DNA of 64,000 bases from a virus. Its lineage: Duplodnaviria; Caudoviricetes. Positions within the stretch are counted from its first letter, which is position 1. Each line of letters begins with the position of its first letter. This document shows positions 1-64,000 of this stretch, one piece after another. The translations under genes and the position numbers were made by a program. The notes below the pieces were generated by a model that saw only the letters and a program-made list of their open reading frames with translations, was not told the DNA's origin and searched no databases. The stretch spans positions 1 through 64,000 of the IMG/VR virus record IMGVR_UViG_2802429351_000001, one strand, 5' to 3'.

Positions 1-1
1 C

Positions 2-1345
2 CCAACAGGACCCATAGGACCGCAAGGTCCAGAAGGCCCAGAAGGACCCCAAGGAGAAATAGGACCAGAAGGTCCCCAAGGCCCACAAGGTGAACAAGGC
101 CCAGAAGGACCTCAAGGTCCAGAAGGCCCAGCGGGACCGGAAGGACCACAGGGTCCAGAAGGACCACAGGGAGAGCCAGGTGAATCAGGTCCAGAACCAC
201 AAAATATAAAAACTGCAGTATTAGACTTAAGTAAAATAATTTCAGATACTTATAATTATGCCCCATGTGATAATATAAGTATAGTTGAGTTTACAACTAT
301 AAATACCGTGGTAAAAGGGGTAGCTATAGCCCTTATAAAAGTAAAACAACAAGATTTAGATGCTGCTGGGTTAGATGAACCAGTAGTATATAATCCAGAA
401 GGATTAAGAGCACAAAGAACTGGGAATACTGATTTCTTAGTGGATACTTATATGGAGTTGGTAGTAAGAAGTGATGATGGTTACAATGTAGAATATTATT
501 TTAGAAATATAAATTATAAACTAGAAACTGAAACAGAGTCTTTTATAACCTCTATTATAAATGATGGGGGTTCTAATATAAAACCAAAACAAATTAATAT
601 GATAATATCCGCTTTAAAGGATATAGAAGTATTAGATAATATAGTATTTTCAGTAGACCATAGTTTTGGTTATAAAGCTACAGGTAATTTAGTAGATAAA
701 ATATATTCAGTGAATGGTAATCATTTAACACAAACAATAGAAAATGAGAAACCTATAGTTAATGATTGTTATTTTGATCTAAGGTCGGGTAAAAATCTAA
801 AAGCTAATTATACTTTTTCAGAGCCTTCTCCAGCTTTAGAAATAATAGCCCTTATCAGGATGGACCCTAGTATAGAATATAGTACTGGAGCACCTTATAA
901 TGATTCAGCTACACAATATGGTTTATTAATATCATTTGGTGAACCTAATTTTTTCTCTCCAAATAATTGTATATTATTTTATACTTCTGTACAAGCTTTT
1001 GGTAATGCAGGAAGAACAGGTACTTTTAGTAGGAATCCTTTAGATACATGGTTAGTTTCAACTGGTTCAAAACCTTTAAATGGGCTACTATCAGGTTGTA
1101 GATATTTTAGAAATAAAATTGAAGAAACTATAACAGCTTCTTATGGTAATAGTATAAACACTAACAATAGTAATATTATAATAGGTGGAGCAGAAGGAGA
1201 TAGTGGGGGAAATATAACATCTAATTTTCAATTCCTAGGGGATTTAAAACACTTAACTGTAATTAATAAAACTATAACAGATGCTCAAAGGTTATCACTA
1301 ATAGGGACTATATTAAGGGTACACAATACACCTGGGGCATTTTAA
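2..1345 (+). CDS. Collagen-repeat tail fibre/spike protein with LamG/lectin-like C-terminal domain (5'-truncated)
   Basis: Frame 2 is open from the window edge through the G-X-Y repeats into the listed ORF at 308 (same frame, no stop). The C-terminus IIIGG...[23 protein letters not shown] resembles LamG jelly-roll endings. Confidence 0.75.
8..196 (+). repeat. Collagen triple-helix repeat, 21 consecutive G-X-Y triplets (mostly GPE/GPQ)
   Basis: Translation: [63 protein letters not shown]. Confidence 0.95.
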
Positions 1346-1404
1346 AAACCAAAACAAAAGACTAAATTACCTTAACCTTAAATAATAGGAGAAACTTAAT
1401 TAGG

Positions 1405-1830
1405 ATGAAACTAATAAACCGAACATACACTTACTTTTTCTTATTAACTTTCAAACCTATAGGGGAAGGTTTTATAGATTTAAGTAATATAACATTTAAT
1501 ACTATAGCTATAAAATTCCTTGTATTAGGTATAACGGCTCCATTAGTAGCTATATATATGTTATATAAAGACACCCCTGAGGAATCACCAACTAAAGCTG
1601 ATATATTTATAACTATGTTGATGTCTATGGTTTTTGTATGGTTAGGGTATGAAATAAGTAAAGGTTTTAATATACCAGAAGGTGTTACTTTAACGTTATG
1701 TTTCTTTTTAGGTATAATGGCTTTACCATTAGCTATTAAAATAAAGGTTGAAATAATATTAGCGGTAAGTAAGTTGATAGATGTTGTAGTAAAAGCCTTT
1801 AATAATTTCGTGGATAAATTCTCTAAATAA
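1405..1830 (+). CDS. Multi-pass membrane protein, holin candidate
   Basis: Several hydrophobic helices, basic C-terminus, directly upstream of the lysozyme gene. Confidence 0.55.
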   Translation: MKLINRTYTYFFLLTFKPIGEGFIDLSNITFNTIAIKFLVLGITAPLVAIYMLYKDTPEESPTKADIFITMLMSMVFVWLGYEISKGFNIPEGVTLTLCFFLGIMALPLAIKIKVEIILAVSKLIDVVVKAFNNFVDKFSK

Positions 1831-1836
1831 AAAAAT

Positions 1837-2778
1837 ATGGACTTCTATAGATATAATGATTATTTATGGGGTTTACCCAATTGGGTTCACACTGTAGCTT
1901 TATTAATATTAATTGCGGCATATGCCCACCTTATATTTGGATATTGGTTAGTAAGATACCGTATACCTAGATATGTAAAGAAATATTTTGCATTAAGATG
2001 TATACTTTATATCTTATATATGATGTTTAAAGCCCAAGATAAAAATTTTGGTATGGCAGACTTGTTTTTCCCAATTTATATTATAGGCTATATAGATGGT
2101 TTAATAACACTTAATGGTTGGGGTTTTTATAGGTGTAAAAATCTAAAAGAAGGTATAATTAAATTAATAACTTTTAGAAGTGAAAAAAATTATTTAAATA
2201 TGAGAATACACCCTTTGCTTATGAAAAAAGAAGCTTTTGAATTAAGAGTTTCACAAAAGCTCTTAAACTTTATTAGGAGTTATGAAAACTTACATGATGG
2301 GGATAAATCTGTTATAGGTTTACAACCTAAACTAGATGCCCGTGGAAAAGATCCCATATGGACTGTAGGTTGGGGACACGCTTTAGTTGTAGATGGTAAA
2401 TTTGCTACTAAAAGTAGATTCCCTACTATGGCTGATATATTACCATATAATACTGTAAATACCATAGAAGAAGCAGATGCTCTTCTGGAAAAAGATATTA
2501 CTAAATTCGAAAATTTAGTAAAGGCTAACTTAAAAATAAAAGTTAACCAACATCAATTTGACGCTTTGGTTAGCCATGCTTATAATTGTGGTATTTCCGA
2601 AGGTTTATATATTAGGGTTAATAATAGGGCAGAAAAAGCTCTTAAAGAATTTTGGTTAAATAGGTATATCACATCTGGTGGTATAAAATTAAATGGTTTA
2701 ATACATAGGCGTATTGATGAATATGAAATATGGTTGGGTATAAACTATAACAGGGAATATAAATTTACTTTTAATTAA
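1837..2778 (+). CDS. GH24 phage lysozyme (endolysin) with ~120-aa N-terminal membrane region
   Basis: YENLHDGD..IGLQPKLDARG..IWTVGWGH (E/D/T catalytic pattern), QHQFDALVSHAYNCG, GLIHRRIDE. The N-terminus has about 3 hydrophobic segments. Confidence 0.85.
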   Translation: MDFYRYNDYLWGLPNWVHTVALLILIAAYAHLIFGYWLVRYRIPRYVKKYFALRCILYILYMMFKAQDKNFGMADLFFPIYIIGYIDGLITLNGWGFYRCKNLKEGIIKLITFRSEKNYLNMRIHPLLMKKEAFELRVSQKLLNFIRSYENLHDGDKSVIGLQPKLDARGKDPIWTVGWGHALVVDGKFATKSRFPTMADILPYNTVNTIEEADALLEKDITKFENLVKANLKIKVNQHQFDALVSHAYNCGISEGLYIRVNNRAEKALKEFWLNRYITSGGIKLNGLIHRRIDEYEIWLGINYNREYKFTFN

Positions 2779-2790
2779 AAAATAGGGAAT

Positions 2791-3048
2791 ATGAAAACAA
2801 AAACATTAAGTGTAAAGGATTTTAAGACTACTGCTTTTTATAAATTTTTTAAAACCAGTAGGTTTGTTTATACATGGGCTGGCTTAGCTATATTAGTAAT
2901 TTTCTTTGGTTTAAATGTATGGGCTGCTTTAGTATATGGGGCTTTACAAACCATAATGGAATTGCTACCAAATGTATTTAAACTACCTCTTTATAAACAT
3001 TGGGATACTATAGAAGATAAATTTAACAAGCCCAAAAAGCATTATTAA
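2791..3048 (+). CDS. Small membrane protein in lysis cassette
   Basis: Central hydrophobic stretch; follows the lysozyme gene. Confidence 0.5.
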   Translation: MKTKTLSVKDFKTTAFYKFFKTSRFVYTWAGLAILVIFFGLNVWAALVYGALQTIMELLPNVFKLPLYKHWDTIEDKFNKPKKHY

Positions 3049-3073
3049 AAATAAGAATTTAAAATATTAAGAG

Positions 3074-4924
3074 ATGCCAGCACCAAAAGTTAGTTTTAAT
3101 ACTACAAATTTAACTCTACCAGAAATATCAAATTTAGGTGGGGTTAATTTTGTTATGGGCCAATCCATAAGAGGGGGGATAAACAAACCAGATAGGGTAT
3201 TTAATTCTTGGCCAGCTTGGGTAAAAGAATTTGGAGGATTAATGGCCGATTCAGATGCACCAAGGTTTTGCAAGAAAATACTAGAACAAGGGGGAGCAGT
3301 AAGATTTTGTAGGGTAGCCCATTACTCTGACATAACAGATGCTTCTAGTTTGACAGCCATAAAAGCTCAACAACCTAATACCGCTATAATAATTATAGGA
3401 GGTAATTTAATAACTGGTAATATCGTAAACCTTACTATTGATGGAGAGGATTTAGATGCTATCAATTTTAGTAATGATAATGATGAAACAATAGAAAACA
3501 TAATCTTAGCCATAAAAGCCGAGGCTGGTGTATCTAATGTTATATATTCAAAATCAGGAACTACACAATTTCTAACTATTGTTCCAGTAGATACAGATGC
3601 TGTTACTGTAGATACTGCTACTATTACTGGGGGGGCTTCTCAGGCAACTATCGGTGAAATAACTACCAACAAGGTAACAGACCAAACTGGTAACCCATTA
3701 TTCTCTATCAAACCAAAACATGAAGGGGTTGATTATAATAATTTAAGGGTCATTATATCTGGGGGTAGTAATGGGCAACCAGGTTATTTTGATTTAACCA
3801 TACAACATATGGTTGATGTGAACATAGTGGAAACATATAGGAACCTAAGGATAAAAGGTAATCCTACTAAAAACGATTCTGACTACCTATCAAAACTGGT
3901 AGATGCAACAGAACTAGTAGATATACAATATGAAGATCTTTCATACCTATCCGGACAGATAACACCAGTATCAATAGCATTCAATTTCAAAGGTGGTAGT
4001 GATGGTGATGAAATAGTTGATGCTGACTATGTAGGTTCTGAATTAAGCTTTACTGGGTTTAGAGCTTTTGATAATTATGATGATGCTATGCAAATGGGTG
4101 TATTAGATAATAATTCTGATACTGTGAATGTAGCTGGTTCTAATTATTCTAAATTAAGAGGTGATCTAAATTACTTCATACATTTAGGTAATACACTAAA
4201 CACGGCACAAGCATTGATTAACAAAAGAAATTCACTTAACATCGATAATAAGTATGTACTATTTGCCGGTGGAGGTATAAAATTAAGGGATGAATTAACA
4301 GGTGAAGTTTTAGAATCATCTGGTATAGCTGATCTATTAATATTAGCTAATAAATCAGCAGAAGAATTTGGACCATGGTATTCGTTTTCGGGAAATAACA
4401 GGGGCGTAGTACAAGATGCAATTGGGGTTGTAAATAACTTTGGTACACCAGCTAAGTATAAAGACTTGGATGCCCTAGCCGATACCCATATCAATATGTT
4501 TATCCAAAGGGATAATCAAACAAAATTATGGGGTTCATTATCCGGGCAATATGAAGAGGATCAGGAAAGATTTATAAATGTTGTAAGATTAGTTATATAC
4601 ATTAAGAAAAATCTTAAACCAATCCTGGAAGATTTCATAGATGAGCCTAACGATATATCATCTTGGAAAAGATTGTATTTCACAGTTAAACCATTTATGG
4701 ATGACTTGGTAGATAATAGGGCTCTATATTCATATGAATGGCAAGGTGATCAAGATGCTAAGGACATGAATAAATTATCAGTAAATGATCCAGTAAAAGT
4801 ATCTCAAGGAAAATACAAAGTTAGACTAAGGTTATCTGCTATACCGGGTATTAAGGATATAGAAATAGATATGGTATTAACTTCTGCGGGTGTAACTTTT
4901 GAACAAATTTCAGATTTAATCTAA
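3074..4924 (+). CDS. Contractile tail sheath protein
   Basis: 616 aa with N-terminal G..IRGGINKP...SW..WVKEFG and C-terminal RFINVVRLVIYIKK..FIDEPND..W..L...PFMDDLV..RAL; precedes a tube gene. Confidence 0.9.
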   Translation: MPAPKVSFNTTNLTLPEISNLGGVNFVMGQSIRGGINKPDRVFNSWPAWVKEFGGLMADSDAPRFCKKILEQGGAVRFCRVAHYSDITDASSLTAIKAQQPNTAIIIIGGNLITGNIVNLTIDGEDLDAINFSNDNDETIENIILAIKAEAGVSNVIYSKSGTTQFLTIVPVDTDAVTVDTATITGGASQATIGEITTNKVTDQTGNPLFSIKPKHEGVDYNNLRVIISGGSNGQPGYFDLTIQHMVDVNIVETYRNLRIKGNPTKNDSDYLSKLVDATELVDIQYEDLSYLSGQITPVSIAFNFKGGSDGDEIVDADYVGSELSFTGFRAFDNYDDAMQMGVLDNNSDTVNVAGSNYSKLRGDLNYFIHLGNTLNTAQALINKRNSLNIDNKYVLFAGGGIKLRDELTGEVLESSGIADLLILANKSAEEFGPWYSFSGNNRGVVQDAIGVVNNFGTPAKYKDLDALADTHINMFIQRDNQTKLWGSLSGQYEEDQERFINVVRLVIYIKKNLKPILEDFIDEPNDISSWKRLYFTVKPFMDDLVDNRALYSYEWQGDQDAKDMNKLSVNDPVKVSQGKYKVRLRLSAIPGIKDIEIDMVLTSAGVTFEQISDLI

Positions 4925-4939
4925 AAAACAATTATAAAA

Positions 4940-5401
4940 ATGGCTAAAATAAATAATCCAAGAAAGAAATTTAATTTTTCTATTCAAATAATGCCAGCTC
5001 CTATAAACCCATATCTTTGTCAGCAGGTAACTACTCCAGAAAGAACTGTTGAACAAGTAACACATGGAGAAACAAACCATGATATAAAGACTGCTGGTAG
5101 GGTTAGTTTTTCTAATCTGCAGATCAGTAAGATAATGACTACCTCTGGGGCTGATAATTACATGTATGATTGGGCCCAATCTTGTCAGGATACAGTAGTG
5201 GGTGGCGGGTTATTACCTGATCAATACAAAAGGACTATATTAGTTACAGAACTAGCAGAAGATGGTACTTCTATCCTTAACACATGGATATGTACCGGAT
5301 GTTGGCCACAAAGGATAAATGGACAAGAACTTGATCGTATGAGTTCAGACAATACTATTGAAAGTGTAGAACTATCAGTAGACAACTGTGAGAAAGTATA
5401 A
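4940..5401 (+). CDS. Tail tube protein (T4 gp19-like)
   Basis: 153 aa after the sheath; NPRKKFNFSI, KTAGRV.FSNLQISK, W..TGCWP..I....LD..SSDNTIESVELSVD. Confidence 0.88.
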   Translation: MAKINNPRKKFNFSIQIMPAPINPYLCQQVTTPERTVEQVTHGETNHDIKTAGRVSFSNLQISKIMTTSGADNYMYDWAQSCQDTVVGGGLLPDQYKRTILVTELAEDGTSILNTWICTGCWPQRINGQELDRMSSDNTIESVELSVDNCEKV

Positions 5402-5421
5402 AACAACTAAATAACTAACTA

Positions 5422-5447
5422 AAGGGGACCTAACAAGTCCCCTTTTT
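5422..5447 (+). terminator. Rho-independent terminator
   Basis: AAGGGGAC-loop-GTCCCCTT followed by a T-run after the tube gene. Confidence 0.8.
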
Positions 5448-5456
5448 CTGTTTTTA

Positions 5457-5463
5457 TACTATT
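5457..5463 (+). promoter_or_regulatory. TACTATT box (putative phage late/middle promoter)
   Basis: Intergenic, just after a terminator, 27 nt before an ATG; recurs at 5 other intergenic sites. Confidence 0.5.
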
Positions 5464-5490
5464 CTTAAGTGAATATTAAATTATAATACT

Positions 5491-6273
5491 ATGGAAAAAA
5501 CGTTAGCCATATATGGGCAAACTAAAGAATTAACAACCCCATCGGGTTTTAAAGTTACAATTAGGGAACAAAATGGTAATGATGATGATATAATATCCAA
5601 TGCAAATGATGCTAAGGATTTAACCAACCTAGATAAATTCATCTCTTCACTTATTATAAAGACAGATTTACCCTATGCTATAAATAATAGAATACCATTA
5701 AAGGATATGGGTAAAATGTTATTAAGAGATAAATACTTTATTATCTTTGCATCTAGAATACATTCCATAAGTAAAGATATGGATTTCACTTTTCAATGGG
5801 ATAATGAACATGAACCTGTACATTACAATGAGAACCTAGAAATATTCATATGGGATTACTCTAAAGAATTTCCTTCAAAACCAGAAGATGAAGGTTATTA
5901 TAAACATAAGATATTACCATATCCTAAAGATGCACATGATAAAATAGAACATGTATTAACCTCTGGGAAAAATATTAGATTTGAATTACTTAAGAATAAA
6001 GGGGAAAAATACTTAATGAAGTTAGACAGCATAACCCGGAACTCAGCATTCAAAGCCCGGTATCTTGAGCAGAAAATAGATAATGATTGGGTAACCGTAG
6101 AAAACTTCTCCCAATTTACCAAAAAAGATATGTCAGAGATATCTAAACTAATTAAGGATATTGATCCCGATTTTACTGGTATAACTGTACTAGAGAATCC
6201 CGATAATCCCGGGGAAGAGATTAATTTCCCTATAATGAAGACTGAATCTTTTTTCTATCCGGAGGAAATTTAG
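5491..6273 (+). CDS. Tail assembly chaperone (gpG-like)
   Basis: Lies between tube and tape measure genes; ends over a slippery T TTT TTC. Confidence 0.75.
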   Translation: MEKTLAIYGQTKELTTPSGFKVTIREQNGNDDDIISNANDAKDLTNLDKFISSLIIKTDLPYAINNRIPLKDMGKMLLRDKYFIIFASRIHSISKDMDFTFQWDNEHEPVHYNENLEIFIWDYSKEFPSKPEDEGYYKHKILPYPKDAHDKIEHVLTSGKNIRFELLKNKGEKYLMKLDSITRNSAFKARYLEQKIDNDWVTVENFSQFTKKDMSEISKLIKDIDPDFTGITVLENPDNPGEEINFPIMKTESFFYPEEI

Positions 6274-6401
6274 AAGAGGATTATTTTTACCTGGTTAAAT
6301 CAGGATTAAAAATAAGTTGGGTAGATTATTTATTCCTAACTATTAAAAGGAAAAACAAGTTCATAGAAATAGCAAACGAATTTAATAAACCAAAAGATTA
6401 A
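6249..6401 (+). CDS. -1 frameshift extension of tail chaperone (gpGT-like)
   Basis: Slippery heptamer T TTT TTC at 6249-6255. The -1 frame reads FFLSGGNLEEDYFYLVKSGLKISWVDYLFLTIKRKNKFIEIANEFNKPKD* and its TAA overlaps the tape-measure ATG (TAATG). Confidence 0.75.
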   Translation, partial: FFLSGGNLEEDYFYLVKSGLKISWVDYLFLTIKRKNKFIEIANEFNKPKD

Positions 6402-8551
6402 TGTACGGTTTAAGTGGATCAAACTTATCTATAGGTATTTCCCTTATACTGAGGGACCAATTTACTGGTAGGGCAACAGCTGCTGGTCAATCATTGGATA
6501 ACCTTAGTAGAAAAGCTATAGCAGCTCAAAGGAGGCAATTAGAAATGCAGCGTAATATAAATGCTGCTGGTGCTGGTATTGGGATAATGGCTATAAGAGG
6601 TATGACCCAATGGGCTCGAGTTGGGGCTGAGTTTGGTTATACTATGAATTATGTGAAAACTATAGCAGAAGAAAAAGGTGGTGTTGGTTTTGATATGCTT
6701 TCTAAAAGAGCAAAGACATTAGGGGCTGACACCATGTTTACTGCTAGGCAAGTAGCTGATGCCATGAAATATATGGCTATGGCTGGTCAAGATACTGAAG
6801 CTGTATATAATAATATTAATGCTGCAGTAACATTAGCTGGAGCTACCATGAGTAGGTTAGAAGGTAAAGGTGGTACTGCTGATATTATGACAAATGTCAT
6901 GAAAGGTTTTGGTATAGATGCTACTATGGAAAATTCCATGAAAGTTGCTGACGTACTTACCACAGCTACAACCTCTGCTAATACTAACTTATCAGATTTA
7001 GCAGATGCCATGAAATATTCTGTTTCTACTGCTAAAGACCTTAATACTACATTAGAAGAATCTGCTGCTATGATTATGATGGCTGGTGATGCTGGTATAC
7101 AAGGTTCTATGGCTGGTACAGCTGTAGAAAATATGTTAAGATATATTACTAGGGCAGCCGATGAAACCCGTAAAGGTAGGTCGGGTGATGCTTTAAAATC
7201 ATTAGGTTTATCACCTAGGCAATTGCAGGATTCAAAAGGAAATCTGTTAGCAATGTCCCCATTATTGGCCGCTATCTCTAGGCAGGTACAAAATATGGGG
7301 ACTGCCCAAAGACAAAACATCTTAACAGATTTATTTGGGGTAAGGGGTAAAAGGGAAGCTTCTATCCTTCTTAGAAATATGGGGGATTTTGATAAATTTA
7401 TAGATAAACTAAATACTAAGTCAAGTGGTAGAGCTTCTGCTAACTTAGAGTCCCAGATGGAAACATTAATGGGTAAAGGTTGGCAATTAACTTCTGCTTG
7501 GGAATCTTTTAAAATTAGTTTCACAGAGGCCATTGAGCCATTGGCTATACCATTATTAAAATTACTTACTGGGGCAACTAAGATATTAACAGCTATGGTG
7601 GAAACACCCGTTGGTAAGTTTTTAACCATGTTAGGTGCTGGTTTTATTACAGTAAGGACAGGTATATTAGCATATAGGGCTGTAGTATTTAGCCTAAGAT
7701 TGGCTCACCTACAAATGGGTACTTCTTTTACTAGTTCCGCTTCACAAGTAGTATCGGGTTATAATAATATGACGGCTGCTGCTAATAGATATAAAGCTAG
7801 TAGTGGTAGTTGGTTTGGGGGTGTAATGATGGGCCAGAATACTGGTAGATTTGGTAAATGGGCTGCAAGGAATGGAATGGGTACACACGTAAGCCTAAAT
7901 TCAAAAGGTAGACAAATAAATTCTACTACTGGTAAATTTATAAAAACCAACTCAGCACCAATGGGTTGGTCTATCGGTGCTGGTACTACATTAGGTAAAT
8001 GGGGTAGTGCTATAGGTAAAGCTTCACCATGGGCTATGCTAGCAGGTATGGGATTAAGTATGGGTGGTAATGCTGTAGGAGGAGATTTAGGAAAATACAT
8101 GGGTATGGGTGGTAATGCTATAGGATGGGCTGGTACTGGTGCTATGTTGGGTTCAGTTGTACCTGGGATTGGTACAGCAGCTGGTGCTATAGTGGGTGGG
8201 GTAGGAAGTTTATTATATGATTTATATAATGAATTAAATGAAACAGAAGAATCAATAAGAAAAGCAAAGGCTGAAAGTAAAAATAAACCATTTGACCCAG
8301 AGGATTGGAAAAATAAATATCGTACTTTAAAAAGTATGTATGAAGGGGATATTATATATGGTAGAAGGATGGGGGACCCAAATGGTCAATATGCGGCTAC
8401 CAATAGGTGGGGGGCTAATCAATATCTAGCTCAAGGTATGGATAACAAATCCCCAACCAGTATTACTATTAATATAGATGGTAAAAAAGCCATGGAGGAA
8501 ACTGTAAGAGAAAGCAATTATAGAACATTAATAGAATTAGCGGGATTTTAA
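6401..8551 (+). CDS. Tail tape measure protein (TP901-type core)
   Basis: FTARQVADAMKYMAMAG, NTNLSDLADAMKY, AGIQGSMAGT; Ala/Gly-rich helical sequence after the chaperone. Confidence 0.92.
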   Translation: MYGLSGSNLSIGISLILRDQFTGRATAAGQSLDNLSRKAIAAQRRQLEMQRNINAAGAGIGIMAIRGMTQWARVGAEFGYTMNYVKTIAEEKGGVGFDMLSKRAKTLGADTMFTARQVADAMKYMAMAGQDTEAVYNNINAAVTLAGATMSRLEGKGGTADIMTNVMKGFGIDATMENSMKVADVLTTATTSANTNLSDLADAMKYSVSTAKDLNTTLEESAAMIMMAGDAGIQGSMAGTAVENMLRYITRAADETRKGRSGDALKSLGLSPRQLQDSKGNLLAMSPLLAAISRQVQNMGTAQRQNILTDLFGVRGKREASILLRNMGDFDKFIDKLNTKSSGRASANLESQMETLMGKGWQLTSAWESFKISFTEAIEPLAIPLLKLLTGATKILTAMVETPVGKFLTMLGAGFITVRTGILAYRAVVFSLRLAHLQMGTSFTSSASQVVSGYNNMTAAANRYKASSGSWFGGVMMGQNTGRFGKWAARNGMGTHVSLNSKGRQINSTTGKFIKTNSAPMGWSIGAGTTLGKWGSAIGKASPWAMLAGMGLSMGGNAVGGDLGKYMGMGGNAIGWAGTGAMLGSVVPGIGTAAGAIVGGVGSLLYDLYNELNETEESIRKAKAESKNKPFDPEDWKNKYRTLKSMYEGDIIYGRRMGDPNGQYAATNRWGANQYLAQGMDNKSPTSITINIDGKKAMEETVRESNYRTLIELAGF

Positions 8552-8554
8552 ATT

Positions 8555-9427
8555 ATGGCAAGATATATACCTAAAGCTGCTAATAGTTTATTAAATTATA
8601 AACCAAGTCAAACTACACAAGAAATAGTTTCATATGCTTCAAAAGCTATTAGAGCTAAGATATTATTGGATAGGGAGATTAGGGGTTTTGATAAGGCAGA
8701 CACAGATGGCCCAAGGGATGCATACCAAAATGGTCCCAAAGGTGGTGAAACACCTAAACATAGGGAAAAAATAAAACCTAGAGATGACAATAATGGCTAT
8801 ATAAGTGAGAACCCTAAAAAACTTAATAGGGTAAAAAATATAAAAAAGGATTATATATCTATAGTGGATATAGACTTTAAACCAGGTAACCATTTAACAA
8901 CAAGGTATTATTCATATCTACAATTACCATTTATACCAAACTACCTAGAATATAACCCAGAATCTAACTTTGCAGCTATAGCTAGTTTTGGTAGGAATAA
9001 CCCTTTATATCAATACTTAGGTTCAGAGGATACATTAATATTTGAGGTAGATTGGTTAAGCAGTGAGAATAACAGACAGGATGTAATATTTAACTGTAGA
9101 TGGTTAGAGGCTTTAACTAAAGCAGATGGTTACAATGAATCACCACATAGGTTAAAAATAATATGGGGTGGCGAAGGTGATAACCTAAATAGTGTAGGCC
9201 AGAATCAATTTGAAAATATGAATACTTTATTTGAAGATTCCATATGGATATTAGTTTCTGCTCCATATAGGCTTAGTGATTTTGTAAGGGGCTACAAATT
9301 AAATAATGATATTATTTCTACAAATTTATTACCCCAACAGGCTAGACAAACATTAACCTTTAAAAAAGTTACTGATTATAATCTAAGTTCAAGTGATATA
9401 ATAGGTAAACTTGGAATACCTAATTAA
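8555..9427 (+). CDS. Baseplate/tube-initiator protein
   Basis: Post-TMP position; LPFIP..LEYNPESNFAAIASFGRNNPLYQYLGSEDTL.FE pattern typical of tube-like baseplate proteins. Confidence 0.55.
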   Translation: MARYIPKAANSLLNYKPSQTTQEIVSYASKAIRAKILLDREIRGFDKADTDGPRDAYQNGPKGGETPKHREKIKPRDDNNGYISENPKKLNRVKNIKKDYISIVDIDFKPGNHLTTRYYSYLQLPFIPNYLEYNPESNFAAIASFGRNNPLYQYLGSEDTLIFEVDWLSSENNRQDVIFNCRWLEALTKADGYNESPHRLKIIWGGEGDNLNSVGQNQFENMNTLFEDSIWILVSAPYRLSDFVRGYKLNNDIISTNLLPQQARQTLTFKKVTDYNLSSSDIIGKLGIPN

Positions 9428-9429
9428 AG

Positions 9430-9708
9430 ATGAAAAATACTATATATAAAAACGGTTATATAATAAATTATTCAAATGGTGATAGGGCTATATATAGGGA
9501 TAAGTTAGAATATGTAGAAGATATAGAGGATAAATTATACACTATAAAACAAGGTGATAGATTATCCTCTATATCTTTTATGTTTTATAAGAATCCTTTA
9601 TTATGGTATCTTATAGCTGATATTAATAATATTGATAACCCCTTTGTATTAATAGAGGGCCAAGAAATAATAATACCTAACCCAAGTAAATATAATCTAG
9701 ATGGCTGA
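9430..9708 (+). CDS. LysM/gpX-like baseplate protein
   Basis: YTIKQGDRLSSISFMFYKNPLLWYLIADINNIDNPF.L..GQEIIIP. Confidence 0.85.
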   Translation: MKNTIYKNGYIINYSNGDRAIYRDKLEYVEDIEDKLYTIKQGDRLSSISFMFYKNPLLWYLIADINNIDNPFVLIEGQEIIIPNPSKYNLDG

Positions 9709-11491
9709 CTTATCTTCAATAAAATATCCATTAGGCCATGCCCAAGCTTGGGTATTTGACCTAGATAATAAACCATTGTTAGACTACAATGGTAGACCAA
9801 TAGCTAGGTTTATAACTAGTTTCAAATATATTTATGATGAAGAATCAGATGATAGGTGTGATATAGAATTTACTGTAAATGACCCAGTAATATTTAATTT
9901 ACCCTTATTTTACAATGACGTAACTTTTAAAGTACAATGGGGTTTTAAAACACCAACCGGAGAACTTTATAAATCCCCAATTAGATTAGTAGCTGTAAGG
10001 GATTTAAGTAGGGATTATTCAGAAAAAGGTACTTCAATATCATTAGAATGTACAGATTTATTAGCATACCTTAAAGGTTATAAATCTAGAACTATTAGGA
10101 ATTTTCAAAATCCAAATGCTAATATAGCTTTAGAAACTATAAATAAAGGTGAAGACAATTTTTTAGATTGGTTAAAAGAAATAGTTAATGGCCAATTTAA
10201 AGCTACAGTTACCCATGATAGGACGGCTGTAAAATTTGACCTTAATGGCGGTACAAAAGTTGGGGACTATGATCCAATAAAAGATACTTATAAAAATACC
10301 ACTCGAGATGTTACCAGTATACCCCAAAAATTTATATACCAATTTAATGCCCGTAAAACTATAAAAGGTAAATCTAAAGCTTTAGAAAAAGCTATGGATG
10401 ATTACTTAAAATTTTTAGCTGTTTCTTCTGGAGCTTCAGGCCCTTTTATGATGGATGGTACTGATGATGTATTATCTATAAAACAAAGAAATTTTAAACA
10501 AGAATCATTTAAAGATTATTACTGGGCTATGGGTAAGGGTAATTTATTATCCTTTAAACCAAAAACTGAAAGCCGTAAGGTTAAAAAGGATAAAGCTATA
10601 AATTCTGATGTAAACCCTTATACAAAAGAAGATGTATTAGATGAAATAAATTACTCAGATACTACAGAGAATGAAAAAAATGAATCTGAGCAAGATAATA
10701 TAGATGCAGAATATGATAAAGCTTTAGAACAATATGCTAAAGATGCTAGGGATATATTTCTGGATAATGTAAAAAACCCTGAACAACAAAATGAATTACC
10801 AGATTTCTCTTATGTAAAAACATTAAGCAAAATAGATAAAACAAAAGCTTTTTATGATGAGACTAGGTTGAAACCAAATTTAAAAAGGATAACTATACCA
10901 TCTATAACTATAATCAATACACCTGAATTTCAAAGCATAATTGAAGAACAAAGTTCTGATATAAAAAAAGAATCCCTAAGAAAACAAGTATTAACCGGTT
11001 ATACATTAGATAAGATACAAAGGAAAAATGAAGCTAGTTGTAGTGTATTGGGCGATCCAACACTTATAAAAGGTAAAGTATATGGTTTTTATAATCTAAG
11101 TAAAAGGGATTCTGGTCTATGGTACTGTACTACTGTTACCCATTCAATAACTACAGGCAAGGGATACCTTTGTGAAATGGACCTTATTAAAAAACCTAGA
11201 ACGGTAGGTATAAGCGAAATAGATTATAAAGCTAAAAGGTCATTATTAGAAAAAGAAGATAGGTTAGAATTAGATTCATGGACTGAGGAAAAACAAAAAT
11301 ATGCTTATGACTCAGAGTATCTCAATGGTGAAAAAGTTTTAAAAAATAATCCTTTAGAATCCCTACAAGATATGGATAATAGATTAGAAACCCTAAATGC
11401 TTCAGATGATTTTATTAGGGATGAAATAGATGAACCAATAACCGGCGAAGGTTATAATGAATTTGATAAACCCAATAATGATGAAATGTAA
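9701..11491 (+). CDS. Baseplate hub (gpD/gp27-like)
   Basis: Position; C-terminal LGDPTL..G...SGLWYCTTVTHSI..GYLCEMDL. Confidence 0.7.
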   Translation: MADLSSIKYPLGHAQAWVFDLDNKPLLDYNGRPIARFITSFKYIYDEESDDRCDIEFTVNDPVIFNLPLFYNDVTFKVQWGFKTPTGELYKSPIRLVAVRDLSRDYSEKGTSISLECTDLLAYLKGYKSRTIRNFQNPNANIALETINKGEDNFLDWLKEIVNGQFKATVTHDRTAVKFDLNGGTKVGDYDPIKDTYKNTTRDVTSIPQKFIYQFNARKTIKGKSKALEKAMDDYLKFLAVSSGASGPFMMDGTDDVLSIKQRNFKQESFKDYYWAMGKGNLLSFKPKTESRKVKKDKAINSDVNPYTKEDVLDEINYSDTTENEKNESEQDNIDAEYDKALEQYAKDARDIFLDNVKNPEQQNELPDFSYVKTLSKIDKTKAFYDETRLKPNLKRITIPSITIINTPEFQSIIEEQSSDIKKESLRKQVLTGYTLDKIQRKNEASCSVLGDPTLIKGKVYGFYNLSKRDSGLWYCTTVTHSITTGKGYLCEMDLIKKPRTVGISEIDYKAKRSLLEKEDRLELDSWTEEKQKYAYDSEYLNGEKVLKNNPLESLQDMDNRLETLNASDDFIRDEIDEPITGEGYNEFDKPNNDEM

Positions 11492-12228
11492 TGTCTTTAA
11501 AATTTAAAAATAGTATTTGGGATAAGATCATTAAATATGGTTTAGAAAATGTATTAGGTTTATACTATAGCGAATATAGGGCTATAGTAATAGATAACAA
11601 TGATCCCCTAAAATTAAATCGTTTAAAATTAATTATACCAATACTTAACCCCAACATACCAGATGATGATTGGGCTTGGCCAGTTGGTATTTATTCTGGA
11701 AATAATTATGGTATACAGGTACAACCTAGAAAGGGTGACCATGTATATGTTAGTTTTCAAAATGGTAACCCAGATTACCCCAGGTGGAGACACGGTTGGT
11801 ATGGGGAAGGTGAGAAACCAAAAGAATTTGAATCCTTATTAAAATATGGTTTTAAATCCCCAAGGGGTAATAAGGTAATAATTGATGATTCAAATGATTC
11901 AGAAAATATATTAATACAAATTACAGGCGATAGGTCTTGGTTCAAAATAGATTTAGAAAAAATAGAAAATGAGGCTAAATTGATAAAATTAGGTAAGAAT
12001 GGTGATGAACAAGCCATACTAGGTAATACCTTATTAGCTAAGTTGGATAATATACTAAATAAATTAAATGAAACATATAACACCCTTATTATTCATACCC
12101 ACCCGGGTAATAATTTACCCCCTAATATTAATTTTATAAATCAATTAAAAGACCAGCAAGGTTATATAAATGATATAAAAGATAAATTAGAAGAAAGCCT
12201 TAGTAAAAAAGTAAAACTAGATAAGTAA
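11491..12228 (+). CDS. Baseplate central spike (gpV/gp5 OB-fold)
   Basis: YRAIVIDNNDPLKLNRLKLIIP, P.KGDHVYVSFQNGNPDYP.W, HTHPG tip motif. Confidence 0.85.
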   Translation: MSLKFKNSIWDKIIKYGLENVLGLYYSEYRAIVIDNNDPLKLNRLKLIIPILNPNIPDDDWAWPVGIYSGNNYGIQVQPRKGDHVYVSFQNGNPDYPRWRHGWYGEGEKPKEFESLLKYGFKSPRGNKVIIDDSNDSENILIQITGDRSWFKIDLEKIENEAKLIKLGKNGDEQAILGNTLLAKLDNILNKLNETYNTLIIHTHPGNNLPPNINFINQLKDQQGYINDIKDKLEESLSKKVKLDK

Positions 12229-12229
12229 G

Positions 12230-12622
12230 ATGAGCAGGAATAAATTTATAGGTTCTGGTATGGTTTTTCCAATTTTAATAAATGACAAAGGTAGGCCAGA
12301 TATCATATCAGATAGTGATTTAATAAAATCTTCTATAAAGATTATATTAAGCTGGGCCTTTGGTACTAGATATTTTAATGAGCTTTTTGGAAGTAGGGTA
12401 GATGAATTAATAGAAGAACCAGATGATTCAGTTACTAAGTCATTATTAAAACTATTCATAACTGAATCCTTAAATACCTGGGAAAAAAGGATTACCATAA
12501 AAGGCATACAATTAAATAATAAGGGTGTAGGTAAGATAGATGCTATTATCTATTATTCAGTTAGAAATTCTAAAATAGAGGATACTATGATTTATCCATT
12601 TTACAACAATATAATATACTAA
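12230..12622 (+). CDS. Baseplate wedge/sheath initiator (gpW/gp25-like)
   Basis: IKSSIKIIL....GTRYFNELFGS.....EEP, WEKRI. Confidence 0.88.
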   Translation: MSRNKFIGSGMVFPILINDKGRPDIISDSDLIKSSIKIILSWAFGTRYFNELFGSRVDELIEEPDDSVTKSLLKLFITESLNTWEKRITIKGIQLNNKGVGKIDAIIYYSVRNSKIEDTMIYPFYNNIIY

Positions 12623-12625
12623 AAG

Positions 12626-14308
12626 ATGGCATTAAAAAATCAATGGGTAGGCTATATATCTAGGGGATATGAACAAATAAAAAAATCCCTATTATCAAGA
12701 TTAGGTGAAACTAATCCTGAAATAACAGACCATTCTGAATCCAACATATTGGTAATTATTATTGATATGTTTAGTGGTATTGGTGAACAACTAAATTATT
12801 ATATAGATAACATGGCTAGGGAATCCTTTATATCTACAGCCAGGAGATATTCTAGTATAGTTAAATTAACTAGATTAATAGATTATAGAATTAAAGCTGC
12901 TATACCAGCTAGCGTAGATTTAACCATTAGTTTACCTACAGAGCCTATATTTAAATTACAGGGCCAGGATGAATTTTTTATCCCAGCCGGTACTAAATTT
13001 AGTACTAATAATGGTATAGATTTTATAAGCGTAGCGGATTTAACCATAAATTCAAGTGGTAATTACAAATTACCCCTTTCACAAAAGGAGTTTGTGGATA
13101 ATGCTTTTATAGGTAATACCACCGGAAGCTTTAACCAAAGTTATTCCTTAGGTAAAGATTATGTACATAATAGTTTGTTATTAAGTATAGGAGGTCAGGT
13201 TTGGGAAAGACAAGAAACACTCGGTAGATCAGGGCCATTAGATAAACATTATATTGTAGAGGTATCTGAGAATAAGGTAGCAAATATAATATTTGGTGAT
13301 AATATAAATGGTGCAGTGCCAGAAGGTAACCAAGAAATAAGGGGTGATTATTATATAACTCAGGGTAAAGAAGGTAATGTTAATGCTAATACTATAGTAA
13401 ATACTGAATTTGTATTTGGTGATTATATAGATAATCAAGATATAACAATAACAAATGAACTATCAGCTGTATCCGGTACAGACTACGAAAATATAGAAAG
13501 AATAAGGAGGTCAGCACCTTTATCTCTTAGAACATTAGATAGGGCAGTAACTAAACAAGATTTTATAGATATAGCTAAACTATCACCAGGTGTTGACAAA
13601 GTAGATCTAAGTTATAAATGTGGGGAGAAAGCCAATATATATATTTCACCTAATGGTGGGGGTATAGCACAAACAGCTTTAATTAATTCCACAACCAATT
13701 ATATAAATGAGCGGAGAACTTTAAACACCCGTATTAGGGTATTAGCTTCTGGTGAAAGTGAAATATACCTAGAGATAAGCGCAACAGCAAAGTTCAGGAG
13801 AGATGGTATATCAACAGCAAATGATATAACCAATGCTTTATTAGAAAGGTATTCCTATGAAAATTCAGGTATAAATTCCCCTATAAGAACCTCAGATATT
13901 ATTGCTTTAGTAGATAATCTAGAAAAAGTAGACTATCTTAGTTTGGATAAAATATACCTGATACCTTATTTTAGATCCATAGAACATAGTAAAACCCTTT
14001 TAAAAGTATTTAAAACATTACAGAACAGTAATAGTATTATACACTGGGAATTAAAATATTATGGTAATAACTTCAAATTATTCAAGGAAAGAGCTTATGA
14101 AGCTGATGTAAATATAGGAGAAGAATACATAGATAAGGGTAGTAATTTTAGCATAACCATAAATGATAATAATTACCAAGATGGTCAAACTTGGGAGTTT
14201 ACCACCTACCCTTATAATAAAAATATAGAAACAGATGATTTTACTGTTCCTATACTTAAAACAGAAAATCTTAAATTAAGTGTTACAGAACAATTAATAC
14301 AAAACTAA
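12626..14308 (+). CDS. Baseplate wedge protein (gpJ/gp6-like)
   Basis: LNYYID..ARESF..TARR.SSI, IIFGDNING..P, G.DYENIERIR..AP......RAVTKQDF. Confidence 0.88.
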   Translation: MALKNQWVGYISRGYEQIKKSLLSRLGETNPEITDHSESNILVIIIDMFSGIGEQLNYYIDNMARESFISTARRYSSIVKLTRLIDYRIKAAIPASVDLTISLPTEPIFKLQGQDEFFIPAGTKFSTNNGIDFISVADLTINSSGNYKLPLSQKEFVDNAFIGNTTGSFNQSYSLGKDYVHNSLLLSIGGQVWERQETLGRSGPLDKHYIVEVSENKVANIIFGDNINGAVPEGNQEIRGDYYITQGKEGNVNANTIVNTEFVFGDYIDNQDITITNELSAVSGTDYENIERIRRSAPLSLRTLDRAVTKQDFIDIAKLSPGVDKVDLSYKCGEKANIYISPNGGGIAQTALINSTTNYINERRTLNTRIRVLASGESEIYLEISATAKFRRDGISTANDITNALLERYSYENSGINSPIRTSDIIALVDNLEKVDYLSLDKIYLIPYFRSIEHSKTLLKVFKTLQNSNSIIHWELKYYGNNFKLFKERAYEADVNIGEEYIDKGSNFSITINDNNYQDGQTWEFTTYPYNKNIETDDFTVPILKTENLKLSVTEQLIQN

Positions 14309-14309
14309 A

Positions 14310-15296
14310 ATGGCCCAATATCAACCAGATTTCCATAGTAGTGATTTTGATGGTAGGGACTTTGATACCGGTTCTTGGGGCTCATCCTTCAAGAACTGGT
14401 TTTTTGATTTACTACCAAGATATTTTAAAGAAAATGATAGTTATAAAAACCCCCAAGGACATGGTTTACTAGAAAGATACTTAACTATCTTTGGAGAAGA
14501 TTTAGATTATAATGTAATACCCAAAATAGAACTATACCTAGATATCATAGATGCTAGTATTTGTGATGAAAAATATTTAATACATCTATCAGATAGCTTA
14601 GGTAACCCCCCAGATGTATTTAAAGATACCGAAATATACAGGAATTTACTACAATACATAGTTACTTTTTATAAAATTAAAGGCACTATCAAATCATACA
14701 AATTATTTTTTGCTATATTAGGGTTTGATGTAGAAGTAGAAGAATTACCACACCAAGATGATGATGTTTTCTATGATTCTGGGGCAATATATGATACTGG
14801 CCAAGAATGGCATACCTATGATAGAAATTCATGTCTTATATGTTATAATTATAATATTAATATATGGCCCTCTAATAATAGGGATTTAATAATATCTTCC
14901 GATACTTTAGAAAAATTAAGAGAAGTTATAAAATTTAATGAACCACTAAATGCTCGGTTAGGAACATTTACTTCTACAATAACACTAAACTACAGTATAA
15001 ATGTAATTAGTCCCAATACTATGGAGAACATAAAAGGTTCAATTAATACAATTAGGGTTAAGGGTAATTTTACTACTTTTGATGCAGAGGTTGAATCAAG
15101 GTATGACAATGAAAAAGAAACTATATATTTTACCAGTATTCTAAAAGATGATGATTTTAGTGGTACTATAAATATATTAGAATTAAGAAACCCAGATATA
15201 GGGTACTTATTAGATAGTAAATCAGGATTAAATATATTAAAAGACTCGGAATCCCGGGTTAGAATAAATTGGGCAGTTAAATTAAACTTCAATTAA
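14310..15296 (+). CDS. Baseplate wedge protein (gpI-like)
   Basis: Follows gpJ; LP.YF, YKIKGTIKSY. Confidence 0.7.
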   Translation: MAQYQPDFHSSDFDGRDFDTGSWGSSFKNWFFDLLPRYFKENDSYKNPQGHGLLERYLTIFGEDLDYNVIPKIELYLDIIDASICDEKYLIHLSDSLGNPPDVFKDTEIYRNLLQYIVTFYKIKGTIKSYKLFFAILGFDVEVEELPHQDDDVFYDSGAIYDTGQEWHTYDRNSCLICYNYNINIWPSNNRDLIISSDTLEKLREVIKFNEPLNARLGTFTSTITLNYSINVISPNTMENIKGSINTIRVKGNFTTFDAEVESRYDNEKETIYFTSILKDDDFSGTINILELRNPDIGYLLDSKSGLNILKDSESRVRINWAVKLNFN

Positions 15297-15297
15297 G

Positions 15298-16359
15298 ATG
15301 GCACAAAAAAGATTTACAACTTACCGGGCAGCGGTTGAATCATTTCCTTTAGGTGAACAACACATAGGTATATTAATACCAGCTAGATATAAAGGTTATG
15401 ACTCAATGACTACACCCGATAATAAAGATATAATAATATCACATTCAGATATTATACGTAAAACCGATAACCAAGGTGAAACAGTAGATAATTATGGGGT
15501 ACTATTAATGCCAACAGGGATAGTAATACATGAAGAGGGTAGTATAAGTATTACTATGCCAAACGATACACAACCAGGGCCCACAGATTCAAAAATTAAA
15601 AAATTTCTATTGGTATGCGAACATAATTACCAACAAGTTGTTGGGGGGGTAGAGGCTAGTTATTTCTTTATAGCCTCTAACTCATTTGGGGAGAGTGTAC
15701 CAAATTTATCAGATAATACTAAACAAATAGCTGTAGGTATAATAACTAAAAATTATACAGAAAATTCCTTAAGTTATGAACCAATTAAGACACCTCTAAT
15801 AGGTGATACCACTAACCAAGATTTATATAATAGAATAAAAGATTTTATAAATATACCAGATGTACCTGAGATACCTAATATAGGCGAAATAGTTAAAAAT
15901 ATAATACAAAAAAATAGGAGTAGGATAATTGTAAGTCCCATTTTTGATATAGGGGAAGCAAGTAGCTTAAATACTTGGACAAGTATACCTTATTTATCAG
16001 AACCTGTATTAAATACTTCTACCGGGCATAATATACCAAAACATGATGTCTATATAAGGCACACAGTTATTGGGGATAATAAGGCTTATGTTGATGTAGA
16101 AATAACAAGGCAAGGTAGTATAACTAGTAGTGATATAGTATGGGATTGGGATTATGCAGATCTGATATCAATAAGTCTTATAAATTCCCCGGATAAAGGC
16201 AATGCTTTATGGACACCAATTGAGATATTAGGAGGAAATATAAGTGGTAAAAGGAATACAAATTCTGTGGTTAAAAGGTTCCAATTATATGAAGGTGGGA
16301 ACTTTGTCCAAGATTTAAGAATAAGGTTAGTTATACAAAATAAGATTATATCAACCTAA
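15298..16359 (+). CDS. Tail fibre attachment/proximal fibre protein
   Basis: Last gene of the baseplate operon; assignment by position only. Confidence 0.45.
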   Translation: MAQKRFTTYRAAVESFPLGEQHIGILIPARYKGYDSMTTPDNKDIIISHSDIIRKTDNQGETVDNYGVLLMPTGIVIHEEGSISITMPNDTQPGPTDSKIKKFLLVCEHNYQQVVGGVEASYFFIASNSFGESVPNLSDNTKQIAVGIITKNYTENSLSYEPIKTPLIGDTTNQDLYNRIKDFINIPDVPEIPNIGEIVKNIIQKNRSRIIVSPIFDIGEASSLNTWTSIPYLSEPVLNTSTGHNIPKHDVYIRHTVIGDNKAYVDVEITRQGSITSSDIVWDWDYADLISISLINSPDKGNALWTPIEILGGNISGKRNTNSVVKRFQLYEGGNFVQDLRIRLVIQNKIIST

Positions 16360-16360
16360 T

Positions 16361-16385
16361 AAAAAAGCCCGGGACTCCCGGGCTT
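16361..16385. terminator. Hairpin terminator between convergent genes
   Basis: AAAA-AAGCCCGGG-act-CCCGGGCTT; the A-tract gives a U-tail on the minus strand. A near-identical copy lies at 63597. Confidence 0.8.
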
Positions 16386-16403
16386 AGTTGTGTTTATTGT
16401 TTT

Positions 16404-17072
16404 CTAAGAAAGTGAAAAGTTAGATAAAGGGTCTTTACCTTTAAAAAATTCTTGGGCTAATTCCGTGGTATCTTTAATTTCCTTTTTAAGTTTTTTGATA
16501 TACCTATCTGTTTTACGTTTAGAACCTAAATCCAATCCCAAGTATTCACATAGTAAATTATTAGGTATCCTAGAATTATAATTGTTTATTCTTTCAATTA
16601 TATAAGGTGGTGGGTTTAATTGTACTTGTAATAATAGATAAGCATTATCGGATAATTGTTTTTCCATAAAACTTAGGGCTAGACTATAAAAGATTTCTTT
16701 TACATCACTTGAATTATCTTTACTGGGTATTATATTGATTAATTCATTATCCCCTTCTAGATCAACAGTAGAATTATAAAATTCCCCTTCTTGTCCATAG
16801 GCTTTTCTTAAGATTCTATATTTGAAAGTTTTTAAAGAATTAATTATAAAACCTTTTAAAACGTCTTGGTCTTTATTGTCAAAATGTTTATTAAAAACAA
16901 ATATAAACTTATCATCAAACCAAGATTCAACAATATCAGGTGTAACCCCATACCTTCTACTATCAATTTGCCTAGCCAAACTCTTTCTTAAATTACTGGT
17001 TTCTTTGTAAAGTCTATTAAATAATTCTGGAGAATAATCAGATTTCATGGGTTTTAAGCGGTGAATTTCCAT
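16404..17072 (-). CDS. Sigma-factor-like protein (region-2-like N-terminus)
   Basis: LFNRLYKETSNLRKSLARQI....G...DIVESWFDDKF......F......LKGFIINSLKTFKYRILRK resembles the sigma70 region 2 helical pattern. Lone divergent gene. Confidence 0.5.
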   Translation of the reverse strand: MEIHRLKPMKSDYSPELFNRLYKETSNLRKSLARQIDSRRYGVTPDIVESWFDDKFIFVFNKHFDNKDQDVLKGFIINSLKTFKYRILRKAYGQEGEFYNSTVDLEGDNELINIIPSKDNSSDVKEIFYSLALSFMEKQLSDNAYLLLQVQLNPPPYIIERINNYNSRIPNNLLCEYLGLDLGSKRKTDRYIKKLKKEIKDTTELAQEFFKGKDPLSNFSLS

Positions 17073-17106
17073 ATAGTTAACATTTTATTAATTAGCGTTT
17101 GAAATT

Positions 17107-17114
17107 CAAATATA
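17107..17114 (-). promoter_or_regulatory. TATATTTG (-7 box) for the minus-strand sigma-like gene
   Basis: CAAATATA on the + strand, 34 nt upstream of the ATG at 17072; no GTG or TTTG partner found. Confidence 0.55.
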
Positions 17115-17161
17115 ATATAAATTTTTGAATAATAAAAAGAGTGGGTTAAAAAAAGTCAAAG

Positions 17162-17168
17162 TACTATT
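17162..17168 (+). promoter_or_regulatory. TACTATT box upstream of helicase
   Basis: Intergenic, 29 nt before the ATG at 17198. Confidence 0.5.
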
Positions 17169-17197
17169 GTATAATACATTTAAAACAAAGCAATTAG

Positions 17198-18631
17198 ATG
17201 ATAAAACCGAAGAATAAGTTTGTTTTTACTGAGGAGTATCAATGGGATTTATTAAGGTTTACCGTCCAAGATAAATATGGGGAGAAAGCATTAAATAAAT
17301 ATTCTGATGATTATTTCACATTAGTAGAACATCAGGTATTAGCCTATGCATTGAAAACCTATTATAAAAGGGAAAGTAAATTACCAGGTGAAACCATATT
17401 ACGGGAAAGGGTACTAAGATTATTAAATTCTAAAGAGTATGCTTCTGTAGTAACAAAAGATGAACAAAAAGATATAATAGAATTAATAAAACCTTTATAT
17501 CACAAGCCAGTTAAAGATGGTAATGAGATATATACTATGTGTAAAGATTTTTCTAATTATATTAGATTAAAATCCGTTTTAGAAAACATTGATATACATG
17601 ATTATTCACATTATAACCAATTTGCTAATCAAGTACAAAATGCTATAATTGATGAGGATGAAAAAGAAGAATTAGAAACATCATTCTTATTAGGTAATAT
17701 AAAGGAAAGACAATTTAAAAGACAACAAAATAGTTCTATATTCCCAACACCTATCAAACAATTAAATGCATTAACCAACGCTGGGGGCTATGAAAAAGCC
17801 TCCATTCTAGTTTTACTAGATAAACAGAAAAAAGGTAAAACAATGGCTTTGGTTAATATAGCTAGGGGTTATCTTAAAATGAAAAAGAAAATACTTATTA
17901 TAGATTTAGAAAATGGTAAAGAAAATTATTTTTCAAGGTTAGAACAAAGTGTTATGAGATTAACTAAGAAAGAAATACTTTCCGGTGATTTCGATAATAA
18001 AGTTCAAAAAAGATTTAGGAAATACCATAGATTAGGTGGGGAGGTTGTTGTTGAAAGGATGCAACCACTTGTTACAACTACTAATGATATAAGGTCTAAA
18101 ATGGATACCCTTTATAAAGAATACGGTTTTAGACCTGATGTATTAATTATAGACTATGCTGCTAAGATGGGTTCTATATCCGGAAAAGATGACGAAAGAA
18201 GCCGTATATCAGATGTATACCTTGATCTAGATGGTTTAGCTGTAGAATATGACATAGAACACATTTGGTCTGCTAACCACGTTACTAGAGAAGGTGCTAA
18301 GGCTAGGCAAAAAACTAAATACCAAGGGGAAGATATTGCTTTAGCTATAGATATTGTCAGGCATGCCCAGGCCATAATAGGTTTAAATAGATCACCTATA
18401 GAAGAGGAAGCTGGAATATTAAGGATGGAGATTGTAGACCAAAGGGATGGACAACCAAATGGTAGAGCAGTATTTGATGTGGATATGGCAACACAAAGGA
18501 TGGATGAATTAAATAAAACAAGTAGAAAAACCTATGATGATGAAATATTTCCACAAATTATGTCTGGAGATGAAGATGATACTAAAACTGTAACCAAGAA
18601 AAAAGAAAGAAAAAGTGATTTCTCTAAATAA
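17198..18631 (+). CDS. dnaB: Replicative SF4 (DnaB-like) helicase
   Basis: Variant Walker A LDKQKKGKT, IDLENG, Walker B LIIDY, IWSANHVTRE, IVDQRDG. Confidence 0.85.
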   Translation: MIKPKNKFVFTEEYQWDLLRFTVQDKYGEKALNKYSDDYFTLVEHQVLAYALKTYYKRESKLPGETILRERVLRLLNSKEYASVVTKDEQKDIIELIKPLYHKPVKDGNEIYTMCKDFSNYIRLKSVLENIDIHDYSHYNQFANQVQNAIIDEDEKEELETSFLLGNIKERQFKRQQNSSIFPTPIKQLNALTNAGGYEKASILVLLDKQKKGKTMALVNIARGYLKMKKKILIIDLENGKENYFSRLEQSVMRLTKKEILSGDFDNKVQKRFRKYHRLGGEVVVERMQPLVTTTNDIRSKMDTLYKEYGFRPDVLIIDYAAKMGSISGKDDERSRISDVYLDLDGLAVEYDIEHIWSANHVTREGAKARQKTKYQGEDIALAIDIVRHAQAIIGLNRSPIEEEAGILRMEIVDQRDGQPNGRAVFDVDMATQRMDELNKTSRKTYDDEIFPQIMSGDEDDTKTVTKKKERKSDFSK

Positions 18632-19565
18632 AAATATTAAAAAGAAATTACACCAATACCTAAAACAAAGATTAGGTATGTATGATTATAGAAGGGGGTG
18701 GTTAAAAGGCAATTGTCCATATTGTGGGGCCCATAAATTTGGGGTTAACCTAGGACAATCCCGTTCTAATTGTTTTAAGTGTGAAAATCACCCCTCTCTA
18801 TTCCAACTGGTAATGGACTTAGAATACCTATCAACCATACCTGAGGTATTAACTTACCTTAATACATTTGAAGGTGTAGATTTTTATGAAGAACTAGTTG
18901 AACCCCATGAACTAAAAAAGGATATAACTTTACCTGAAGGTTATCGTAATATTAAAAGGGGAAATAACACCTTAGCTAGAGCGGCAAGGAACTATGTTAA
19001 AAATAGGGGTTTTGATATAGATTTTGTCTCATTAAAAGGGTGGGGTTATTGTGATAGGGGTAAATATTTTGGTTATCTAATTATGCCTTTTTACATGAAA
19101 GGCAAAGTTTGTTATTTTAATGCTAGATTATTTTTAGGTAATGGGCCTAAGTTTAATAACCCATTGGTAGAAGATTTCGGATTGGGTAAAAGTATGTTAA
19201 TATATAATATAGATGCACTGTTTTTATATAAAACCATTTATGCTTTTGAGTCGGTTACTAATGCTACAACTATTGGTGATAATGCTATCGGTTTAGGAGG
19301 TAAAAAAATATCTACATGGCAAAAGAATATTATAATAAAATCACCCTGTGAAAAGGTTATTATAGGTTTAGATGATGATGCTATTGATGATGCTATAAAA
19401 TTAGCTTTTGAATTAGTTGATTATAAGAAAGTAAAAATATTAGAATTTCCTTATAAAAAAGATGCTAATGATATGGGTCGTAAAAAAACATTAAAACTAT
19501 CACACACATCTAGGTATTTAAAATATGGGGATATAATTACTTTAAAAAATAATATGTATAATTAA
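18615..19565 (+). CDS. DNA primase
   Basis: Zn finger CPYCG...CFKC; TOPRIM FESVTNA / GLDDDA / KDAND; follows the helicase. Confidence 0.85.
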   Translation: MISLNKNIKKKLHQYLKQRLGMYDYRRGWLKGNCPYCGAHKFGVNLGQSRSNCFKCENHPSLFQLVMDLEYLSTIPEVLTYLNTFEGVDFYEELVEPHELKKDITLPEGYRNIKRGNNTLARAARNYVKNRGFDIDFVSLKGWGYCDRGKYFGYLIMPFYMKGKVCYFNARLFLGNGPKFNNPLVEDFGLGKSMLIYNIDALFLYKTIYAFESVTNATTIGDNAIGLGGKKISTWQKNIIIKSPCEKVIIGLDDDAIDDAIKLAFELVDYKKVKILEFPYKKDANDMGRKKTLKLSHTSRYLKYGDIITLKNNMYN

Positions 19566-20434
19566 TGAGGGAACCAAGTCTACATATTCGGGAAAAAGAA
19601 CTAGCACTAGTATTAAAAGATATAAAGAAATTCTATGATATAAATAAAATATCTACAGAAAAACTAGCTACCATTATATTAAATAAATCTAAAGGTAAAT
19701 CTTGCAATAATAGGTTAGTGATTATTAGTAATGAAAAATTAAACAGGAAAACAAATCAGGTGCTTAAATCTAAAAAAGAAGATGCATCTTTGTTATCCAG
19801 TTTAATATATATGTTAAGGCAAAAGAAAAAACATAGGGGTATAACCCGGATAGACCAGGACCATAGGGATTGGCCCAAATTAAAAAAATTAGCTTTGGTT
19901 TGTTTGGATTTTTGTAATGATAACAATTTAGATAAAAAAGCTGGTTTCATTAGGTATCTACAAATAGGCTTAGATAAAATCACTTCATATCGTAACTATA
20001 TTGGTAAGTTATTGGATATGGCAGAAAGTATTAACCAGGAATACGAACTTTTACTCCAAATTCAAGATGACACTAATAAACCCGAGACCCAGGAAATACA
20101 TGATTACTATGTTTCAAAAATATCCAAGAATACTGGGTTAAGTGAAAACTATAAAAATAAACCTAATAAATATATTAGTTTTATAAAGGTTAGGGAATTA
20201 ACCGATGAATTAGATATACCCTTCGATATTTATATAGATGCCCAATTTGAGGCATTAGCCTGGGCTAATAGTTTCCCAGACCCTAATCAATTAGTAGGTG
20301 ATAAGGCTATGGAAAGGCTAAATAAATACCTGTATGAAAACAAAATCAGGAAAAAAGGCAAGAAAGAAATTAAAACCAATGATGAACTAAAAGATGCATT
20401 ATTAAAACTAAAACTTAAAACCCGTAAGAAATGA
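19565..20434 (+). CDS. Hypothetical protein in replication cluster
   Basis: 289-aa ORF coupled to both neighbours. Confidence 0.6.
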   Translation: MREPSLHIREKELALVLKDIKKFYDINKISTEKLATIILNKSKGKSCNNRLVIISNEKLNRKTNQVLKSKKEDASLLSSLIYMLRQKKKHRGITRIDQDHRDWPKLKKLALVCLDFCNDNNLDKKAGFIRYLQIGLDKITSYRNYIGKLLDMAESINQEYELLLQIQDDTNKPETQEIHDYYVSKISKNTGLSENYKNKPNKYISFIKVRELTDELDIPFDIYIDAQFEALAWANSFPDPNQLVGDKAMERLNKYLYENKIRKKGKKEIKTNDELKDALLKLKLKTRKK

Positions 20435-21885
20435 TACAGATACATATAGGTAATAATAATAAGGGTAAACTCATAGGACCCATAAAGAAAATAGAAAAGA
20501 TAAAGAAAAAATTCAAAGTTAGGAATCCTAATGCTTATTTTATTAGATTAAAGGGTAATGTTGATCCAGGTTGGGATGGGATGATAAACTATATAACAGA
20601 TTCAGATTATTTTAAAATAGGCCTTCTACCTTCGATTTATAATTATATAAAGGATAATTTAAATACCAAGGTTGAGATAGTAGATGATAGGCCGGGTTTT
20701 AGTAATATCAAACCGAAATATCCAAATAAAATAGGTGATCTAAAACCAAGACCCTACCAAGAGAATGCTATTAAAAAAGTTATATTTAATAAAATAGAAG
20801 GGGTGAATTTCCCAATAGGGGTTTTAAATATGGCTACTAATGCAGGTAAGACTATGATTATGGCTGGTATCTACTTATCATATAAAAGAAAGATACCAGC
20901 CGTAGTGTTGATAAATGATGGGGATCTATTTGAACAATTTAAAAGGGAGATACCAGAATTACTTGGAGAAAAGGTTGGTTTCGTAAGAGGTAAAGAACAA
21001 AACTGGGAGAACTTTACGGTTATCATGGTTCAAACGGTTTCCCGGAATATATCAAAATATAGAAAAAAATTACACAATTTTGGTATGGTATTAGTGGATG
21101 AAGCGGATTTAGGTACAAGTAAATCCTATACATCTATATTAAATAATTGTTATAATGCCCAAATAAGAATAGGTCTATCAGGTACAATCTACATGAGTAA
21201 ACTCAAAAAACATTTACCTAAACAACAAAACCTTAGAAGTTATTTTGGTGATGAATTATATAAGATATCTAAAAAAGAAATGCAGGATAGAGGTTATTCT
21301 ACTAGGATAATTATTAGACTAGTGAGAGGTAATACGAAAGTACTACCAGGCCTCAAGGACAATAGGGATTGGAAACATGAATACGATAAATTAATAACTT
21401 ATAATGAGGATAGGATATTAACTATAGTTGATAGAATTAGGTGGAATGCAAAGATAGACAGGATACCAATTTTAGTTATAGGTCAATTCCATGCCCATAT
21501 AGAACTTATGTATTCTGTTATAAATAAAAATTTAGGAAAGAAGTATAGAATAGCATATGTACATGGGGGGGTAAATTCTAAAACCAGAATTAAAATTCTC
21601 GAAAATTTTAGGGTAGGTAAGATTGATATATTAATATCCTCATTTATTATTAAAAGGGGTAAGAACCTACCACTAACAAAATTATTAATAAACGGGGCTG
21701 GTTCAGATTCACAGGCAACCGTGTTACAGTTAATGGGTAGGATAGAGAGAAAGGATAAAACTAAAAATAAGGCTTATATGGAGGATCTAATGGATCAAGG
21801 TAAATATATATCCAGGCATTCAAAACATAGGGCTATGTACTATAAAAAGGAAGGTTTAAAAGTAATAGAAAATTATAAAAGGTAG
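20431..21885 (+). CDS. SF2 DNA helicase (UvsW-like)
   Basis: RPYQ, ATNAGKT, DEAD, GLSGT, KRGKNLP, QLMGRIER. Confidence 0.9.
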   Translation: MIQIHIGNNNKGKLIGPIKKIEKIKKKFKVRNPNAYFIRLKGNVDPGWDGMINYITDSDYFKIGLLPSIYNYIKDNLNTKVEIVDDRPGFSNIKPKYPNKIGDLKPRPYQENAIKKVIFNKIEGVNFPIGVLNMATNAGKTMIMAGIYLSYKRKIPAVVLINDGDLFEQFKREIPELLGEKVGFVRGKEQNWENFTVIMVQTVSRNISKYRKKLHNFGMVLVDEADLGTSKSYTSILNNCYNAQIRIGLSGTIYMSKLKKHLPKQQNLRSYFGDELYKISKKEMQDRGYSTRIIIRLVRGNTKVLPGLKDNRDWKHEYDKLITYNEDRILTIVDRIRWNAKIDRIPILVIGQFHAHIELMYSVINKNLGKKYRIAYVHGGVNSKTRIKILENFRVGKIDILISSFIIKRGKNLPLTKLLINGAGSDSQATVLQLMGRIERKDKTKNKAYMEDLMDQGKYISRHSKHRAMYYKKEGLKVIENYKR

Positions 21886-21892
21886 TACTATT
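21886..21892 (+). promoter_or_regulatory. TACTATT box
   Basis: Immediately after the helicase stop, 20 nt before the ATG at 21913. Confidence 0.5.
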
Positions 21893-21912
21893 AACAATAT
21901 AAATAACTAGTA

Positions 21913-22302
21913 ATGGCTAAAAAGAAAAGAAAACCTAGAAAAGCTACTAAAGGAGTTGATATACTTAAACCCATAGATATCAACAAGTTTGGGACAAAAG
22001 ATGATCCTTGTTTTGGTAAGGAATATGATCTTAGTACAGATGAGTGTTCTAGATGCGGTGATTCAGAATTATGTGCAGCAGTATTTGGGCAAACCACATT
22101 AAAGAAAACCCGAGATAAAGTAGAATCAAAAAATAGGTTTAAAGATAAAGAATTATTTGAAGATGATAAAAACCCGGCATTAACCAAATGGGTTAGGGAT
22201 AAAAAAGAGGAGGGTTTAAAAAGGTCTGAGATTATAAAAAAGGCCAAGGCAACATTTGGAAGCACTCGGGAGGAGATAAAGAAAATTTATAAAAATTTAT
22301 AA
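21913..22302 (+). CDS. Hypothetical basic protein with Cys cluster (possible Zn site)
   Basis: PCFG...ECSRC...LC; Lys-rich N-terminus. Confidence 0.6.
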   Translation: MAKKKRKPRKATKGVDILKPIDINKFGTKDDPCFGKEYDLSTDECSRCGDSELCAAVFGQTTLKKTRDKVESKNRFKDKELFEDDKNPALTKWVRDKKEEGLKRSEIIKKAKATFGSTREEIKKIYKNL

Positions 22303-22303
22303 T

Positions 22304-22960
22304 ATGGATTTTGAAAAAATAGGGAAGTTAGATCTAACCTTAGCCCAAATGGTAAAAGGTTATAAAGAAAATATCTTATGGTGTATTAATGAATACCAGG
22401 AGTTATACAAAGAAATATTCTCATCTAGGGATGGTATAAAAAACAGTGAGAATTTTTTTACTGATCTAACCATAAAAAATATATACAAACATTATGGTTT
22501 ATCTACCATATACCTAGCCAACATAATAGAGAGTACTGCATTAAGTATAGATAGCGACCTAATTCAGTATGTCTATAATTATGGTAATGCAAATAATCTC
22601 ACACTACCTTCCAAAAACCAGGGTGTATTTATAGTGTTGGGGGATTATATGAATCAGATAAAGTTACTTAAACAAGAAGTTTTCCCTAATTCCGGGTATA
22701 GTATAAATAGCCGAAAATATAAACCCATAAATATTACACAGGATAGAGTAGATTTTTGTAAGATCAAAGTAGTTGATAACCTTATATTCTTAGAAATGTT
22801 TTTTAAAGATTTAAAAAGAACCGAAAACAAGGATATCCATTACGATTATTTAATAGAAAGTTTATTACTATTAATATACATTGCAGATATCATTAATATA
22901 GACAAAGAAATAGCACTAGATGAAACCCACGATAACCAACAATTACTGTTTGAATTTTAA
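22304..22960 (+). CDS. All-helical protein, possibly a divergent dimeric dUTPase/dCTPase
   Basis: Helical pattern and position before the TS genes; canonical motifs not clearly visible. Confidence 0.3.
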   Translation: MDFEKIGKLDLTLAQMVKGYKENILWCINEYQELYKEIFSSRDGIKNSENFFTDLTIKNIYKHYGLSTIYLANIIESTALSIDSDLIQYVYNYGNANNLTLPSKNQGVFIVLGDYMNQIKLLKQEVFPNSGYSINSRKYKPINITQDRVDFCKIKVVDNLIFLEMFFKDLKRTENKDIHYDYLIESLLLLIYIADIINIDKEIALDETHDNQQLLFEF

Positions 22961-23720
22961 AACAAGCCAAGAAGCTTGGGAAGGATTAAATGCTTTCTTT
23001 TTAAACAAATCCGAATTTATATTCAATAAAGGTTTAGGTGCTTTCGTTAGTGGCCAAGTTGTAATGTATGATGTAGATGTAAAAATTGAAGAACCAAAAG
23101 TATCCCCCGATTTTGATTTTGGTAATACTTTTGGATACCGTAAACAAAAATGGTCGGGGCTGGTAAATAATTACCTAGACCAAGAATCACTTGGGAATTT
23201 TATAGGTAGGGTATTAGAAGCTGAGAATATTAAAAAACAAAAGAATTATAATATCTCTATGGCTTTCTCAAATAATCACGACCATGGTAAAAATTGTTTA
23301 TTAAGTCTTACAGCTATACGTAGAAATATGTATGAACTACCTATCTTAAATTTTACACTAAGATCATCTGAGATTACCAAAAGACTATTAATGGACCTAT
23401 TACTTATACAAAGAATAGGGGAAGAGATATATCCAAACTTTACCATTAATATGAAGGTAATTAATATGTACCAGGACCCAGAAGCATTCTGTATGTTCGA
23501 CAGTTTCAAACCTATAAAATCAATCTTAGAAATAGAATGTAAGAAAACACATTACCAAAAGAAAATAACCCGGATATTAAGAAAATTTAAAACAGTTGAT
23601 ATAAAAGAAATAAAATACAAGGTCCACAAAAGATGTGTAAGGCAATTACAAAGACCAAATGGAATACCCTTATCAGGTGATAGACCAATGTATGCAAAAG
23701 AATTAAAACTACCTAAATAA
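22920..23720 (+). CDS. Thymidylate-synthase-fold protein 1 (divergent)
   Basis: KNCLLSL (catalytic Cys position), LRSSEITKRLLMD. Confidence 0.7.
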   Translation: MKPTITNNYCLNFKTSQEAWEGLNAFFLNKSEFIFNKGLGAFVSGQVVMYDVDVKIEEPKVSPDFDFGNTFGYRKQKWSGLVNNYLDQESLGNFIGRVLEAENIKKQKNYNISMAFSNNHDHGKNCLLSLTAIRRNMYELPILNFTLRSSEITKRLLMDLLLIQRIGEEIYPNFTINMKVINMYQDPEAFCMFDSFKPIKSILEIECKKTHYQKKITRILRKFKTVDIKEIKYKVHKRCVRQLQRPNGIPLSGDRPMYAKELKLPK

Positions 23721-24532
23721 TGAAAACAAGGACAGTACAAATACAATTGTATAATACTATAGATTTTTTAGTAAAGTATGGGAATGAGGTAAAATCAGGT
23801 ACATGGCAAGCCAATAAAGATTTCTCTAATGAGATCATGTTGGTTCAAAGAAATTTACAAATGGTTGTACCTTGTGGTGATGGATTAGACCTTAATAAAA
23901 TATGGGCTGATCAACCATGGGCAGAGGACCATTTTAATGAAAGGGTTGGGGGTATACCTACTAACCCTGGGGAGACATATAAATATTGGCCATACGCTAA
24001 TTTCAAAGAGGGTGATGATCCCTACCAAGATGGCAAGGTATTTAGTCATACCTATCAAGAAAGGTTTTGGCCAAGGATTAGTAAAATTTTCCAATATCAA
24101 TTAGAACCCCCAAAATTTGGTAGTGAATTGGTAAAACCAAAAGGTATAAGATATAAATATGGCGATTTACAAGATGTAATAAACCAACTAAAGGAAAACC
24201 CATTAACCAGGCAAGCTTATTTACCCATCTTTTTTCCAGAGGATACTGGGGCTGTTCATAAACAAAGGGTACCATGTACTTTAGGTTATTATTTTTGGAT
24301 AGAAAATAATAAACTATACATGAATTACATTATTAGAAGCTGCGATGCTCTTAGACACTTTAGAAATGACGTATATCTAACAATTAGACTATTACAATAT
24401 GTAGCAGAGAAATTAAATATTGGTTTAGGTGATACTACTTTTTATATCTTTAATTTCCATGTTTTCAAGAATGATTTATATGCTTTAAATAAAAGAGAAA
24501 AAAAGATATGTCAAGAACTAACAATAGGATAA
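23720..24532 (+). CDS. Thymidylate-synthase-fold protein 2, dCMP hydroxymethylase/methylase-like
   Basis: LKENPLTRQA, VPCTLGY.F, IRSCDALRHFRNDVY (compare T4 gp42 RSND..FGFRND), NFHVF. Confidence 0.8.
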   Translation: MKTRTVQIQLYNTIDFLVKYGNEVKSGTWQANKDFSNEIMLVQRNLQMVVPCGDGLDLNKIWADQPWAEDHFNERVGGIPTNPGETYKYWPYANFKEGDDPYQDGKVFSHTYQERFWPRISKIFQYQLEPPKFGSELVKPKGIRYKYGDLQDVINQLKENPLTRQAYLPIFFPEDTGAVHKQRVPCTLGYYFWIENNKLYMNYIIRSCDALRHFRNDVYLTIRLLQYVAEKLNIGLGDTTFYIFNFHVFKNDLYALNKREKKICQELTIG

Positions 24533-24936
24533 GTAGGGAAAATATGTTTATAGAGATCCTACAAACAATATCTAAAAGATCTACATGCCCCAGAAAACAA
24601 GTTGGGGCTATTTTAGTTAAAGAGAACAGGGTTATAGCTATGGGTTATAATGGGGTATTACCCGGGGTAAAGCCCGAAGAGGGTATAGACCATATAACTG
24701 GTGTTAGTAAAACCGTACATGCCGAGGCCAATATAATTTCATTTTGTGCTAAACATGGAATAGCAACCGCAGATTCAGAATTATACATAACCTTATCACC
24801 TTGCGTAAAATGTGCTGAGTTAATAGTTCAAGCCGGTATAAATAAGGTAAATTATATAGAACAGTATAGGGATACTTCTGGCCTAGAATTATTAACTAAA
24901 CAAAATATACAAATATGCCAAGTAAGTTTAAAATAA
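24508..24936 (+). CDS. dCMP deaminase
   Basis: STCPRKQVGAILV, GYNG, HAEAN, LSPCVKC. Confidence 0.92.
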   Translation: MSRTNNRISRENMFIEILQTISKRSTCPRKQVGAILVKENRVIAMGYNGVLPGVKPEEGIDHITGVSKTVHAEANIISFCAKHGIATADSELYITLSPCVKCAELIVQAGINKVNYIEQYRDTSGLELLTKQNIQICQVSLK

Positions 24937-27158
24937 TAAGAACTAAATCTACATTAAAAAGGGTTATTAGATATTGTAAACAAACTGGTTATGCTTGTGT
25001 CGATTTTGAAACCAATGCTTTACCTATAAACCATCCTTTATTTTACCCAACCGTACTCGGTATCACTTTTCAACCTGGTTCTTCATATGTATTACCGCTA
25101 GCACACTTTGATTCACCTTTTAAAAAATCTTGGCCAAAACTATTTAAATTATTTTGTAAGGAGGTAATAGAAAATCCTGAAATTATAAAGGTAGCCCAAA
25201 ATGCTAAATTTGAATATAAAATATTCTTAAAATATGGTTATGAGATAAAAGGTAGGATATTTGATACCATGTTAGCTAAATATCTTTTAGATGAAGAAAA
25301 ACCAATGGGTTTAAAACCTATGGTAAACAATTTTATACCAGAATACGCAGGATATGAGGAAGATTATGATGGTGCTAAATTACCTTGGGATCAAAAACCC
25401 TTAAAAGGTTTATCAGAATATTGTGGGTTAGATACTGACCTTACTTTAAGATTAATGTTTTTCTATGAGGATAAACTTATAAAAAATAATCTATATTCTT
25501 TATTCCGTAATATGTTGATGATGGGTGTTAGGGTATTAGGTGATTCTGAATACGGAGGTATGGATGTAGATATACCTTACCTAGATAACCTTATTATAGA
25601 ATATGAGAATTACCTAGAGGAAAATGATAAAAAAATTAGGAATACTAAAACCCTTAATAAATTCCAAAAATGGTTAGATCAAAGCAGGATTAATAAATTA
25701 ATGGACAAGGTTGTTCAGGAAATAGAAGAGGTAGAAGAAGAGGTAGAAGAAATCAAGGCCGAAATAAAAAGGCTAAAGAAAAAGGTTAAGAAGAAAAAAC
25801 ATAAAGGGGCTTTAGAATTAATACATAAAAATGAGGTTGTATTAAGACGTAAAGAAAAATCTATAAGAACCAGAGAAGATAAAATAGATAGGTATAGGGC
25901 TAGGGAGATGTCTACTAAAACAGAGGTTAAATGTTTAGAACCTATAAACTTTAATTCCTCAAACCAAATGGTGGATTTATTCTTTACATCACCCCAAGGT
26001 TTTCAATTTGATATTATAAAATACACAGTTGATAAGAAAACTAAAAAAGAAAGTGATAGACCTTCTACAGATGAAGAGGTACTAGAACAATTAAAACCTT
26101 TAGATAAATCTGGTTTTGTAGAAGGTTTATTAAGACATAGGGAATTAAGTAAACTATATTCTACTTATATAAAAGGTATTCGTGATAAATGCATTGATGG
26201 TAAAGTACATGCTAGGTTCTTATTAGAGGGGACGGTTACAGGTAGATTAAGTAGTCAAAACCCCAATTTACAAAATATACCTAGGGATACAACTGCTAAG
26301 GATATAAAGAAAATGTTTGTACCTCCAAAGGGTTATTATCTATTACAATTGGATTATTCACAGGCCGAATTAAGGGTAATGGCTGCACAGGCCGGGGAAG
26401 AAACCATGATCCGGTGGTTTAAAGAAGGAAAAGATATTCACCTTACCACCGCCTTAAAAATGTATAGGCAAGAAGAAAGGTATGATGAAATATTTGAGGT
26501 ATTAGAAAAAGAAGATAAAAAGGACCCAAGGTATACTGAGTGGAAGGTTAGAAGGAAATATGCTAAAACTATTAACTTTGGTATAATATATGGACAGGGG
26601 GTTCCTAAATTGGCTAACTCATTAGGCTGGACTATAGAGGAGGCTCAAACATTCTTAAATGAATATTTTGATACTTTCCCAAAAATTAGAGAATTTATCA
26701 AGCAACAACATAAAATTGCACACCGGGATGCTTTTGTAAGAAATGTATTTGGTAGAAAACGTAGATTACCTAAAATTGATTCATATGAGAAATGGGAAGT
26801 TGCCGAAGCTGAAAGACAATCGGTGAACGCACCAATCCAAGGGGCTGCTTCAGACTACACCCTATTCTCTTCAATTATAATTTGGGAAGAAGTAAGGAAA
26901 AAAAATATACCTATATATAAACCACAGGTATATACAGTACATGATTCCTTGGGTTATTATGTTAGGGCCGAAGATATACATGATGTAGTTCCTAAATTAG
27001 AAAAGATTTGTGCAAACCCTGAAACTATGGAATGGTTCAATTTTCAAATTGACGATGTTACTATGAAAGTAGATTTTGAGCTAAGTAGTATCAGTTGGCA
27101 AGCTTTAAAAACTTATGATCCAAAGATTGACTATACTAAACAAATTGGACTATTATAA
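24915..27158 (+). CDS. polA: Family A DNA polymerase with 3'-5' exonuclease
   Basis: DFET, QNAKFE, DTML, YCGLD, TGRLSSQNPNLQNIP, DYSQAELR, RKYAKTINFGIIYG, VHDS. Confidence 0.95.
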   Translation: MPSKFKIIRTKSTLKRVIRYCKQTGYACVDFETNALPINHPLFYPTVLGITFQPGSSYVLPLAHFDSPFKKSWPKLFKLFCKEVIENPEIIKVAQNAKFEYKIFLKYGYEIKGRIFDTMLAKYLLDEEKPMGLKPMVNNFIPEYAGYEEDYDGAKLPWDQKPLKGLSEYCGLDTDLTLRLMFFYEDKLIKNNLYSLFRNMLMMGVRVLGDSEYGGMDVDIPYLDNLIIEYENYLEENDKKIRNTKTLNKFQKWLDQSRINKLMDKVVQEIEEVEEEVEEIKAEIKRLKKKVKKKKHKGALELIHKNEVVLRRKEKSIRTREDKIDRYRAREMSTKTEVKCLEPINFNSSNQMVDLFFTSPQGFQFDIIKYTVDKKTKKESDRPSTDEEVLEQLKPLDKSGFVEGLLRHRELSKLYSTYIKGIRDKCIDGKVHARFLLEGTVTGRLSSQNPNLQNIPRDTTAKDIKKMFVPPKGYYLLQLDYSQAELRVMAAQAGEETMIRWFKEGKDIHLTTALKMYRQEERYDEIFEVLEKEDKKDPRYTEWKVRRKYAKTINFGIIYGQGVPKLANSLGWTIEEAQTFLNEYFDTFPKIREFIKQQHKIAHRDAFVRNVFGRKRRLPKIDSYEKWEVAEAERQSVNAPIQGAASDYTLFSSIIIWEEVRKKNIPIYKPQVYTVHDSLGYYVRAEDIHDVVPKLEKICANPETMEWFNFQIDDVTMKVDFELSSISWQALKTYDPKIDYTKQIGLL

Positions 27159-27172
27159 ATCAAATTAAGACA

Positions 27173-27643
27173 ATGAGGAAAAAACTTGATAAGTATATTA
27201 AAAAATCCGATTTAATGAATATATCATTAAAAGTGGGAGGGGAAAAATTTGCATTTAATCTATATGATGAATTAAGGATAGATGTAAATAGGATGACCGA
27301 AGAAATAAAAGAACAACCAAGTTATTATTCATTCCTTTGTTTATTATTAGTTAAACTAGAAACCTTAGAAGATGATAGGGAGATGGAATTTGAAAAGGTT
27401 AAAGCTGAATTAACCATAAAATACAAAGAGGAGACTGACCCCTTAACACATAAACCCTATAATAATGATGTGGCTAAGGCTAAGGTTATTGCCAACCCTA
27501 AATATAAAGCATACTTTAAAAAATATTCAAAAGCTAAAACCAATAAAGGTATAGTAAAATCTGCGGTAAAAGCTTTTGAACATAGGCAAGGTTTACTACA
27601 AACACTTTCCGCTAATGTTAGAAATGAAAGAAATAACATTTAA
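27173..27643 (+). CDS. UvsY-like recombination mediator
   Basis: Helical, ends LLQTLSANVR; located near SSB and RecA. Confidence 0.5.
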   Translation: MRKKLDKYIKKSDLMNISLKVGGEKFAFNLYDELRIDVNRMTEEIKEQPSYYSFLCLLLVKLETLEDDREMEFEKVKAELTIKYKEETDPLTHKPYNNDVAKAKVIANPKYKAYFKKYSKAKTNKGIVKSAVKAFEHRQGLLQTLSANVRNERNNI

Positions 27644-27654
27644 AATTCAATATT

Positions 27655-28029
27655 ATGAGAAAAATGGAAATAATGCTTAAAGATGATTTTGAGGTAGTTG
27701 AAGATGGTGCTACTTATATAGTACCTATTTATAAGGCTACCTCAGAAGGTTTAAAAGAGGTTATGGATACCGGTAAAAAGGATGACCCTTTTCAAAACCA
27801 AATTATTAATTTTGTTAGGGCAGAAAATAACCTTAACTCTGCTAACGTAGGTACATTACATGAACACCTTTTAAAGGTTATGATTTATGATCTTAAAATA
27901 AAGAATCAACATGTAAGGTCAAGGGAAACATATATAGCTATTACCAAAATGGAAGAAGCTTATAATGTTTTGCTTCAAAGGCAAATAGATAGGACTGATA
28001 GAGAAGTAATAGGAACAACAGAAGAATAA
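27655..28029 (+). CDS. Tad1-like anti-defence nucleotide-signal sponge
   Basis: INF..AE....G.LHEHLLKVM..DLK.......SRETYIAITKMEEAY..L..RQIDR.DREVIGT matches the Tad1 pattern IKFQKG...G....DLL.I..DRL.......SRENA.ALTH.EEAL.W...R..DR..R.V.GT (recalled). Confidence 0.7.
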   Translation: MRKMEIMLKDDFEVVEDGATYIVPIYKATSEGLKEVMDTGKKDDPFQNQIINFVRAENNLNSANVGTLHEHLLKVMIYDLKIKNQHVRSRETYIAITKMEEAYNVLLQRQIDRTDREVIGTTEE

Positions 28030-28041
28030 ATATAAATTATT

Positions 28042-28854
28042 ATGGCAGTAAAGAAAAAAAAGAAAGCTACCGTTAAAAGTAAAAAAGGGTCAGCTAAATC
28101 TACAACCAAAAAATCTTTAAGACAAAGGTTAAAAGAAAAAAAGGAAGACCTTAAAAAAAGAGGTCAACATAGTATAATCTTTAGACAAAAGGATGAAGGT
28201 ACTTTAAGGGTAAGAATATTACCGGTTGGTGAAGATAACGAATTTGTTCAAGAAGTTATGCAATTCTGGCTAAACAAAGAAGGTTCGGTTACTTCACCAG
28301 CTTCATTTGGTGAACCTTGTGCTATCTATGAAAAATATCAAGAACTAAAAGATTCCAAAGATGAGGCTGATTTAGAAATTGCTAAAAAATTACAACCTAG
28401 GAATAAATTCTTAATGCCGGTTCTAGTATATGAAGATCAAAAAGGTAAAAAAGTAGATACCACTAATAGTGGTAAATTACTACAAATTACCGGGGGTCTT
28501 TACCAGGAGATATTAGATCTTTATTTAGATGAAGATGAATGGGGGGATATGACCGACCCATTAAAAGGGTATGACCTTAAAATAACCAGAGAAGGTAAAG
28601 GTAAAAATGACACCAGCTACACTGTTCAACCTTGTAAGAATAGTAAACTTCCAAAGGAATACCGTAAGGAAATAGATTTAAGAAAATTGGTAGAAGAAGA
28701 AATGGATTCCTATGAAGATACCGAGAAAAAACTTAATTCTTTTATGGGGGCAGCCTTCGATGATGATGATGATGATGACGATGATAAACCTAAAAAGAAG
28801 AAAGGTAAAAAATCCAAAAAGGTAAAAAAGAAAAAAAGAGGTAAAGACATATAA
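28042..28854 (+). CDS. Single-stranded DNA-binding protein (gp32-like)
   Basis: LRVRILP, PCAI, DMTDPLKGYDLKITREG.G..TSY.V, acidic C-terminal tract. Confidence 0.8.
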   Translation: MAVKKKKKATVKSKKGSAKSTTKKSLRQRLKEKKEDLKKRGQHSIIFRQKDEGTLRVRILPVGEDNEFVQEVMQFWLNKEGSVTSPASFGEPCAIYEKYQELKDSKDEADLEIAKKLQPRNKFLMPVLVYEDQKGKKVDTTNSGKLLQITGGLYQEILDLYLDEDEWGDMTDPLKGYDLKITREGKGKNDTSYTVQPCKNSKLPKEYRKEIDLRKLVEEEMDSYEDTEKKLNSFMGAAFDDDDDDDDDKPKKKKGKKSKKVKKKKRGKDI

Positions 28855-28857
28855 TAT

Positions 28858-29991
28858 ATGGCAAAGAAGAAAAAGAAATTAAAGGTATCATCTAGATCGG
28901 CCCTACGTAAAAAATACGTGGGGTCTGATACCGCTTCTAATATTGTAGTAGCGGCGGAAGATATGCTATGGTTACCAAGTAGGTTTATTGCCTTAAATGA
29001 TTTATTGGGTGGGGGGATACCATTCGGTAAAATACTTGAAATATTCGGTGAAGAATCGTCAGGTAAATCCTTATTAGCTTATGATTTTGCATATTGTTGC
29101 CAAAGGTTAGGGGGTGTAGTAATGTGGAATGATGCTGAACATGCTTTCACTGAATCTTGGGCTTTACAGAATGGTTTGGATTTAGATATGGTAGAATTGT
29201 ATACCAATAAATCTATTGAAAACCTAGCTGACTGGGCTATGGATATGGCTATATCAATTAGGCAGGAACTAGTAAATAATGAACCTATACTTTTGGTTGT
29301 AGATTCTATTGCTGCCATGGATTGTCTTGAGAATTTAGAATCACACCATATTGATGCAAAAGCTGAAATGGGAAATAGAGCTAAGGCTTTCGATAAATTA
29401 TTTAGAACCCGAAATAATATTTGGGAAAAATTAGGGGTAGCAGTATTAGCTATCAACCAATTAAGGTCTAAGATAGGGGCATCCCAATTCCAAGATCCTG
29501 ATACAACCCCCGGGGGGAAAGCTACAAAGTTCTATGCTTCTCAAAGATTAGGCGTTTATGGTGGTAAACAAATTAAAGGTAAAGTAAGGGGTCAAGAAGA
29601 TAGGGTTGGTAGAGAGACTTCTATTAGGGTTAAGAAAAATAAAGTAGCCCCACCTAAACCTACTATCAAAGGAGCTCAGGTTTATTTCAACCCAGATTAT
29701 AAGGAACCCATTGGTTTTAGTAAATATTATGGTTTACCTGATATATTATTAAGGCATGAGGTTTTAACCAAAGCTAAGGGGGCTTCTAAATATATGATGG
29801 GTGATAAAATGGTAGCTAGAGGAGAACCGAGTTTATTGAAAAAACTTCAAACTGATGATAAGTTTAGAAGTAAAATGATTCGTAAATCTGGTGTTAATAC
29901 TATTAGTAGAACAAGGAATAAGATGAAAAAATTAGGGCGTGATATGTTCGATGTTTCAAATTTAACTAAAGAAGATTTACAAAAAGATTAG
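28858..29991 (+). CDS. recA: RecA/UvsX recombinase
   Basis: LGGGIPFGKILEIFGEESSGKS, VVDSIAA, INQLRSKIG, TTPGGKATKFYASQRL, KKNKVAPP. Confidence 0.95.
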   Translation: MAKKKKKLKVSSRSALRKKYVGSDTASNIVVAAEDMLWLPSRFIALNDLLGGGIPFGKILEIFGEESSGKSLLAYDFAYCCQRLGGVVMWNDAEHAFTESWALQNGLDLDMVELYTNKSIENLADWAMDMAISIRQELVNNEPILLVVDSIAAMDCLENLESHHIDAKAEMGNRAKAFDKLFRTRNNIWEKLGVAVLAINQLRSKIGASQFQDPDTTPGGKATKFYASQRLGVYGGKQIKGKVRGQEDRVGRETSIRVKKNKVAPPKPTIKGAQVYFNPDYKEPIGFSKYYGLPDILLRHEVLTKAKGASKYMMGDKMVARGEPSLLKKLQTDDKFRSKMIRKSGVNTISRTRNKMKKLGRDMFDVSNLTKEDLQKD

Positions 29992-29992
29992 T

Positions 29993-30883
29993 ATGGAAAA
30001 AAAGAAGTTATTAATTATAGATGGTAATAACCTTTTACATCGTGCTTATCATAAATTTAAGAAATTAAAAAGTAAATCCGGTACCAAAAGCTCAATGGCT
30101 TTTGGTTTTCCGCATATATTAAAATCTCTTATACACCAACAAAAACCAACAGATGTGCTTGTGGTATTTGATGGGGGTAGGCATAAAGAAAGGTTAAAGG
30201 TATTACCTGGATATAAAGATAGGGATAAGAATAGGAAAGATTTCGATATAGATGATTTTGTATCACAACAAAAAGATGTAAAGGAAATTCTTACTTGTTT
30301 AGGTATACCTTATGTATCAAAAAAAGGTTTAGAAGCCGATGATATAATATGGTTATATGCTAGAAAATATAAAAGAAAAGGCTCTGTAGTTATAGTTTCT
30401 ACTGATAAGGATTTTAACCAATTACTTTCAAATAGGGTTTCTATCTGGCACCCCTGGAAAAATAAAAGGATAACCCATAAAAACCTAGAAAAAGAATATG
30501 GTTATACACCTGATCAATGTGTAGATTATCTTTCACTGGTTGGTGATGATTCAGATAAAATTCCAGGAGCAAAGGGAATTGGTCATAAAACAGCTATAAA
30601 ATTTATAGAAGAATATGGTTCAATTAATGCTTATAGGTTAGGTAAAGGTGATGAAATGAAAAAATTCACACGTAAACAATCTGAGGAACTATTCTACCGA
30701 AACCGGACTTTAATAGATATACGCTTTTTTTGTAGGCGTTATTTAAAATTAAAAGAAATCCCTTTAAAATCACCTAAAGGTAAAAATATTAACAAAAAAG
30801 GTTTGTCATTGATTTGTAGGAAATATTCTATCACTACATTCATAGAACCTGCTTTTTTAAAACCCTTTAAACAATTATTATGA
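29993..30883 (+). CDS. 5'-3' exonuclease / flap endonuclease
   Basis: IDGNNLLHRAYH, VVFDG, EADDII, STDKDF.Q, LVGD.SDKIPG.KGIG.KTA. Confidence 0.93.
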   Translation: MEKKKLLIIDGNNLLHRAYHKFKKLKSKSGTKSSMAFGFPHILKSLIHQQKPTDVLVVFDGGRHKERLKVLPGYKDRDKNRKDFDIDDFVSQQKDVKEILTCLGIPYVSKKGLEADDIIWLYARKYKRKGSVVIVSTDKDFNQLLSNRVSIWHPWKNKRITHKNLEKEYGYTPDQCVDYLSLVGDDSDKIPGAKGIGHKTAIKFIEEYGSINAYRLGKGDEMKKFTRKQSEELFYRNRTLIDIRFFCRRYLKLKEIPLKSPKGKNINKKGLSLICRKYSITTFIEPAFLKPFKQLL

Positions 30884-31344
30884 AAAAAATCTTAAATTAC
30901 ATTTTCACTACAAAGTATTTTGTACAATTTAAAGATAAAAAATTTGTTGTACTGGATTTACTTTATTATTGTTTCTTGGTAGCCATAGCTATTGGGGAAT
31001 ATGGGCTAATTCATGCTGTCAAGTATGGATTCCAATATACTTTATTTGAATTTATATACTTTATACCTTTTGTATTTCTAGCCGGTTATTTTATATTCGT
31101 ATTTTATATCCCGGGGGTTAAATGGAATAAAGTACCTGAAGCATGGTCTCAATTATATTACTTAAGCAAAATACCCGAGAGCATGAGGAATAAAGAAATG
31201 GACTTCGAATATGATTTCCTTGCATCAGATTTTGAATACACTTATAAAGTTGCCTGGGATAATAGAAAATTTAAATGGTATAATAGCCTACAACCTATTA
31301 TTATATTAATAGAAGTATTAATAATTTACCTTATATTTAAATAA
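30880..31344 (+). CDS. Hypothetical membrane protein
   Basis: Three hydrophobic segments; ATGA overlap with the previous gene. Confidence 0.6.
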   Translation: MKKILNYIFTTKYFVQFKDKKFVVLDLLYYCFLVAIAIGEYGLIHAVKYGFQYTLFEFIYFIPFVFLAGYFIFVFYIPGVKWNKVPEAWSQLYYLSKIPESMRNKEMDFEYDFLASDFEYTYKVAWDNRKFKWYNSLQPIIILIEVLIIYLIFK

Positions 31345-31345
31345 T

Positions 31346-31645
31346 ATGGTAATACAGTGGCCTTGGTTATTTAGGAAAATATTACCTAAATGGGGTGGTT
31401 TTATGATTTTAGGCATAATTTTCTTAGATGATAAAAATAATAAGAAAAGAATAAATCATGAGATGATACATGTACACCAAATGTTGGATACATTTATAAT
31501 ACCTTTTTATATTTGGTATTTAATAGAACTAATAACAAAAGGTTATAGACAAATTATATTTGAAAGGGAAGCTTACCAAAGACAAAGTTTTGAAGATTAT
31601 CTAGAAAATAGAAAACCTTGGGATTTTATGAAATTTAAACAATAG
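31346..31645 (+). CDS. Small HExxH (zincin-like) protein
   Basis: INHEMIHVHQ...FEREAY. Confidence 0.6.
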   Translation: MVIQWPWLFRKILPKWGGFMILGIIFLDDKNNKKRINHEMIHVHQMLDTFIIPFYIWYLIELITKGYRQIIFEREAYQRQSFEDYLENRKPWDFMKFKQ

Positions 31646-31647
31646 TT

Positions 31648-31962
31648 ATGGCAGTAATAAAATTAGAAGAATTTAGTGATGGTTCTACTAGGGCAATTTT
31701 TGAATGTCCTGGTTGTGGGGAAAAACATTACCCAACAATAGCTTTTCAGGGGGGTTGGAAAGGCCCTAAATGGGGATTTAATAATGATCTGGATAAACCA
31801 ACCCTAGAACCTTCAATCCTTGTATCAGGTAGAGAAGGTAGAAAGAAAACATTATGTCATTCATATGTCAGGGATGGTGAAATACAATTCCTAAAAGATT
31901 CAACACATAAACTTAGGGGTAAAAAAGTAAAATTAGAAACCATTGAAAATGAAGAAAATTAA
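31648..31962 (+). CDS. DUF6527-like Cys/His protein
   Basis: FECPGCGEKH, WGFNNDLDKPTLEPSILV, CHSYVRDGEIQFL.DSTH.L.G. Confidence 0.7.
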   Translation: MAVIKLEEFSDGSTRAIFECPGCGEKHYPTIAFQGGWKGPKWGFNNDLDKPTLEPSILVSGREGRKKTLCHSYVRDGEIQFLKDSTHKLRGKKVKLETIENEEN

Positions 31963-31964
31963 CT

Positions 31965-32597
31965 ATGAAGAGTAAACAAATATTTATAGCCGGGCCCTCT
32001 GGGTCCGGTAAAACAACTTTGGCCAATTATATTTCTATCCGATATAGAATACCTTTCATAGAAGGTTCTTCAAAACCAATTTGGCCAGAGTTTAATATAA
32101 CTTCACACCTAGATATAATAAATAGAAGTGCTAAAGATAAAGATTTTGCGGTAGAGTTTCAAGAAAGGTTATTATATTACAGAACAGAAAAACTTGAAGG
32201 TGTAAAAGAATTTGTAACAGATAGGAGTTTTATAGACAATCTGGTTTATTTTACATTACAGGCTGGACCCCACCTAAACACGGAATCCCATAATATTTAC
32301 ATTGAAATGTGTAGGGAATCTATAGAAAAATATGACCCCACTATTTTATTCTTGGATATCAATGATTTAAATATAAATCTGGAAAATGATAATATGAGAG
32401 TAAATAACCGTTGGTTTCAAGAGGCTACAGGTTCTTTATTTAGAGATTATATTAATAGGAATATAATTTGTAGTAAAGAGTTGATAGTACCTATAAATGA
32501 ATGGGATTGGGAAACTCGTATAAATACTATAGATAAACTTTTTGACCAAACAAAAGAGAACAAATGGAAAAGCATAATAAAAAAGTTAAATATATAG
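31965..32597 (+). CDS. Deoxynucleoside monophosphate kinase (P-loop)
   Basis: GPSGSGKTT, VTDRSFIDNLVY. Confidence 0.75.
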   Translation: MKSKQIFIAGPSGSGKTTLANYISIRYRIPFIEGSSKPIWPEFNITSHLDIINRSAKDKDFAVEFQERLLYYRTEKLEGVKEFVTDRSFIDNLVYFTLQAGPHLNTESHNIYIEMCRESIEKYDPTILFLDINDLNINLENDNMRVNNRWFQEATGSLFRDYINRNIICSKELIVPINEWDWETRINTIDKLFDQTKENKWKSIIKKLNI

Positions 32598-33556
32598 CAT
32601 ATTCTGATGTTCACCTAGCTATGTGGAAACAATTCAATGAAGGCTTAAGAAGAACTAAGAATGGTATAGACGTAATAAAAAGAATCAAGGGCATCGCTAA
32701 AGTATTAAAGGCTGATGTCCTTTTTCTTGGTGATTTATTTGATAAAGAAAAAATGATCACAAATCCCCTAATGCATGAAACCTTTCCACAATTAAAAAAA
32801 TACCTGGATTCTAAGGTAATAACCACTTACGCTATAAGTGGTAACCATGACCAAAGTGAAAGCAATACATTTGATAACCATTCACCTAACTACATAAACA
32901 CCTTATCAAAAATTTTTAAGGGATTAAAATGTCTTGATTATAAGGTACAAAAATTTGATGACCATGCGTTGTATGGAATCCCCTACATAACACATGATTT
33001 GGGTATGGTGGAGTATATTGAAAACTTAAAGATAGATAATTCTAAAGTAAATATACTTATGTTGCATACTACTATGCCTAATGTAAGGGATACAGATGGT
33101 AGGAAAATGGATAGTTTTATGGATACTAATGATTTTGAAAAAGCTATAGGTAGGTTTGATATAGTTTTGTCGGGACATATACATAAACCTATGAGTTTCA
33201 AAATAGGTAAAACCCAAGTAGTTCAAATTGGAGCACCTCAACAACAAAGGTTTACAGATAGGAATTGTGATATGGGTTATTGGGTAATTTATGAGGATTT
33301 TGAAGTTAAATTTATACCTTTTACTAATTACCCAAAGTTTGTTGAAGTAGAACCAGGCCAGGAGAAACCTAAAGGTAAGGATTTTTATGTTATTGCTAAA
33401 AAGAAAAAGGAGGATAAAGAAGTAGATGCAGAAAAGGAAAACTTTGATATAAATCTAAATGGTAGAAAATTGGCAATAAATTATTGTAAGGAAAAGGGTA
33501 TCAAGGATAAGAAAAAGAAAATAGCATTAAAGAACGTTCTAAAGAATCTAACATGA
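32564..33556 (+). CDS. SbcD/Mre11/gp47-like nuclease
   Basis: SDVH, GDLFD, GNHD, GHIH metallophosphoesterase motifs. Confidence 0.9.
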   Translation: MEKHNKKVKYIAYSDVHLAMWKQFNEGLRRTKNGIDVIKRIKGIAKVLKADVLFLGDLFDKEKMITNPLMHETFPQLKKYLDSKVITTYAISGNHDQSESNTFDNHSPNYINTLSKIFKGLKCLDYKVQKFDDHALYGIPYITHDLGMVEYIENLKIDNSKVNILMLHTTMPNVRDTDGRKMDSFMDTNDFEKAIGRFDIVLSGHIHKPMSFKIGKTQVVQIGAPQQQRFTDRNCDMGYWVIYEDFEVKFIPFTNYPKFVEVEPGQEKPKGKDFYVIAKKKKEDKEVDAEKENFDINLNGRKLAINYCKEKGIKDKKKKIALKNVLKNLT

Positions 33557-35382
33557 TAAATTTCACATATATATTTGGGGAAGGTTTTGGTAGTATGATA
33601 AAACCCTTTAATATAAAAATAGAAAGACCTGGGTTGAACATAATAACCGGTAAAGTTGGTTCAGGTAAAACAACTATACCTTCTGTTATAAGTTGGACTT
33701 TGTTTGGTAAAACCCTAAAAGAAAATTCCAGTGTAAGCACCTGGGAGGAGAAAAGGCCTAAAAACTATAAAGGTACAAAAACGGGGATAATATTTTATAA
33801 AGACAAAAAACAAATTATTATCATCAGGTGTAAAGATTATAAAGGTAAAATAGAGGTAGATAATAAGAAACTAAAAGGGGGTAATAACATATTTATCTTT
33901 ATCGATGGTAAACACTACACTAAAGCCCGTAATAAATCCGATAAGAAAGAATTTATTGAAAAACTATTAGGGTACTCCTTTGATCTATTTAAAACCTCTA
34001 TAGTTTTTGGGCAGAAAATGAAAAAAATAATAGAGGAAACTGGCCCACATAAAAAGAAAGTATTCGAAGAAGCCTTTGAAGTTGATTTTGTAGAGATAGC
34101 TAAAACAAATACAGAAAACCAATTATCAAAATTAACCGAGGCTCTAACAGATTATGAGTATGATAAAGAATCTAAAGAGGATAAAATAGAGGAGCTAAGG
34201 ATATTTTACTCAGAAGCCAAAAAAGATGAGGCTAATTTTGAAAAGGATAAGAAAGAATCCTTAAAAGAAATAGACAATGATATTAAAGAATTGAATGAAG
34301 AGTTGATATCGCTTAATAAAACCCAGGCTTCTTTAGTTGATATAAAACCTTTAGAGAAAAAATTGGATAAACTAAAAACCCAGTACGAAAAAGAAAATGA
34401 TAAATGGTTATTACATGAGGACCTAGAATCATCAATAGAAACCATAGAAGAACATGATATTAAGAAATTAAAAAAGAAATATAAAAAAGATAAAGTAAAT
34501 TATTGTAATGAGTGTGGGGGAAAACTTAGTGATAAAGATACTAAGTTGTATAATAAGAATCTTGACTTAGAGATAAGGGAATTAGTTAAAAAATCTGCTG
34601 AATTAAAAAAAGAGTTAGGAACCCTACAAACCAAGGATACAACTAAACTGAAAAAGGATATTAAGAAATTAAAAACAAAAATATCCAAAAAGGAAAATAA
34701 AAACGCACGAGCAAAGGGTGTTTTAAAACGACTTCCGAAAGTAAAAGAGAAAATATCGGATTTAACTAAGCGTAGGGAAAAACTTAGTAATAAAAAGCTT
34801 AAAATTAAAAGTACTAAGTATAAATCTAAAATAGATAAACTAGAGAAAAAGATAACGGGCCTAAATAAGAACATTAGGAAACTTGAGAAGGAGATAGAAA
34901 TACAAAAATGGTTAATCAAGGACCCTTTATCTAATAATGGTTTAAAAGCCTATATGTTTAACAGCTTACTTACCAAGGTTAATGATAAGCTTATAGATTA
35001 TAGTAGAATATTAGGTTTTCAGGTTGAGTTTGGTATAGATCTAAGCACTGCACGTAAGGATTTCTATCAGGCCGTTTTATTTGAAGATGTGGTAACACCT
35101 TATGAAGATCTATCTGGTGGTCAAAAACAATTAGTTGATACTTCTGTGGCATTCGCTATACATGATGTAATAAGTGAGATAAGGCCTACCAACCTATTAT
35201 TTTTAGATGAACCATTTGAAAGCTTGGGTGTTGATGAAATAGAAATTATAGAAGAACTAGTAGAAGAAAAAGCCAAAAATAAATCCCTATACTTAATAAC
35301 ACACCAGCAAGGGTTTAGTCCAAGGAATGCCAACAAGATACATGTTAAAAGGAATAATAAGGGACAAACTATTTTGTCTTAA
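33553..35382 (+). CDS. SbcC/Rad50/gp46-like ATPase
   Basis: GKVGSGKTT, coiled coil with CNECG zinc hook, LSGGQ, FLDEPFESL, ITH. Confidence 0.92.
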   Translation: MINFTYIFGEGFGSMIKPFNIKIERPGLNIITGKVGSGKTTIPSVISWTLFGKTLKENSSVSTWEEKRPKNYKGTKTGIIFYKDKKQIIIIRCKDYKGKIEVDNKKLKGGNNIFIFIDGKHYTKARNKSDKKEFIEKLLGYSFDLFKTSIVFGQKMKKIIEETGPHKKKVFEEAFEVDFVEIAKTNTENQLSKLTEALTDYEYDKESKEDKIEELRIFYSEAKKDEANFEKDKKESLKEIDNDIKELNEELISLNKTQASLVDIKPLEKKLDKLKTQYEKENDKWLLHEDLESSIETIEEHDIKKLKKKYKKDKVNYCNECGGKLSDKDTKLYNKNLDLEIRELVKKSAELKKELGTLQTKDTTKLKKDIKKLKTKISKKENKNARAKGVLKRLPKVKEKISDLTKRREKLSNKKLKIKSTKYKSKIDKLEKKITGLNKNIRKLEKEIEIQKWLIKDPLSNNGLKAYMFNSLLTKVNDKLIDYSRILGFQVEFGIDLSTARKDFYQAVLFEDVVTPYEDLSGGQKQLVDTSVAFAIHDVISEIRPTNLLFLDEPFESLGVDEIEIIEELVEEKAKNKSLYLITHQQGFSPRNANKIHVKRNNKGQTILS

Positions 35383-35407
35383 GGCCCTGCTTTTCTAGTC
35401 TTATATA

Positions 35408-35414
35408 TACTATT
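35408..35414 (+). promoter_or_regulatory. TACTATT box
   Basis: Intergenic, 20 nt before the ATG at 35435. Confidence 0.5.
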
Positions 35415-35434
35415 CATAATAAAGATCAAACAAG

Positions 35435-35974
35435 ATGGCAAATTCAAAGGGAAAAGGAAGTAAAAACGAAAGAGAACTATGTAAGTGGTGGGAGGGATGG
35501 TCGGGCCTAGAGTTTAATAGAGTACCGGCTTCTGGGGGGCTTCGGTGGAAAAAAACAGATAATATTAGTTCAGATATAATTTGTACAGATGATAGATATT
35601 CTAGAAGGTTTCCTTTTAGTATAGAAACTAAATTCTATAAAGATATAAACTTTGAACACCTTATACTGGGCAATAAGAAACAAAGAATCATAGAATTTTG
35701 GGAGCAAGTTATAGAAGATGCAGATAGAGCTAATAAAATACCTTTATTATTCATGCGGTATAATGGGATGCCCAAAAAAACTTGGTTTGTAGCTTTAGAA
35801 AATATAATATATAATAAAGCTAAAAAATGTGGTTTAGTAAAAACCGATAAGGCTATATTTAAGGTTGAGACTGGGGAATACAAATTCATTATTATCAATT
35901 CGAATGATTTATTAAACATAGATTTTAAAAAATTTTCAATAACCTGCAAAAAATACAGAAGAAAATGGGATTAA
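35435..35974 (+). CDS. Holliday junction resolvase (Hjc-like PD-(D/E)xK)
   Basis: SKGKGSKNERE, RVPASGG, SDI, IETK. Confidence 0.8.
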   Translation: MANSKGKGSKNERELCKWWEGWSGLEFNRVPASGGLRWKKTDNISSDIICTDDRYSRRFPFSIETKFYKDINFEHLILGNKKQRIIEFWEQVIEDADRANKIPLLFMRYNGMPKKTWFVALENIIYNKAKKCGLVKTDKAIFKVETGEYKFIIINSNDLLNIDFKKFSITCKKYRRKWD

Positions 35975-36684
35975 AAACTGACCACATATGGGTGATTGCT
36001 TATATCAATAGAAATCATATACCTTTAGTGAAAGATGAACTAAGCATATGGGAATATGATAATGTAGAGGCCTACATACCTACTATAAAACTTTTAAAGA
36101 AAAAATTTAAAGGTAAGGATATGTTTGAAATGGTGCCTTTATTATTTAACTACGGTTTTTTCAAAATGCCTTATGAAAAAGCCTGTGATCCTTCATTCTT
36201 AATGACACTTAGGCATAGGATAACATGTATATATGGTTGGGTAAAAGATCCTGCTAAAGCTACCAAGGAAGTGGATCTTAGTTTAGACAATGGCATAATT
36301 AGAAATGCTTTACCTAAAGCAGCAATGGCTACTGATGAAGAAGTAGCAAAAATGACCCAGGTATCTAAGGAATTATCAATCTATGACCAGGATAACATTG
36401 ATAAATTAAAAGAAGGGGATTATATAAAACTTGAAGGTTATCCTTTTGAAGGTATGATGGCCCAGATTATAGATATAAATCCCCGTAACCATAAAGTAAA
36501 AGTAAAACTACACTTAGAGGAGATAGTTAAAGAGGTAACTGTATCATTTGAAAATGTTTTTTATACCATATATAAAAACTTTAATGAAAATACCCGGGAA
36601 AAAAGTACTGATGAAATGATAGAAAAACATGGTAGTAATATATTCGATAGTATTACTTTTAAAAACAATCAATATGAACAGTAG
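35965..36684 (+). CDS. NusG-family (UpxY/RfaH-like) transcription elongation factor
   Basis: NGN: WVIAY...EAYIPT......KG.....PLLFNYGF; KOW: LKEGDYIKLEGYPFEGMMAQIIDI.....KVKVKL. Confidence 0.8.
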   Translation: MGLKTDHIWVIAYINRNHIPLVKDELSIWEYDNVEAYIPTIKLLKKKFKGKDMFEMVPLLFNYGFFKMPYEKACDPSFLMTLRHRITCIYGWVKDPAKATKEVDLSLDNGIIRNALPKAAMATDEEVAKMTQVSKELSIYDQDNIDKLKEGDYIKLEGYPFEGMMAQIIDINPRNHKVKVKLHLEEIVKEVTVSFENVFYTIYKNFNENTREKSTDEMIEKHGSNIFDSITFKNNQYEQ

Positions 36685-37681
36685 AGCATGGGATATACTA
36701 ACACCAGAAGAAAAATCAGCTTTAAGCCTTTCAACTAATTATGGTAAAAGTAGTTGGGAGGCAGGGGAAATACTAAATAAACCCCATTATAAATATTTGG
36801 AGATACAGGCCAGGGCTAAAACCTTCTTCAAGATATTTACTATCTATTTTGAAAAAACACAAGGTAATATAATCCCTATAAATTCTGACATGACTTGGGA
36901 TTTACAAGAATTTATTTTATGCACTATACAGAATAGAAAAGGTTATAGAGAAACATTGAAAATAATAGGTAAAGAAAGCCCTTTATCACATAAGAAAGCA
37001 TCACAAAGATTATTAGCTTTAGAAAAACACTTAGATTTCCTAGAAAATCACCCTGATCGTATACATAGGGATTTACATGATCTCATTAAGGAATTTGACA
37101 GGTGGAATAATTTTAGGATATTACCCCCAGAACTCCAGGAACCTTCAGCTTTCAAAAGGCGTAATAAAACCAGGTTATTAAAACATCTTAAAAATCTTAA
37201 AGAGCTTAATCCCTTTGATATAGATAGGTTGATGTTTAAATTTTCTGCTAAAGATAAGTACAAAGGTAGAAAACTATACTTACCATTGGTATCAGATAAT
37301 TTCCCAGATGGATATCAAGTAATAATAATAAAAGGTACATCTAAAATTGTTAATTATATTTCAGTTAACCTTAACCTCTACATTTTCAAAGACAAATTAG
37401 AAGCGGATGACTATGGGTTTCTAGTGGAAGACTATCTTAATAAAGGAAAGAAAAATTGTAAACAAGGTCAAAAGTTTTGGCCACAATTCCGGTTAAAGGT
37501 AGGTAAAGCCTATAATTATGCCCAAGTTAATAATATAATACCTAGAAGGGTAAACCTAGAAACAGCTTTCCGGGATTTAGATAAGTTAACAGTAAATAAG
37601 ATCAAAACCAAAGAAGCCAATGGTATAAATATAGGAGACCCACAGAAATCTGCTAAACAGAGTAAATTCTGGGAAATATAG
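36674..37681 (+). CDS. Putative transcription factor with sigma-region-4-like HTH
   Basis: AWDILTPEEKSALSL....GKSSWEAGEILNK. Start chosen at the ATG at 36674, overlapping the NusG stop. Confidence 0.45.
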   Translation: MNSRAWDILTPEEKSALSLSTNYGKSSWEAGEILNKPHYKYLEIQARAKTFFKIFTIYFEKTQGNIIPINSDMTWDLQEFILCTIQNRKGYRETLKIIGKESPLSHKKASQRLLALEKHLDFLENHPDRIHRDLHDLIKEFDRWNNFRILPPELQEPSAFKRRNKTRLLKHLKNLKELNPFDIDRLMFKFSAKDKYKGRKLYLPLVSDNFPDGYQVIIIKGTSKIVNYISVNLNLYIFKDKLEADDYGFLVEDYLNKGKKNCKQGQKFWPQFRLKVGKAYNYAQVNNIIPRRVNLETAFRDLDKLTVNKIKTKEANGINIGDPQKSAKQSKFWEI

Positions 37682-37705
37682 GTGTTCTATTTATTTTTAT
37701 ATTTG
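37681..37705 (+). promoter_or_regulatory. GGTG-N13-TATATTTG promoter 1
   Basis: ggtg ttctatttatttt tatatttg; 28 nt before an ATG. Confidence 0.8.
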
Positions 37706-37733
37706 AACAAATAAATAAAAATACATATTAAAT

Positions 37734-38255
37734 ATGAAAACTAAAAAAAGAAAGGTTAATAATTATGAACAGGTTATGAAGCAGGCTTCGCACATGACTT
37801 TGAATGATTTAAAAAGACACTGTATATCAAGGGGGATGGATTTTCAAGAACTTATTGATGGTACTGTTATATCTTTACAAAATTGGTATCATAGAAATTC
37901 CAATAATGATATAGATCTTTCTAGGATAGCTAAATTTGATGATTGGTTAGAAAAAATATTAAGGGATAGGGGTAAAGAAGAATTAATCCACCCTCAATTA
38001 CGCTTAAGCTATATAAGTGAAAATCAGAGTGATGATAAACCTAAAAAGGAAAAACCTAAAAAAGAAAAGAAAAAACCCCGGGAAAAAAACAAACATGGTA
38101 TATTCAAAGGCACTAAAAAAGCTTATACCTTTGAATTACAACAAAAGGGTAAAACCCTAACACAGGTCATTAAGAAGGTAACTAGAAAGTTTCCAGATGC
38201 TTCAGATAAATCTATTAAAATCTGGTATAAAAAAGCGGCTAGACTTAATGGGTAG
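37734..38255 (+). CDS. Hypothetical Lys-rich protein, C-terminal HTH-like
   Basis: ORF behind a promoter; KTLTQVIKKVTRKFPDASDKSIKIWY. Confidence 0.65.
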   Translation: MKTKKRKVNNYEQVMKQASHMTLNDLKRHCISRGMDFQELIDGTVISLQNWYHRNSNNDIDLSRIAKFDDWLEKILRDRGKEELIHPQLRLSYISENQSDDKPKKEKPKKEKKKPREKNKHGIFKGTKKAYTFELQQKGKTLTQVIKKVTRKFPDASDKSIKIWYKKAARLNG

Positions 38256-38604
38256 TATTAAAAAAGATAGGTGGTATATAGTTGACCTAAGGAATAAAAC
38301 CCAAGATAAAAAAAGCTATTGGTTATTAAGGGTTAACTTTAGAACCAAAGAAGAGGCAAGGAAAGTACTGAATAAAAATTTAGGTGATAAAATATTATTC
38401 TTTGATATAGTTAAAGGTGTTACAGCTATAGAGTTTGGTTTTAGGTATCCTAAAAATACCAAAGGCCCATCATACCTGGGTTATCTTAGGAAATATGATT
38501 ATCCACCTGAACTTGAAACCATACAACAAAGAAAATCATATCGTACAAAATTCAGAAGATGGAAAAGGAATTACAAAGAAGAATTAAAAAGAAGTTGGGT
38601 ATGA
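38248..38604 (+). CDS. Hypothetical protein
   Basis: In-frame ATG at 38248 overlapping the previous stop. Confidence 0.6.
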   Translation: MGSIKKDRWYIVDLRNKTQDKKSYWLLRVNFRTKEEARKVLNKNLGDKILFFDIVKGVTAIEFGFRYPKNTKGPSYLGYLRKYDYPPELETIQQRKSYRTKFRRWKRNYKEELKRSWV

Positions 38605-38768
38605 AATTAGGTTTTATCATATTTTGGACATTAATAGCCTTATTCCTAATATTTTCACCCGTTTTACTATTGGAAGATGATTCTAAGATAGATGAGCTAT
38701 GTATAATTGTAGGCATCTATATCTTAGTTATATTACTTGAATATACTATCAAAATATTGAAAAAGTAA
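38601..38768 (+). CDS. Small two-helix membrane protein
   Basis: ATGA overlap; two hydrophobic helices. Confidence 0.55.
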   Translation: MKLGFIIFWTLIALFLIFSPVLLLEDDSKIDELCIIVGIYILVILLEYTIKILKK

Positions 38769-38772
38769 TCAT

Positions 38773-39549
38773 ATGGCTAGGAAAAAAAGAAACCGTAAAA
38801 AAAGGGATAAAAAACCTGGTTTATCAAAAGAATTTAGAAAAGAGATAGGTTTAAAACGTAAGAAAAATAAAAAGATAATTGACCCACCTATCACCGAGTT
38901 ACCTAAAGATAGGGAATATATTGAAGCTGAGAAAGAACAAGTAATTGAGGATATATTTGAAGGTAACCTTAATAGATTTATGAGAAAGTATTATAGGGTA
39001 TCAGAAAGGAACCTTATGACATTTTCTAAAGTAGTACCTAAATTACAAAAAGAAAGATCATCAAAAAGGGCTATAAGATGGTTATATAAAAAATGTAGGT
39101 GGCCAAGACACAGGCAAGAAATAATAAATATTCTATTAACCTTGGATAAATATTATGATGTAGAGTTTAGTAGGCCCAATATGGAGGTAGCTTTTGAGAT
39201 ATGGGAATTATTTTCAGATTACGAATTTTCTACATTTTTTAATAAAGCCTATGGTAAAACACTTGATAAAAAAGGTTTTGCTGGTATAAAAAGATTAAAT
39301 AGTAAACAGGCTTTAAAAGAACAAAAAGCTATTGGTTACGTAAAAATAAAGAAATTTGAAGAACTAGATAAAAATTTTGCTCATGTGTATTCCAATATAA
39401 AAGAGAATTTTATATACCCCTTTAATTTTTACCATGGTTTATATAAAGGGCCTAAAAAACATGAGCAAGTACAAATATATATTGGGCACCGATTATGTAA
39501 TGGTTTTCGTAGTGGGTTCTCAAGAGTTGATACTGGAATTAAAATGTAA
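38773..39549 (+). CDS. Hypothetical basic protein
   Basis: 258-aa ORF with Lys/Arg-rich N-terminus. Confidence 0.6.
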   Translation: MARKKRNRKKRDKKPGLSKEFRKEIGLKRKKNKKIIDPPITELPKDREYIEAEKEQVIEDIFEGNLNRFMRKYYRVSERNLMTFSKVVPKLQKERSSKRAIRWLYKKCRWPRHRQEIINILLTLDKYYDVEFSRPNMEVAFEIWELFSDYEFSTFFNKAYGKTLDKKGFAGIKRLNSKQALKEQKAIGYVKIKKFEELDKNFAHVYSNIKENFIYPFNFYHGLYKGPKKHEQVQIYIGHRLCNGFRSGFSRVDTGIKM

Positions 39550-39556
39550 TACTATT
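39550..39556 (+). promoter_or_regulatory. TACTATT box
   Basis: Directly after a stop codon, 24 nt before the ATG at 39581. Confidence 0.5.
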
Positions 39557-39580
39557 ACACATTAACCAAATAATATTAAG

Positions 39581-39847
39581 ATGGCGATAAAAAGAGAGGT
39601 AGTAATAAGAACTTTAAAAATACCTATAGAAAGAAAAGGTGATAAGGTAATTGAAAAAAACGTAGATTCTAAGGAGATTGAGAAATTGGGTGAAGAACCA
39701 AGGACCTTGGAAAATTCGATAGTTGATTTACCTGAGTTAACCCGGGAAATAAAAAACTTTAACCAAAGACAATTCAAGTATGCGGAAGATGATTCTAGCA
39801 TGGACTATATCTTAAAGAAAATAATTAGTAGTAAAAGTAAATCATAA
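39581..39847 (+). CDS. Hypothetical protein
   Basis: ORF with AT-rich leader. Confidence 0.55.
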   Translation: MAIKREVVIRTLKIPIERKGDKVIEKNVDSKEIEKLGEEPRTLENSIVDLPELTREIKNFNQRQFKYAEDDSSMDYILKKIISSKSKS

Positions 39848-39867
39848 ATTCTATAAATAAATTAATT

Positions 39868-40344
39868 ATGACAAAGTTAAAAGGAAAAGAAATAGTAGAC
39901 AGTTACAACCTAGGAGGTGGAATGGTACTTATTAAATTTGCCGATGGGACATTCATTACTGTATATTCTGTATCAGATGTTTTAGAACCTTCTCAATTTG
40001 GTTTTGATGAGGAAGCCACAGAAGAGGAGGATGAAGATCCCGATGAAGAGGAGGAAGAAGAAGACGAAGACCCCGAAGAGGAAGAAGAAGAAGATGAGGA
40101 TGAAGACCCCGAAGAGGAAGAAGAAGAAGATGAGGATGATGAATTAACCGCTGAAGATCTTAAGGAAATGGACTTCGATGATCTAGAGGATGTGGTTGAT
40201 GACAATGAACTCGATATAGAGGTGGATGAATATGAAGATGATGAGGAATCCCTACGATACGAAGTAGCAAAAGCCCTAGGTATCAAATTACCAAAACCTA
40301 AAAAATCCAAAGGTAAAGGTAAGAAAAAAGGTAAAAAGAAATAA
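39868..40344 (+). CDS. Highly acidic protein with E/D repeats and Lys tail
   Basis: Repeated EDEDP(D/E)EEEEE units, ending KPKKSKGKGKKKGKKK. Confidence 0.7.
   Translation: MTKLKGKEIVDSYNLGGGMVLIKFADGTFITVYSVSDVLEPSQFGFDEEATEEEDEDPDEEEEEEDEDPEEEEEEDEDEDPEEEEEEDEDDELTAEDLKEMDFDDLEDVVDDNELDIEVDEYEDDEESLRYEVAKALGIKLPKPKKSKGKGKKKGKKK
40021..40140 (+). repeat. Imperfect tandem repeat encoding EDEDPEEEEEE
   Basis: Three gaaga(t/c)ccc-anchored units; the last two (gaagaccccgaagaggaagaagaagaagatgaggat) are identical. Confidence 0.8.
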
Positions 40345-40352
40345 ACCCGGTA

Positions 40353-40372
40353 GCCCCCTTTAATTAGGGGGT
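40353..40372 (+). terminator. Putative terminator hairpin
   Basis: GCCCCCT-loop-AGGGGGT followed by T-rich sequence. Confidence 0.55.
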
Positions 40373-40425
40373 TCATTTTATTTAACAAGTAAATTTTTAA
40401 TAATCATTTTTTAATAAATTTTATT

Positions 40426-40749
40426 ATGGCAAAAGCAAAAGCAGCCGCTAAGACGACTAAGAAAAAAGAAAAGAAAGAATCTTTTCTAAAAGATAACTAT
40501 GAAGCAGTTATCAATGATTACAATGGTATCAGAACAGATGTTATGCATATCCGAGGCTACGGATGTATAGTAAGGGATGTTAACAAGGAAACTGGGGCTA
40601 TGACATCCGTATTTGTACCTGGGGTAAAACCTAAGAAGAAAAAGGATTACAGATACCTTATCGTAGACAAAGGGCCTAAACCTAAAAAAGATAAAGGAAC
40701 TAAGGCTGCCAAAAGTAAAAAATCTAAAACAGAATCCAGTGAAGATTAA
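40426..40749 (+). CDS. Lys/Ala-rich hypothetical protein
   Basis: Basic tails at both ends. Confidence 0.65.
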   Translation: MAKAKAAAKTTKKKEKKESFLKDNYEAVINDYNGIRTDVMHIRGYGCIVRDVNKETGAMTSVFVPGVKPKKKKDYRYLIVDKGPKPKKDKGTKAAKSKKSKTESSED

Positions 40750-40894
40750 TCTGGATAATTATAAAGATTCTGAAAAGGCTGGTAAAATTATCAGCCTTTT
40801 TTCTGAGCTTAGTCCCGAGGACCAATCAAGGTTAAAGGGGGATTTGGTGGCAAACTCTAGGTTAGGTGGTAATGATATGACCATAAGCACATGA
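40739..40894 (+). CDS. Small hypothetical protein (not in ORF track)
   Basis: GTG start, 51 aa MKINLDNYKD...MTIST*; fills the gap, with ATGA overlap to the next gene. Confidence 0.4.
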   Translation: MKINLDNYKDSEKAGKIISLFSELSPEDQSRLKGDLVANSRLGGNDMTIST

Positions 40895-41145
40895 GATTAG
40901 ATATAGAAGATAAGGATGAATTGGTAGTCTTAGAGGCATCACTATTAAAAATGGTAGATGAGATAATAGTTTCTAAGACTACCATTGAAGTCCTTATAGA
41001 GAATAATGGTAAAGAAGGTTATCCCCCTTATAATAAAGATGACCTAGAAATTTTGGATCAAGAACTAAAAGATGCCAAGAAAACTACTATCTATTTAAAA
41101 GGCCTTATAGAAAAGGTCAATATTTTAAAGAAGGTAAATGGATAA
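40891..41145 (+). CDS. Hypothetical protein
   Basis: Coupled ORF. Confidence 0.55.
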   Translation: MRLDIEDKDELVVLEASLLKMVDEIIVSKTTIEVLIENNGKEGYPPYNKDDLEILDQELKDAKKTTIYLKGLIEKVNILKKVNG

Positions 41146-41848
41146 GAAATTTTACATAAGGTATAGGATTTATTCTCAGAAAGCAGAAAACGCGGATAGA
41201 AATTATCCTAAAAGATTATGTAAAAGTTTAACTAGACTACACCAGAATATAAAAGATGATAATCTTTTTTGGGAAAGAGAGTTCTCTAAAGAAAAACTTT
41301 ATATCAGAACTTTTATACCCAAAAATCTGGAACACATTAATTGCCAATACTATAAACTAATAAAATATATCACCCAATACTTCGGGTGTTATGCGATATG
41401 GCAAACCAAACTTATACCCGGGGCTATTAAACCTATAAATACTTTTGCTATTTCAGGTTATGGCCAAGACTTCTTACTAGCTTATCACTACACTACAAAG
41501 ATAATAGATAACCTTAATGATATGAGGTTCAATATGACTGCTGAGTTTCGTAGGTTAAAAATAAATAAAAGGAGAAGGGGAGAAAGCACCATACATGATG
41601 AGAACTCCCAAATTAAATCAAGTACATTTTTCTATGAAAGCCTAAAGGAAATAGAAAAAGTATTACTAGAAAACCTAGAGCAAAGGCCTACTTATGTAGC
41701 TGTAAGACTGAAAGAAGTATATACTGAGAAATATCTAAGAAGGTTAAGAGTATTACATTTTAGGCAGTATAACTATAAAGGTTTGCCTAAAATAGAAAAT
41801 GCTTTTTCCCGGGAAAATAAATTCCAAAATCGCAGGATAATCAGGTGA
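41138..41848 (+). CDS. Hypothetical protein
   Basis: 236-aa ORF; central part loosely resembles the C-terminal domain of 45651..46373. Confidence 0.6.
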   Translation: MDKKFYIRYRIYSQKAENADRNYPKRLCKSLTRLHQNIKDDNLFWEREFSKEKLYIRTFIPKNLEHINCQYYKLIKYITQYFGCYAIWQTKLIPGAIKPINTFAISGYGQDFLLAYHYTTKIIDNLNDMRFNMTAEFRRLKINKRRRGESTIHDENSQIKSSTFFYESLKEIEKVLLENLEQRPTYVAVRLKEVYTEKYLRRLRVLHFRQYNYKGLPKIENAFSRENKFQNRRIIR

Positions 41849-41868
41849 TCTTTTATATTTTATATTTG
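41844..41868 (+). promoter_or_regulatory. GGTG-N13-TATATTTG promoter 2
   Basis: Exact spacing; overlaps the upstream stop codon. Confidence 0.8.
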
Positions 41869-41889
41869 TATCAAATAATTAATTAAAAT

Positions 41890-42060
41890 ATGAAAATAAA
41901 ATCAATAACTACCTATGTAGAAGATTCTAGCGATAATGAAGATCATGATACAACCGTTAATAATTTTATAACTAGTGTAATACCTATAAAATTAACACAT
42001 AAAGCTTTTGCCCAAGGTTGTATGGTTTTAACCACTATAATAGAATATAACGAGATATGA
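41890..42060 (+). CDS. Small hypothetical protein (56 aa, not in ORF track), paralog of 58770..58961
   Basis: MKIKSITTYVEDSSDNEDHDTTVNNFITSVIP...; first ATG after promoter 2. Confidence 0.6.
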   Translation: MKIKSITTYVEDSSDNEDHDTTVNNFITSVIPIKLTHKAFAQGCMVLTTIIEYNEI

Positions 42061-42428
42061 AAAATCTAAAATTCCATTTTGATAAAATAGACTTCAGTGT
42101 TCAGGCTTTAGAAAATCTAAATAATGAATACCAAGGTAAAAAAACGGGAGAAGTTTACACTAAAAGGTTTCATTACCTACATGGTAAAATCAAATATCAC
42201 ACTAATAAGATTTTAAACTATGGTAAGGGTTTAATAGATAAATGGGATATTAAAACCGTAGATGATAAAAATATTATCCACCAATATTCTATTTATTTAC
42301 CCCATGAATTAACCATTGACCAGGTAACAAGGCTGGTAATGATCAAAACAGGACATTCATATGTCTATCAAATTACTATAGGCGATACCATTGAAACCGG
42401 AAGTTTAATTAAAAACTCGAGTTCCTAA
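42057..42428 (+). CDS. Hypothetical protein
   Basis: ATGA-coupled ORF. Confidence 0.6.
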   Translation: MKNLKFHFDKIDFSVQALENLNNEYQGKKTGEVYTKRFHYLHGKIKYHTNKILNYGKGLIDKWDIKTVDDKNIIHQYSIYLPHELTIDQVTRLVMIKTGHSYVYQITIGDTIETGSLIKNSSS

Positions 42429-42436
42429 GAATTAGG

Positions 42437-42443
42437 TACTATA
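42437..42443 (+). promoter_or_regulatory. TACTATA box (variant)
   Basis: Intergenic, 36 nt before the ATG at 42480. Confidence 0.4.
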
Positions 42444-42479
42444 TATAAATCACTAAGTATAATTAAAATCGCTAAAATT

Positions 42480-43025
42480 ATGGCAACAAAAATTAAAACC
42501 CTTGATGAGGCTAAAGAAGCCGTTAAAACTGAGAAAGGTAATGTGAAAGAAGCTAAAAAGGCTTTAACAGATTACTATAAAGAAAACAAATTAAAGAAAA
42601 CAGGAGATTATTCCGGGGACAAAAAACATTCTAAAAAAATAGCTAAATTGGAAAAAGAGGTAGAAAAAGCTTCAACCAATTTAACCAAGGCACAGGAAGC
42701 AGTTAAAGAACTTAAGCCGGCAGCCAGCAGTCGAACCAAATACGATTACCCGGATGATGTTGATACCCCGGAAAAACGTAAGAAGTATCGACAAAAAATG
42801 AGAGCCGAAGCCAATGGTGATAAACCAAAGAAAAAGAAAGCTTCAAAGGCTAAAGCCAAAAAAGAGGAAAGTCCAGAAGATACCGGATCAAATAAAAAAT
42901 CTTCTACTAAAAAGACCTCCTCTAAAAAGAAGCCGGCTAAGAAAAAGGTAACAAAGAAAAAAGTTACCAAAAAGAAAACCACTAAAGCTAAGGGTAAAAA
43001 GAAATCCACCCCCAAGGATGACTAA
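42480..43025 (+). CDS. Histone H1-like Lys-rich protein with KYDYP motif
   Basis: KKKPAKKKVTKKKVTKKKTTKAKGKKK; TKYDYPDD.DT.EKRKKYRQKMR. Confidence 0.7.
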   Translation: MATKIKTLDEAKEAVKTEKGNVKEAKKALTDYYKENKLKKTGDYSGDKKHSKKIAKLEKEVEKASTNLTKAQEAVKELKPAASSRTKYDYPDDVDTPEKRKKYRQKMRAEANGDKPKKKKASKAKAKKEESPEDTGSNKKSSTKKTSSKKKPAKKKVTKKKVTKKKTTKAKGKKKSTPKDD

Positions 43026-43061
43026 TTACCCCTAACTGGTGGGATACTTTAACTAACCTGT

Positions 43062-43094
43062 AAAGGGCATATCTTTAAATAGTATGCCCTTTTT
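43062..43094 (+). terminator. Rho-independent terminator
   Basis: AAAGGGCATA-loop-TATGCCCTTT followed by TT. Confidence 0.75.
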
Positions 43095-43114
43095 CAATTT
43101 TAATACTTTTCAAG

Positions 43115-43450
43115 ATGGCTAAACAAGAGAAACATAAAAAAATATTTGGACTAAATAAATTACCCGCTAAGGGTTATATCAAAGCCCTGGAAGAACAGGT
43201 AAAGGAACTCAAGGTAGAAAGGGGTAAGGACCAATCATACATTGAAGAGTTAGAGGATAGGTTAAGGGTTATAAAAGAATTAACGCCTGAAGAACTAGAG
43301 TGTATTAAGAAAAATAATGAAGTGATTCGATTAAGAAGTATAAAGAATAAACTAGAAAAGGACCTAAAGAAGTCCAGGGACGAATATAAAGAATTATTAA
43401 CTAAACATATACAACTTAAATTAAAATACGATGAAGAAACATCAAAATAG
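43115..43450 (+). CDS. Coiled-coil hypothetical protein
   Basis: Heptad-like, E/K-rich. Confidence 0.6.
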   Translation: MAKQEKHKKIFGLNKLPAKGYIKALEEQVKELKVERGKDQSYIEELEDRLRVIKELTPEELECIKKNNEVIRLRSIKNKLEKDLKKSRDEYKELLTKHIQLKLKYDEETSK

Positions 43451-43940
43451 GTCAGCAAACCGTAGAAACCAAAGAAAAGCAAATGCTTTCAATAAAAAAT
43501 TAAATTCTGGGTTCATTAAATTAACCGAGGAATTTGCATCAAAGTACTTTGAAATTGCTATGGATACAGATATCCCAAAACAAGAAAAAGAGGATAAATA
43601 CTTTGTAGAGCTTTTTAATAATTTTGATAAAAGATGGAGATATTATGTAAGATACCTTTTACATAATAATCGTAAGGATATAACCCTAGAAGTTGATAAA
43701 AGACAATCAGTCTTAAATAGTTTTAATGAATTTGCTTTAGAGTATATGGAGAAAACCGAAAAAAGAGATACTCCAGAAAATGTTATAGAAAGATATGGCA
43801 TAGAAAAGGTATCACTTGTACTTAATTCAATGGGTGTAAATACCCAGGCTAAAACCAAAGCAGGTTTACAAAAAAGAGTTGATGCTTTAAAACCCGATGA
43901 TGTGACGGTTCTAATAAAGGGTTTACATGGTGAATTTTAA
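43431..43940 (+). CDS. Hypothetical protein
   Basis: Overlapping ORF. Confidence 0.6.
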   Translation: MKKHQNRSANRRNQRKANAFNKKLNSGFIKLTEEFASKYFEIAMDTDIPKQEKEDKYFVELFNNFDKRWRYYVRYLLHNNRKDITLEVDKRQSVLNSFNEFALEYMEKTEKRDTPENVIERYGIEKVSLVLNSMGVNTQAKTKAGLQKRVDALKPDDVTVLIKGLHGEF

Positions 43941-43953
43941 TTTATTATATTTG
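43929..43953 (+). promoter_or_regulatory. GGTG-N13-TATATTTG promoter 3
   Basis: Exact spacing; GGTG lies inside the last codons of the upstream gene. Confidence 0.8.
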
Positions 43954-43975
43954 AATAAATTAATAAATAGAAATT

Positions 43976-44251
43976 ATGATTAAAGAATTTATTAGATATT
44001 TAGGTTATGGTGCTGTTACCTTATTCTATTTTACTAGTATATATGGCATGGTGCTATTTGTATTAGAGGTTAAAAATAAGGTTAATCTTTTAATGGTTTT
44101 AATAGGTATATTAATGTTATTAATACTTATAATCTCTATCATATTTATAGGTTATTGTATACTAGGTATAGTTGAATCCTCTTTAAATATATTTGATAAG
44201 GATGGTAAATTACCTATAGAAAAAATAAAAGATAAAATTCTTAATAAATAA
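43976..44251 (+). CDS. Two-helix membrane protein
   Basis: Two long hydrophobic segments. Confidence 0.6.
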   Translation: MIKEFIRYLGYGAVTLFYFTSIYGMVLFVLEVKNKVNLLMVLIGILMLLILIISIIFIGYCILGIVESSLNIFDKDGKLPIEKIKDKILNK

Positions 44252-44256
44252 CAATC

Positions 44257-44622
44257 ATGACCAGAATTAATTGTGGGATACCTCCAGCCGAATTAACAGA
44301 CAAACACCTATTAGCTGAGCATAGGGAGATAAAACGTATACCTAATACTATAAAATCGGGTAAAGCTAAGGTGGAAAACATACCCAGAGTATTTACATTA
44401 GGTAAGGGGCACGTTAAATTCTTCTATGATAAGCTTTATTATTTACATATAAGGTATGTATTATTATATACTGAATGCATAAAGAGGGGTTTTAAAGTTA
44501 CCTTTTATGGGGGTGCATTTGAAGGTTTACCTGACCACTTATATAGGGATTATTGTCCAACAACAGAAGATGAAAGAATCATCAGAGAGAGGATTAAATT
44601 GAGATTATCCGGTGTAAAATAA
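44257..44622 (+). CDS. denV: Pyrimidine-dimer DNA glycosylase (T4 endonuclease V family)
   Basis: MTRIN...P.EL.DKHLLAEHREIKRI, FTLGKGHVKFFYDKL.YL..RY......C..RGF. Confidence 0.92.
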   Translation: MTRINCGIPPAELTDKHLLAEHREIKRIPNTIKSGKAKVENIPRVFTLGKGHVKFFYDKLYYLHIRYVLLYTECIKRGFKVTFYGGAFEGLPDHLYRDYCPTTEDERIIRERIKLRLSGVK

Positions 44623-44635
44623 TAATTTATATTTG
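44611..44635 (+). promoter_or_regulatory. GGTG-N13-TATATTTG promoter 4
   Basis: Exact spacing; GGTG lies within the last codons of denV. Confidence 0.8.
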
Positions 44636-44658
44636 TATAAATTAAATAAAAAATAAGA

Positions 44659-45042
44659 ATGGTATTATTTGATAAATTAAGCCCAGCGCAAAAACAAATA
44701 ATTGTTGATATATCCCGTATTCAATTATCCTCATTACGTAGAATATATAATAATGAGCATTTAACCGATGATGACCTGGTAATGTTATTTATTTATAATG
44801 ATATTACTAAGGAGGATTTTATAGCCGAACTTGATATTAAAATCGCAAAAATAAATAATTTTATCAAGGACCCGGATTCTATTCAAAAAATGGATAAATA
44901 CGAGCTATCAATATATAAGCATATACTTTTTCAAATCGAGGATAATTATAAGGATAGGTATCCTCAGGCACTATCCTCTATATGGGAAAGGTTATTTATT
45001 TTAACTGATTTTAAAATTGATTGGCCAATGGCCTTAAATTAA
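44659..45042 (+). CDS. Hypothetical protein
   Basis: First ORF after promoter 4. Confidence 0.65.
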   Translation: MVLFDKLSPAQKQIIVDISRIQLSSLRRIYNNEHLTDDDLVMLFIYNDITKEDFIAELDIKIAKINNFIKDPDSIQKMDKYELSIYKHILFQIEDNYKDRYPQALSSIWERLFILTDFKIDWPMALN

Positions 45043-45048
45043 ATTATT

Positions 45049-45270
45049 ATGAAAAAAGGTGAGTGGGTAAAAACGGTATCCTCAAATATTAACCGTGTAA
45101 AGTATGACCAAGATAAACAGATATTATCTGTAGAATTTTTTAATCATATTATATATCATTATCATGATGTACCTGAAACAGAATATGCTATGCTTTTAGC
45201 AGCAGATTCAATTGGTTCTTATTTCGCAAGGAATATTAAAGACCAATTTGAATATACTAAAGAGGACTAA
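45049..45270 (+). CDS. KTSC domain protein
   Basis: VSSNI..VKYD..KQIL.VEF....Y.Y.DVP...Y..LL.A.SIGSYF..NIK..F.Y. Confidence 0.9.
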   Translation: MKKGEWVKTVSSNINRVKYDQDKQILSVEFFNHIIYHYHDVPETEYAMLLAADSIGSYFARNIKDQFEYTKED

Positions 45271-45311
45271 GCGATTTTTTCTGTATTTTTATTTATTAGT
45301 TAATTACACCT

Positions 45312-45339
45312 GAAAGACCCCAATAATATGGGGTCTTTC
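45312..45339 (+). terminator. Terminator hairpin
   Basis: GAAAGACCCCA-loop-TGGGGTCTTTC. Confidence 0.75.
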
Positions 45340-45350
45340 TCTGTTTATAT

Positions 45351-45375
45351 GGTGTTCTTTTAATTATTATATTTG
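45351..45375 (+). promoter_or_regulatory. GGTG-N13-TATATTTG promoter 5
   Basis: Exact spacing, just after a terminator. Confidence 0.85.
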
Positions 45376-45403
45376 AATAAATTAATAAATAAAATAAATA
45401 GTT

Positions 45404-45664
45404 ATGGCAAACATGAGTTATTGTAGATTCGAAAATACCCTATCTGATTTAAGGGATTGTTTAGAAGCATTCAAGGATATTAAACTTGATCCAGAATGCG
45501 AAGAAAATCAATTAAGTACAAGAGAATTAGGATCTCTTGTAGAGATGATAGATATCATGAGAGAATTCTCTGAGGAACTCATTGAAATAGATTTAGATCT
45601 AGAAGATGATATAACTAAAGAAGATTTAATAAAAGCATTACCTGGCATAGATGGAAAATATTAA
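45404..45664 (+). CDS. Conserved phage hypothetical protein (MSYCRFENT family)
   Basis: MANMSYCRFENTLSDLRDC. Confidence 0.7.
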   Translation: MANMSYCRFENTLSDLRDCLEAFKDIKLDPECEENQLSTRELGSLVEMIDIMREFSEELIEIDLDLEDDITKEDLIKALPGIDGKY

Positions 45665-46373
45665 AAAGAAAATAGCAGCTTTATTCAAGAAAGCAGAATC
45701 AGCAAAAGAGATAGATTCATTAGAAGAAGCCCAGGCCTTTATGGCTAAGGCCCAGGATTTACTAGCCAAATATAATCTAGAAAAATCCCAATTAGATTTA
45801 GATGATGAAACTATTAAAATAGAGCATGATGTATTCAACATGAGGGATAAATTTAAATGGCAAAAAACAGATGGTAATTGGTTAATTAGCCTTTATCATA
45901 CTGTATCCATATTTAACTTTGGTAAAATTGTAAAACATAACATGTATGAATTTACTATCATCGGTGAGCAGGCCAATATAGATATGATAGATTATATGTG
46001 TAGCAATATAATCCCAAAAATAAAGGAGTTAAGATTAAAGGCTTGGAAAGAATATAATGGGCCAGATAAATCCAATGCTTTTAAAAGGGGTTATTATAAA
46101 GGGGCTGTTAGTGGTATCTATTTTAAACTAAGGGAAATAAGAGAACAGGCCAAAAAGGAATACTCGGGTATGTCATCTCTGGTTATATCACATAATAGAG
46201 CTATATCAGAAGAAGCTAGTAAACTATTTAATACCATAAGAACGGGTAAAGCCCGAAGTTATTCATCTGAATCCGGTAGAGAATTAGGTTTTAGGGATGG
46301 TAAAAACCTAAACCTAAATAAAGGGGTCTCGGGTAAAAGTAAAACAAGTAGAACTTTAAAATTAGGACAATGA
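45651..46373 (+). CDS. DUF2786-family protein
   Basis: IKKKIAALFKKAES.....EEAQAFMAKAQDLLAKYNL; C-terminal AFKRGYYKGAVSGI. Confidence 0.75.
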   Translation: MENIKKKIAALFKKAESAKEIDSLEEAQAFMAKAQDLLAKYNLEKSQLDLDDETIKIEHDVFNMRDKFKWQKTDGNWLISLYHTVSIFNFGKIVKHNMYEFTIIGEQANIDMIDYMCSNIIPKIKELRLKAWKEYNGPDKSNAFKRGYYKGAVSGIYFKLREIREQAKKEYSGMSSLVISHNRAISEEASKLFNTIRTGKARSYSSESGRELGFRDGKNLNLNKGVSGKSKTSRTLKLGQ

Positions 46374-46726
46374 GAAAGGTATTAGCTTGGTTAGCAATAA
46401 CCAGTATAATAAGTTCAGGATATTTATTACAAAGGAATAGTTCTAGAGCTAGGCAGAAAGAATTAGAAGAGAATACAGTAGGACCCCCTAAACAAGAAAC
46501 TACCTATCAAGAAATCAGGGGCTACAACTATAATGAAGGGGATGGTTATAAATCCTACTCTGACGAGGAGATAAGGATGTTAAGAGAAAAACAGTCCTTT
46601 AAAAGTGAAGGTAGTTATATTTATACACCTGGTAGGCATGTACCTACCAGAGAAGAGGAAATTGAAAGATACCTAGAAGATAACCCAGATTTAATAGAAG
46701 AGATTTATGAAAAATACCGAGACTAG
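46370..46726 (+). CDS. Hypothetical protein with N-terminal signal/anchor
   Basis: MRKVLAWLAITSIISSGYLL. Confidence 0.6.
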   Translation: MRKVLAWLAITSIISSGYLLQRNSSRARQKELEENTVGPPKQETTYQEIRGYNYNEGDGYKSYSDEEIRMLREKQSFKSEGSYIYTPGRHVPTREEEIERYLEDNPDLIEEIYEKYRD

Positions 46727-47033
46727 TGATTGGGAGTTAAGATATTACTATAACTTTGGTAGAGATTATGATGTACTGGGTAATTATGGAAATAATAAGA
46801 CTTTAGCATTTGGTATGCGTAAGGTAAAAGCTAGGGAATCAAATTTCCCCCTACAAAGCCTAAAAGTAATTGATAAGGGGAAAGAACAGAAGAAAATAAA
46901 AAAGTTTGGATTGGTATTATCCCGATTAGACATAACACCTATTAGGAAAAGATTTTATAAGGATCTTAATAAGAAGCCTAAGAAAAAGAAAAAGCCTAAA
47001 AAGGTTAATAATGGGCAATTAAGGCTATTCTAG
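46707..47033 (+). CDS. Hypothetical basic protein
   Basis: Overlapping ORF with Lys tail. Confidence 0.55.
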   Translation: MKNTETSDWELRYYYNFGRDYDVLGNYGNNKTLAFGMRKVKARESNFPLQSLKVIDKGKEQKKIKKFGLVLSRLDITPIRKRFYKDLNKKPKKKKKPKKVNNGQLRLF

Positions 47034-47061
47034 TTCAAATTAGTTGTCAAACGGCTATTAC

Positions 47062-47086
47062 GGTGAATTATTATAAAATATATTTG
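47062..47086 (+). promoter_or_regulatory. GGTG-N13-TATATTTG promoter 6
   Basis: Exact spacing. Confidence 0.8.
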
Positions 47087-47130
47087 TATTATCAAATTAA
47101 AATAAATTATTAATTAAAACCATTTAGATT

Positions 47131-47481
47131 ATGGCAACTGTTAAAAAAGTAAGTAGTAAAGCTAAAACGTCCAAAAGTACAAAAGCTAAAGTAGGTAATA
47201 CCAAAAAGGTAACCAGAAAAAAGGTAAACAAAAAAGACCTTGATCAAAAGAATATCAAGGATACCGTTACCAAGGTAGTAGAGACCAAAAGGGAATTGAA
47301 ATATGATTACCCAAACGAAATGAAGGATACTCTTAAAAGGAAAAAATTTCGCCAAAAAGTTAGAAATAAAATCAATTCCTTCCAATTGCATTTACTTAAA
47401 TTGGATGAAAAATCCAAAGAATATAAAAAATTGGATAGGGAATATAAATCTTATAGGAAAGAGGTATTATTGGTACCTTAA
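47131..47481 (+). CDS. Lys-rich protein with KYDYP motif (paralog of 42480..43025)
   Basis: LKYDYPNEMKDTLKRKKFRQKVRN. Confidence 0.7.
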   Translation: MATVKKVSSKAKTSKSTKAKVGNTKKVTRKKVNKKDLDQKNIKDTVTKVVETKRELKYDYPNEMKDTLKRKKFRQKVRNKINSFQLHLLKLDEKSKEYKKLDREYKSYRKEVLLVP

Positions 47482-47552
47482 TCATATGGAAACTGTATTA
47501 GTATAAGGGGGTTGTATTTAATGGTATAATCCCCTTATTAATGTGTTATACC

Positions 47553-47577
47553 GGTGTTCTTTAATTTATTATATTTG
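47553..47577 (+). promoter_or_regulatory. GGTG-N13-TATATTTG promoter 7
   Basis: Exact spacing; nearly identical to promoter 5. Confidence 0.85.
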
Positions 47578-47611
47578 AATAACTAATAAAATAAAAAAAA
47601 ATATAGAAACT

Positions 47612-47887
47612 ATGAGTAATTTAAATCACGGGGAAATTAAAGATTCCAACCTATTACAAGAACATAGGGATTTAGTTGAATCATATCTTAATAATGAAAC
47701 TAAATTAGAACTAGAAGCTAAAAATAAGATACTAAAACTTTATGACCATTATTTACATAAAGATAATATCCGGTATTATATTAACCAACATGTTAAAGTA
47801 CTTATAGTACATATAGCCCAAGGTCAAGTAAAGAAAGCTGCTAAATACTTTCCTAAAGGATACCTAGAGGATGAGAATACTATTTAA
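47612..47887 (+). CDS. Hypothetical protein
   Basis: First ORF after promoter 7. Confidence 0.6.
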   Translation: MSNLNHGEIKDSNLLQEHRDLVESYLNNETKLELEAKNKILKLYDHYLHKDNIRYYINQHVKVLIVHIAQGQVKKAAKYFPKGYLEDENTI

Positions 47888-47904
47888 TCTAAAACACATA
47901 TAAA

Positions 47905-48099
47905 ATGGAAAATCAAACTAATTCTTTAAATCAAAAAGCTACATTATTCTATGCAAGATATGCATTTAAAACACAAGGCCTTAAAAAAGTTAAGGTTCAC
48001 TATGAGGGATTAATTGATAAATGCCCTGGTGATTTAAAACAAGGCTTAAAAGGTTTAGAGAATTTTAAATACATAAGGATATGGCAGAAGGCAATTTAA
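47905..48099 (+). CDS. Hypothetical protein
   Basis: Short ORF in operon. Confidence 0.5.
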   Translation: MENQTNSLNQKATLFYARYAFKTQGLKKVKVHYEGLIDKCPGDLKQGLKGLENFKYIRIWQKAI

Positions 48100-48407
48100 A
48101 TTGGGATTATGAAGGTTCGCCAAGTGGGCTTAAAAATAAAGCTCAAGAAATATTAAACCTTGCAAAGAAAAAAGAACTAAATATACCTAAAGGGTATAAA
48201 GCTATATGGGTTGATGGTCCCCTTAGAGCCAAAATAAGGAAAATAGTAAAAGAATAATATGGAAAGTCTTGGCGAATATAAGAATGATATTTATATATTA
48301 GCCCAAAGGGTTAATGAATTTAGGGATTGGTGGGATAATAAAGTTAAATCACCAAATCGGATATCAGAAAGTCAATATGTTTCACTTTTAACTAAAATGG
48401 ATTATTA

Positions 48408-48728
48408 ATGGTGATACATGATGCTAACTATATAGATAGGAAAGAGTTCTTAAGTATGGGCTATAATCATAATATTATGTTTTTGTTTATATTCTATAAT
48501 AATGAAATCCTAAATAAAAAACCATTCAATTTAGGCCCAGAATTAAATAGGGATTGGTTATATTCTAAAGAGTTTGAGGATAGGATAGACAACCTAGTAA
48601 AAAGGGGTTATATTAAAAAGGTATTCAAACCTTTCAAAAACCAATCTTACAAACTTTACTCAATTACACCTTATGGTTTAAAACAAGCAGAAAATGGCCT
48701 CAAAAATAAAATTTCAACCACAGCCTAA
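48408..48728 (+). CDS. Winged-helix DNA-binding protein (putative)
   Basis: RIDNLVKRGYIKK.......YKLYSITPYG wing pattern. Confidence 0.5.
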   Translation: MVIHDANYIDRKEFLSMGYNHNIMFLFIFYNNEILNKKPFNLGPELNRDWLYSKEFEDRIDNLVKRGYIKKVFKPFKNQSYKLYSITPYGLKQAENGLKNKISTTA

Positions 48729-48827
48729 ATTAGGGCCTCAACAACAGGTACTTTCCTTTATAGAGAAAAATTATAAAGGCCCTAAAAGAACACATCTCAT
48801 TAACTATTATAAAAACAACCCTATATC

Positions 48828-48950
48828 ATGAAAGATTTAAAACCCTGGGAAATTATAGGCTTAATATATATTGCCTATGCTATATTTTTATTTATGATAG
48901 CCTGGGCCTTAAGTAAGGATAAAAAACCTAAAAAAGGTGATAAAAGGTGA
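48828..48950 (+). CDS. 40-aa single-pass membrane peptide (not in ORF track)
   Basis: MKDLKPWEIIGLIYIAYAIFLFMIAWALSKDKKPKKGDKR*. Confidence 0.45.
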   Translation: MKDLKPWEIIGLIYIAYAIFLFMIAWALSKDKKPKKGDKR

Positions 48951-48970
48951 ATTATTAATTTCTATATTTG
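48946..48970 (+). promoter_or_regulatory. GGTG-N13-TATATTTG promoter 8
   Basis: Exact spacing. Confidence 0.8.
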
Positions 48971-49002
48971 AATAAATTAATAATAAATAAAAATAAGTAA
49001 TT

Positions 49003-49647
49003 ATGGAAAATTCAATTAAAACACCCTTTTGTTATCAAATCACCCAAGATATTATTTGGGAGTACATTGAACTGAAATATGGTATCTTAACCGTAGAAAA
49101 TTCTTTAGGTATAAGCGATATATTTGATCTAGCCAAAAACCTGGAAGAAGATGTACCTCAAAATGATAGGGTTAAACGTAATATATTAATCCTTGCTTTA
49201 TTTGAAAATCCTTGTAATGATTTAAAACTTAACGAGGTAATAATTGATTTAAGGAAACCAATAAATGATCAAATAAGTTGGAGTATAGCATCATATGAAA
49301 AAATTCTTTGGTTAAACTATATAAGTCAACCAGAAGGTTATTATGGGGAATTTAGCATTGAATTTCAGGAAACCGATATAAATCCCAGTATATTTGAAGA
49401 GGCCTTAGAAAAAGGTTTGATTAAACCGGGACCTAATTATTTAGATAAATATTGGGAAATAATGGAATGGTTCTTAAAACCAGTGTCATTTATAGATTGG
49501 GAATCTATAGAAAAAAGTAAAGGTGATACTTTCCTAGATGATGATCAGGTCATAGATATAGTTAAGCAATTAGACTTAGATAGGAAAACCTTAAGTACCC
49601 ATAAATTAAATCAAATTAGAGTACAACTTATAAAAACATTATTATAA
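49003..49647 (+). CDS. Hypothetical protein
   Basis: 214-aa ORF after promoter 8. Confidence 0.65.
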   Translation: MENSIKTPFCYQITQDIIWEYIELKYGILTVENSLGISDIFDLAKNLEEDVPQNDRVKRNILILALFENPCNDLKLNEVIIDLRKPINDQISWSIASYEKILWLNYISQPEGYYGEFSIEFQETDINPSIFEEALEKGLIKPGPNYLDKYWEIMEWFLKPVSFIDWESIEKSKGDTFLDDDQVIDIVKQLDLDRKTLSTHKLNQIRVQLIKTLL

Positions 49648-50258
49648 TGGAACTAGAAAATTTTAAATTCAGAATTACAAGAGAAGCAATAAGAGATCTA
49701 AATGGTTTATTAGGGAGTCTAAGTGATTTAAGTGATACACTTGGCCTTACCGGAAATGAGGATATAATGGTAGAATTTAGAGATCGCCGGGGATTTAATG
49801 AAAGGCCTATTGTTATTATTTATGACCTATATGCAGGGTTAAGTGATTTCCCAACTGGAGAAGAAGCGGCCGGTATAAGGGATTACAGTTATGAGGACCT
49901 AATAGATGCTGGTATAGAAGATGGTAAGGCCATAAGGAAATTGATAGAAAAAGATTATATCGAGAAAGTAGACCCTGATGGGGAATTCCTGTTAGCGGTA
50001 AACGGTATATTCACCTTCCAAGATAAACCTAGCCCTAAATATATTTTAATTAGGGATAAAATACCTATGGATTCTTTACCCGGTATAGGTGAACAATGGG
50101 AACCTGTTTTAAGGTTATTGGATAAAGAGTTTAAGTATTCAATTATAAAAAATTATAAAGAGATTTGTCATAAAAATGAGGATCACTGTAAGACCAATCT
50201 AGAATTTGGATTTAAGGGATTAAGAACCCTAATATTTAAAAAATTGGGGATTTTATAA
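49647..50258 (+). CDS. Hypothetical protein
   Basis: TAATG-coupled ORF. Confidence 0.65.
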   Translation: MELENFKFRITREAIRDLNGLLGSLSDLSDTLGLTGNEDIMVEFRDRRGFNERPIVIIYDLYAGLSDFPTGEEAAGIRDYSYEDLIDAGIEDGKAIRKLIEKDYIEKVDPDGEFLLAVNGIFTFQDKPSPKYILIRDKIPMDSLPGIGEQWEPVLRLLDKEFKYSIIKNYKEICHKNEDHCKTNLEFGFKGLRTLIFKKLGIL

Positions 50259-50284
50259 TAATCCCTAAAAATTATAATATATTA

Positions 50285-50312
50285 CAAAGGCTCTACACTA
50301 AGGGCCTTTGTT
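50285..50312 (+). terminator. Terminator hairpin
   Basis: CAAAGGCTCT-loop-AGGGCCTTTG followed by T-rich sequence. Confidence 0.65.
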
Positions 50313-50419
50313 TGTTTATAGGCCTTAAACCCTTACAAATAAAGGCCTTATAATATATTATATTAAATCAAATCCTTTGGGCTTCCTAGAGCTCGACAAA
50401 AGAAGACAGTTGTTTATAT

Positions 50420-50444
50420 AGTGAATTATTAATTACTATATTTG
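50420..50444 (+). promoter_or_regulatory. AGTG-N13-TATATTTG promoter 9
   Basis: Exact spacing. Confidence 0.8.
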
Positions 50445-50468
50445 AATATAATTAATAAATAAAATAAA

Positions 50469-50693
50469 ATGGAAAAACACCTAACATCTAATGAAATAAA
50501 ATTAATAGGCTTATTAGTTCACTCTTCACAAAACCATGAGCTTATAGAAGAGCTTATCGAAGACTCTTGGGATGAAATGGAAATGGATATTCCCAAGGAT
50601 TTTGATTACGTAGAAGAACTAGAACAACTTAAAAGGTTATTCCCAGACCCTGAAGAGAATGTGTTAGAATATTTAACTATAAAAAACAAATAA
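50469..50693 (+). CDS. Hypothetical acidic protein
   Basis: First ORF after promoter 9. Confidence 0.6.
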   Translation: MEKHLTSNEIKLIGLLVHSSQNHELIEELIEDSWDEMEMDIPKDFDYVEELEQLKRLFPDPEENVLEYLTIKNK

Positions 50694-51181
50694 TGGAAAA
50701 CTCAAATTACACCTTCGAAGATTTCGAAAAAGAAAGAGAACACCTATTACAATATATTGAGGTAGTAGGTAAGAAAGCCCCCAGTAAAGAATTTTGTCAA
50801 ATGTTCTTTAATAGAATTACTAAAGGCTGGGAATTATCCCAGGAAAAATGGAGGGGTGATTTAATAGATTACCATGCTTGGGGTTATGCTTTTTATGGTG
50901 ATATAGATTATAATGGTGAAATCATAGCAAATTCCCTAAATATATGGCATTGGTTATCAGTTTATGGTATAAATGGAACTGACCCAGAGGAAGGTGTTTC
51001 TATAGAGATTACTTATAACCAGTATAGTTTCCTTTGGGATTTATTACAAAAGAACAAAACCTTTAATCAAGGGGTTATAGATAAGGCTCATACTATAAAT
51101 AGGAATACTTCTGGATTAGAGAAAAAAGCCCAGGATAATATAGATATGATTAATAAATTGTTAGATTCATTAACCGAGTAA
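50693..51181 (+). CDS. Hypothetical protein
   Basis: Coupled ORF. Confidence 0.6.
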   Translation: MENSNYTFEDFEKEREHLLQYIEVVGKKAPSKEFCQMFFNRITKGWELSQEKWRGDLIDYHAWGYAFYGDIDYNGEIIANSLNIWHWLSVYGINGTDPEEGVSIEITYNQYSFLWDLLQKNKTFNQGVIDKAHTINRNTSGLEKKAQDNIDMINKLLDSLTE

Positions 51182-51183
51182 TT

Positions 51184-51588
51184 ATGAGAAAGTTATTTAT
51201 ATTAATGGTAGGCCTATTATTTATATCATGTGAGTATATTGGCCCTGGGGAAACAGAAAGGGGTTTTACTACTTATGTATGGTTTAACCCCGATAACCTT
51301 GAAAAAATAGATATATCTGCTTACCCGGATAGGGAGATATATACGGTAGAAAATGGTAATATGTTTAAAATAGGCTGGGAAATACAAGGAATAGATTACC
51401 ATTTAAGGGTAGAATTTCCTGATGGTATTATAGATAAAGTAAACTTTACTGGTACCGATATAAGAAAAGGAGAAGAATATCCCAATGATTCAACATTTAC
51501 CCAGGTACAACCTCAGGTAAATTTATTGGATACACAGGATGGTAAATATCTATTAATAATATATACAGATTGTTATAAATGTCAATAG
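51184..51588 (+). CDS. Lipoprotein
   Basis: MRKLFILMVGLLFISC: basic start, hydrophobic core, lipobox Cys. Confidence 0.7.
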   Translation: MRKLFILMVGLLFISCEYIGPGETERGFTTYVWFNPDNLEKIDISAYPDREIYTVENGNMFKIGWEIQGIDYHLRVEFPDGIIDKVNFTGTDIRKGEEYPNDSTFTQVQPQVNLLDTQDGKYLLIIYTDCYKCQ

Positions 51589-51834
51589 AGATATATCAAA
51601 TATTCGGCGGATTAGAGATTTTAATAATCCTAGTTTTATTATTAATGTTTTTAAAAGAATATCCAAAACTGAGATGAGAAAGAATACACTAGAACCTAAT
51701 AAAAAAGCTATAAAATTATTAAACCATTATAGTAAGAAAAATGCTCTAGCTAAGGCTATATCTAAAAGAAAAGAGATGCCAAAAGGAACTATTGGGTACT
51801 TCTACTGGAAAGATGTAATTAAAATTATAAAAAA

Positions 51835-52050
51835 ATGATTAGTAATATAAGTCCAGAAATAGAAGCAAAAGTATTATCCTGTGTAGATAATATAAAAAGA
51901 AAGAATATACCTAAAGTATTAGGTGTAACAACAGCTTTGGTTAACTATATATTTGCTAAACATAAGATCAAGAGAAAGCCTAATAAGTATGATAAATATG
52001 GTAGGCTAAAAGAAACACATAAAACAATATACCATTATGACAAAGATTAA
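51835..52050 (+). CDS. Small HTH protein (putative)
   Basis: NIPKVLGVTTALVNYIF. Confidence 0.5.
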   Translation: MISNISPEIEAKVLSCVDNIKRKNIPKVLGVTTALVNYIFAKHKIKRKPNKYDKYGRLKETHKTIYHYDKD

Positions 52051-52234
52051 GATGATCACAGTATTTGATCCACTATCAGGTAAAGATATTAATCTACCTT
52101 TACCAACTACTAAGTATGAATTGGTAAAGGCTACTATAAACGATATGAAAAAGGCTAACCCGGGTAAGGATATCAAAATAACCAGGGTTCAAGATGAGTT
52201 AATTTATGAGCCCGTGGACCCTAAAAATGAGTAA
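52037..52234 (+). CDS. Hypothetical protein
   Basis: Overlapping ORF. Confidence 0.5.
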   Translation: MTKIKMITVFDPLSGKDINLPLPTTKYELVKATINDMKKANPGKDIKITRVQDELIYEPVDPKNE

Positions 52235-52238
52235 TACC

Positions 52239-52263
52239 AGTGTTTTTTAATTTCTTATATTTG
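52239..52263 (+). promoter_or_regulatory. AGTG-N13-TATATTTG promoter 10
   Basis: Exact spacing. Confidence 0.8.
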
Positions 52264-52287
52264 AATATAATTAATAAATAAAAAATA

Positions 52288-52533
52288 ATGGAAAATTTTA
52301 TTGTAGGCAAAACAGTATTAAAAGGCATAGATAAACAAACCTTCCAAGACGCAAAGAATTGGTTAGACCAACAAAATGGCTGCCCTTATGATATTGATGA
52401 ACATGTATTAGATGCAGCTAATAATATATCACAAGAAACCGGTGAAACAGTAGTGGAAGTAATAGAATCATGGGCATATAGTTATAATGACCTAATGGCA
52501 GAGAAAGGTTTAAAAGAATTAAATAAACAATAG
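52288..52533 (+). CDS. Hypothetical protein
   Basis: First ORF after promoter 10. Confidence 0.6.
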   Translation: MENFIVGKTVLKGIDKQTFQDAKNWLDQQNGCPYDIDEHVLDAANNISQETGETVVEVIESWAYSYNDLMAEKGLKELNKQ

Positions 52534-52541
52534 TTATAGTT

Positions 52542-53060
52542 ATGGATAAAGGGATACTAAATGCAAAGCTTCTCCAAGATGGGAGATCATTCTGGACAAC
52601 AGACAATGGGTTCACATTTAAAATGCAGGACCAAAAAGGTGAAATCTTAGAAGTAACAGAGGCTTATTATAAGAAAATGCTAACACTGTGGAGAAAGGAG
52701 CAAAAACAATATAAGAAGGCGGGTAAGATTTTGGATAAAACTCATAAAACTATCGAAAAAGGTTTTGAAAAAGCAGAGTCTGAAAGAGTTGAATTTGTAA
52801 AAGCTTTAAAGAAAGGTATACCAGTAAGACCCTTAGGGATAGGTTATGCACATACTGATTTACATGATAATGAGCTTAGGAGTATAGGTCATAAGGCTTC
52901 TCATTATTTACCAAAGGATGAGATTACAATAAACCTAAGAGCACTAGATGAAGAAGCCTTGGATGACCTTAAGTTTATATTAGAAGATCAACTAGGAATG
53001 AAACCAGATGACACCAACGAGAAGGCATTAGATGCTATTAATAACTATAAAGAACTATAA
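52542..53060 (+). CDS. Hypothetical protein
   Basis: 172-aa ORF. Confidence 0.6.
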   Translation: MDKGILNAKLLQDGRSFWTTDNGFTFKMQDQKGEILEVTEAYYKKMLTLWRKEQKQYKKAGKILDKTHKTIEKGFEKAESERVEFVKALKKGIPVRPLGIGYAHTDLHDNELRSIGHKASHYLPKDEITINLRALDEEALDDLKFILEDQLGMKPDDTNEKALDAINNYKEL

Positions 53061-53064
53061 GATC

Positions 53065-53385
53065 ATGAAACACATAAGAGTTAAACTAGCAGAGACAAAA
53101 ACCCAGGTAAATATCCTAACAATAAAGGATAACAATAGTGTTTATCAAACTGTACTGGATAATCAAGAACTACAAAACCTAAAGGATGAGCTAAATATCA
53201 ATAAGGCCGAATCAGAAGATAATCACCTATCACCTGTAAAAATTAGGGCCTTAGCAGAACTAAGAAAGGCATATAGACAATACGAAAACCATAAAAACCT
53301 AAGATATCTAGAATTAAAGGATAACTACCTTAAGATAGGACTAATCACCCAAGCGGATATAACAGAACTACTCCTAAAACAATAA
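53065..53385 (+). CDS. Hypothetical protein
   Basis: In-frame ATG at 53065 just after the previous stop. Confidence 0.55.
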   Translation: MKHIRVKLAETKTQVNILTIKDNNSVYQTVLDNQELQNLKDELNINKAESEDNHLSPVKIRALAELRKAYRQYENHKNLRYLELKDNYLKIGLITQADITELLLKQ

Positions 53386-53390
53386 TAACA

Positions 53391-53897
53391 ATGAAACAAC
53401 CAGTAGAAATAAAGGTAATCAAAACCTTATACAAAGGTAACCAAAACCTAACACAAATAATGTTCACCAATCGCAATAAGGGAGGCATTATAAGTAAACA
53501 ATCCTTAATCACCTTAGATGAGAAAGAACTACAATCACTTAAAAGCCAATTAAACGATAACGGTAAATCTAATAGATTAAGTTATACACCTAACCCTTGT
53601 AAAGGTGAAGCAGATAAAGAAGTTAACCAATGGATAAGCGTGGAAGATAGATTGCCAAATGGTGACACAGAATCCAATGAAACTGAAGTTGAAGTAATTG
53701 GTTATAATGAAAATTGGGTTCATCCAGATTTTAACCCCAATGGAACTAGAGTTTGTTGCATGGATGATTTTGGTTGGTATTCCGCTAGGTGGAATAATGA
53801 ACATACTTTTTACAAAGATGTTAGTCCAGAAGAAGAGGATAATCCAACACATTGGAGACCAATACCAAAATCACCTAATCACCCAAAACACAAATAA
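53391..53897 (+). CDS. Protein with C-terminal DUF551-like domain
   Basis: NQWISVEDRLP....EVEV.G......PTHWRPIPKSP. Confidence 0.7.
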   Translation: MKQPVEIKVIKTLYKGNQNLTQIMFTNRNKGGIISKQSLITLDEKELQSLKSQLNDNGKSNRLSYTPNPCKGEADKEVNQWISVEDRLPNGDTESNETEVEVIGYNENWVHPDFNPNGTRVCCMDDFGWYSARWNNEHTFYKDVSPEEEDNPTHWRPIPKSPNHPKHK

Positions 53898-54088
53898 CAA
53901 TGAATACAATAGAATTAAAAACCAACACACCTATAATAGGTAATCACCAACTAATTATCACAGACGAATGTGATAATGAAACCACCCACAACCTTAGTGA
54001 CTATGAATTAGAACAACTAATCACCCAGGTATCAAACCTAACCAACAACCCAAAAACAAAAATAAATCTTTAAATAAATAAAACAATT

Positions 54089-54895
54089 ATGAGAACACCA
54101 AGGCCAATAGGAACAACAAACATAGGGGCATCAATAAATAATAATCAAGATAACAACCTATTACAATTACATATAATAGATTCATATATCAATAGCAATT
54201 TCACTTACTGTAATAAGGCCATGAGCATAGAAGTATTTGCAAGGTATATAGGAATAGACAGACAGATGATATTAGAAAGGATTACTAATAAGGGTAAAGA
54301 TCTATATCAAATGGTAGACCCAGAACAACAAGGTGATCAACTCAGGGCACTAATTGGAATCACTCTAGGAAATGCACTGACTGACCGTAGCTTAGCTCTA
54401 GAGCAGCATAGTATACTAGCTTCTGAGCAAGGGGGTGTATACAAACCTTTCATTTCCGGAGAGGTCAATAAGGCCCTAAAGCTAGTTATGGAATCCACAT
54501 CCGGAATCCTTAATATCGCCAAATCGCTAGGGGGCAACCAAGGCCTTAATATAACTCTGAACAACCACAATGGCGATAACAACCAAGAGAACCATAATTA
54601 CCTTACTGCCCATCAAGCATTAGAACTTATGCATCAGCAGGCTAAGTTAGAAGACGGCCCCTCGTTGCTGGAAGATCCATCCGCTAAGAAGGCCTTATTT
54701 GAAAAGTATAATATAGGGGCTACTCCTATTGTAAAGGCTAATGAACAACAAGGCCTTGATGATAGTCGAGAGGGCCTTAATTTTAAGGATCTGGCACAGT
54801 TATCAGATAGCAAGGTAGACCGGCCAGCTAAGGCTACACATATAGATAGAAGGGCTAGGGAGATTGAGATAGATCCTGATGAGGATCAGATATAG
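54089..54895 (+). CDS. Conserved hypothetical protein, terminase small subunit candidate
   Basis: HTH-like SIEVFARYIGIDRQMI, helical core, beta segment LNITLNN; abuts the repeat cluster. TerS identity is inference only. Confidence 0.35.
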   Translation: MRTPRPIGTTNIGASINNNQDNNLLQLHIIDSYINSNFTYCNKAMSIEVFARYIGIDRQMILERITNKGKDLYQMVDPEQQGDQLRALIGITLGNALTDRSLALEQHSILASEQGGVYKPFISGEVNKALKLVMESTSGILNIAKSLGGNQGLNITLNNHNGDNNQENHNYLTAHQALELMHQQAKLEDGPSLLEDPSAKKALFEKYNIGATPIVKANEQQGLDDSREGLNFKDLAQLSDSKVDRPAKATHIDRRAREIEIDPDEDQI

Positions 54896-55093
54896 GGCCT
54901 TAAGTCCTTAATACATATTGAAAGTTTTGTTGGGGGTAAAGTACTCGTGGTAGGGCTCTGGGATTAATATCTTAGGGCCTTATTTATGTTGTTTTAGGGC
55001 CCCCAGCAAAGGTGCTTTACTTACGATCTTAGGGCCTTCAATGGTAGGGCCTTATTGTTGAGGTGATTTAGGGCCTTAATAGACTAGGGCCTT
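54893..55093 (+). repeat. Cluster of TAGGGCCTT direct repeats
   Basis: Exact copies at 54893, 54973, 55030, 55045, 55069, 55085; variants TAGGGCTCT at 54951 and TAGGGCCCC at 54995; irregular spacing; non-coding. Confidence 0.85.
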
Positions 55094-55103
55094 TAAGCAG
55101 TCT

Positions 55104-55111
55104 ACGGCCGT
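55104..55111. promoter_or_regulatory. ACGGCCGT palindrome (putative operator)
   Basis: 12 nt upstream of the GGTG of promoter 11; same arrangement at 55722. Confidence 0.55.
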
Positions 55112-55123
55112 AAAGGATAATCT

Positions 55124-55148
55124 GGTGTTTTATTAATTATTATATTTG
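55124..55148 (+). promoter_or_regulatory. GGTG-N13-TATATTTG promoter 11
   Basis: Exact spacing. Confidence 0.8.
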
Positions 55149-55181
55149 TATTATAAATAAATAATTAAATAAATAGAAATT

Positions 55182-55586
55182 ATGAAATCAATTACAGCAG
55201 ATCAAATCCTTAAAAACACCTACACATTAGGCAAAGCATTTAGGGAATTACCAACTAACCTTATAAGTAAACTTTTATCAGATGACCTTAAAACACCTAG
55301 GGATTTAAATTCATTTAACCCCTGGAAAAACTATTTACCAAAAAGGACCTTTTTTCAAACAGAGGGTGATTTAAATGAGCTCTACCTTATGGCCATAAGG
55401 GATATGTTATCACCTTATGATTTGATTAATCCCAGGGTACCAGGTTTTATTAATCTGGTGGATTTTGCAATGGCATCCAGTGATATTATGGGTTATGAGG
55501 AATTTGAGAAACTAGAGGTAGTTCAGGATTGGAAACATGAATACCCTAATATGTTCAAGACACTATTGGTATGGGCTTGGGGTTAA
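55182..55586 (+). CDS. Hypothetical protein (monocistronic)
   Basis: Own promoter and terminator. Confidence 0.65.
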   Translation: MKSITADQILKNTYTLGKAFRELPTNLISKLLSDDLKTPRDLNSFNPWKNYLPKRTFFQTEGDLNELYLMAIRDMLSPYDLINPRVPGFINLVDFAMASSDIMGYEEFEKLEVVQDWKHEYPNMFKTLLVWAWG

Positions 55587-55593
55587 TTTATAT

Positions 55594-55622
55594 AAGGCCT
55601 AGGATTATATCCTGGGCTTTGT
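55594..55622 (+). terminator. Terminator hairpin
   Basis: AAGGCCTAGGA-loop-TCCTGGGCTTT. Confidence 0.7.
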
Positions 55623-55721
55623 TGTGTAAGGATACTGTGTTAGGGCCCAGGAGCAATGGGTGTATGTATATGGCTTGAGGGCCTTATAGAGGATTAACCT
55701 AAAGGCCTTAATACTCCTTCG

Positions 55722-55729
55722 ACGGCCGT
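55722..55729. promoter_or_regulatory. ACGGCCGT palindrome (putative operator)
   Basis: 12 nt upstream of the GGTG of promoter 12. Confidence 0.55.
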
Positions 55730-55741
55730 GGTAGTATTACT

Positions 55742-55766
55742 GGTGAACTTTAATAAATTATATTTG
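55742..55766 (+). promoter_or_regulatory. GGTG-N13-TATATTTG promoter 12
   Basis: Exact spacing. Confidence 0.8.
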
Positions 55767-55790
55767 TATAAATAAATAAATAATTATATT

Positions 55791-55994
55791 ATGGAAAATA
55801 AAAAAACACCTTATCATTATGCTTCAACCAAAACATATCCAAATGCCAAAGTGGGGGATATATTACATGCATCCTCTGGAGCACCAGGTTTTGGTAGAAC
55901 AGAAAATAAAGTTACTGAAATAAAAGGTAATGAGATTTGGGCTATAGAGATATTTAATAATATCCAAATAATGGATCCAGATGACTGTTATTAA
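55791..55994 (+). CDS. Hypothetical protein
   Basis: First ORF after promoter 12. Confidence 0.6.
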   Translation: MENKKTPYHYASTKTYPNAKVGDILHASSGAPGFGRTENKVTEIKGNEIWAIEIFNNIQIMDPDDCY

Positions 55995-56174
55995 CCAACA
56001 CAATTAAATAAATAAATTATGTTAAGATTAAATAAGATACCAACTAACGTTATTATCATAGCCCTAGTCCTAATCGATTTATTAATCACATACATAATCA
56101 TATTTGGAATCCCTACATTCTAAATATAACCTGGGCCCTTATCCCTACATAGGGCCCTCTTATAAAACATTACT

Positions 56175-56414
56175 ATGGAAACATTATATAAGGTTACACT
56201 AATACTAAGACAATTACAATTCCGATCAATATTCCTAAAGGATTTAGATGATGAATTTGAGGATTTAAATGAAAACCTTTTAGATTTCGACATGAGTGTG
56301 TCAGATAGGGTAAAACATTTAGATAATTTCCATGATAAGTATTACAGGGATTACCTTGTATACCTACACAGTATGGACTTTAATGAGCAGGATATAGAAA
56401 ATCTTAGATCATGA
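56175..56414 (+). CDS. Hypothetical acidic protein
   Basis: ORF in operon. Confidence 0.55.
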   Translation: METLYKVTLILRQLQFRSIFLKDLDDEFEDLNENLLDFDMSVSDRVKHLDNFHDKYYRDYLVYLHSMDFNEQDIENLRS

Positions 56415-56605
56415 GAAAGGTATTTTACACGGAATCCGGCATAGGGCTAACATTGCTTAATATAGATTCCATTATCAGGCAAAGGATTATAAATAGGGAC
56501 TACTACCCAAGATGTTTTTCAGAGATGGACAAAGAAGTCTTTAATAAGAAATATGTAGTTCCATATAAGACTACACTAGATAAATTAAAAGGTACACAAG
56601 GTTAG
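56411..56605 (+). CDS. Hypothetical protein
   Basis: ATGA overlap. Confidence 0.5.
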   Translation: MRKVFYTESGIGLTLLNIDSIIRQRIINRDYYPRCFSEMDKEVFNKKYVVPYKTTLDKLKGTQG

Positions 56606-56633
56606 ATTTCTATTGTTTATTTATTTGTTAGAG

Positions 56634-56665
56634 AAGGGGACCTTTTTGCTGGGGGCCCTTTTTTT
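56634..56665 (+). terminator. Putative terminator
   Basis: Imperfect AAGGGGACC/GGGGCCCTT stem plus T7. Confidence 0.55.
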
Positions 56666-56891
56666 GTGTTTTCCCACGAGCTAAGGCATTATTGAAAAGT
56701 TACCTAGAAGGCCCTATTACACAATAACCATAAAGCCTTTGAAGGCCTTCTGGCGCTTATAGCGAATCCCACCAGCTAAGGCGCTTTTAGCAAGTTCCTG
56801 ACGGCACCCTAAAGGAGAAAAAGGGATAAATTTCTTAATAAATTTTATCTATGAAAATATTTTTTTCTATAAGAAAATGAAATAAAAAATA

Positions 56892-56923
56892 TTTGTATGT
56901 AATACTAAAAGGACATATATTTG
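56892..56923 (+). promoter_or_regulatory. Canonical Bacteroidota sigma70 promoter TTTG-N20-TATATTTG
   Basis: TTTG at 56892-95 and TATATTTG at 56916-23, 20-nt spacer (consensus 19-21). Confidence 0.8.
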
Positions 56924-56963
56924 TAATGTAATTAATTAATAAACAAATAAATATTTTAACATT

Positions 56964-57443
56964 ATGAAAAATTCAGTAAAAAATTCAGCAAAAAAAGTTT
57001 CTAATAAAAAAGAAACTGTAAAAGAAATTGACGTTACAAAATTAAGTAATGAACAATTATTAAATATAGATTTAGATAAAGTAAATCTATACGACTTATT
57101 AGAAAATAATCCCGATCTAAAACCAAAATTAAAAGGGAATAAAGGCAGTAAAGAAAAAATGTATAAAGATACTGCTAAAAAAGAAAATGAAAGCGACAAA
57201 AATTTTCGCAGACGTATAAGAAATACAAGAAATACTTTTGTAGAAAATATTCTTTTATTGTTTCAAAATAAAAATGATAAAGAATTAAAAGAACAAATAA
57301 ATTCTTTTGAAGATTTTTATTTTGAAACATATACAAAGAACGATTTTAGTTTAGAATCAATTTGTAGATTAAATTCTGATGAAGCAACCAAAGCAAAAAT
57401 AAAATTATTCTTTCATATATTAAAAATGAATAAGACTAAATAA
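56964..57443 (+). CDS. Lys-rich hypothetical protein, probable immediate-early gene
   Basis: Own host-type promoter and terminator; KNFRRRIRNTRNTF resembles 47131..47481. Confidence 0.7.
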   Translation: MKNSVKNSAKKVSNKKETVKEIDVTKLSNEQLLNIDLDKVNLYDLLENNPDLKPKLKGNKGSKEKMYKDTAKKENESDKNFRRRIRNTRNTFVENILLLFQNKNDKELKEQINSFEDFYFETYTKNDFSLESICRLNSDEATKAKIKLFFHILKMNKTK

Positions 57444-57448
57444 TTTTA

Positions 57449-57485
57449 GAGGGGGGCAATTAATTTTGTCCCCCATCTTTTTTTA
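57449..57485 (+). terminator. Rho-independent terminator
   Basis: GGGGGGCAA-ttaatt-TTGTCCCCC followed by long T tracts. Confidence 0.75.
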
Positions 57486-57583
57486 TCTTTTTTTTATATT
57501 ATTACATACCGAGTGCCCGTTTTACTACCACAACTTTTTACGCATGAGATAAGGGGAGTTAGGGCCCTAAACACACAACAACA

Positions 57584-57754
57584 ATGACAACACAACAAAT
57601 ACAACAACGTATATATAGACTACATGATAAAGCTTGGGACTTATATGATAAAAGGCACCAAGACCTTTTTTGGTCTATACCCTGGAGAAGATATTGGGTA
57701 GTAATTGAATACTATCAAGGAAAAATAAGAGAGCGATATAAACACTTAAGATAA
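57584..57754 (+). CDS. Small hypothetical protein (56 aa, not in ORF track)
   Basis: MTTQQIQQRIYRLHDKAWDLY...HLR*; ends 6 nt before the next ATG. Confidence 0.45.
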   Translation: MTTQQIQQRIYRLHDKAWDLYDKRHQDLFWSIPWRRYWVVIEYYQGKIRERYKHLR

Positions 57755-57760
57755 CACATC

Positions 57761-58147
57761 ATGAAAAAAGAACAAATTGAAAGTTTAGCCATCGAAGAAT
57801 TAGAAGATGATGGAAATGTATCCGGACTAGATATAGATATATGGGTAAAAGGATTCGAAAAAGCCCAGGGGATATATAATGTAGAGTGGGCTAAAAGAAT
57901 AACAAGGCAAAGAGTTTTAGTATCTACTTTATCACAACTTTGTACTAAGGCCCCAGACTTACCTACTTTTGCTTCCCATAATAAGGTTATAAAACAAACA
58001 CTTAAAAAGGCAGCCAGAACTTATGAGAAAATCAAAGCTGACCCCCTTTATATACCTAGGCAGGGTGATACAGTGCCTAATAAAGGGTTATATGAATTTA
58101 TAAATAAGTATTCATTCTGGGTTTACAGAGAAGAAAAAAGAAAATAA
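57761..58147 (+). CDS. Hypothetical protein
   Basis: ORF in a tightly packed operon. Confidence 0.6.
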   Translation: MKKEQIESLAIEELEDDGNVSGLDIDIWVKGFEKAQGIYNVEWAKRITRQRVLVSTLSQLCTKAPDLPTFASHNKVIKQTLKKAARTYEKIKADPLYIPRQGDTVPNKGLYEFINKYSFWVYREEKRK

Positions 58148-58149
58148 GT

Positions 58150-58446
58150 ATGGGAAAGAAACCAACTAAATTTAGTTTTAAGAAACATGCCCCAACTGGT
58201 AGGTACCGAAGTTTTGAAAACAGCTACTGGGATATAAAGATAAAAGGTAGACAAGTAGGAAATATATGGGAAAAGGATTATGGGACTTATTTTAGGATAG
58301 GACTAATGGTTAAGAAAGGTGATGGTTTTAAATTTATCTATCTTAAAGCCAAACCTAAAACCATAGAAAAGGCTAAGGATTTCCTTAATAGAAATTTCGA
58401 TAGGATATTAGAAAGATACGACTTACATTACCAACCTAAAGAATAA
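58150..58446 (+). CDS. Hypothetical basic protein
   Basis: ORF in operon. Confidence 0.6.
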   Translation: MGKKPTKFSFKKHAPTGRYRSFENSYWDIKIKGRQVGNIWEKDYGTYFRIGLMVKKGDGFKFIYLKAKPKTIEKAKDFLNRNFDRILERYDLHYQPKE

Positions 58447-58458
58447 AAAAATAACATT

Positions 58459-58773
58459 ATGATAACATTTTCAACAGACCTAATATGGTCACAACCAAAT
58501 CCCTACCCGGGTAAGAATATAGATAAGACTCCACCAATGCCTAAACAAAGTAAAAAGGAATCTAAAGAGGAACTTGAGAAAAAATTATTTATTACCTGTA
58601 AGTATGCGGTGGATATTTCTAAGAAAGTATCTGAGCCTATAACTATGGAAGTTTCCCATAGATATATTGATTATATTACTATCATTGTATACCCTAATCA
58701 AAGGCCAGAGGATTTACATAAGATAATATTACTAACCAGGGAAATAAAAGAACTTAAAAATGAAAAATTATGA
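58459..58773 (+). CDS. Hypothetical protein
   Basis: ORF in operon. Confidence 0.55.
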   Translation: MITFSTDLIWSQPNPYPGKNIDKTPPMPKQSKKESKEELEKKLFITCKYAVDISKKVSEPITMEVSHRYIDYITIIVYPNQRPEDLHKIILLTREIKELKNEKL

Positions 58774-58961
58774 AAATTAAAACTATTACATCACTACTTT
58801 GGGCTAATGATGGTAGTGAAGATTATCACGATAAAAAGGTTAATCGGTTCATAGGTTCACTTAACCCCCATGCTATAGAGAATATAAATACAACCACAAC
58901 TGGGGCCGGAACTTCCCACAATATTAGATTTTTAATCACAACAACAATAACTTACAGATAA
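58770..58961 (+). CDS. Small hypothetical protein, paralog of 41890..42060
   Basis: MKIKTIT...D...HDKKVNRFIGSL.P. Confidence 0.55.
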   Translation: MKIKTITSLLWANDGSEDYHDKKVNRFIGSLNPHAIENINTTTTGAGTSHNIRFLITTTITYR

Positions 58962-58963
58962 CC

Positions 58964-59296
58964 ATGGAAGAAGGAGTAAATTACCTAATCACAACAGATG
59001 ATTGGTTTATGGGCCCAAATGGGAAACAATACAAAGCAGTATGGGGCCCAGTAGAAATATTACAGGATAATGAAATTCTGGGTATTAAAACCAATGCTCG
59101 TAGTAGTAATTGGTATGCAAAAGTGGGTTACTTTAATGACCATATTATAGTAGCTGGTTGTCAGATACACTATGCTGCTAGATGTAACCAAGAACCTAAA
59201 TTGGAAAACGATAATAATTGGGAATTTCACCAAGGGCAGAAAATAGATTTTGAAATCAAGAATAAGGTATATATTACCCAAAATAAAAACTTTTAA
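58964..59296 (+). CDS. Conserved phage hypothetical protein
   Basis: YLITTDDWFMGPNGKQYKAVWG...IAGCQIHYA. Confidence 0.65.
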   Translation: MEEGVNYLITTDDWFMGPNGKQYKAVWGPVEILQDNEILGIKTNARSSNWYAKVGYFNDHIIVAGCQIHYAARCNQEPKLENDNNWEFHQGQKIDFEIKNKVYITQNKNF

Positions 59297-59298
59297 TT

Positions 59299-59811
59299 AT
59301 GGACTTATTAAAAAAAGGGGAAAACCCAAAAGATATAACATTTATTACCACCTGTGGTTGTGGTACTAAGTTTAAATATAATAACAAAGAGATAATCTCT
59401 GACCAAAGGGATGGGGATTATATTATATGCCCCTTATGTAAATCTGGTATAATACATAAGGAAGAAAACAAGGTAATCAAAAAACCCATTTGGTCGCCAG
59501 CATTGAGCACATTACCACCCAAGCTTTTTATAGATGGTATTAGTGAAAATGATAAAGAACATTTTAGGGAGATGTACTTTGGGAATTTTAAACCCATTAA
59601 AGATGTTCCCTTTATTGTAAGTTGTTACGATCCTACTAGCCCTAATGAAAAAGATTATAGTGTTATGCAAATAACCCATAGAGGTGAAAATGGTAAAGTA
59701 TTCCATTTAGGCGAGTACCGAACCCAAGATAGAAAAGATTTTAAGGAGGTGGTGGATAACTTAAAAAAATTCTTTACACCACTTAATTCAAAATGGTTAA
59801 CCGAAAAATAA
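59299..59811 (+). CDS. Zn-ribbon-containing hypothetical protein
   Basis: CGCG...CPLC. Confidence 0.6.
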   Translation: MDLLKKGENPKDITFITTCGCGTKFKYNNKEIISDQRDGDYIICPLCKSGIIHKEENKVIKKPIWSPALSTLPPKLFIDGISENDKEHFREMYFGNFKPIKDVPFIVSCYDPTSPNEKDYSVMQITHRGENGKVFHLGEYRTQDRKDFKEVVDNLKKFFTPLNSKWLTEK

Positions 59812-59817
59812 TATATT

Positions 59818-60009
59818 ATGAAAATAGTAATTAGGGTTTTATTAACTTTAATAGGCATGGCCTTAATAGGGTTAATTATAGCCTTTATGGGTTGGCTTAC
59901 AAATAATCATGGAGAACTAGTTGGACAAATAATGATTACTATCGTAGTGCTTATAGTGTTCAGTGTATTCTTTTATTTAATATATAGTTTAATAAAAAAA
60001 ATATTTTAA
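59818..60009 (+). CDS. Two-helix membrane protein
   Basis: Hydrophobic throughout. Confidence 0.6.
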   Translation: MKIVIRVLLTLIGMALIGLIIAFMGWLTNNHGELVGQIMITIVVLIVFSVFFYLIYSLIKKIF

Positions 60010-60011
60010 TT

Positions 60012-60317
60012 ATGAAAACAAGTTTAGGAATTATCGAGATTTTAGGGATTGCATTTGTTATACTAAAACTAATGGGTTATATAGATTGGTCCTGGTGGTT
60101 AGTAACCCTTCCCTTATATGGGCCCTTAGCCTTATTATTTATTGTAACCATACTGGTACCTTTAATAGCTTATCCTTTTAGGCGTAAGAAGATAAAGGAA
60201 TTAGAGAAAAGGATGGCTGAGTATAATGAAAGAAGGTCCCAATCTCCAAGGTTTAAATCCAGGTTTCAGAAGAGATTGGAGGAATTAGAAAGAGAAAGAA
60301 ACCTTAAAAATAAATAA
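60012..60317 (+). CDS. Phage membrane protein (WSWW family)
   Basis: LGIAFVILKLMGYIDWSWWLVTLPLYG. Confidence 0.7.
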   Translation: MKTSLGIIEILGIAFVILKLMGYIDWSWWLVTLPLYGPLALLFIVTILVPLIAYPFRRKKIKELEKRMAEYNERRSQSPRFKSRFQKRLEELERERNLKNK

Positions 60318-60404
60318 CCATGCATACCATACAAATAGTAATCATATGTTTATTTGGTATGCTTATATTGTGGAAAATATTTGAACCACCAACACATTAA
60401 TATT

Positions 60405-60923
60405 ATGAAAATAGAAGATTTAGAACCAGAGGTATTAAATTTTGCATTAGCCATGCAAAATGAATTAAATAATAATAAACAAAATAAAGGAGAAGGCTGG
60501 CGAGAGTGGAAAGATATAAACGCTATGTGGGCAGAAATAATATACCATCAAGGTAAATTAATTAAGGCCATGATAGATGGGGATAAGAAATTAATAATAG
60601 AGCACATAGCCGACTGTGCTAATTTCTATATGTTCATAGGGAATGCTTTAGAGGTATATACTCGTAAAATTTATATTGAGGGAGTATTGGATTTAAAATC
60701 TATATTAAGGGATAATCCTAATAAAGGTATCAGATTTAGTAAAAAGGGGGTTAATTATGATAATTATATTACTTTTTTACTTACAGAAAAAGATGGAAAA
60801 ATATATTTACATTATGAAGGTACTCCCTACTTTATTCATAAAACCAGGGGTTTTAGTAATACTGATGTAGATGGTATTTGTAGGGCTATATATGAACCCG
60901 GTTTATATTATTTAAAAACCTAA
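60405..60923 (+). CDS. All-alpha NTP-pyrophosphatase (MazG-like) fold candidate
   Basis: FALAMQNELNNNK..KG.GW...EHIADCANFYMFI; in-frame ATG at 60405. Confidence 0.4.
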   Translation: MKIEDLEPEVLNFALAMQNELNNNKQNKGEGWREWKDINAMWAEIIYHQGKLIKAMIDGDKKLIIEHIADCANFYMFIGNALEVYTRKIYIEGVLDLKSILRDNPNKGIRFSKKGVNYDNYITFLLTEKDGKIYLHYEGTPYFIHKTRGFSNTDVDGICRAIYEPGLYYLKT

Positions 60924-60927
60924 TAAA

Positions 60928-61170
60928 TTGAGAAAGTATAAAATCACATTGGACTCAGGGTCTATTTTTATAAAGTACAAAGAGTATAAAAATAATAAAC
61001 GGGTGGTATATTATATACCCGAGTTAATTAAAGCTAGAGATTTATATAAACTTACCCCACGTTTAAATAATATTATTCATGGTAGTAATTTTTGGCCGAT
61101 GACCCGTAAAGAGTTTGGTGATTTTAGGAAACATGTAAAAGCTAAAACCCTATATATAACACAGGTATGA
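60928..61170 (+). CDS. Hypothetical protein, tandem family member 1
   Basis: ITLDSGSIF...Y...D..KL. Confidence 0.55.
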   Translation: MRKYKITLDSGSIFIKYKEYKNNKRVVYYIPELIKARDLYKLTPRLNNIIHGSNFWPMTRKEFGDFRKHVKAKTLYITQV

Positions 61171-61409
61171 AACATAAGATAGTAAAACTTAATACTGGTA
61201 CCAGATTCCTTAAAATAAAAAGGATTCATAATCCTAAAAAAAGCCCGCCTAAGTATTTCTACCAATTAATTACTATAACCCCAAAAGACAGGAGTAAACT
61301 AAATATTGGTGAATTAAGGGAAATTACAGATATTGATGATCCTATAAGCGAGAAAAGATTTAATCATATAGTTGAAAGACTTAAAGCAAATATAAAAGAT
61401 GTTGAGTAA
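61167..61409 (+). CDS. Hypothetical protein, tandem family member 2
   Basis: VKLNTGTRF...YQLITITPKDRSKLN. Confidence 0.6.
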   Translation: MKHKIVKLNTGTRFLKIKRIHNPKKSPPKYFYQLITITPKDRSKLNIGELREITDIDDPISEKRFNHIVERLKANIKDVE

Positions 61410-62106
61410 TAAGGAATTTATTATAGAACTTGAGAGTGGTTCTATATTTACAAGGAAAAATGTAAATGGCGAAAATATTTACCGTATGATAAGTATTACC
61501 GCTAATGATTTAGCTAAGTTAAACCAGTATAATAAAGAGGTTATTATGCGGGACAGTATAAGCTATAATCAATTTGATAACCTTAAGAAAAGATTAGGTA
61601 CAAAAAATAAGAAAATAGAAACCTTTAGGTCAGAACTTGAATTTGGTAATTATAAACCCTGGTCTATAGCCGAGGTATTCTTACTTGGTAATGTATTTAA
61701 TGATAGCGTATATGCTAAAGGTTTTAATGAGAAATATCGAGCATTTGAACATTTGCATAGAAAATATTTCCCAAATATAGCTAGGACAAATGAACAAGTT
61801 AGAGAAAAAATTAAACTAATAAATAAAAATATAGGTAAACCAAGTGATAATAGTAAATCTGGTTATAACCTACCTTTAATGGATATTATAGAAACGCTTA
61901 GAGAAAATAATTTAATCGGTTTTCATATAACCCGGGATAGATATGAAAAGGGTGTTTTACATATAGAAGTAGAAGGGGTTATTAAAAAATGTAGAATAAG
62001 GGTTACCGATATTATTTTAGAAATAAATAATAAAATAATAACGAATATTGCTATTAATAATAATATTAGGGAAATAATCGAAGAAATTAAAGACTATGAA
62101 AAATAA
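61399..62106 (+). CDS. Hypothetical protein, tandem family member 3 (extended)
   Basis: IELESGSIF...YRMISITANDLAKLN. Confidence 0.6.
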   Translation: MLSNKEFIIELESGSIFTRKNVNGENIYRMISITANDLAKLNQYNKEVIMRDSISYNQFDNLKKRLGTKNKKIETFRSELEFGNYKPWSIAEVFLLGNVFNDSVYAKGFNEKYRAFEHLHRKYFPNIARTNEQVREKIKLINKNIGKPSDNSKSGYNLPLMDIIETLRENNLIGFHITRDRYEKGVLHIEVEGVIKKCRIRVTDIILEINNKIITNIAINNNIREIIEEIKDYEK

Positions 62107-62377
62107 TATTGTAAATCAGTTGCATCCAATAGATGCCGAGCCAGTAGAATTAAAAGATATAGATATATCATACCCAATATTAAGTAGGTATAAACTTAAA
62201 GAAGCTATTGCTGAGATTAATAGGAAGGATTGGGATATTAATTCAGAAAATCAGGCTATAAAATATAGAAAAATGATGGGGGCTATATTTAACACTTTTA
62301 AAAGAAAACCACGGGTTTTTGATAATAGGGATTTTTATTTACCAGAAATTAAATTCAAACACAAGGTAAAATGGTAA
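62096..62377 (+). CDS. Hypothetical protein
   Basis: Overlapping ORF. Confidence 0.55.
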   Translation: MKNNIVNQLHPIDAEPVELKDIDISYPILSRYKLKEAIAEINRKDWDINSENQAIKYRKMMGAIFNTFKRKPRVFDNRDFYLPEIKFKHKVKW

Positions 62378-62556
62378 AGAAGGAAAATATCATGACATTA
62401 ACTTTTAAAGGGTCACAAATAAAAACCTTTAATAGCTTAATTAATAAACTATCTAATAAAACAGTTGGCTTTAATAAAATAACAACACTAACTGATACTG
62501 AAGAATCATTATTAGATAAAATTAATAAAGAACTTAATAAAAAGAAAGATGACTAA
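62371..62556 (+). CDS. Hypothetical protein
   Basis: Overlapping ORF. Confidence 0.5.
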   Translation: MVKKENIMTLTFKGSQIKTFNSLINKLSNKTVGFNKITTLTDTEESLLDKINKELNKKKDD

Positions 62557-63589
62557 AACTAGAAGGCGTAAATTAAAAATATTAGGCGTATGTGGGGGTA
62601 ATGGGGTAATTCTCCACCCCCTACGTAGGTACGTCATAGGAAATATAGAAGATAGGGGGGTATTTAAAACCCCCAAGAATTTACAATGGTACACTAATTT
62701 CAAGGTACCATTTGTTGATGATGTAATGGTTGCTGGTTTTTTATTTAAAAAGGTAGACATAGTAATAGGGGCACCCAATTGTGGTAGTTCTTCTATACTG
62801 GGTTTTACTGGTAATAAGAAAAGAAAAAACCCTACTGATGATCCATCCATGAAGATGTATTTTGAAACAGTTTTGAAATATAATCCTAAGATATGGATAA
62901 TGGAAAACCTACCAGCTTTGTTAAACCATATAACCATGCAGGACTTTAAGGAAAAATTTCCAGATTATCTTTTCGTTTTTCATACAATGAGTATGGCTGA
63001 ATTAGGTAATTCCCAGAAAACCCGTAAAAGGTTAGTGATTGTAGCTTTACATAAATCACTACCAGCAGAAGTATATATGGCCTTTTCACAGGTAGAACCC
63101 CAGGCTGAGCCTAAAAGGATTAAGGATTTAATTGGCGATTTGGAAAAGGATAATCCTAAGTTAGCAAATGTAAGAGAACCTGGTAAGTATAAAATTAAAA
63201 TGGGTAAGAAAGCTTATTCTATGAACGATATAAAGGTTACATGGGATGAAAATCTTAAAGGTAAGAAATATTGGCCCATGGATTTTGAAAAGAAGGATTC
63301 ACCTTATATACCAGGAGTTTATAGGTTGTTACCGGAAAATTTCCCACAAACAGTTAGGCAAGATGCTAGGCAATTTAGACCAGATGGAAAACCTATGTCC
63401 CCAAGGGAATTAGCCAGGATTCAAGGTATACCAGATAAATTTAAATTATATGTACCAGAAGAAGTTACCCATGGTAAAAAACCTAGTTATTATATAAATA
63501 GAGCTAGGATAACAGTAGCTAAGGGAGCTCCGTATGAATTAGGTTTATGGGTTAAAGAAAAGATAAAGGTTGCTAGAAAATTTCTTTAA
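62549..63589 (+). CDS. Divergent orphan DNA cytosine-C5 methyltransferase
   Basis: Motif I-like VCGGNG, IV-like GAPNCGSSS, VI MENL, VIII SQKTRKRL, IX SPRELARIQGIPDKF, X-like VAKGAP. Confidence 0.8.
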   Translation: MTKTRRRKLKILGVCGGNGVILHPLRRYVIGNIEDRGVFKTPKNLQWYTNFKVPFVDDVMVAGFLFKKVDIVIGAPNCGSSSILGFTGNKKRKNPTDDPSMKMYFETVLKYNPKIWIMENLPALLNHITMQDFKEKFPDYLFVFHTMSMAELGNSQKTRKRLVIVALHKSLPAEVYMAFSQVEPQAEPKRIKDLIGDLEKDNPKLANVREPGKYKIKMGKKAYSMNDIKVTWDENLKGKKYWPMDFEKKDSPYIPGVYRLLPENFPQTVRQDARQFRPDGKPMSPRELARIQGIPDKFKLYVPEEVTHGKKPSYYINRARITVAKGAPYELGLWVKEKIKVARKFL

Positions 63590-63596
63590 TGACCAT

Positions 63597-63621
63597 AAAA
63601 AAGCCCGGTAGTCCCGGGCTT
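63597..63621. terminator. Hairpin terminator between convergent genes (copy of the 16361 element)
   Basis: AAAA-AAGCCCGG-tagtc-CCGGGCTT. Confidence 0.75.
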
Positions 63622-63629
63622 AATTGTGT

Positions 63630-63989
63630 TTATACCCTATGAAAGGATATTTTGTAATTATCTATAATATTAATATTAACGGGTGTTGGCCCATTTTTCC
63701 GAGGATTAATTATGGGTTCTATAATTAATAAATACTCAGGTATAACTTCACCCTCTTTTACTTTATCAAATTCCATTGATAAACAGTGGTACTCTCTATT
63801 ATCAAAAACATTAAAACCATATTCTGGGTTTATATCTATAGGTATTATCTTACTAAATATAATACTGAGTAATTCTGGTGGGCTAGTCTTTATAAAAGAA
63901 TTTGATATAATAACTTTCCCTCTATTGAAATTAAAGAAATCTGTTTGACCTTTAATATTAAAATTTTTAATAAATTCTGATTGCTCCAT
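63630..63989 (-). CDS. Hypothetical protein (minus strand)
   Basis: 119-aa ORF in otherwise unoccupied sequence, converging on a hairpin. Confidence 0.6.
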   Translation of the reverse strand: MEQSEFIKNFNIKGQTDFFNFNRGKVIISNSFIKTSPPELLSIIFSKIIPIDINPEYGFNVFDNREYHCLSMEFDKVKEGEVIPEYLLIIEPIINPRKNGPTPVNINIIDNYKISFHRV

Positions 63990-64000
63990 AATAATTAATT

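Follow-up and report, generated by a model that had tools for sequence, protein, structure and literature searches.

A conserved tandem of thymidylate synthase-fold genes in a phage DNA-precursor module that may make C5-modified dCMP

Layout of the locus and its relatives

The window analysed here is a 64,000-nucleotide stretch of phage DNA with a GC content of about 30%; the genome that hosts the genes under study is that of a marine phage, and the sequencing runs listed for it comprise marine metagenome DNA only, with no RNA. Two adjacent genes, on the plus strand like all the others described below, encode TS1 (22920-23720), a very divergent and unannotated protein of the thymidylate synthase (TS) fold, and TS2 (23720-24532), a putative ThyA-family enzyme with a cytosine-type Asp217 in an FRND motif. 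Base 23720 is common to the TS1 stop codon and the TS2 ATG, bearing out the translational coupling proposed in an earlier note on this DNA. An alternative TTG start at 22950 would yield a 256-residue form of TS1. The module is anchored upstream by genes for an SF2 helicase (20431-21885; ResIII and Helicase_C matches) and a conserved protein of 129 residues (21913-22302), and downstream by the gene for a family A DNA polymerase (PolA) with a 3'-5' exonuclease (24915-27158; PF00476, 2.6e-86; PF01612, 1.5e-16). Between TS2 and PolA lies the gene for a dCMP-family zinc deaminase of 142 residues (24508-24936; PF00383, 3.4e-22; PDB entry 2hvv, 1e-28), which overlaps TS2 by 25 nucleotides and PolA by 22. 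These strong Pfam matches agree with the naming of both neighbours in the earlier note.

That note had also proposed a possible dNTPase at 22304, which we do not uphold. No homologue was detected for the open reading frame in this slot 5' of TS1 (22304-22960; 218 residues): it gave no Pfam, PHROG or Atlas match, found only itself among 5.8 billion proteins, and jackhmmer likewise returned the query alone. In 64 of 78 related loci the slot is occupied by an NTP pyrophosphatase of the dUTPase_2 family. Assignment of the orphan to this all-alpha family was considered and rejected, as there was no PF08761 match and the comparison with a profile of 44 dUTPase_2 members from the clade was not significant (E 0.14).

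The dNMP kinase suggested for position 31965 finds weak support. The best family match of this P-loop protein (31965-32597) is to the PHROG thymidylate kinases (1.1e-10), and among Pfam families AAA_28 passes while dNK stays below the cut-off; we tentatively regard it as a probable dNMP kinase that would perform the phosphorylation step. Pfam and PHROG scans revealed no recognisable dUTPase or dCTPase in the genome. Pfam scans covering about 88 open reading frames yielded no DHFR, no glycosyltransferase and no NDP-sugar genes, in accord with the earlier remark that the window holds no glycosyltransferase.

The order of the genes is widely shared. Among 80 related viral contigs, 76 have TS2 next after TS1 and keep the order TS1-TS2-PolA, and in 78 PolA comes after TS2; 70 of the 80 carry the helicase and 73 the 129-residue protein, and the kinase lies directly after PolA in 11. 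The deaminase is missing from 62 of the 80 loci and thus is not essential to the TS1-TS2 pair. Genetic distances of TS1 track those of PolA and the helicase (r 0.87-0.88) and those of TS2 track neither (r 0.5-0.6), so that TS2 subtypes appear to have been swapped while the TS1 background stayed constant. TS1 itself belongs to the conserved core of the replication module and is inherited vertically.

Residues kept and lost in TS2 and TS1

Judged by its sequence, TS2 is a divergent ThyA-family protein. It matches PF00303 (8.6e-11; 41.9 bits, cut-off 24.3) and, by Foldseek, many ThyA structures (E 3e-12), and its best sequence match in the PDB is AfhB (9e-9); no second PF00303 gene was found in the complete genome. 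A MAFFT alignment without gaps to E. coli ThyA, T4 gp42 and the Xp12 TS served to map residues, and invariance was counted in 76-80 IMG/VR relatives of 35-62% identity. Within the segment RSCDALRHFRND (residues 206-217; nucleotides 24335-24370), Arg206-Ser-Cys-Asp209 corresponds to Arg166-Asp169 of the E. coli enzyme and Asp217 to its Asn177 and to Asp179 of T4 gp42. The FRND motif is identical to that of T4 gp42, with the same spacing, and phmmer likewise pairs Asp217 with the MilA Asp. Cys186, the counterpart of E. coli Cys146, does not vary among the 76 relatives, nor do Arg206, Ser207, Asp209 and Asp217.

Elsewhere TS2 departs from the canonical pattern. Thr replaces His147 and Ile replaces Gln165; the Leu143 position is taken by Arg183, invariant in all 76 relatives and neither hydrophobic nor acidic. 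The C-terminus is short, with 10-37 residues after the counterpart of His207 where E. coli ThyA has 57, and the closing segment of ThyA is missing. A conserved equivalent of Tyr94 was not found, the region being variable or deleted across relatives. A large conserved N-terminal insert marks TS2 as a distinct branch. Its invariant Asp217, short C-terminus and lack of a conserved Tyr94 all set it apart from dUMP-specific thymidylate synthases, in which Asn at position 177 reads O4/N3-H of uracil. The product predicted for TS2 bears a one-carbon unit, methyl or hydroxymethyl, on C5 of dCMP.

The case of TS1 is less conventional. The protein has no Pfam match and no sequence match in the PDB, either singly or as a profile, and ten of its remote relatives also failed to match Pfam. 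Its AF2 model, however, is confident (pLDDT 94.6) and has the TS fold, the match taking in the core sheet and helix J and the nucleophilic Cys being in register; TS-fold structures are recovered by Foldseek at E 5e-6. The closest structure is AfhB (9iqu; VIA Z 14.1, 180 residues aligned, rmsd 3.9), followed by MilA (Z 13.2) and ThyA (Z about 10.7). A narrow TS1 profile aligns with that of TS2 at an hhalign E of 0.15, weak when taken alone, with the Cys, Arg, Asp-or-Glu and Asp positions in register; a broader TS1 alignment matches a canonical TS set at E 1.2e-5. In our reading TS1 is an ancient paralogue that shares the fold.

The hhalign comparison with the canonical set, read in E. coli ThyA numbering, equates Tyr73 with Tyr94, Cys126 with Cys146 and Asp159 with Asn177. 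Asp159 closes the segment RSSEITKRLLMD (residues 148-159; nucleotides 23361-23396), which opens with Arg148, the equivalent of Arg166. Asp169 is replaced by Glu151, and the His of the HxY motif is also replaced, the motif reading Asn/Gln-x-Tyr. Cys126, Arg148, Glu151 and Asp159 are invariant in relatives, Glu151 in 80 of 80. The catalytic Cys of TS1, its Glu for Asp169, its missing HxY His, the positions of both segments, an Asp at position 177 in both proteins and the FRND shared with T4 gp42 had all been read correctly in the earlier note. Invariance across the 76-80 relatives indicates that the catalytic residue sets of TS1 and TS2 reflect more than chance. TS1 has also lost conserved parts: a gap over E. 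coli residues 46-82 removes Glu58 and the segment of Trp80/Trp83, and the positions of the Arg126/Arg127 pair hold Asn/Tyr or are variable, which places the protein outside the folate-dependent TS-fold enzymes. Having kept the nucleophilic Cys, a base of the Tyr94 type, Arg166 and the cytosine-type Asp but not the folate segment and the Arg pair, TS1 most likely works as an enzyme by itself, one that would attack a cytosine nucleotide at C6 with no canonical binding of folate. It is probably more than a mere dimer partner of TS2. A literature search did not find a second TS-like protein of this kind described.

A candidate route to modified cytosine

Our preferred reading, to which we give roughly even odds (a probability of about 0.5), is that TS1 and TS2 form the conserved core of a phage DNA-precursor module that makes C5-modified dCMP for phage DNA, with TS1 as a separate enzyme. 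The module runs from the NTP-pyrophosphatase slot through TS1, TS2 and the dCMP-family deaminase to PolA, with the dNMP kinase nearby. TS2 would use methylene-tetrahydrofolate to place a one-carbon unit on C5 of dCMP, making either 5-methyl-dCMP or 5-hydroxymethyl-dCMP; the kinase would phosphorylate this product, which would then be built into phage DNA, and the deaminase would convert some of the modified dC nucleotides to thymidine nucleotides. TS1 would attack C6 of a cytosine nucleotide in a reaction of its own, without binding folate in the canonical way. One might go further and envisage TS1 as the founder of a new class of TS-fold enzyme, folate-independent and Cys-dependent, acting on dCMP or on the 5-methyl or 5-hydroxymethyl product of TS2, and yielding together with TS2 an undescribed pyrimidine or a route to one; this extension we offer only tentatively.

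Published work on viral contigs provides the precedent. In cytosine-modified contigs, 70% of deaminase genes adjoin a TS, against 6% in unmodified ones, and for 85% of the deaminase-adjoining TS a 5hmdC or 5mdC product was predicted on the basis of active-site residues correlated with a preference for dCMP (10.1101/2024.12.05.627091). Neighbours of the deaminase and TS include PRA-PH and PolA, and five of seven TS tested made 5mdCMP (10.1101/2024.12.05.627091). Modified and unmodified contigs differ at positions His147 and Asn177 (PMC8670742). Deaminases from such neighbourhoods have been shown to convert modified dC nucleotides to thymidine nucleotides. The C5-substituted dCMP pathway suggested in the earlier note gains from this experimentally derived link between an Asp177 TS, an in-cis deaminase and PolA (10.1101/2024.12.05.627091; PMC8670742). 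Against it stand the invariant Arg at the Leu143 position of TS2, which misfits the published product rule (PMC13326640), the lack of a recognisable dCTPase, the absence from TS2 of the conserved Tyr94 and the C-terminal closing segment, and the many related loci (62 of 80) that have no deaminase.

A further difficulty is posed by a gene for a C5-cytosine DNA methylase-like protein at 62549-63589 (PF00145, 5.7e-20), in which the motifs VCGGNG, APNCG and ENLP are present. Of the 11 complete genomes from the clade, 10 have it (9 of 10 beyond this one). It argues against full replacement of cytosine, as such an enzyme would have no substrate if every C were already C5-substituted; its conservation suggests that unmodified cytosine is available in the phage DNA. 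Palindrome counts, a weak proxy for unmodified DNA, show GATC 134 times against 204 expected and GAATTC 3 times against 24, with GGCC and CCGG slightly over-represented. The co-occurrence of a clade-wide C5 methylase and cytosine-type TS enzymes could serve to separate the modified-DNA model from a thymidylate bypass, which the methylase keeps alive.

The bypass is the strongest competitor, albeit a somewhat doubtful one. TS2 would methylate dCMP, the deaminase would make thymidine nucleotides from 5-methyl-dCMP or its triphosphate, and the kinase would take dTMP; dC nucleotides would thereby be drained into dTTP for a genome of 70% A+T, bypassing dUMP and dUTP, and the DNA would be unmodified save at methylase sites. 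Such a scheme is consistent with the low GC content, the methylase's need for unmodified cytosine, the kinase's best family match and the lack of a recognisable dUTPase or dCTPase. It would also fit the strict tie between the deaminase and the TS2 subtype of this window, subtype B (15 of 16 loci, compared with 3 of 60 for subtype A), and labelling of Xp12, as cited in 10.1101/2024.12.05.627091, in which 5mdC nucleotides feed thymidine. However, the neighbourhoods described by MetaGPA come overwhelmingly from contigs selected for fully modified cytosine, and subtype-A relatives hold TS1 and TS2 without the deaminase. The scheme leaves TS1 without a role, and no DHFR was found in the scans although methyl transfer consumes tetrahydrofolate.

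Enzymes of the TS family are dimers with shared active sites. One could therefore imagine an obligate TS1:TS2 heterodimer with a single working site, in which TS1 either is a scaffold or borrows Arg164 of TS2; this residue, the equivalent of Arg126, is invariant among TS2 relatives, and TS1 lacks the Arg126/127 pair. Such an arrangement, which we consider unlikely, would suit the adjacency of the genes in 76 of 80 loci and the frequent start/stop overlaps (4 nucleotides in 40 of 76 junctions). Yet the invariant catalytic residues of TS1 are not those of a mere scaffold, and TS2 has the full set of a homodimeric family member. TS1 distances, as noted, follow PolA and the helicase and TS2 distances follow neither, and the TS1-TS2 partial correlation is only 0.27, indicating co-evolution not above background in what is a weak mirror-tree test (32 non-redundant genomes, simple distances). 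Moreover, the genes are 190-600 bp apart in 20 of 76 loci, and in loci L090, L014 and L073 the TS1-like gene has no PF00303 gene next to it. This indirect evidence leans against an obligate pair. In L014 the place of TS2 is taken by an open reading frame of 191 residues with some likeness, by eye only, to a degenerate C-terminal half of a TS.

It is very unlikely that TS1 is a folate-independent hydroxylase like AfhB and RB69 gp48, in a phage with two different C5-substituted cytosines. The missing folate segment speaks for this view, as does AfhB, which is the structure closest to TS1 and the PDB sequence closest to TS2; nonetheless, the margin over MilA is below one Z unit, the Asp169-to-Asn change diagnostic of these flavin-dependent 5-hydroxy-dCMP synthases is absent (PMC13326640), and no glycosyltransferase or NDP-sugar genes were found in the scans. 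Highly improbable, too, is an ordinary dUMP-methylating TS2 fed by a dCMP deaminase, with TS1 a decaying duplicate: the arrangement is the classical one for dTMP and databases annotate the relatives as thymidylate synthases, but position 177 is an invariant Asp, the adjoining residue 216 (Asn in 57, Asp in 18 and Cys in one of 76 relatives) is not a uracil-reading Asn, TS2 has Thr for His147, a short C-terminus and no conserved Tyr94, and TS1, its catalytic residues invariant, is better conserved than TS2 (mean distance 0.96 versus 1.18).

The module in cultured phages and known pathways

The same module (NTP pyrophosphatase, TS1, TS2, deaminase, PolA and kinase) is found in Pseudomonas phage PMBT14, Mycobacterium phage Muddy and 85 actinophage records, and CherryonLim also carries it; in PMBT14 and Muddy the kinase lies inside the module. 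TS1 is always "hypothetical" in PMBT14, Muddy and the actinophage records, and the family is widespread and has never been annotated. Muddy gp47 (E 9.5e-37) and PMBT14 gp48 (E 3.7e-20; Foldseek TM 0.65) belong to the TS1 family by comparison with a broad profile that includes CherryonLim gp51; the latter is recognised by the narrow A1 profile only at an hhalign E of 4.7e-4. All three resemble TS1 in their position 5' of a TS gene and in the conserved Cys, Arg and Asp; their identity to it is very low, about 16%, and in actinophage members the conserved Glu151 is replaced. A search of the literature on DNA modification in PMBT14 or Muddy, and on record MT121964, found nothing relevant. If TS1 does found a new enzyme class, hundreds of uncultured phages, PMBT14, some 85 actinophages and the therapeutic phage Muddy would carry a modification nobody has sought. 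Were cytosine modified, restriction and CRISPR sensitivity, sequencing, cloning and engineering of widely used phages would be affected. The existence of cultured carriers with easy hosts makes the question directly testable.

Among published systems, the MetaGPA neighbourhood (PMC8670742; 10.1101/2024.12.05.627091) matches the window in its order of TS homologue, deaminase and PolA, and its TS have Asp at 177 and a residue other than His at 147, as TS2 does (Asp and Thr). It includes PRA-PH/MazG; most relatives have an NTP pyrophosphatase gene upstream, with none recognisable in this genome. TS2 differs from the MetaGPA enzymes by its distinct branch (N-terminal insert, Arg at the Leu143 position, short C-terminus), and TS1 would have been invisible to that Pfam-based work. 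The 5-methylcytosine pathway of Xanthomonas phage Xp12, with its TS-homologue dCMP methyltransferase, has in common with TS2 the Asp177, a hydrophobic residue in place of Gln165 and a deaminase gene immediately downstream. However, the Xp12 TS is only about 25% identical over 122 residues (E 8e-10) and has a long ThyA-like C-terminus, Tyr94 and Asn at the Leu143 position; a DHFR gene lies next door, and a HAD hydrolase stands where the window has TS1.

T4 gp42 resembles TS2 in the FRND motif with its specificity Asp, in the Thr after the catalytic Cys and in the short C-terminus, and the T4 set of gp42, gp56 dCTPase, gp1 kinase and cd deaminase follows the same dNMP-level logic as the module. 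The two enzymes are 21% identical, and the acidic residue that T4-type dCMP hydroxymethylases have at the Leu143 position (PMC13326640) contrasts with the Arg of TS2; unlike the window, T4 has glucosyltransferases and lacks a TS1-like paralogue. AfhB and RB69 gp48 (9iqu, 9iqc) are compact TS folds acting on dCMP; they differ from the pair in the window in having Asn at position 169, where TS1 has Glu (80/80) and TS2 has Asp209 (76/76). After these flavin-dependent 5-hydroxy-dCMP synthases, TS1 may be the second case of a TS fold turned to non-folate chemistry.

Active-site residues of TS1 and TS2

The window covers positions 1-64,000 of a complete phage genome (78.6 kb; direct terminal repeats; estimated completeness 100%), whose DNA was traced to marine metagenome runs; GC content is ~30%. 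TS1 (22920-23720) and TS2 (23720-24532) sit within a forward-strand replication block that comprises a DnaB-like helicase, a primase-like protein, an SF2 helicase and a conserved 129-aa ORF, then ORF 22304-22960, TS1, TS2, a dCMP-family deaminase (24508-24936) and PolA (24915-27158), and further on a gp32-like SSB, RecA/UvsX, a 5'-3' exonuclease, a P-loop kinase (31965-32597), Mre11/Rad50 and a PD-(D/E)XK nuclease. The 129-aa ORF (21913-22302, +), with no assigned function, separates the SF2 helicase gene from the TS module and is kept in 73 of 80 related loci. A PF03013 domain (T4 endonuclease V-like pyrimidine-dimer DNA glycosylase; 1.5e-14) was found among 50 window ORFs scanned together.

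The earlier note had read both TS proteins as carrying the cytosine-type Asp, and its two peptide motifs (TS1, 23361-23396; TS2, 24335-24370) were found exactly at those positions. The C-terminal half of TS2 (270 aa) is a PF00303 match that exceeds the cut-off, and the protein's catalytic core aligns without gaps with E. coli ThyA (whose numbering is used below), T4 gp42 and the Xp12 enzyme. In this alignment Cys186 corresponds to Cys146, Arg206-Ser-Cys-Asp209 to Arg166-Asp169, and Asp217 to Asn177 and T4 Asp179, within an FRND motif identical to that of T4, as the note had proposed. A phmmer search of the PDB independently set Asp217 opposite the Asp in both MilA and AfhB. Thr187 replaces His147, Ile205 replaces Gln165, and Arg183 occupies the Leu143 position; the Cys, Arg166, Asp169, Asp217 and Arg183 positions are invariant in 76 IMG/VR relatives. 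Asn216 cannot be a register-shifted uracil-reading Asn, since it is Asp in 18 of these 76.

TS1 (266 aa, or 256 aa if started from the TTG at 22950) has no match in Pfam, PHROG functions or PDB sequences. Its structure, predicted from a 50-sequence alignment (pLDDT 94.6), matches solely TS-fold entries, with VIA Z of 14.1 for AfhB, 13.2 for MilA and ~10.7 for many ThyA entries over ~180 aligned residues. Profile comparison upheld the catalytic Cys (Cys126 = Cys146), the Asp-to-Glu change at position 169 (Arg148-Ser-Ser-Glu151 = Arg166-Asp169) and the cytosine-type Asp (Asp159 = Asn177) claimed for TS1, and equated Tyr73 with Tyr94 (GYRKQKW versus VYGKQW). Cys126, Arg135, Arg148, Glu151, Lys154, Arg155 and Asp159 do not vary in 80 of 80 relatives; the conserved Cys, Arg and Asp persist in relatives at ~16% identity, and Glu151 is replaced in actinophage members. 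The segment bearing Glu58 and Trp80/83 (E. coli residues ~46-82) is deleted and the Arg126/127 positions are Asn/Tyr or variable. Because the catalytic residues are invariant while these elements are not kept, TS1 looks, from its residues, like an active enzyme that would bind a cytosine-type base and attack C6 without a canonical folate site. It has more than 340 homologues, a search of 1.84 billion representatives gave 212 clusters (50% identity), and no description of the family was found in the literature; TS1 stands for a widespread, so far uncharacterised family whose fold is a known one.

Proposed pathway and the methylase-like gene

TS-adjacent deaminase genes have been reported at 70% in modified contigs versus 6% in unmodified ones, with PRA-PH and PolA as the most frequent neighbours; for 85% of these TS, 5hmdC or 5mdC was the product predicted on the basis of active-site residues correlating with dCMP preference, 5 of 7 TS tested produced 5mdCMP, and partner deaminases acted on C5-modified dC nucleotides, supplying dTTP (10.1101/2024.12.05.627091). 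His147 and Asn177 are the positions that set modified contigs apart from unmodified ones (PMC8670742). By analogy with this published link, TS2 would be a dCMP C5 one-carbon transferase with a methyl or hydroxymethyl product, the kinase would phosphorylate that product, and the deaminase would act as a drain converting modified dC to dT nucleotides.

At 62549-63589 (+) lies a C5-cytosine DNA methylase-like gene whose catalytic motif, P-N-C, is unusual; it makes an odd pairing with cytosine-type TS enzymes. The gene is near-core: of 10 other complete genomes from the clade, 9 have one copy, and both TS2 subtypes described below are represented among them. C5 methylases require an unsubstituted C5, and this is the chief complication for the modified-cytosine reading. 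Cytosine replacement may be incomplete, the module may make only thymidylate, via 5-methyl-dCMP (a rival reading of fairly low probability), or the methylase may have another role. Palindrome avoidance, counted across all 78,590 bp of the genome as a proxy for unmodified DNA, gave a mixed picture: GAATTC is far below expectation (3 against 24) and GATC moderately below (134 against 204), while GGCC and CCGG are slightly over-represented.

Distribution of the module and the heterodimer question

In 76 of 80 related viral contigs TS2 is the next gene after TS1, and two of the other four loci are truncated; 40 of the 76 junctions show a 4-nt overlap. PolA lies downstream in 78 of the 80 and the deaminase is found in just 18. 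At 64 of 78 loci, the slot 5' of TS1 is taken by an NTP pyrophosphatase of the dUTPase_2 family. In the window that slot holds ORF 22304-22960, an orphan for which homology searches detected no relative, so that the 'possible dNTPase' proposed there is a positional analogy only. By column signatures, TS2 sequences fall into two subtypes differing at positions 147, 165 and 209. That of the window (Thr147, a hydrophobic residue at 165, Phe209) comes with a deaminase at 15 of its 16 loci; the majority subtype (Ser147, Gln165, Tyr209) mostly lacks one and is accompanied by a dUTPase_2-family enzyme.

In one relative (L014:3331-3906, +) a 191-aa ORF stands in TS2's place; by eye its C-terminal half resembles a degenerate TS core devoid of the catalytic Arg, the Asp and the specificity residue. 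On a 47-kb phage contig (L088:3454-9387), a TS1-like gene has a separate PF00303 gene on each side (214 and 225 aa); the contig also encodes a dUTPase_2 protein, a deaminase and a PolA that carries a fused UDG domain. The cultured Bacteroides phage BF486P2 (L006) has two separate Asp177-type TS homologues (856-1617 and 3689-4369), both acidic at the Leu143 position, on either side of a dUTPase gene.

A TS1:TS2 heterodimer, suggested in the earlier note, would fit the absence of the Arg126/127 pair from TS1 and the presence of an invariant Arg164 in TS2; however, it has a low probability, as none of the catalytic residues varies in TS1, TS2 has all that a member of its family needs and some TS1-like genes have no adjoining PF00303 gene. 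Moreover, TS1 distances track those of PolA and the helicase (r 0.87-0.88) whereas those of TS2 track neither (r 0.5-0.6), and the TS1-TS2 partial correlation is 0.27, a pattern suggesting that TS2 subtypes have been swapped on a stable TS1 background. This indirect evidence leans away from an obligate pair.

Cultured carriers and known relatives

Cultured phages carry this module too: Pseudomonas phage PMBT14 (kinase, pyrophosphohydrolase, gp48 as TS1, gp47 as TS2, deaminase, PolA), Mycobacterium phage Muddy (gp49 to gp44) and Gordonia phage CherryonLim, with 85 actinophage records in total; the TS1 gene is a 'hypothetical protein' in every cultured-phage record. These phages make the module directly testable.

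The Asp169-to-Asn signature of 5-hydroxy-dCMP synthase is absent from both TS1 and TS2, and the Leu143 product rule (PMC13326640) does not extend to Arg, the residue in TS2. As a set, TS2, deaminase and PolA are of an already known kind, published with cytosine-modified phage DNA. Within this set, TS2 is closer to the hydroxymethylases than to the Xp12 enzyme in its short C-terminus and missing Tyr94, but resembles Xp12 in its deaminase link and in the hydrophobic residue at 165.

What the first reader, a model, noticed from the sequence alone, without database searches (positions are those of the whole stretch)
27655..28029. Tad1-like immune-signal sponge inserted between UvsY-like and SSB genes
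Seen: GTLHEHLLKVMIYDLK...SRETYIAITKMEEAYNVLLQRQIDRTDREVIGT. Known (recalled sequence): Bacillus phage Tad1 has HGVIDSDLLEIVRDRLK...[33 protein letters not shown] and sequesters gcADPR (Thoeris) and CBASS cyclic nucleotides. The pattern matches position by position, but RENA becomes RETY and the MW Trp is lost. Inference: this is an anti-Thoeris/anti-CBASS sponge, possibly with altered ligand specificity, fixed inside the core replication operon.
Basis: partly seen in the sequence, partly recalled or inferred. Interest (0 to 1): 0.72.

Follow-up and report, generated by a model that had tools for sequence, protein, structure and literature searches.

The report
Divergent Tad1-family immune-signal sponge gene
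A 124-residue gene in the replication block of an uncultured marine phage is a true but unusually diverged relative of Tad1, a phage protein that soaks up bacterial alarm nucleotides; this is a known kind of counter-defence gene, and its ligand still has to be measured.

Summary
The ORF at 27655-28029 (+, 124 aa) is real and holds the quoted motifs.

**Homology to Tad1 is secure.**
- A profile of 32 homologues hits every solved Tad1 at E = 6e-16.
- The AlphaFold model (pLDDT 87) matches only Tad1 over both domains (Foldseek probability 1.0, TM 0.60-0.66; VIA Z 8.2-8.7 over 102-108 residues).
- The query alone is weak: Pfam PF24729 E = 0.21, PDB phmmer E = 0.045.

**Binding residues, mapped from the CbTad1 structures.**
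- Kept: the phosphate-clamp Arg109 and Arg113, the C-terminal Gly-Thr lid, and the cyclic-trinucleotide pair Arg90/Thr97.
- Lost: the Gly-x-Lys loop, the adenine-stacking aromatic (Ile82) and the hexamer-interface Trp (Val105).
- Only this protein and one 74%-identical sister show that combination, among 143 family members.

**"Fixed in the core replication operon" is not supported.** The closest phages with the same PolA, UvsY-like, SSB, RecA, FEN order carry a GroES-like gene in that slot. Tad1 homologues elsewhere sit in unrelated contexts.

**Verdict:** a new, divergent member of a known sponge family. Sponge function is inferred and the ligand range is open. The scan noted this same stretch once before, in an overlapping window of this genome.

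The parts
27655..28029 (+). Tad1-family (Acb2/Tad1 hairpin) gene, 124 aa plus stop
   Evidence: ORF. phrog_2428 at 1.9e-13. Family profile against solved Tad1 at E = 6e-16. Foldseek top 20 hits are all Tad1, probability 1.0, TM 0.60-0.66. VIA Z 8.2-8.7. ESM Atlas: 28 of 30 hits are Acb2/Tad1 hairpin clusters.
27691..27813 (+). N-terminal antiparallel beta-sheet domain (residues 13-53, five strands), with a longer beta3-beta4 region than most relatives
   Evidence: AF2 secondary structure. The G32..F53 segment is 20 residues here against 11-12 in 112 of 143 relatives.
27814..27858 (+). beta4-alpha1 loop (residues 54-68), shortened and lacking the family's Gly-Ser-Lys. It is the equivalent of the CbTad1 loop that closes over gcADPR (G55, R57).
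   Evidence: A56, E57 and N58 stand against G (130/143), S (121/143) and K (123/143). The loop is 10 residues against 13 in 104 of 143. The role of the CbTad1 loop is taken from 10.1101/2022.05.03.490397.
27859..28002 (+). C-terminal two-helix hairpin (residues 69-116). It carries R90 and T97 (cyclic-trinucleotide site), R109 and R113 (phosphate clamp), I82 in place of the stacking aromatic, and V105 in place of the interface Trp.
   Evidence: AF2 helices 69-86 and 90-116, pLDDT 96-98. Alignments to CbTad1. Residue frequencies. Residue roles.
28003..28026 (+). C-terminal tail (residues 117-124) with G120 and T121, equivalent to the CbTad1 lid 116-122. T122 replaces the family Tyr (CbTad1 N122).
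   Evidence: G120 in 118/143, T121 in 138/143, Y122 in 126/143 with the query's T unique. Lid role.
27173..27643 (+). Upstream neighbour: helical protein, probably a UvsY-like recombination mediator
   Evidence: phrog_1069 at 2.3e-19 and phrog_2058 at 2.8e-14 (both of unknown function); phrog_231 UvsY-like only at 0.035. The AF2 model (pLDDT 81) has T4 UvsY as its best structural match: Foldseek probability 0.96-0.99, TMq 0.55-0.59, but E = 0.2-0.4. VIA Z 10.3-10.9, rmsd 2.5-3.3 A over 111-113 residues, barely above generic helical hairpins. Syntenic in relatives.
28042..28854 (+). Downstream neighbour: gp32-like single-strand DNA-binding protein
   Evidence: PF08804 at 8e-14; phrog_1192 at 2.2e-26.
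28858..29991 (+). RecA/UvsX-like recombinase
   Evidence: PF00154 at 5.9e-39; phrog_97 at 1.4e-53.
24915..27158 (+). Family A DNA polymerase with 3'-5' exonuclease domain
   Evidence: PF00476 at 2.6e-86 and PF01612 at 1.5e-16.
29993..30883 (+). 5'-3' exonuclease / flap endonuclease
   Evidence: PF02739 at 1.8e-38 and PF01367 at 2.4e-16.

Best explanation
Gene 27655-28029 encodes a divergent member of the Tad1 family of phage 'sponge' proteins.

Shown: it has the Tad1 fold (a small antiparallel beta-sheet plus a two-helix hairpin). It keeps the two invariant arginines (R109, R113) that clamp the ligand phosphates in CbTad1, the Gly-Thr C-terminal lid, and the Arg90/Thr97 pair that binds cyclic trinucleotides at the hexamer's three-fold interface.

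Inferred: the gene is packed 11-12 nt from its neighbours in a long same-strand block of replication and recombination genes, so it is probably transcribed with them while the genome is being copied. The protein would form homo-oligomers (dimers, possibly a trimer of dimers). These would sequester nucleotide second messengers made by the host's Thoeris (cyclic ADP-ribose isomers) and/or CBASS (cyclic di- and trinucleotides) systems, so that the effectors are never switched on.

The pocket that holds gcADPR or cyclic dinucleotides in CbTad1 is remodelled here: a shortened loop without the Gly-x-Lys/Arg, Ile instead of the stacking aromatic, and Thr instead of the C-terminal Tyr/Asn. The interface Trp is Val. 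Its ligand range and oligomeric state may therefore differ from the characterised Tad1 proteins.

The host is probably a marine member of the Bacteroidota.
For: - Homology: the profile of 32 homologues hits CbTad1, CmTad1 and phiKZ gp184 at 6e-16, 1e-12 and 7e-4. A 49%-identical homologue hits Tad1 at 5e-7. 20 of the 32 homologues pass E <= 0.01 for PF24729, and most of a further 120 relatives carry it precomputed.
- Fold: the pLDDT 87 model matches only Tad1 chains over both domains. Other hits cover only the 44-54-residue hairpin.
- Residues: R109 is present in 143/143 family members and R113 in 142/143, and the query has both. R90, T97, G120 and T121 are also kept. Their roles come from mutagenesis and structures in 10.1101/2023.11.15.567273 and 10.1101/2022.05.03.490397.
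- Constraint: the only close sister (74% identity) keeps the same core.
- Accessory behaviour: the slot holds Cpn10 in relatives, the family is scattered among unrelated phages, and no Cpn10 or Tad2 occurs in this genome.
- Plausible targets in the host phylum: type V Thoeris, which signals with 3'cADPR and is inhibited by Tad1, is reported as especially enriched in Bacteroidota (10.64898/2025.12.03.692087).
- Host and habitat: the closest cultured-phage homologues are in Cellulophaga phages. The exact protein is on record in Tara data. Twelve GTG-N13-TATATTTG sites carry a Bacteroidota-type -7 box, against 0.06 expected.
Against: - No binding, oligomerisation or defence assay is possible here, so function rests on homology alone.
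- The query itself is below Pfam's threshold.
- Several CbTad1 ligand contacts are not conserved: R57 to N58, G55 to A56, F82 to I82 (alignment ambiguous by one residue), N92 to T, F87 to V, R78 to D, N122 to T.
- Loss of the interface Trp (a 5-residue interface mutant that includes it reduces Tad1 to dimers and abolishes cA3 binding) makes a hexamer, and hence the trinucleotide site, uncertain.
- In Hadary et al. 19 of 84 tested sponge homologues inhibited none of seven systems.
- The host and its defence repertoire are not identified.
- No promoter or terminator could be assigned, so expression timing is inferred from gene packing only.
Confidence: 0.75

Rival explanations
1. Canonical Tad1: the protein binds 3'cADPR/2'cADPR and the same CBASS nucleotides as CbTad1, in the same hexameric arrangement. 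On this reading the substitutions are neutral drift within a tolerant pocket.
For: All ten diverse Tad1 homologues tested by Leavitt et al. inhibited type I Thoeris. Anti-CBASS plus anti-Thoeris activity is reported as widespread among 20 further homologues. The phosphate-clamp arginines, the lid and R90/T97 are kept. Much of the clade already differs from CbTad1 at N92 (T, G or S in 137/143) and F87 (V in 124/143), so those two changes are not special to this protein.
Against: The combination of lost G56, K58, aromatic 82, W105 and Y122 is found only in the query and its sister among 143 sequences. The loop that closes over gcADPR is three residues shorter than usual and lacks the basic residue. 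W105 belongs to the interface whose mutation breaks the hexamer.
Confidence: 0.3
2. Tad1 fold put to a non-immune use. On this reading it is a replication/recombination accessory factor, or a folding helper that took over the place of the GroES-like gene, and is retained because of its position between the UvsY-like and SSB genes.
For: It sits inside a PolA, UvsY-like, SSB, RecA, FEN block with 11-12 nt gaps. Relatives have a co-chaperonin in exactly this slot. One homologue lies about 2 kb downstream of a RecA gene and another lies one gene from a Cpn60 gene.
Against: The family's contexts are otherwise unrelated to replication: next to terminase in Cellulophaga phage phi17:2, and among homing endonucleases, a hexapeptide transferase or a RyR-domain gene elsewhere. 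The invariant residues of the family are exactly the ligand-phosphate arginines of Tad1. Tad1 and Cpn10 share no fold, so occupying the same slot does not imply the same function.
Confidence: 0.07
3. Decaying or inactive remnant: a Tad1 gene that has lost its ligand pocket and is on its way out.
For: Five normally conserved positions are lost, and the score is below the Pfam threshold.
Against: The reading frame is intact and full length, and the model is confident (pLDDT 87, hairpin 96-98). A 74%-identical sister keeps the same core, with 81% identity over residues 66-124 against 68% over 1-65 (counted from the invariant-column list). GC content is the same as the neighbours', about 0.30. The exact protein recurs on at least five contigs from several data sources.
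Confidence: 0.08

Closest known systems
CbTad1 (Clostridium botulinum prophage Tad1; PDB 7UAV, 7UAW, 8SMD, 8KBE-8KBH)
   Same: Same length class (124 against 124-125 aa) and same two-domain fold (TM 0.60-0.66, Z 8.4-8.7). Residue numbering coincides from about 85 onward. R90, T97, E100, E101, R109, R113, R116, G120 and T121 are identical.
   Different: About 21-24% identity. The gcADPR/CDN contacts differ: R57 to N, G55 to A, R78 to D, F82 to I (probable equivalent), F87 to V, N92 to T, N122 to T. The hexamer-interface residues M104 and W105 become N and V. The beta4-alpha1 loop is shorter and the beta3-beta4 region is longer.
CmTad1 (PDB 8KBB-8KBD)
   Same: Same fold (Z 8.2-8.5). The cyclic-trinucleotide pair R88/T95 equals query R90/T97, and K96 equals K98.
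   Different: CmTad1 M102/W103/K106 correspond to N104/V105/Q108 in the query. Cm residues C87/A91/M92, which pack on the cA3 bases, correspond to S89/Y93/I94.
The ~116-125-aa PF24729 clade found in marine and other metagenomes, including Cellulophaga phage phi17:2 gp072 and phi4:1 (annotated 'hypothetical protein')
   Same: 35-54% identity over the full length. Shared motifs: FVR, G-x-LHEHL, MI-x-DL-x-x-KN, SRET, AITK, RQ-x-DR, GT.
   Different: The query and its sister form their own branch (SH-aLRT 100; nearest other sequence about 0.97 substitutions per site away). They alone lose G56, K58, aromatic 82, W105 and Y122 together.
phiKZ gp184 (PDB 8Y6V chain I), the virion-packaged Tad1 of phage phiKZ
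   Same: Its C-terminal residues 131-228 match the family profile (E = 7e-4). A review describes the phiKZ Tad1 as injected and as blocking CBASS and Thoeris (PMC13282480).
   Different: It is 230 aa with an N-terminal extension. It is a minor capsid protein processed by the head protease (PMC11297242). The window protein has no such extension and lies among replication genes, not structural genes.

Membership tests
Tad1 (Thoeris anti-defence 1) sponge family | Significant sequence-profile homology to experimentally characterised Tad1 proteins | tested here: met
   The A1 profile (query plus 31 homologues) hits CbTad1 at 6e-16 and CmTad1 at 1e-12. Homologue P0003 hits Tad1 at 5e-7. The query alone reaches only E = 0.045.
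Tad1 (Thoeris anti-defence 1) sponge family | Pfam Acb2_Tad1_hairpin (PF24729) above the gathering score | tested here: inconclusive
   The query scores 12.2 bits against a cut-off of 27 (E = 0.21; 12.6 bits). 20 of its 32 aligned homologues match at E <= 0.01, and most of 120 further relatives carry the domain. This is a sensitivity limit of a 58-position model, not evidence against membership.
Tad1 (Thoeris anti-defence 1) sponge family | Fold: N-terminal antiparallel beta-sheet plus C-terminal two-helix hairpin | tested here: met
   AF2 model: five strands (13-53) and helices 69-86 and 90-116, pLDDT 87. Foldseek top 20 hits are all Tad1 at probability 1.0. VIA Z 8.2-8.7 with 102-108 residues aligned, and only Tad1 covers both domains.
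Tad1 (Thoeris anti-defence 1) sponge family | Phosphate-clamp arginines (CbTad1 R109, R113; the R109A/R113A mutant loses gcADPR and cGAMP binding) | tested here: met
   The query has R109 and R113. They are present in 143/143 and 142/143 family sequences.
Tad1 (Thoeris anti-defence 1) sponge family | C-terminal lid that orders over the ligand (CbTad1 116-122, G120 backbone contact) | tested here: met
   R116, V118, I119, G120 and T121 are present. N122 of CbTad1 is T here (Y in 126/143).
Tad1 (Thoeris anti-defence 1) sponge family | Cyclic-trinucleotide site (CbTad1 R90, T97; CmTad1 R88, T95) | tested here: met
   The query has R90 and T97. These are R/K in 121/143 and T in 120/143. The site works only in a hexamer.
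Tad1 (Thoeris anti-defence 1) sponge family | Hexamer (trimer-of-dimers) interface: CmTad1 R88, K96, T95, Q98, E99 (polar) and M102, W103, K106 (hydrophobic) | tested here: inconclusive
   The polar set is kept (R90, K98, T97, E100, E101). The hydrophobic set is changed to N104, V105 and Q108; W is present in 118/143 relatives. No multimer prediction or experiment was available.
Tad1 (Thoeris anti-defence 1) sponge family | Homo-oligomerisation, high-affinity binding of immune nucleotides, and inhibition of Thoeris/CBASS in vivo | not testable with these tools
   This needs SEC-MALS, ITC or native-gel assays, and plaque assays.
Tad1 (Thoeris anti-defence 1) sponge family | Encoded by phages or prophages | tested here: met
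   The window is part of a 78,590-bp viral record with direct terminal repeats, rated 100% complete. It carries phage replication genes.
CbTad1-type gcADPR / cyclic-dinucleotide pocket (a specificity subclass, not the family) | F82 and R109 stack the adenine, N92 reads the Hoogsteen edge, R57 contacts the diphosphate, G55/R78/N122/H29 contact the ribose-ribose linkage, and F87 buttresses the ribose | tested here: not met
   Only R109 (with R113 and G120) is retained. The rest change: R57 to N58, G55 to A56, R78 to D79, F82 to I82 (F/Y in 105/143; alignment ambiguous by one residue), F87 to V87, N92 to T92, N122 to T122. The H29 equivalent is uncertain. This lowers 'binds gcADPR exactly as CbTad1 does', not 'is a Tad1-family sponge'.
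UvsY recombination mediator (for the upstream gene 27173-27643) | Homology or fold match to T4 UvsY | tested here: inconclusive
   phrog_231 at E = 0.035 only. There is no PDB hit by sequence or profile. T4 UvsY is the best structural match (Foldseek probability 0.96-0.99 but E = 0.2-0.4; VIA Z 10.3-10.9, rmsd 2.5-3.3 A, 111-113 residues), yet unrelated helical hairpins reach Z about 10. The position next to gp32-like SSB and the UvsX/RecA gene fits.

The most novel reading that the evidence does not exclude
The query and its sister may be a Tad1 sub-type with a re-tooled dimer-interface pocket: a short, non-basic beta4-alpha1 loop, an aliphatic residue instead of an aromatic base-stacker, and no C-terminal Tyr/Asn. 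It would capture a signal that characterised Tad1 proteins do not bind, such as canonical cADPR, N7-cADPR, His-ADPR, a cyclic mononucleotide or a still unknown Bacteroidota signal. It might also prefer bulkier cyclic dinucleotides over gcADPR, and work as a dimer rather than a hexamer.
Probability: 0.22. Interest if true: 0.6.

Novelty: new member of a known kind. Interest (0 to 1): 0.35.

Why it matters
Tad1 sponges are a well-described counter-defence family. About 1,600 non-redundant homologues have already been catalogued from IMG/VR (PMC12393519), so finding another one is not surprising.

Three things make this copy modestly useful:
- It comes from a phage of marine Bacteroidota, a host group in which Thoeris and sponge interplay has not been studied experimentally. 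Type V Thoeris is reported as enriched in that phylum.
- Its pocket combination is unique among 143 relatives. That makes it a cheap, well-defined candidate for asking which positions set ligand choice in Tad1. Sponges have repeatedly served as baits for discovering new immune signals.
- The swap of a GroES-like gene for a Tad1-like gene at one fixed point of an otherwise conserved replication module marks a specific accessory-gene slot, which could be mined for other counter-defence genes in related phages.

Tried and rejected
**Weak or spurious first hits**
- A direct Pfam scan of the query gave only sub-threshold hits (PF24729 at E = 0.21, TMEM240 at E = 0.088). The TMEM240 hit was rejected as chance.
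- The top phmmer PDB hit, 'Engineered Protein OR366' (E = 9e-9), is an artefact. It sums five weak repeat matches to query residues 4-41, each with an individual E-value of 41-670 and none passing on its own.
- P0008 (1009 aa, 17 repeated stretches matching query 41-81) was treated as a repeat or low-complexity artefact and left out of the alignments.

**Searches that found nothing or could not run**
The contig contexts of database homologues, including the sister P0002, could not be fetched that way.
- Attempts to get the sister's DNA or other close relatives found nothing: the search for related loci with the window protein in viral contigs, with P0002 in genome contigs and viral contigs, and with the two-sequence alignment in metagenome contigs. 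No dN/dS could be calculated, and the sister's synteny rests only on its UvsY-like (72%) and Tad1-like (74%) proteins both coming from a single 4,712-bp NCBI contig.
- Alignment A1 was too diverse for pattern scanning. The narrower A2 worked.
- The supplements of PMC12393519 are not held, so I could not check whether this protein is already in their Tad1 list.

**Uninformative signals**
- The sigma-70 promoter and terminator scan gave counts equal to shuffles.
- The Bacteroidota full promoter pattern TTTG-N18-22-TAnnTTTG is not enriched.
- Composition shows no sign of a foreign island at the gene.

**Limits**
- The PDB sequences could not be put into my own alignment without typing them. Residue mapping to CbTad1 and CmTad1 therefore rests on the HMMER alignments printed. 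It is ambiguous by one residue around position 82 and uncertain in the beta-sheet (H29).
Full report
**1. Observation**

It starts 11 nt after the stop of gene 27173-27643 and ends 12 nt before gene 28042-28854. The window is the first 64 kb of a 78,590-bp viral record with direct terminal repeats, rated 100% complete.

It is printed letter for letter in the HMMER alignment to PDB chains 8KBH and 8KBG, and the same sequence family includes 7UAV. It belongs to the Clostridium botulinum prophage protein CbTad1, not to the Bacillus phage in which Tad1 was discovered.

**2. Is the resemblance more than chance?**

On its own the query is borderline:
- phmmer against PDB gives E = 0.045-0.06 for five CbTad1 constructs and 0.23 for CmTad1, over query residues 50-122.
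- Pfam's Acb2_Tad1_hairpin model scores 12.2 bits against a cut-off of 27.
- The nominally best PDB hit, a designed armadillo-repeat protein, is a sum of sub-significant repeat matches and was discarded.

The link becomes firm through relatives:
- A search of 1.84 billion representatives found 80 relatives at E <= 1e-3.
- One of them, 49% identical, hits solved Tad1 at 5e-7.
- A profile of the query plus 31 full-length relatives (A1) hits every solved Tad1 at 6e-16 (CbTad1) to 1e-12 (CmTad1), and nothing else except phiKZ gp184 at 7e-4.
- That phiKZ protein is a 230-aa inner-capsid protein (PMC11297242). A review describes the phiKZ Tad1 as injected into the host and as blocking CBASS and Thoeris (PMC13282480).
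- Twenty of the 32 aligned sequences match PF24729 individually, and most of 120 further relatives carry it.
- The ESM Atlas feature search gives Acb2/Tad1 hairpin clusters for 28 of 30 hits, with a top score of 0.95.

**3. Fold**

AlphaFold2 with alignment A1 gives a confident model: pLDDT 87, pTM 0.76, and 96-98 over the helices. It has five short strands (residues 13-53) followed by two long helices (69-86 and 90-116).
- Foldseek against the PDB returns only Tad1 chains in the first twenty ranks (probability 1.00, TM 0.60-0.66). The next hit drops to E = 0.36.
- VIA-align gives Z 8.2-8.7 with 102-108 residues aligned for Tad1. All other matches with Z 6-7.7 cover only the 44-54-residue hairpin.
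- Against BFVD the top hits include proteins named 'Acb2/Tad1 hairpin domain-containing' and the mis-annotation 'ABC transporter ATPase', the molecule name that PDB entry 7UAV also carries.

Homology and fold are therefore settled.

**4. Residue-level comparison**

From about residue 85 the query and CbTad1 numbering coincide. The published roles are as follows:
- F82 and R109 sandwich the adenine.
- N92 reads the Hoogsteen edge.
- R57, R109 and R113 bind the diphosphate.
- The G55 backbone NH, together with H29, R78 and N122, contacts the ribose-ribose linkage.
- F87 buttresses the ribose.
- Residues 116-122 form a lid.
- R90 and T97 bind cyclic trinucleotides at the three-fold interface.
- The CmTad1 residues Q98, E99, M102, W103 and K106 hold the hexamer together. 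Mutating all five gives dimers that no longer bind cA3.

I tabulated these positions in a 143-sequence alignment of the family. The query keeps:

| Position | Family frequency |
|---|---|
| R109 | 143/143 |
| R113 | 142/143 |
| G120 | 118/143 |
| T121 | 138/143 |
| R90 | R or K in 121/143 |
| T97 | 120/143 |
| K98, E100, E101 | kept |

It departs from its own family at:

| Position in query | Usual family residue |
|---|---|
| A56 | G in 130/143 |
| E57 | S in 121/143 |
| N58 | K in 123/143 (the CbTad1 R57 position) |
| I82 | F or Y in 105/143 (the probable F82 equivalent; alignment ambiguous by one residue) |
| R88 | P in 132/143 |
| Y93 | S or A in 121/143 |
| V105 | W in 118/143 |
| T122 | Y in 126/143 |

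The beta4-alpha1 loop, which closes over gcADPR in CbTad1, is 10 residues here against 13 in 104 of 143 relatives. The beta3-beta4 region is 20 residues against 11-12.

Scored over eleven functional positions, the query's pattern is shared only by its 74%-identical sister P0002. The two form a fully supported pair (SH-aLRT 100), about 0.97 substitutions per site from the nearest other sequence.

Some differences from CbTad1 (N92 to T/G/S, F87 to V, R78 to D) are common to the whole clade and are not special to this gene.

My reading is that the phosphate-binding core and the trinucleotide pair are under constraint. The specificity-determining rim of the dimer pocket and the hydrophobic part of the hexamer interface have been remodelled.

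**5. Context**

The gene sits in a same-strand block:

| Coordinates | Gene | Evidence |
|---|---|---|
| 24508-24936 | dCMP deaminase | |
| 24915-27158 | family-A DNA polymerase | |
| 27173-27643 | helical protein (UvsY-like candidate) | |
| 27655-28029 | Tad1-like gene | |
| 28042-28854 | gp32-like SSB | PF08804 at 8e-14, |
| 28858-29991 | RecA/UvsX-like recombinase | PF00154 at 5.9e-39, |
| 29993-30883 | flap endonuclease | |

For the upstream helical protein, T4 UvsY is the best structural match (Foldseek probability 0.96-0.99, TMq 0.55-0.59, E = 0.2-0.4; VIA Z 10.3-10.9 over 111-113 residues). The sequence evidence is weak (phrog_231 at E = 0.035; no PDB sequence or profile hit), and unrelated helical hairpins score almost as high. 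'UvsY-like' is therefore favoured but not shown.

The two nearest phages by polymerase (MT121964 and MT121960, from human faeces in Ireland; 38-43% identity) have the same order: PolA, UvsY-like, one gene, SSB, RecA, FEN. The one gene in the slot is a 124- or 128-aa Cpn10/GroES-like protein (PF00166 at 1.7e-11 and 1.5e-9). The window's genome has no Cpn10 and no Tad2.

Conversely, the Tad1-like family shows no consistent context:
- It occurs in 13 IMG/VR contigs that share no other gene with this phage within 5 kb, apart from a RecA about 2 kb upstream in two of them.
- It occurs in Cellulophaga phages phi17:2 and phi4:1, among small hypothetical genes upstream of the terminase.
- Neighbours elsewhere include GIY-YIG homing endonucleases, a papain-like protease, a Cpn60, a hexapeptide transferase and a RyR-domain protein.

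GC content across the gene (about 0.30) equals that of its neighbours. The gene thus occupies a replaceable accessory slot in an otherwise conserved module. It is not 'fixed' in it, and it shows no compositional sign of recent foreign origin.

The sister protein and a 72%-identical copy of the upstream gene both come from a single 4,712-bp NCBI contig. The arrangement is therefore probably shared by at least one related phage. This is an inference, because the contig could not be fetched.

**6. Host and habitat**

- The only cultured-phage homologues are in Cellulophaga (Flavobacteriia) phages.
- One relative is annotated from a Bacteroidota MAG.
- The exact protein is on record in Tara and other marine or metagenomic sources, on a contig of 79,074 bp.
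They carry the Bacteroidota-type -7 box.

A marine Bacteroidota host is likely but not proven. Type V Thoeris, which signals with 3'cADPR and is inhibited by Tad1, is reported as especially enriched in Bacteroidota (10.64898/2025.12.03.692087). So plausible targets exist in that phylum.

**7. Mechanism**

Best explanation (confidence 0.75): the protein is made together with the replication proteins and assembles into homo-oligomers. It sequesters Thoeris and/or CBASS nucleotide signals through the conserved Arg109/Arg113 clamp and C-terminal lid. If a hexamer still forms, it also uses the Arg90/Thr97 trinucleotide site.
- Shown: ORF, homology, fold, residue conservation pattern, variable slot.
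- Inferred: expression timing, oligomerisation, ligand binding, host.

Rivals:
- A fully canonical CbTad1-like specificity (0.3; it overlaps with the best explanation).
- A non-immune replication or chaperone role (0.07).
- A decaying gene (0.08).

**8. Novelty**

Tad1 is a known family with thousands of catalogued homologues, including a systematic IMG/VR survey. I could not check whether this very protein is in that list, because the supplements are not held. It is best filed as a new, divergent member of a known kind.

The most novel reading not excluded is a re-tooled pocket with a different ligand or a dimeric state (probability about 0.2).

Noticed in passing
L003:4859-5233 (MT121964.1) and L004:5298-5684 (MT121960.1): In the two nearest phages with the same PolA, UvsY-like, SSB, RecA, FEN order, the slot that holds the Tad1-like gene here holds a 124- or 128-aa Cpn10/GroES-like gene (PF00166 at 1.7e-11 and 1.5e-9). 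The window's genome has no Cpn10 at all. This is a defined accessory-gene slot in a conserved replication module.
   Followed up: yes
L004:602-4867 (MT121960.1); L003:669-3806 and L003:3937-4431 (MT121964.1): The PolA of MT121960 is a single 1421-aa ORF. It matches the window's 747-aa PolA in three blocks separated by two in-frame inserts of about 260 and 330 residues, which look like inteins, one with a LAGLIDADG-like motif. In MT121964 the polymerase match is split into two blocks about 730 nt apart, and a 164-aa ORF with an endonuclease-like look sits after the polymerase match, overlapping the start of the UvsY-like gene. The window's PolA has no insert.
   Followed up: no
family alignment, e.g. 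P0031, P0038, P0041, P0051, P0059, P0067, P0070, P0188-P0193: In a subset of the Tad1-like family, R90 (usually to E), T97 and W105 are lost together while R109 and R113 stay. These proteins have probably given up the hexamer and cyclic-trinucleotide site and kept only the dimer pocket. The query differs from them in keeping R90 and T97 while losing W105.
   Followed up: partly
PDB 8Y6V chain I (phiKZ gp184), residues 131-228: The family profile hits this inner-capsid protein of phiKZ at E = 7e-4. A review describes the phiKZ Tad1 as injected into host cells, so a sponge is delivered with the DNA in that phage, whereas here it is encoded among replication genes.
   Followed up: partly
P0007, P0010, P0018, P0019, P0024, P0025, P0034, P0039 and others: Many relatives are 165-350 aa long, with the Tad1-like part at the C-terminus and sometimes two matched stretches. 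They may be N-terminally extended or tandem forms, or mis-called starts. They were not examined.
   Followed up: no
window 28027-28035; P0001, P0196: A variant of this protein on short ENA contigs reads two residues further (…TEEKI). This fits TAA changed to AAA at the stop codon, followed by ATA and the next TAA. A 140-aa form also exists.
   Followed up: no
L006:3434-5112 and L007:5375-7053: Two GIY-YIG homing-endonuclease genes (SegE-like, and GIY-YIG plus NUMOD3) lie directly downstream of the Tad1-like gene in a 131-kb viral contig. A RecA gene and a papain-like protease gene lie upstream.
   Followed up: partly
window 37681-55766: Twelve exact GTG-N13-TATATTTG sites, all on the + strand, against 0.06 expected by chance. 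None lies in the replication block that holds the Tad1-like gene. Another report of this scan has already described them.
   Followed up: partly
window 24508-24936: A dCMP/cytidine deaminase gene (PF00383 at 3.4e-22) overlaps the start of the PolA gene by 22 nt. It belongs to the nucleotide-modification cluster already flagged elsewhere in this scan.
   Followed up: no

What the first reader, a model, noticed from the sequence alone, without database searches (positions are those of the whole stretch)
37681..55766. Twelve exactly spaced (G/A)GTG-N13-TATATTTG promoters: a possible phage-specific promoter class built on the host -7 box
Seen: the motif starts at 37681, 41844, 43929, 44611, 45351, 47062, 47553, 48946, 50420, 52239, 55124 and 55742. 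The spacer is exactly 13 nt every time, and each copy lies 21-44 nt before a start codon. The GTG is kept even where it falls inside upstream codons (41844, 43929, 44611), which argues for selection. Known: TAnnTTTG is the Bacteroidota sigma70 -7 box, normally paired with TTTG 19-21 nt upstream. Inference: the GTG, at about -28 to -25, replaces the -33 element and may be read by a phage activator that appropriates host RNAP (conceptually like T4 MotA/AsiA), or it may be an extended -7 element. I do not recall this architecture being described.
Basis: partly seen in the sequence, partly recalled or inferred. Interest (0 to 1): 0.82.

Follow-up and report, generated by a model that had tools for sequence, protein, structure and literature searches.

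The report
Phage promoter class: GTG replaces -33
An uncultured 78.6-kb phage of Bacteroidota starts twelve blocks of small genes from promoters that keep the host's -7 box but replace the usual -33 box with a fixed GTG. Its close relatives do the same, while more distant relatives and a Bacteroidota replicon (not the host) do not, so an unidentified protein probably reads the GTG.

Summary
RGTG-N13-TATATTTG occurs 12 times, all on the + strand, where 0.06 copies are expected, and no other spacing occurs more than chance allows.

The copies head 12 transcription units holding 46 small ORFs (37.7-56.6 kb) in a complete, uncultured myovirus with distant T4-like features. The motif is longer than reported:
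- G-rich at -39..-37
- invariant GTG at -28..-26, followed by TTYT
- no G from -25 to -14
- TATATTTG at -12..-5
- A at the predicted +1

The same architecture is kept in all seven distinct relatives examined that share 50-82% identity in a marker protein. More distant relatives have the same -7 box at matching positions but use canonical TTG-N20 or other upstream elements. A 400-kb Prevotella replicon shows a strong TTG-N19/20 peak and no GTG-N13 peak.

GTG therefore stands in for the -33 element and is specific to this clade. What reads it is not shown. My best guess is an accessory protein (activator-like, MotA-like in logic), but the genome has no MotA or AsiA homologue.

They more likely serve a second, family-wide ACTATT promoter class.

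Earlier scan notes describe promoter cassettes in other Bacteroidota phages, but none with GTG-N13.

The parts
37671..37710 (+). GTG-N13 promoter 1 (-39 to predicted +1). It overlaps the stop codon of the 335-aa gene and heads 8 ORFs (37734-41848).
   Evidence: the same site is conserved in L286, G009, G004, L128, L133 and L134
41834..41873 (+). GTG-N13 promoter 2, heading 5 ORFs (41890-43940)
43919..43958 (+). GTG-N13 promoter 3. GTG lies inside the last codons of ORF 43431-43940.
44601..44640 (+). GTG-N13 promoter 4. GTG lies inside the last codons of ORF 44257-44622 (pyrimidine-dimer glycosylase).
45341..45380 (+). GTG-N13 promoter 5, directly after terminator hairpin 45312-45339
47052..47091 (+). 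GTG-N13 promoter 6
47543..47582 (+). GTG-N13 promoter 7, after a G+C-rich hairpin
48936..48975 (+). GTG-N13 promoter 8
50410..50449 (+). GTG-N13 promoter 9 (AGTG), downstream of terminator 50284-50311
52229..52268 (+). GTG-N13 promoter 10 (AGTG)
55114..55153 (+). GTG-N13 promoter 11
55732..55771 (+). GTG-N13 promoter 12
56892..56923 (+). The only canonical host-type promoter in the genome (TTTG-N20-TATATTTG), in front of the 159-aa gene
56964..57443 (+). 159-aa lysine-rich protein, a candidate immediate-early factor. It has a non-GTG promoter in all 3 complete GTG-clade genomes. A homologue is present in both complete GTG-clade relatives compared and in 1 of 6 other relatives.
   Evidence: no family or fold match
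16404..17072 (-). Sigma-70-family-like protein (222 aa), conserved in all eight complete relatives compared. It is probably not the GTG reader.
17107..17114 (-). Bare TATATTTG box with A/T-rich upstream DNA (no GTG, no TTG). This is the promoter of the sigma-like gene.
35965..36684 (+). NusG/antiterminator-like protein (weak matches only), found across the family
36674..37681 (+). 335-aa protein whose first ~55 residues have a sigma region-4 fold. It is family-wide, and its recognition helix is nearly invariant.
38773..39549 (+). Very basic 258-aa protein, detected only in GTG-clade genomes (both complete relatives compared, against 0 of 6 others)
40426..40749 (+). 107-aa protein with lysine-rich tails, detected only in GTG-clade genomes (both complete relatives compared, against 0 of 6 others)
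41138..41848 (+). 236-aa basic protein, detected only in GTG-clade genomes (both complete relatives compared, against 0 of 6 others)

Best explanation
The twelve copies are the promoters of twelve successive units of small, mostly unknown genes, which I infer to be early genes. The phage is an uncultured myovirus of Bacteroidota with distant T4-like features.

Shown:
- Each unit carries a perfect host-type -7 element, TATATTTG (T-12 to G-5).
- An A lies 5 nt downstream, at the predicted start.
- The leader is A/T-rich and has no Shine-Dalgarno sequence.
- There is no -33 TTG.
- An invariant GTG sits at -28..-26, followed by TTYT. A G-rich patch lies one helical turn upstream, at -39..-37.
- This module is conserved in related phages at 50-82% marker identity.
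- In more distant relatives it is replaced, at matching positions, by canonical TTG-N20 or other elements.

Inferred: host RNA polymerase with its primary sigma recognises the -7 box. GTG lies 7 bp too close to the box for sigma region 4 to reach it in the normal geometry. It is therefore most likely the docking site of an accessory protein that recruits or stabilises polymerase in place of the -33 contact. This is the logic of class-II, PhoB or MotA-type activation.

The protein would be specific to this clade. Candidates are the 159-aa product of 56964-57443 and the clade-restricted basic proteins 38773, 40426 and 41138. The 159-aa gene keeps a non-GTG promoter in all three complete GTG-clade genomes.
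For: - Counts and fixed spacing.
- Position before genes and after terminators.
- Logo of 49 sites from 6 genomes. Of 61 promoter-like sites chosen without reference to GTG, 49 have GTG at N13 and 4 at N14.
- Conservation in G004, G009:C36, L128, L133, L134 and L286.
- Rarity elsewhere: 1 of 57 and 5 of 200 promoter-like sites in more distant relatives carry GTG at N13, and canonical TTG-N20 occupies the matching sites.
- Bacteroidota replicon control: TTG at N20 47 times and at N19 16 times against a background of about 6; GTG at N13 twice against about 3.
- F. johnsoniae start-site data: 4-5 nt between box and start site, and A/T-rich motifs at -18 and -28 (PMC6847099).
- The sigma-like gene and the 159-aa gene keep non-GTG promoters in all three complete GTG-clade genomes.
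Against: - There are no transcription data; the phage and its whole family are uncultured.
- No DNA-binding fold or family was found for any clade-specific candidate.
- The genome has no MotA or AsiA homologue.
- Most clade-specific candidates are themselves behind GTG promoters.
- The 159-aa protein also has a homologue in one genome without GTG-N13 (G008).
- tblastn can miss fast-evolving small proteins.
- Early genes normally have to be read by unmodified host polymerase.
- The true host is unknown, and no Flavobacteriia chromosome could be scanned.
Confidence: 0.45

Rival explanations
1. Host machinery alone reads the module. The promoters would be strong early promoters read by unmodified host polymerase, with GTG contacted by the polymerase itself or by a host transcription factor whose box the phage copies.
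For: - Early genes must be expressed before any phage protein exists.
- The region holds dense small ORFs, each block with its own promoter and sometimes a preceding terminator, as in T4 early regions.
- Each lineage of the family has its own upstream module, and one of them is simply the canonical -33 element.
- Bare -7 boxes appear sufficient in F. johnsoniae.
- Earlier scan notes report phages copying host Pho boxes or host strong-promoter blocks.
Against: - There is no GTG-N13 signal in 568 kb of Prevotella DNA, in p5482 or in a Flavobacterium phage.
- In F. johnsoniae the -28 region is A/T-rich.
- A contact 7 bp inside the normal -33 position has no known structural basis; this rests on established sigma-70 holoenzyme geometry.
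- The true host was not tested.
Confidence: 0.27
2. GTG(TTCT) is an operator. A clade-specific repressor would bind there to shut the early units off together, while the sigma-like gene and the 159-aa gene escape.
For: - The site lies inside the polymerase footprint.
- Two conserved genes consistently lack it.
- The clade-restricted proteins are very basic.
Against: - There is no dyad symmetry around GTG in G000 or G004.
- The apparent palindrome around the -7 box is not above shuffled controls.
- Loss of the -33 element in every copy is better explained by a positive role.
Confidence: 0.12
3. The phage's own sigma-like protein (16404-17072) or the sigma-4-like 335-aa protein reads GTG-N13-TATATTTG, as the first reader suggested testing.
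For: - The 222-aa protein has a sigma-like two-domain fold.
- The N-terminus of the 335-aa protein has a sigma-4 fold.
- The first GTG promoter abuts the 335-aa gene.
Against: - Both proteins are conserved in all eight complete relatives compared, whatever upstream element those genomes use.
- The recognition helix is nearly invariant across clades.
- A family-wide ACTATT motif before replication and structural genes is a better partner for them.
- The sigma-like gene itself sits behind the same -7 box, so host sigma must read that box.
Confidence: 0.08
4. GTG has no function of its own and is carried along in a promoter cassette that spreads by recombination.
For: The modules are about 63% identical pairwise, and some copies are nearly identical.
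Against: GTG is invariant in 49 sites from genomes whose core proteins are only about 50% identical, while neighbouring positions vary.
Confidence: 0.05

Closest known systems
Bacteroidota primary-sigma (sigma-ABfr / sigma-A) promoters: -33 TTTG, 19-21 nt spacer, -7 TAnnTTTG
   Same: A perfect -7 element, an A at the expected start distance, an A/T-rich spacer and a leader without a Shine-Dalgarno sequence.
   Different: No -33 TTG in any of the 12 copies. An invariant GTG lies 13 nt before the box, at -28..-26, where F. johnsoniae promoters are A/T-rich.
T4 middle promoters (MotA box about 12 bp from the -10 element; sigma appropriation by MotA and AsiA)
   Same: The host -10-type element is kept and the -35-type element is missing. 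A phage-specific box sits at a fixed short distance (13 against 12+/-1 bp), and there are many copies before small genes.
   Different: The box sequence and centre differ (about -27 against -30). The genome has no MotA or AsiA homologue.
T4-type early promoters and promoter/stem-loop cassettes (PeSL) in hyperplastic regions
   Same: Repeated, strongly conserved promoter modules, often just after a hairpin, each heading a few small ORFs. The phage has a T4-type terminase, gp32, a RecA/UvsX-like protein and SbcCD-type (T4 gp46/47-like) nuclease genes.
   Different: T4 early promoters keep a -35 element at normal spacing. These promoters do not.
PhoB/OmpR-type class-II promoters (activator box replaces -35)
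   Same: There is no -35-type element. G-containing patches lie one helical turn apart (-38 and -27) just upstream of the -10-type element.
   Different: There is no recognisable direct repeat, and no response regulator has been identified.

Membership tests
Bacteroidota sigma-A (-33/-7) promoter | -7 element TAnnTTTG | tested here: met
   TATATTTG in 12 of 12 copies
Bacteroidota sigma-A (-33/-7) promoter | -33 TTTG/TTG placed 19-21 nt upstream of the -7 element | tested here: not met
   0 of 12 copies. The positive control works: 47 TTG at N20 in Prevotella DNA and 12 in relative G006.
Bacteroidota sigma-A (-33/-7) promoter | Transcription starts 4-5 nt after the box | not testable with these tools
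   A lies 5 nt after the box in 43 of 49 sites. No RNA data exist.
T4 MotA/AsiA middle promoter system | Host -10-type element kept, -35-type element absent, and a phage box at a fixed short spacing | tested here: met
   (an analogy of layout only)
T4 MotA/AsiA middle promoter system | MotA homologue (DNA-binding MotCF domain) | tested here: not met
   PF09158 gives no six-frame match at E<=1
T4 MotA/AsiA middle promoter system | AsiA homologue | tested here: not met
   PF09010 gives no six-frame match at E<=1
Sigma-70 family (for ORF 16404-17072) | Two-domain sigma-2 plus sigma-4 fold | tested here: inconclusive
   Most of Foldseek's top 50 hits are sigma factors, but E is 0.04 or higher. VIA Z is 6.4-8.0, which is middling for helical proteins. 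No Pfam match at E<=0.01 and no PHROG match at E<=0.001; only phrog_3741 (unknown function) at E=0.0024.
Sigma region 4 HTH (N-terminus of the 36674 product) | Three-helix -35-binding domain | tested here: met
   SigD4, SigC4 and SigE4 match at rmsd 0.8-1.1 over 48-53 residues, with target-normalised TM 0.68-0.80

The most novel reading that the evidence does not exclude
A clade of uncultured Bacteroidota phages has evolved its own sigma-appropriation-type system, unrelated in sequence to MotA/AsiA. An early phage protein would dock on GTG at -27 and redirect host polymerase from -33-dependent host promoters to about 12-16 phage promoters that lack the -33 element.
Probability: 0.3. Interest if true: 0.8.

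Novelty: new variant of a known kind. Interest (0 to 1): 0.56.

Why it matters
Transcription initiation in Bacteroidota is poorly understood, and almost nothing is known about how their phages programme it. Here a natural comparison is available. Sister phages carry -33/-7 promoters and GTG(-27)/-7 promoters at matching positions, so the promoter element was replaced in concert across many copies.

This gives a compact, testable promoter variant for Flavobacterium or Bacteroides reporter and in vitro systems, together with a short list of candidate factors. If a phage factor reads GTG, it would be the first sigma-appropriation-like mechanism reported outside T4-type coliphages. It could also serve as an orthogonal expression switch for Bacteroidota.

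Tried and rejected
- **Palindromic operator around the -7 box:** the best inverted repeats (mean arm 7.0) are no better than in shuffled sequence (6.5+/-1.4).
- **GTG as the 3' arm of a terminator hairpin:** no complementary arm exists in G000 or G004. By eye, three N14 sites in G009 do show such repeats.
- **Close relatives by DNA search in deposited phages:** none. A pattern scan of IMG/VR returned only single, chance-level hits.
- **Alpha-CTD-like ORF as a common reader or a clue to the host:** it is present only in G004. Its relatives are repeat proteins, not RpoA.
- **Obtaining a Bacteroidota chromosome handle:** this failed by every route. A genome-wide Flavobacteriia test was therefore not run.
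- **Flavobacterium phage immuto as a proxy:** it hardly uses -7 boxes, so it is uninformative.
- **Atlas, Pfam and PHROG searches of candidate factors:** nothing usable.
- **Literature searches:** no description of this architecture was found.
Full report
**Observation.** The pattern RGTG-N13-TATATTTG occurs 12 times in the window, at exactly the starts given and always on the + strand. Shuffled sequence gives 0.06 copies. The rest of the genome holds no further copy. The spacing is fixed: GTG-Nx-TAnnTTTG gives 13 hits at x=13 and 0-2 at every other x from 9 to 19 (both-strand histogram). The thirteenth hit (39917) lies inside a gene. Each box lies 21-44 nt before a start codon. At 37681, 41844, 43929 and 44611 the GTG overlaps the end of the upstream ORF.

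**Genome context.** The window is bases 1-64000 of a complete 78,590-bp IMG/VR virus record with a 99-bp terminal repeat. The record encodes:
- tail sheath, tape measure and baseplate J proteins
- family-A DNA polymerase, SbcC and a PDDEXK resolvase
- a T4-type large terminase

Syntenic relatives also carry gp32 and a RecA/UvsX-like gene. The phage is therefore a small myovirus with distant T4-like features. The -7 box and the leaders without a Shine-Dalgarno sequence point to a Bacteroidota host. No cultured relative exists. The twelve motifs head twelve units with 46 small ORFs between 37.7 and 56.6 kb, almost none with a known family. Promoters 45351 and 47553 sit right behind G+C-rich hairpins, and promoter 50420 lies about 110 nt downstream of terminator 50284-50311.

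**Anatomy.** I took numbering from F. johnsoniae start-site data: T-12, A-11, T-8 to G-5, with 4-5 nt between the box and the start (PMC6847099). I collected promoter-like sites from six related genomes without using GTG as a criterion. Of 61 sites, 49 have GTG at N13 and 4 at N14. The logo of the 49 sites shows:
- G-rich at -39..-37
- invariant G-28, T-27, G-26
- T-25, T-24, Y-23, T-22
- no G at all from -25 to -14
- TATATTTG at -12..-5
- A at the predicted +1 in 43 of 49 sites
- an A-rich leader

The base before GTG varies between genomes (G, A, T or C), so the core is GTG.

**Comparative evidence.** The 335-aa gene that ends at the first promoter belongs to a large uncultured family, with 654 homologues and 401 IMG/VR loci. 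Every relative I examined with 50-82% identity in this protein keeps GTG-N13-TATATTTG:

| Relative | GTG-N13 sites |
|---|---|
| L286 | 1 in a 4.9-kb contig, at the matching site |
| L134 | 6 |
| L128 | 6 |
| L133 | 4 |
| G009:C36 | 10-12, plus 4 at N14 |
| G004 | 14-16 |

Relatives at 35-44% identity do not keep it. GTG at N13 occurs at 1 of 57 promoter-like sites in six complete genomes and at 5 of 200 in 79 further loci. These relatives still have TATATTTG at matching places, for instance before the orthologue of 37734, but with other upstream elements:
- GGATTTGCA-N18, which is a canonical -33 (G006)
- TTGCA-N18 (L132, G011, G005)
- lineage-specific modules (G007, G010, G008)

In the GTG clade, TTG at N20 is at background level (1-2 per genome). 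In G006 it occurs 12 times.

**Bacteroidota controls.** In 400 kb of a Prevotella nigrescens replicon there are 290 boxes. They show a clear TTG peak (47 at N20 and 16 at N19, background about 6) and no GTG peak (2 at N13, background about 3). The whole 568-kb record has 2 matches against 1 for the reversed control pattern. B. thetaiotaomicron p5482 has none. The F. johnsoniae study reports A/T-rich motifs at -18 and -28 and only a weak -33. GTG at -27 is thus not a known or detectable feature in the Bacteroidota DNA available to me. The true host, and any Flavobacteriia chromosome, could not be tested.

**What reads GTG.** This part is inferred. GTG lies 7 bp closer to the box than the -33 element, too close for sigma region 4 in the usual holoenzyme geometry. 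GTG is invariant between genomes whose core proteins are about 50% identical, which argues for a sequence-specific reader. The replacement of TTG-N20 by GTG-N13 in all promoters of one clade together argues for a change in a trans-acting partner. The layout resembles T4 middle promoters and PhoB-type promoters, but the genome has neither a MotA DNA-binding domain nor AsiA.

In all three complete GTG-clade genomes, two conserved genes keep non-GTG promoters:
- The sigma-like gene has a bare box with A/T-rich upstream DNA.
- The 159-aa gene 56964-57443 follows the only canonical TTTG-N20 promoter in G000 (56892-56923). In G004 its promoter is TTG-N20-TAAATTGG, and in G009 it is an A/T-rich upstream region with TATATTTG.

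By tblastn, the 159-aa protein has a homologue in both complete GTG-clade relatives compared and in 1 of 6 other genomes. Four other proteins (38773, 40426, 41138, 46370) are found in both GTG-clade relatives and in none of the 6 others. None of them has a recognisable fold or family. These are leads only.

The product of 36674-37681 begins with a domain that matches sigma region 4 closely (rmsd 0.8-1.1 over 48-53 residues). The product of 16404-17072 gives a two-domain model, and most of its structural neighbours are sigma factors, with modest scores. Both are present in all eight complete relatives compared, whatever upstream element those genomes use, and the sigma-4-like recognition helix is nearly invariant across clades. 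They therefore do not track GTG.

A second motif does fit them. ACTATT(A/T) lies 15-40 nt before gene starts 11 times in G000, against 1.8 expected. It is enriched in 8 of 9 genomes and conserved before orthologous replication and tail genes in all clades. The most economical programme is:
- -7-box promoters, read by host sigma, for small genes and for the sigma-like gene
- ACTATT promoters, read with the phage sigma-like factor, for replication and morphogenesis

**Rejected ideas.** An apparent palindrome around the -7 box is not above chance. GTG is not part of a hairpin in G000 or G004. An alpha-CTD-like ORF occurs only in G004.

**Verdict.** GTG as a clade-specific substitute for the -33 element is well supported. 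The identity of its reader is open:
- accessory protein, activator-like: about 0.45
- host machinery alone: about 0.27
- repressor operator: about 0.12
- phage sigma-like protein: about 0.08
- no function of its own: about 0.05

I found no description of this architecture in the literature searched. Earlier scan notes report other promoter cassettes in other Bacteroidota phages, but not this one.

Noticed in passing
window 5458-5463, 17163-17168, 21887-21892, 27149-27154, 35409-35414, 39551-39556; also G000 64785-64790 (- strand), 65778-65783 and 71946-71951: ACTATT(A/T) lies 15-40 nt before the starts of replication and structural genes (11 sites against 1.8 expected). It is conserved at orthologous genes in all clades of the family and is probably a second (middle/late) promoter class with only a -10-like element, as in T4 late promoters.
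   Followed up: partly
window 54896-55181, 55587-55790, 50259-50468, 56606-56963: Dense TAGGGCCTT / AGGGCC-type repeats lie in G+C-rich non-coding gaps between early units. They could mark an origin, a pac site or protein-binding sites.
   Followed up: no
G000 about 64.90-64.93 kb (L127 about 1900-1930), outside the window: A perfect 7-bp-arm palindrome, GGTCACT-CAC-AGTGACC, lies in the 318-bp divergent region between the leftward genes and the structural block. It is flanked by ACTATT boxes in both orientations and looks like an operator.
   Followed up: no
G004:C1:64497-64658 (same as L130:19683-19934): A relative in the GTG clade encodes an 83-aa protein that matches the RNA polymerase alpha C-terminal domain (PF03118, E=5.6e-10). 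It is absent from G000 and G009. Its nearest relatives are repeat proteins rather than RpoA.
   Followed up: partly
G011 (IMG/VR relative), promoters at 55559, 64882, 66862 and 77581: In this sister lineage the canonical -33 TTGCA sits in the loop of a hairpin. The stems differ in sequence from site to site but stay complementary, so terminator and promoter overlap.
   Followed up: no
G009:C36 15547, 16550, 18096: Three promoters have GTG at N14. There the GTG adjoins the 3' arm of 6-10-bp inverted repeats (for example AAAGTGAACA / TGTTCACTTT) that are followed by T-runs.
   Followed up: partly
whole family: The phage belongs to a large, entirely uncultured family of 75-87-kb myoviruses with a T4-type terminase (401 IMG/VR loci, including 3300045988-series records). 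Copies are mis-binned into MAGs labelled Spirochaetaceae, archaeon and Collinsella.
   Followed up: partly
window 44257-44622 and 62549-63589: A pyrimidine-dimer DNA glycosylase (DenV-like, PF03013) sits behind a GTG promoter. A C5 cytosine methyltransferase ends the unit behind the canonical promoter.
   Followed up: no
window 39917-39940: An intragenic GTG-N13-TAAATTTG is also present in the 82% relative L286. It lies within coding sequence, so it is probably conserved for that reason rather than as a promoter.
   Followed up: partly
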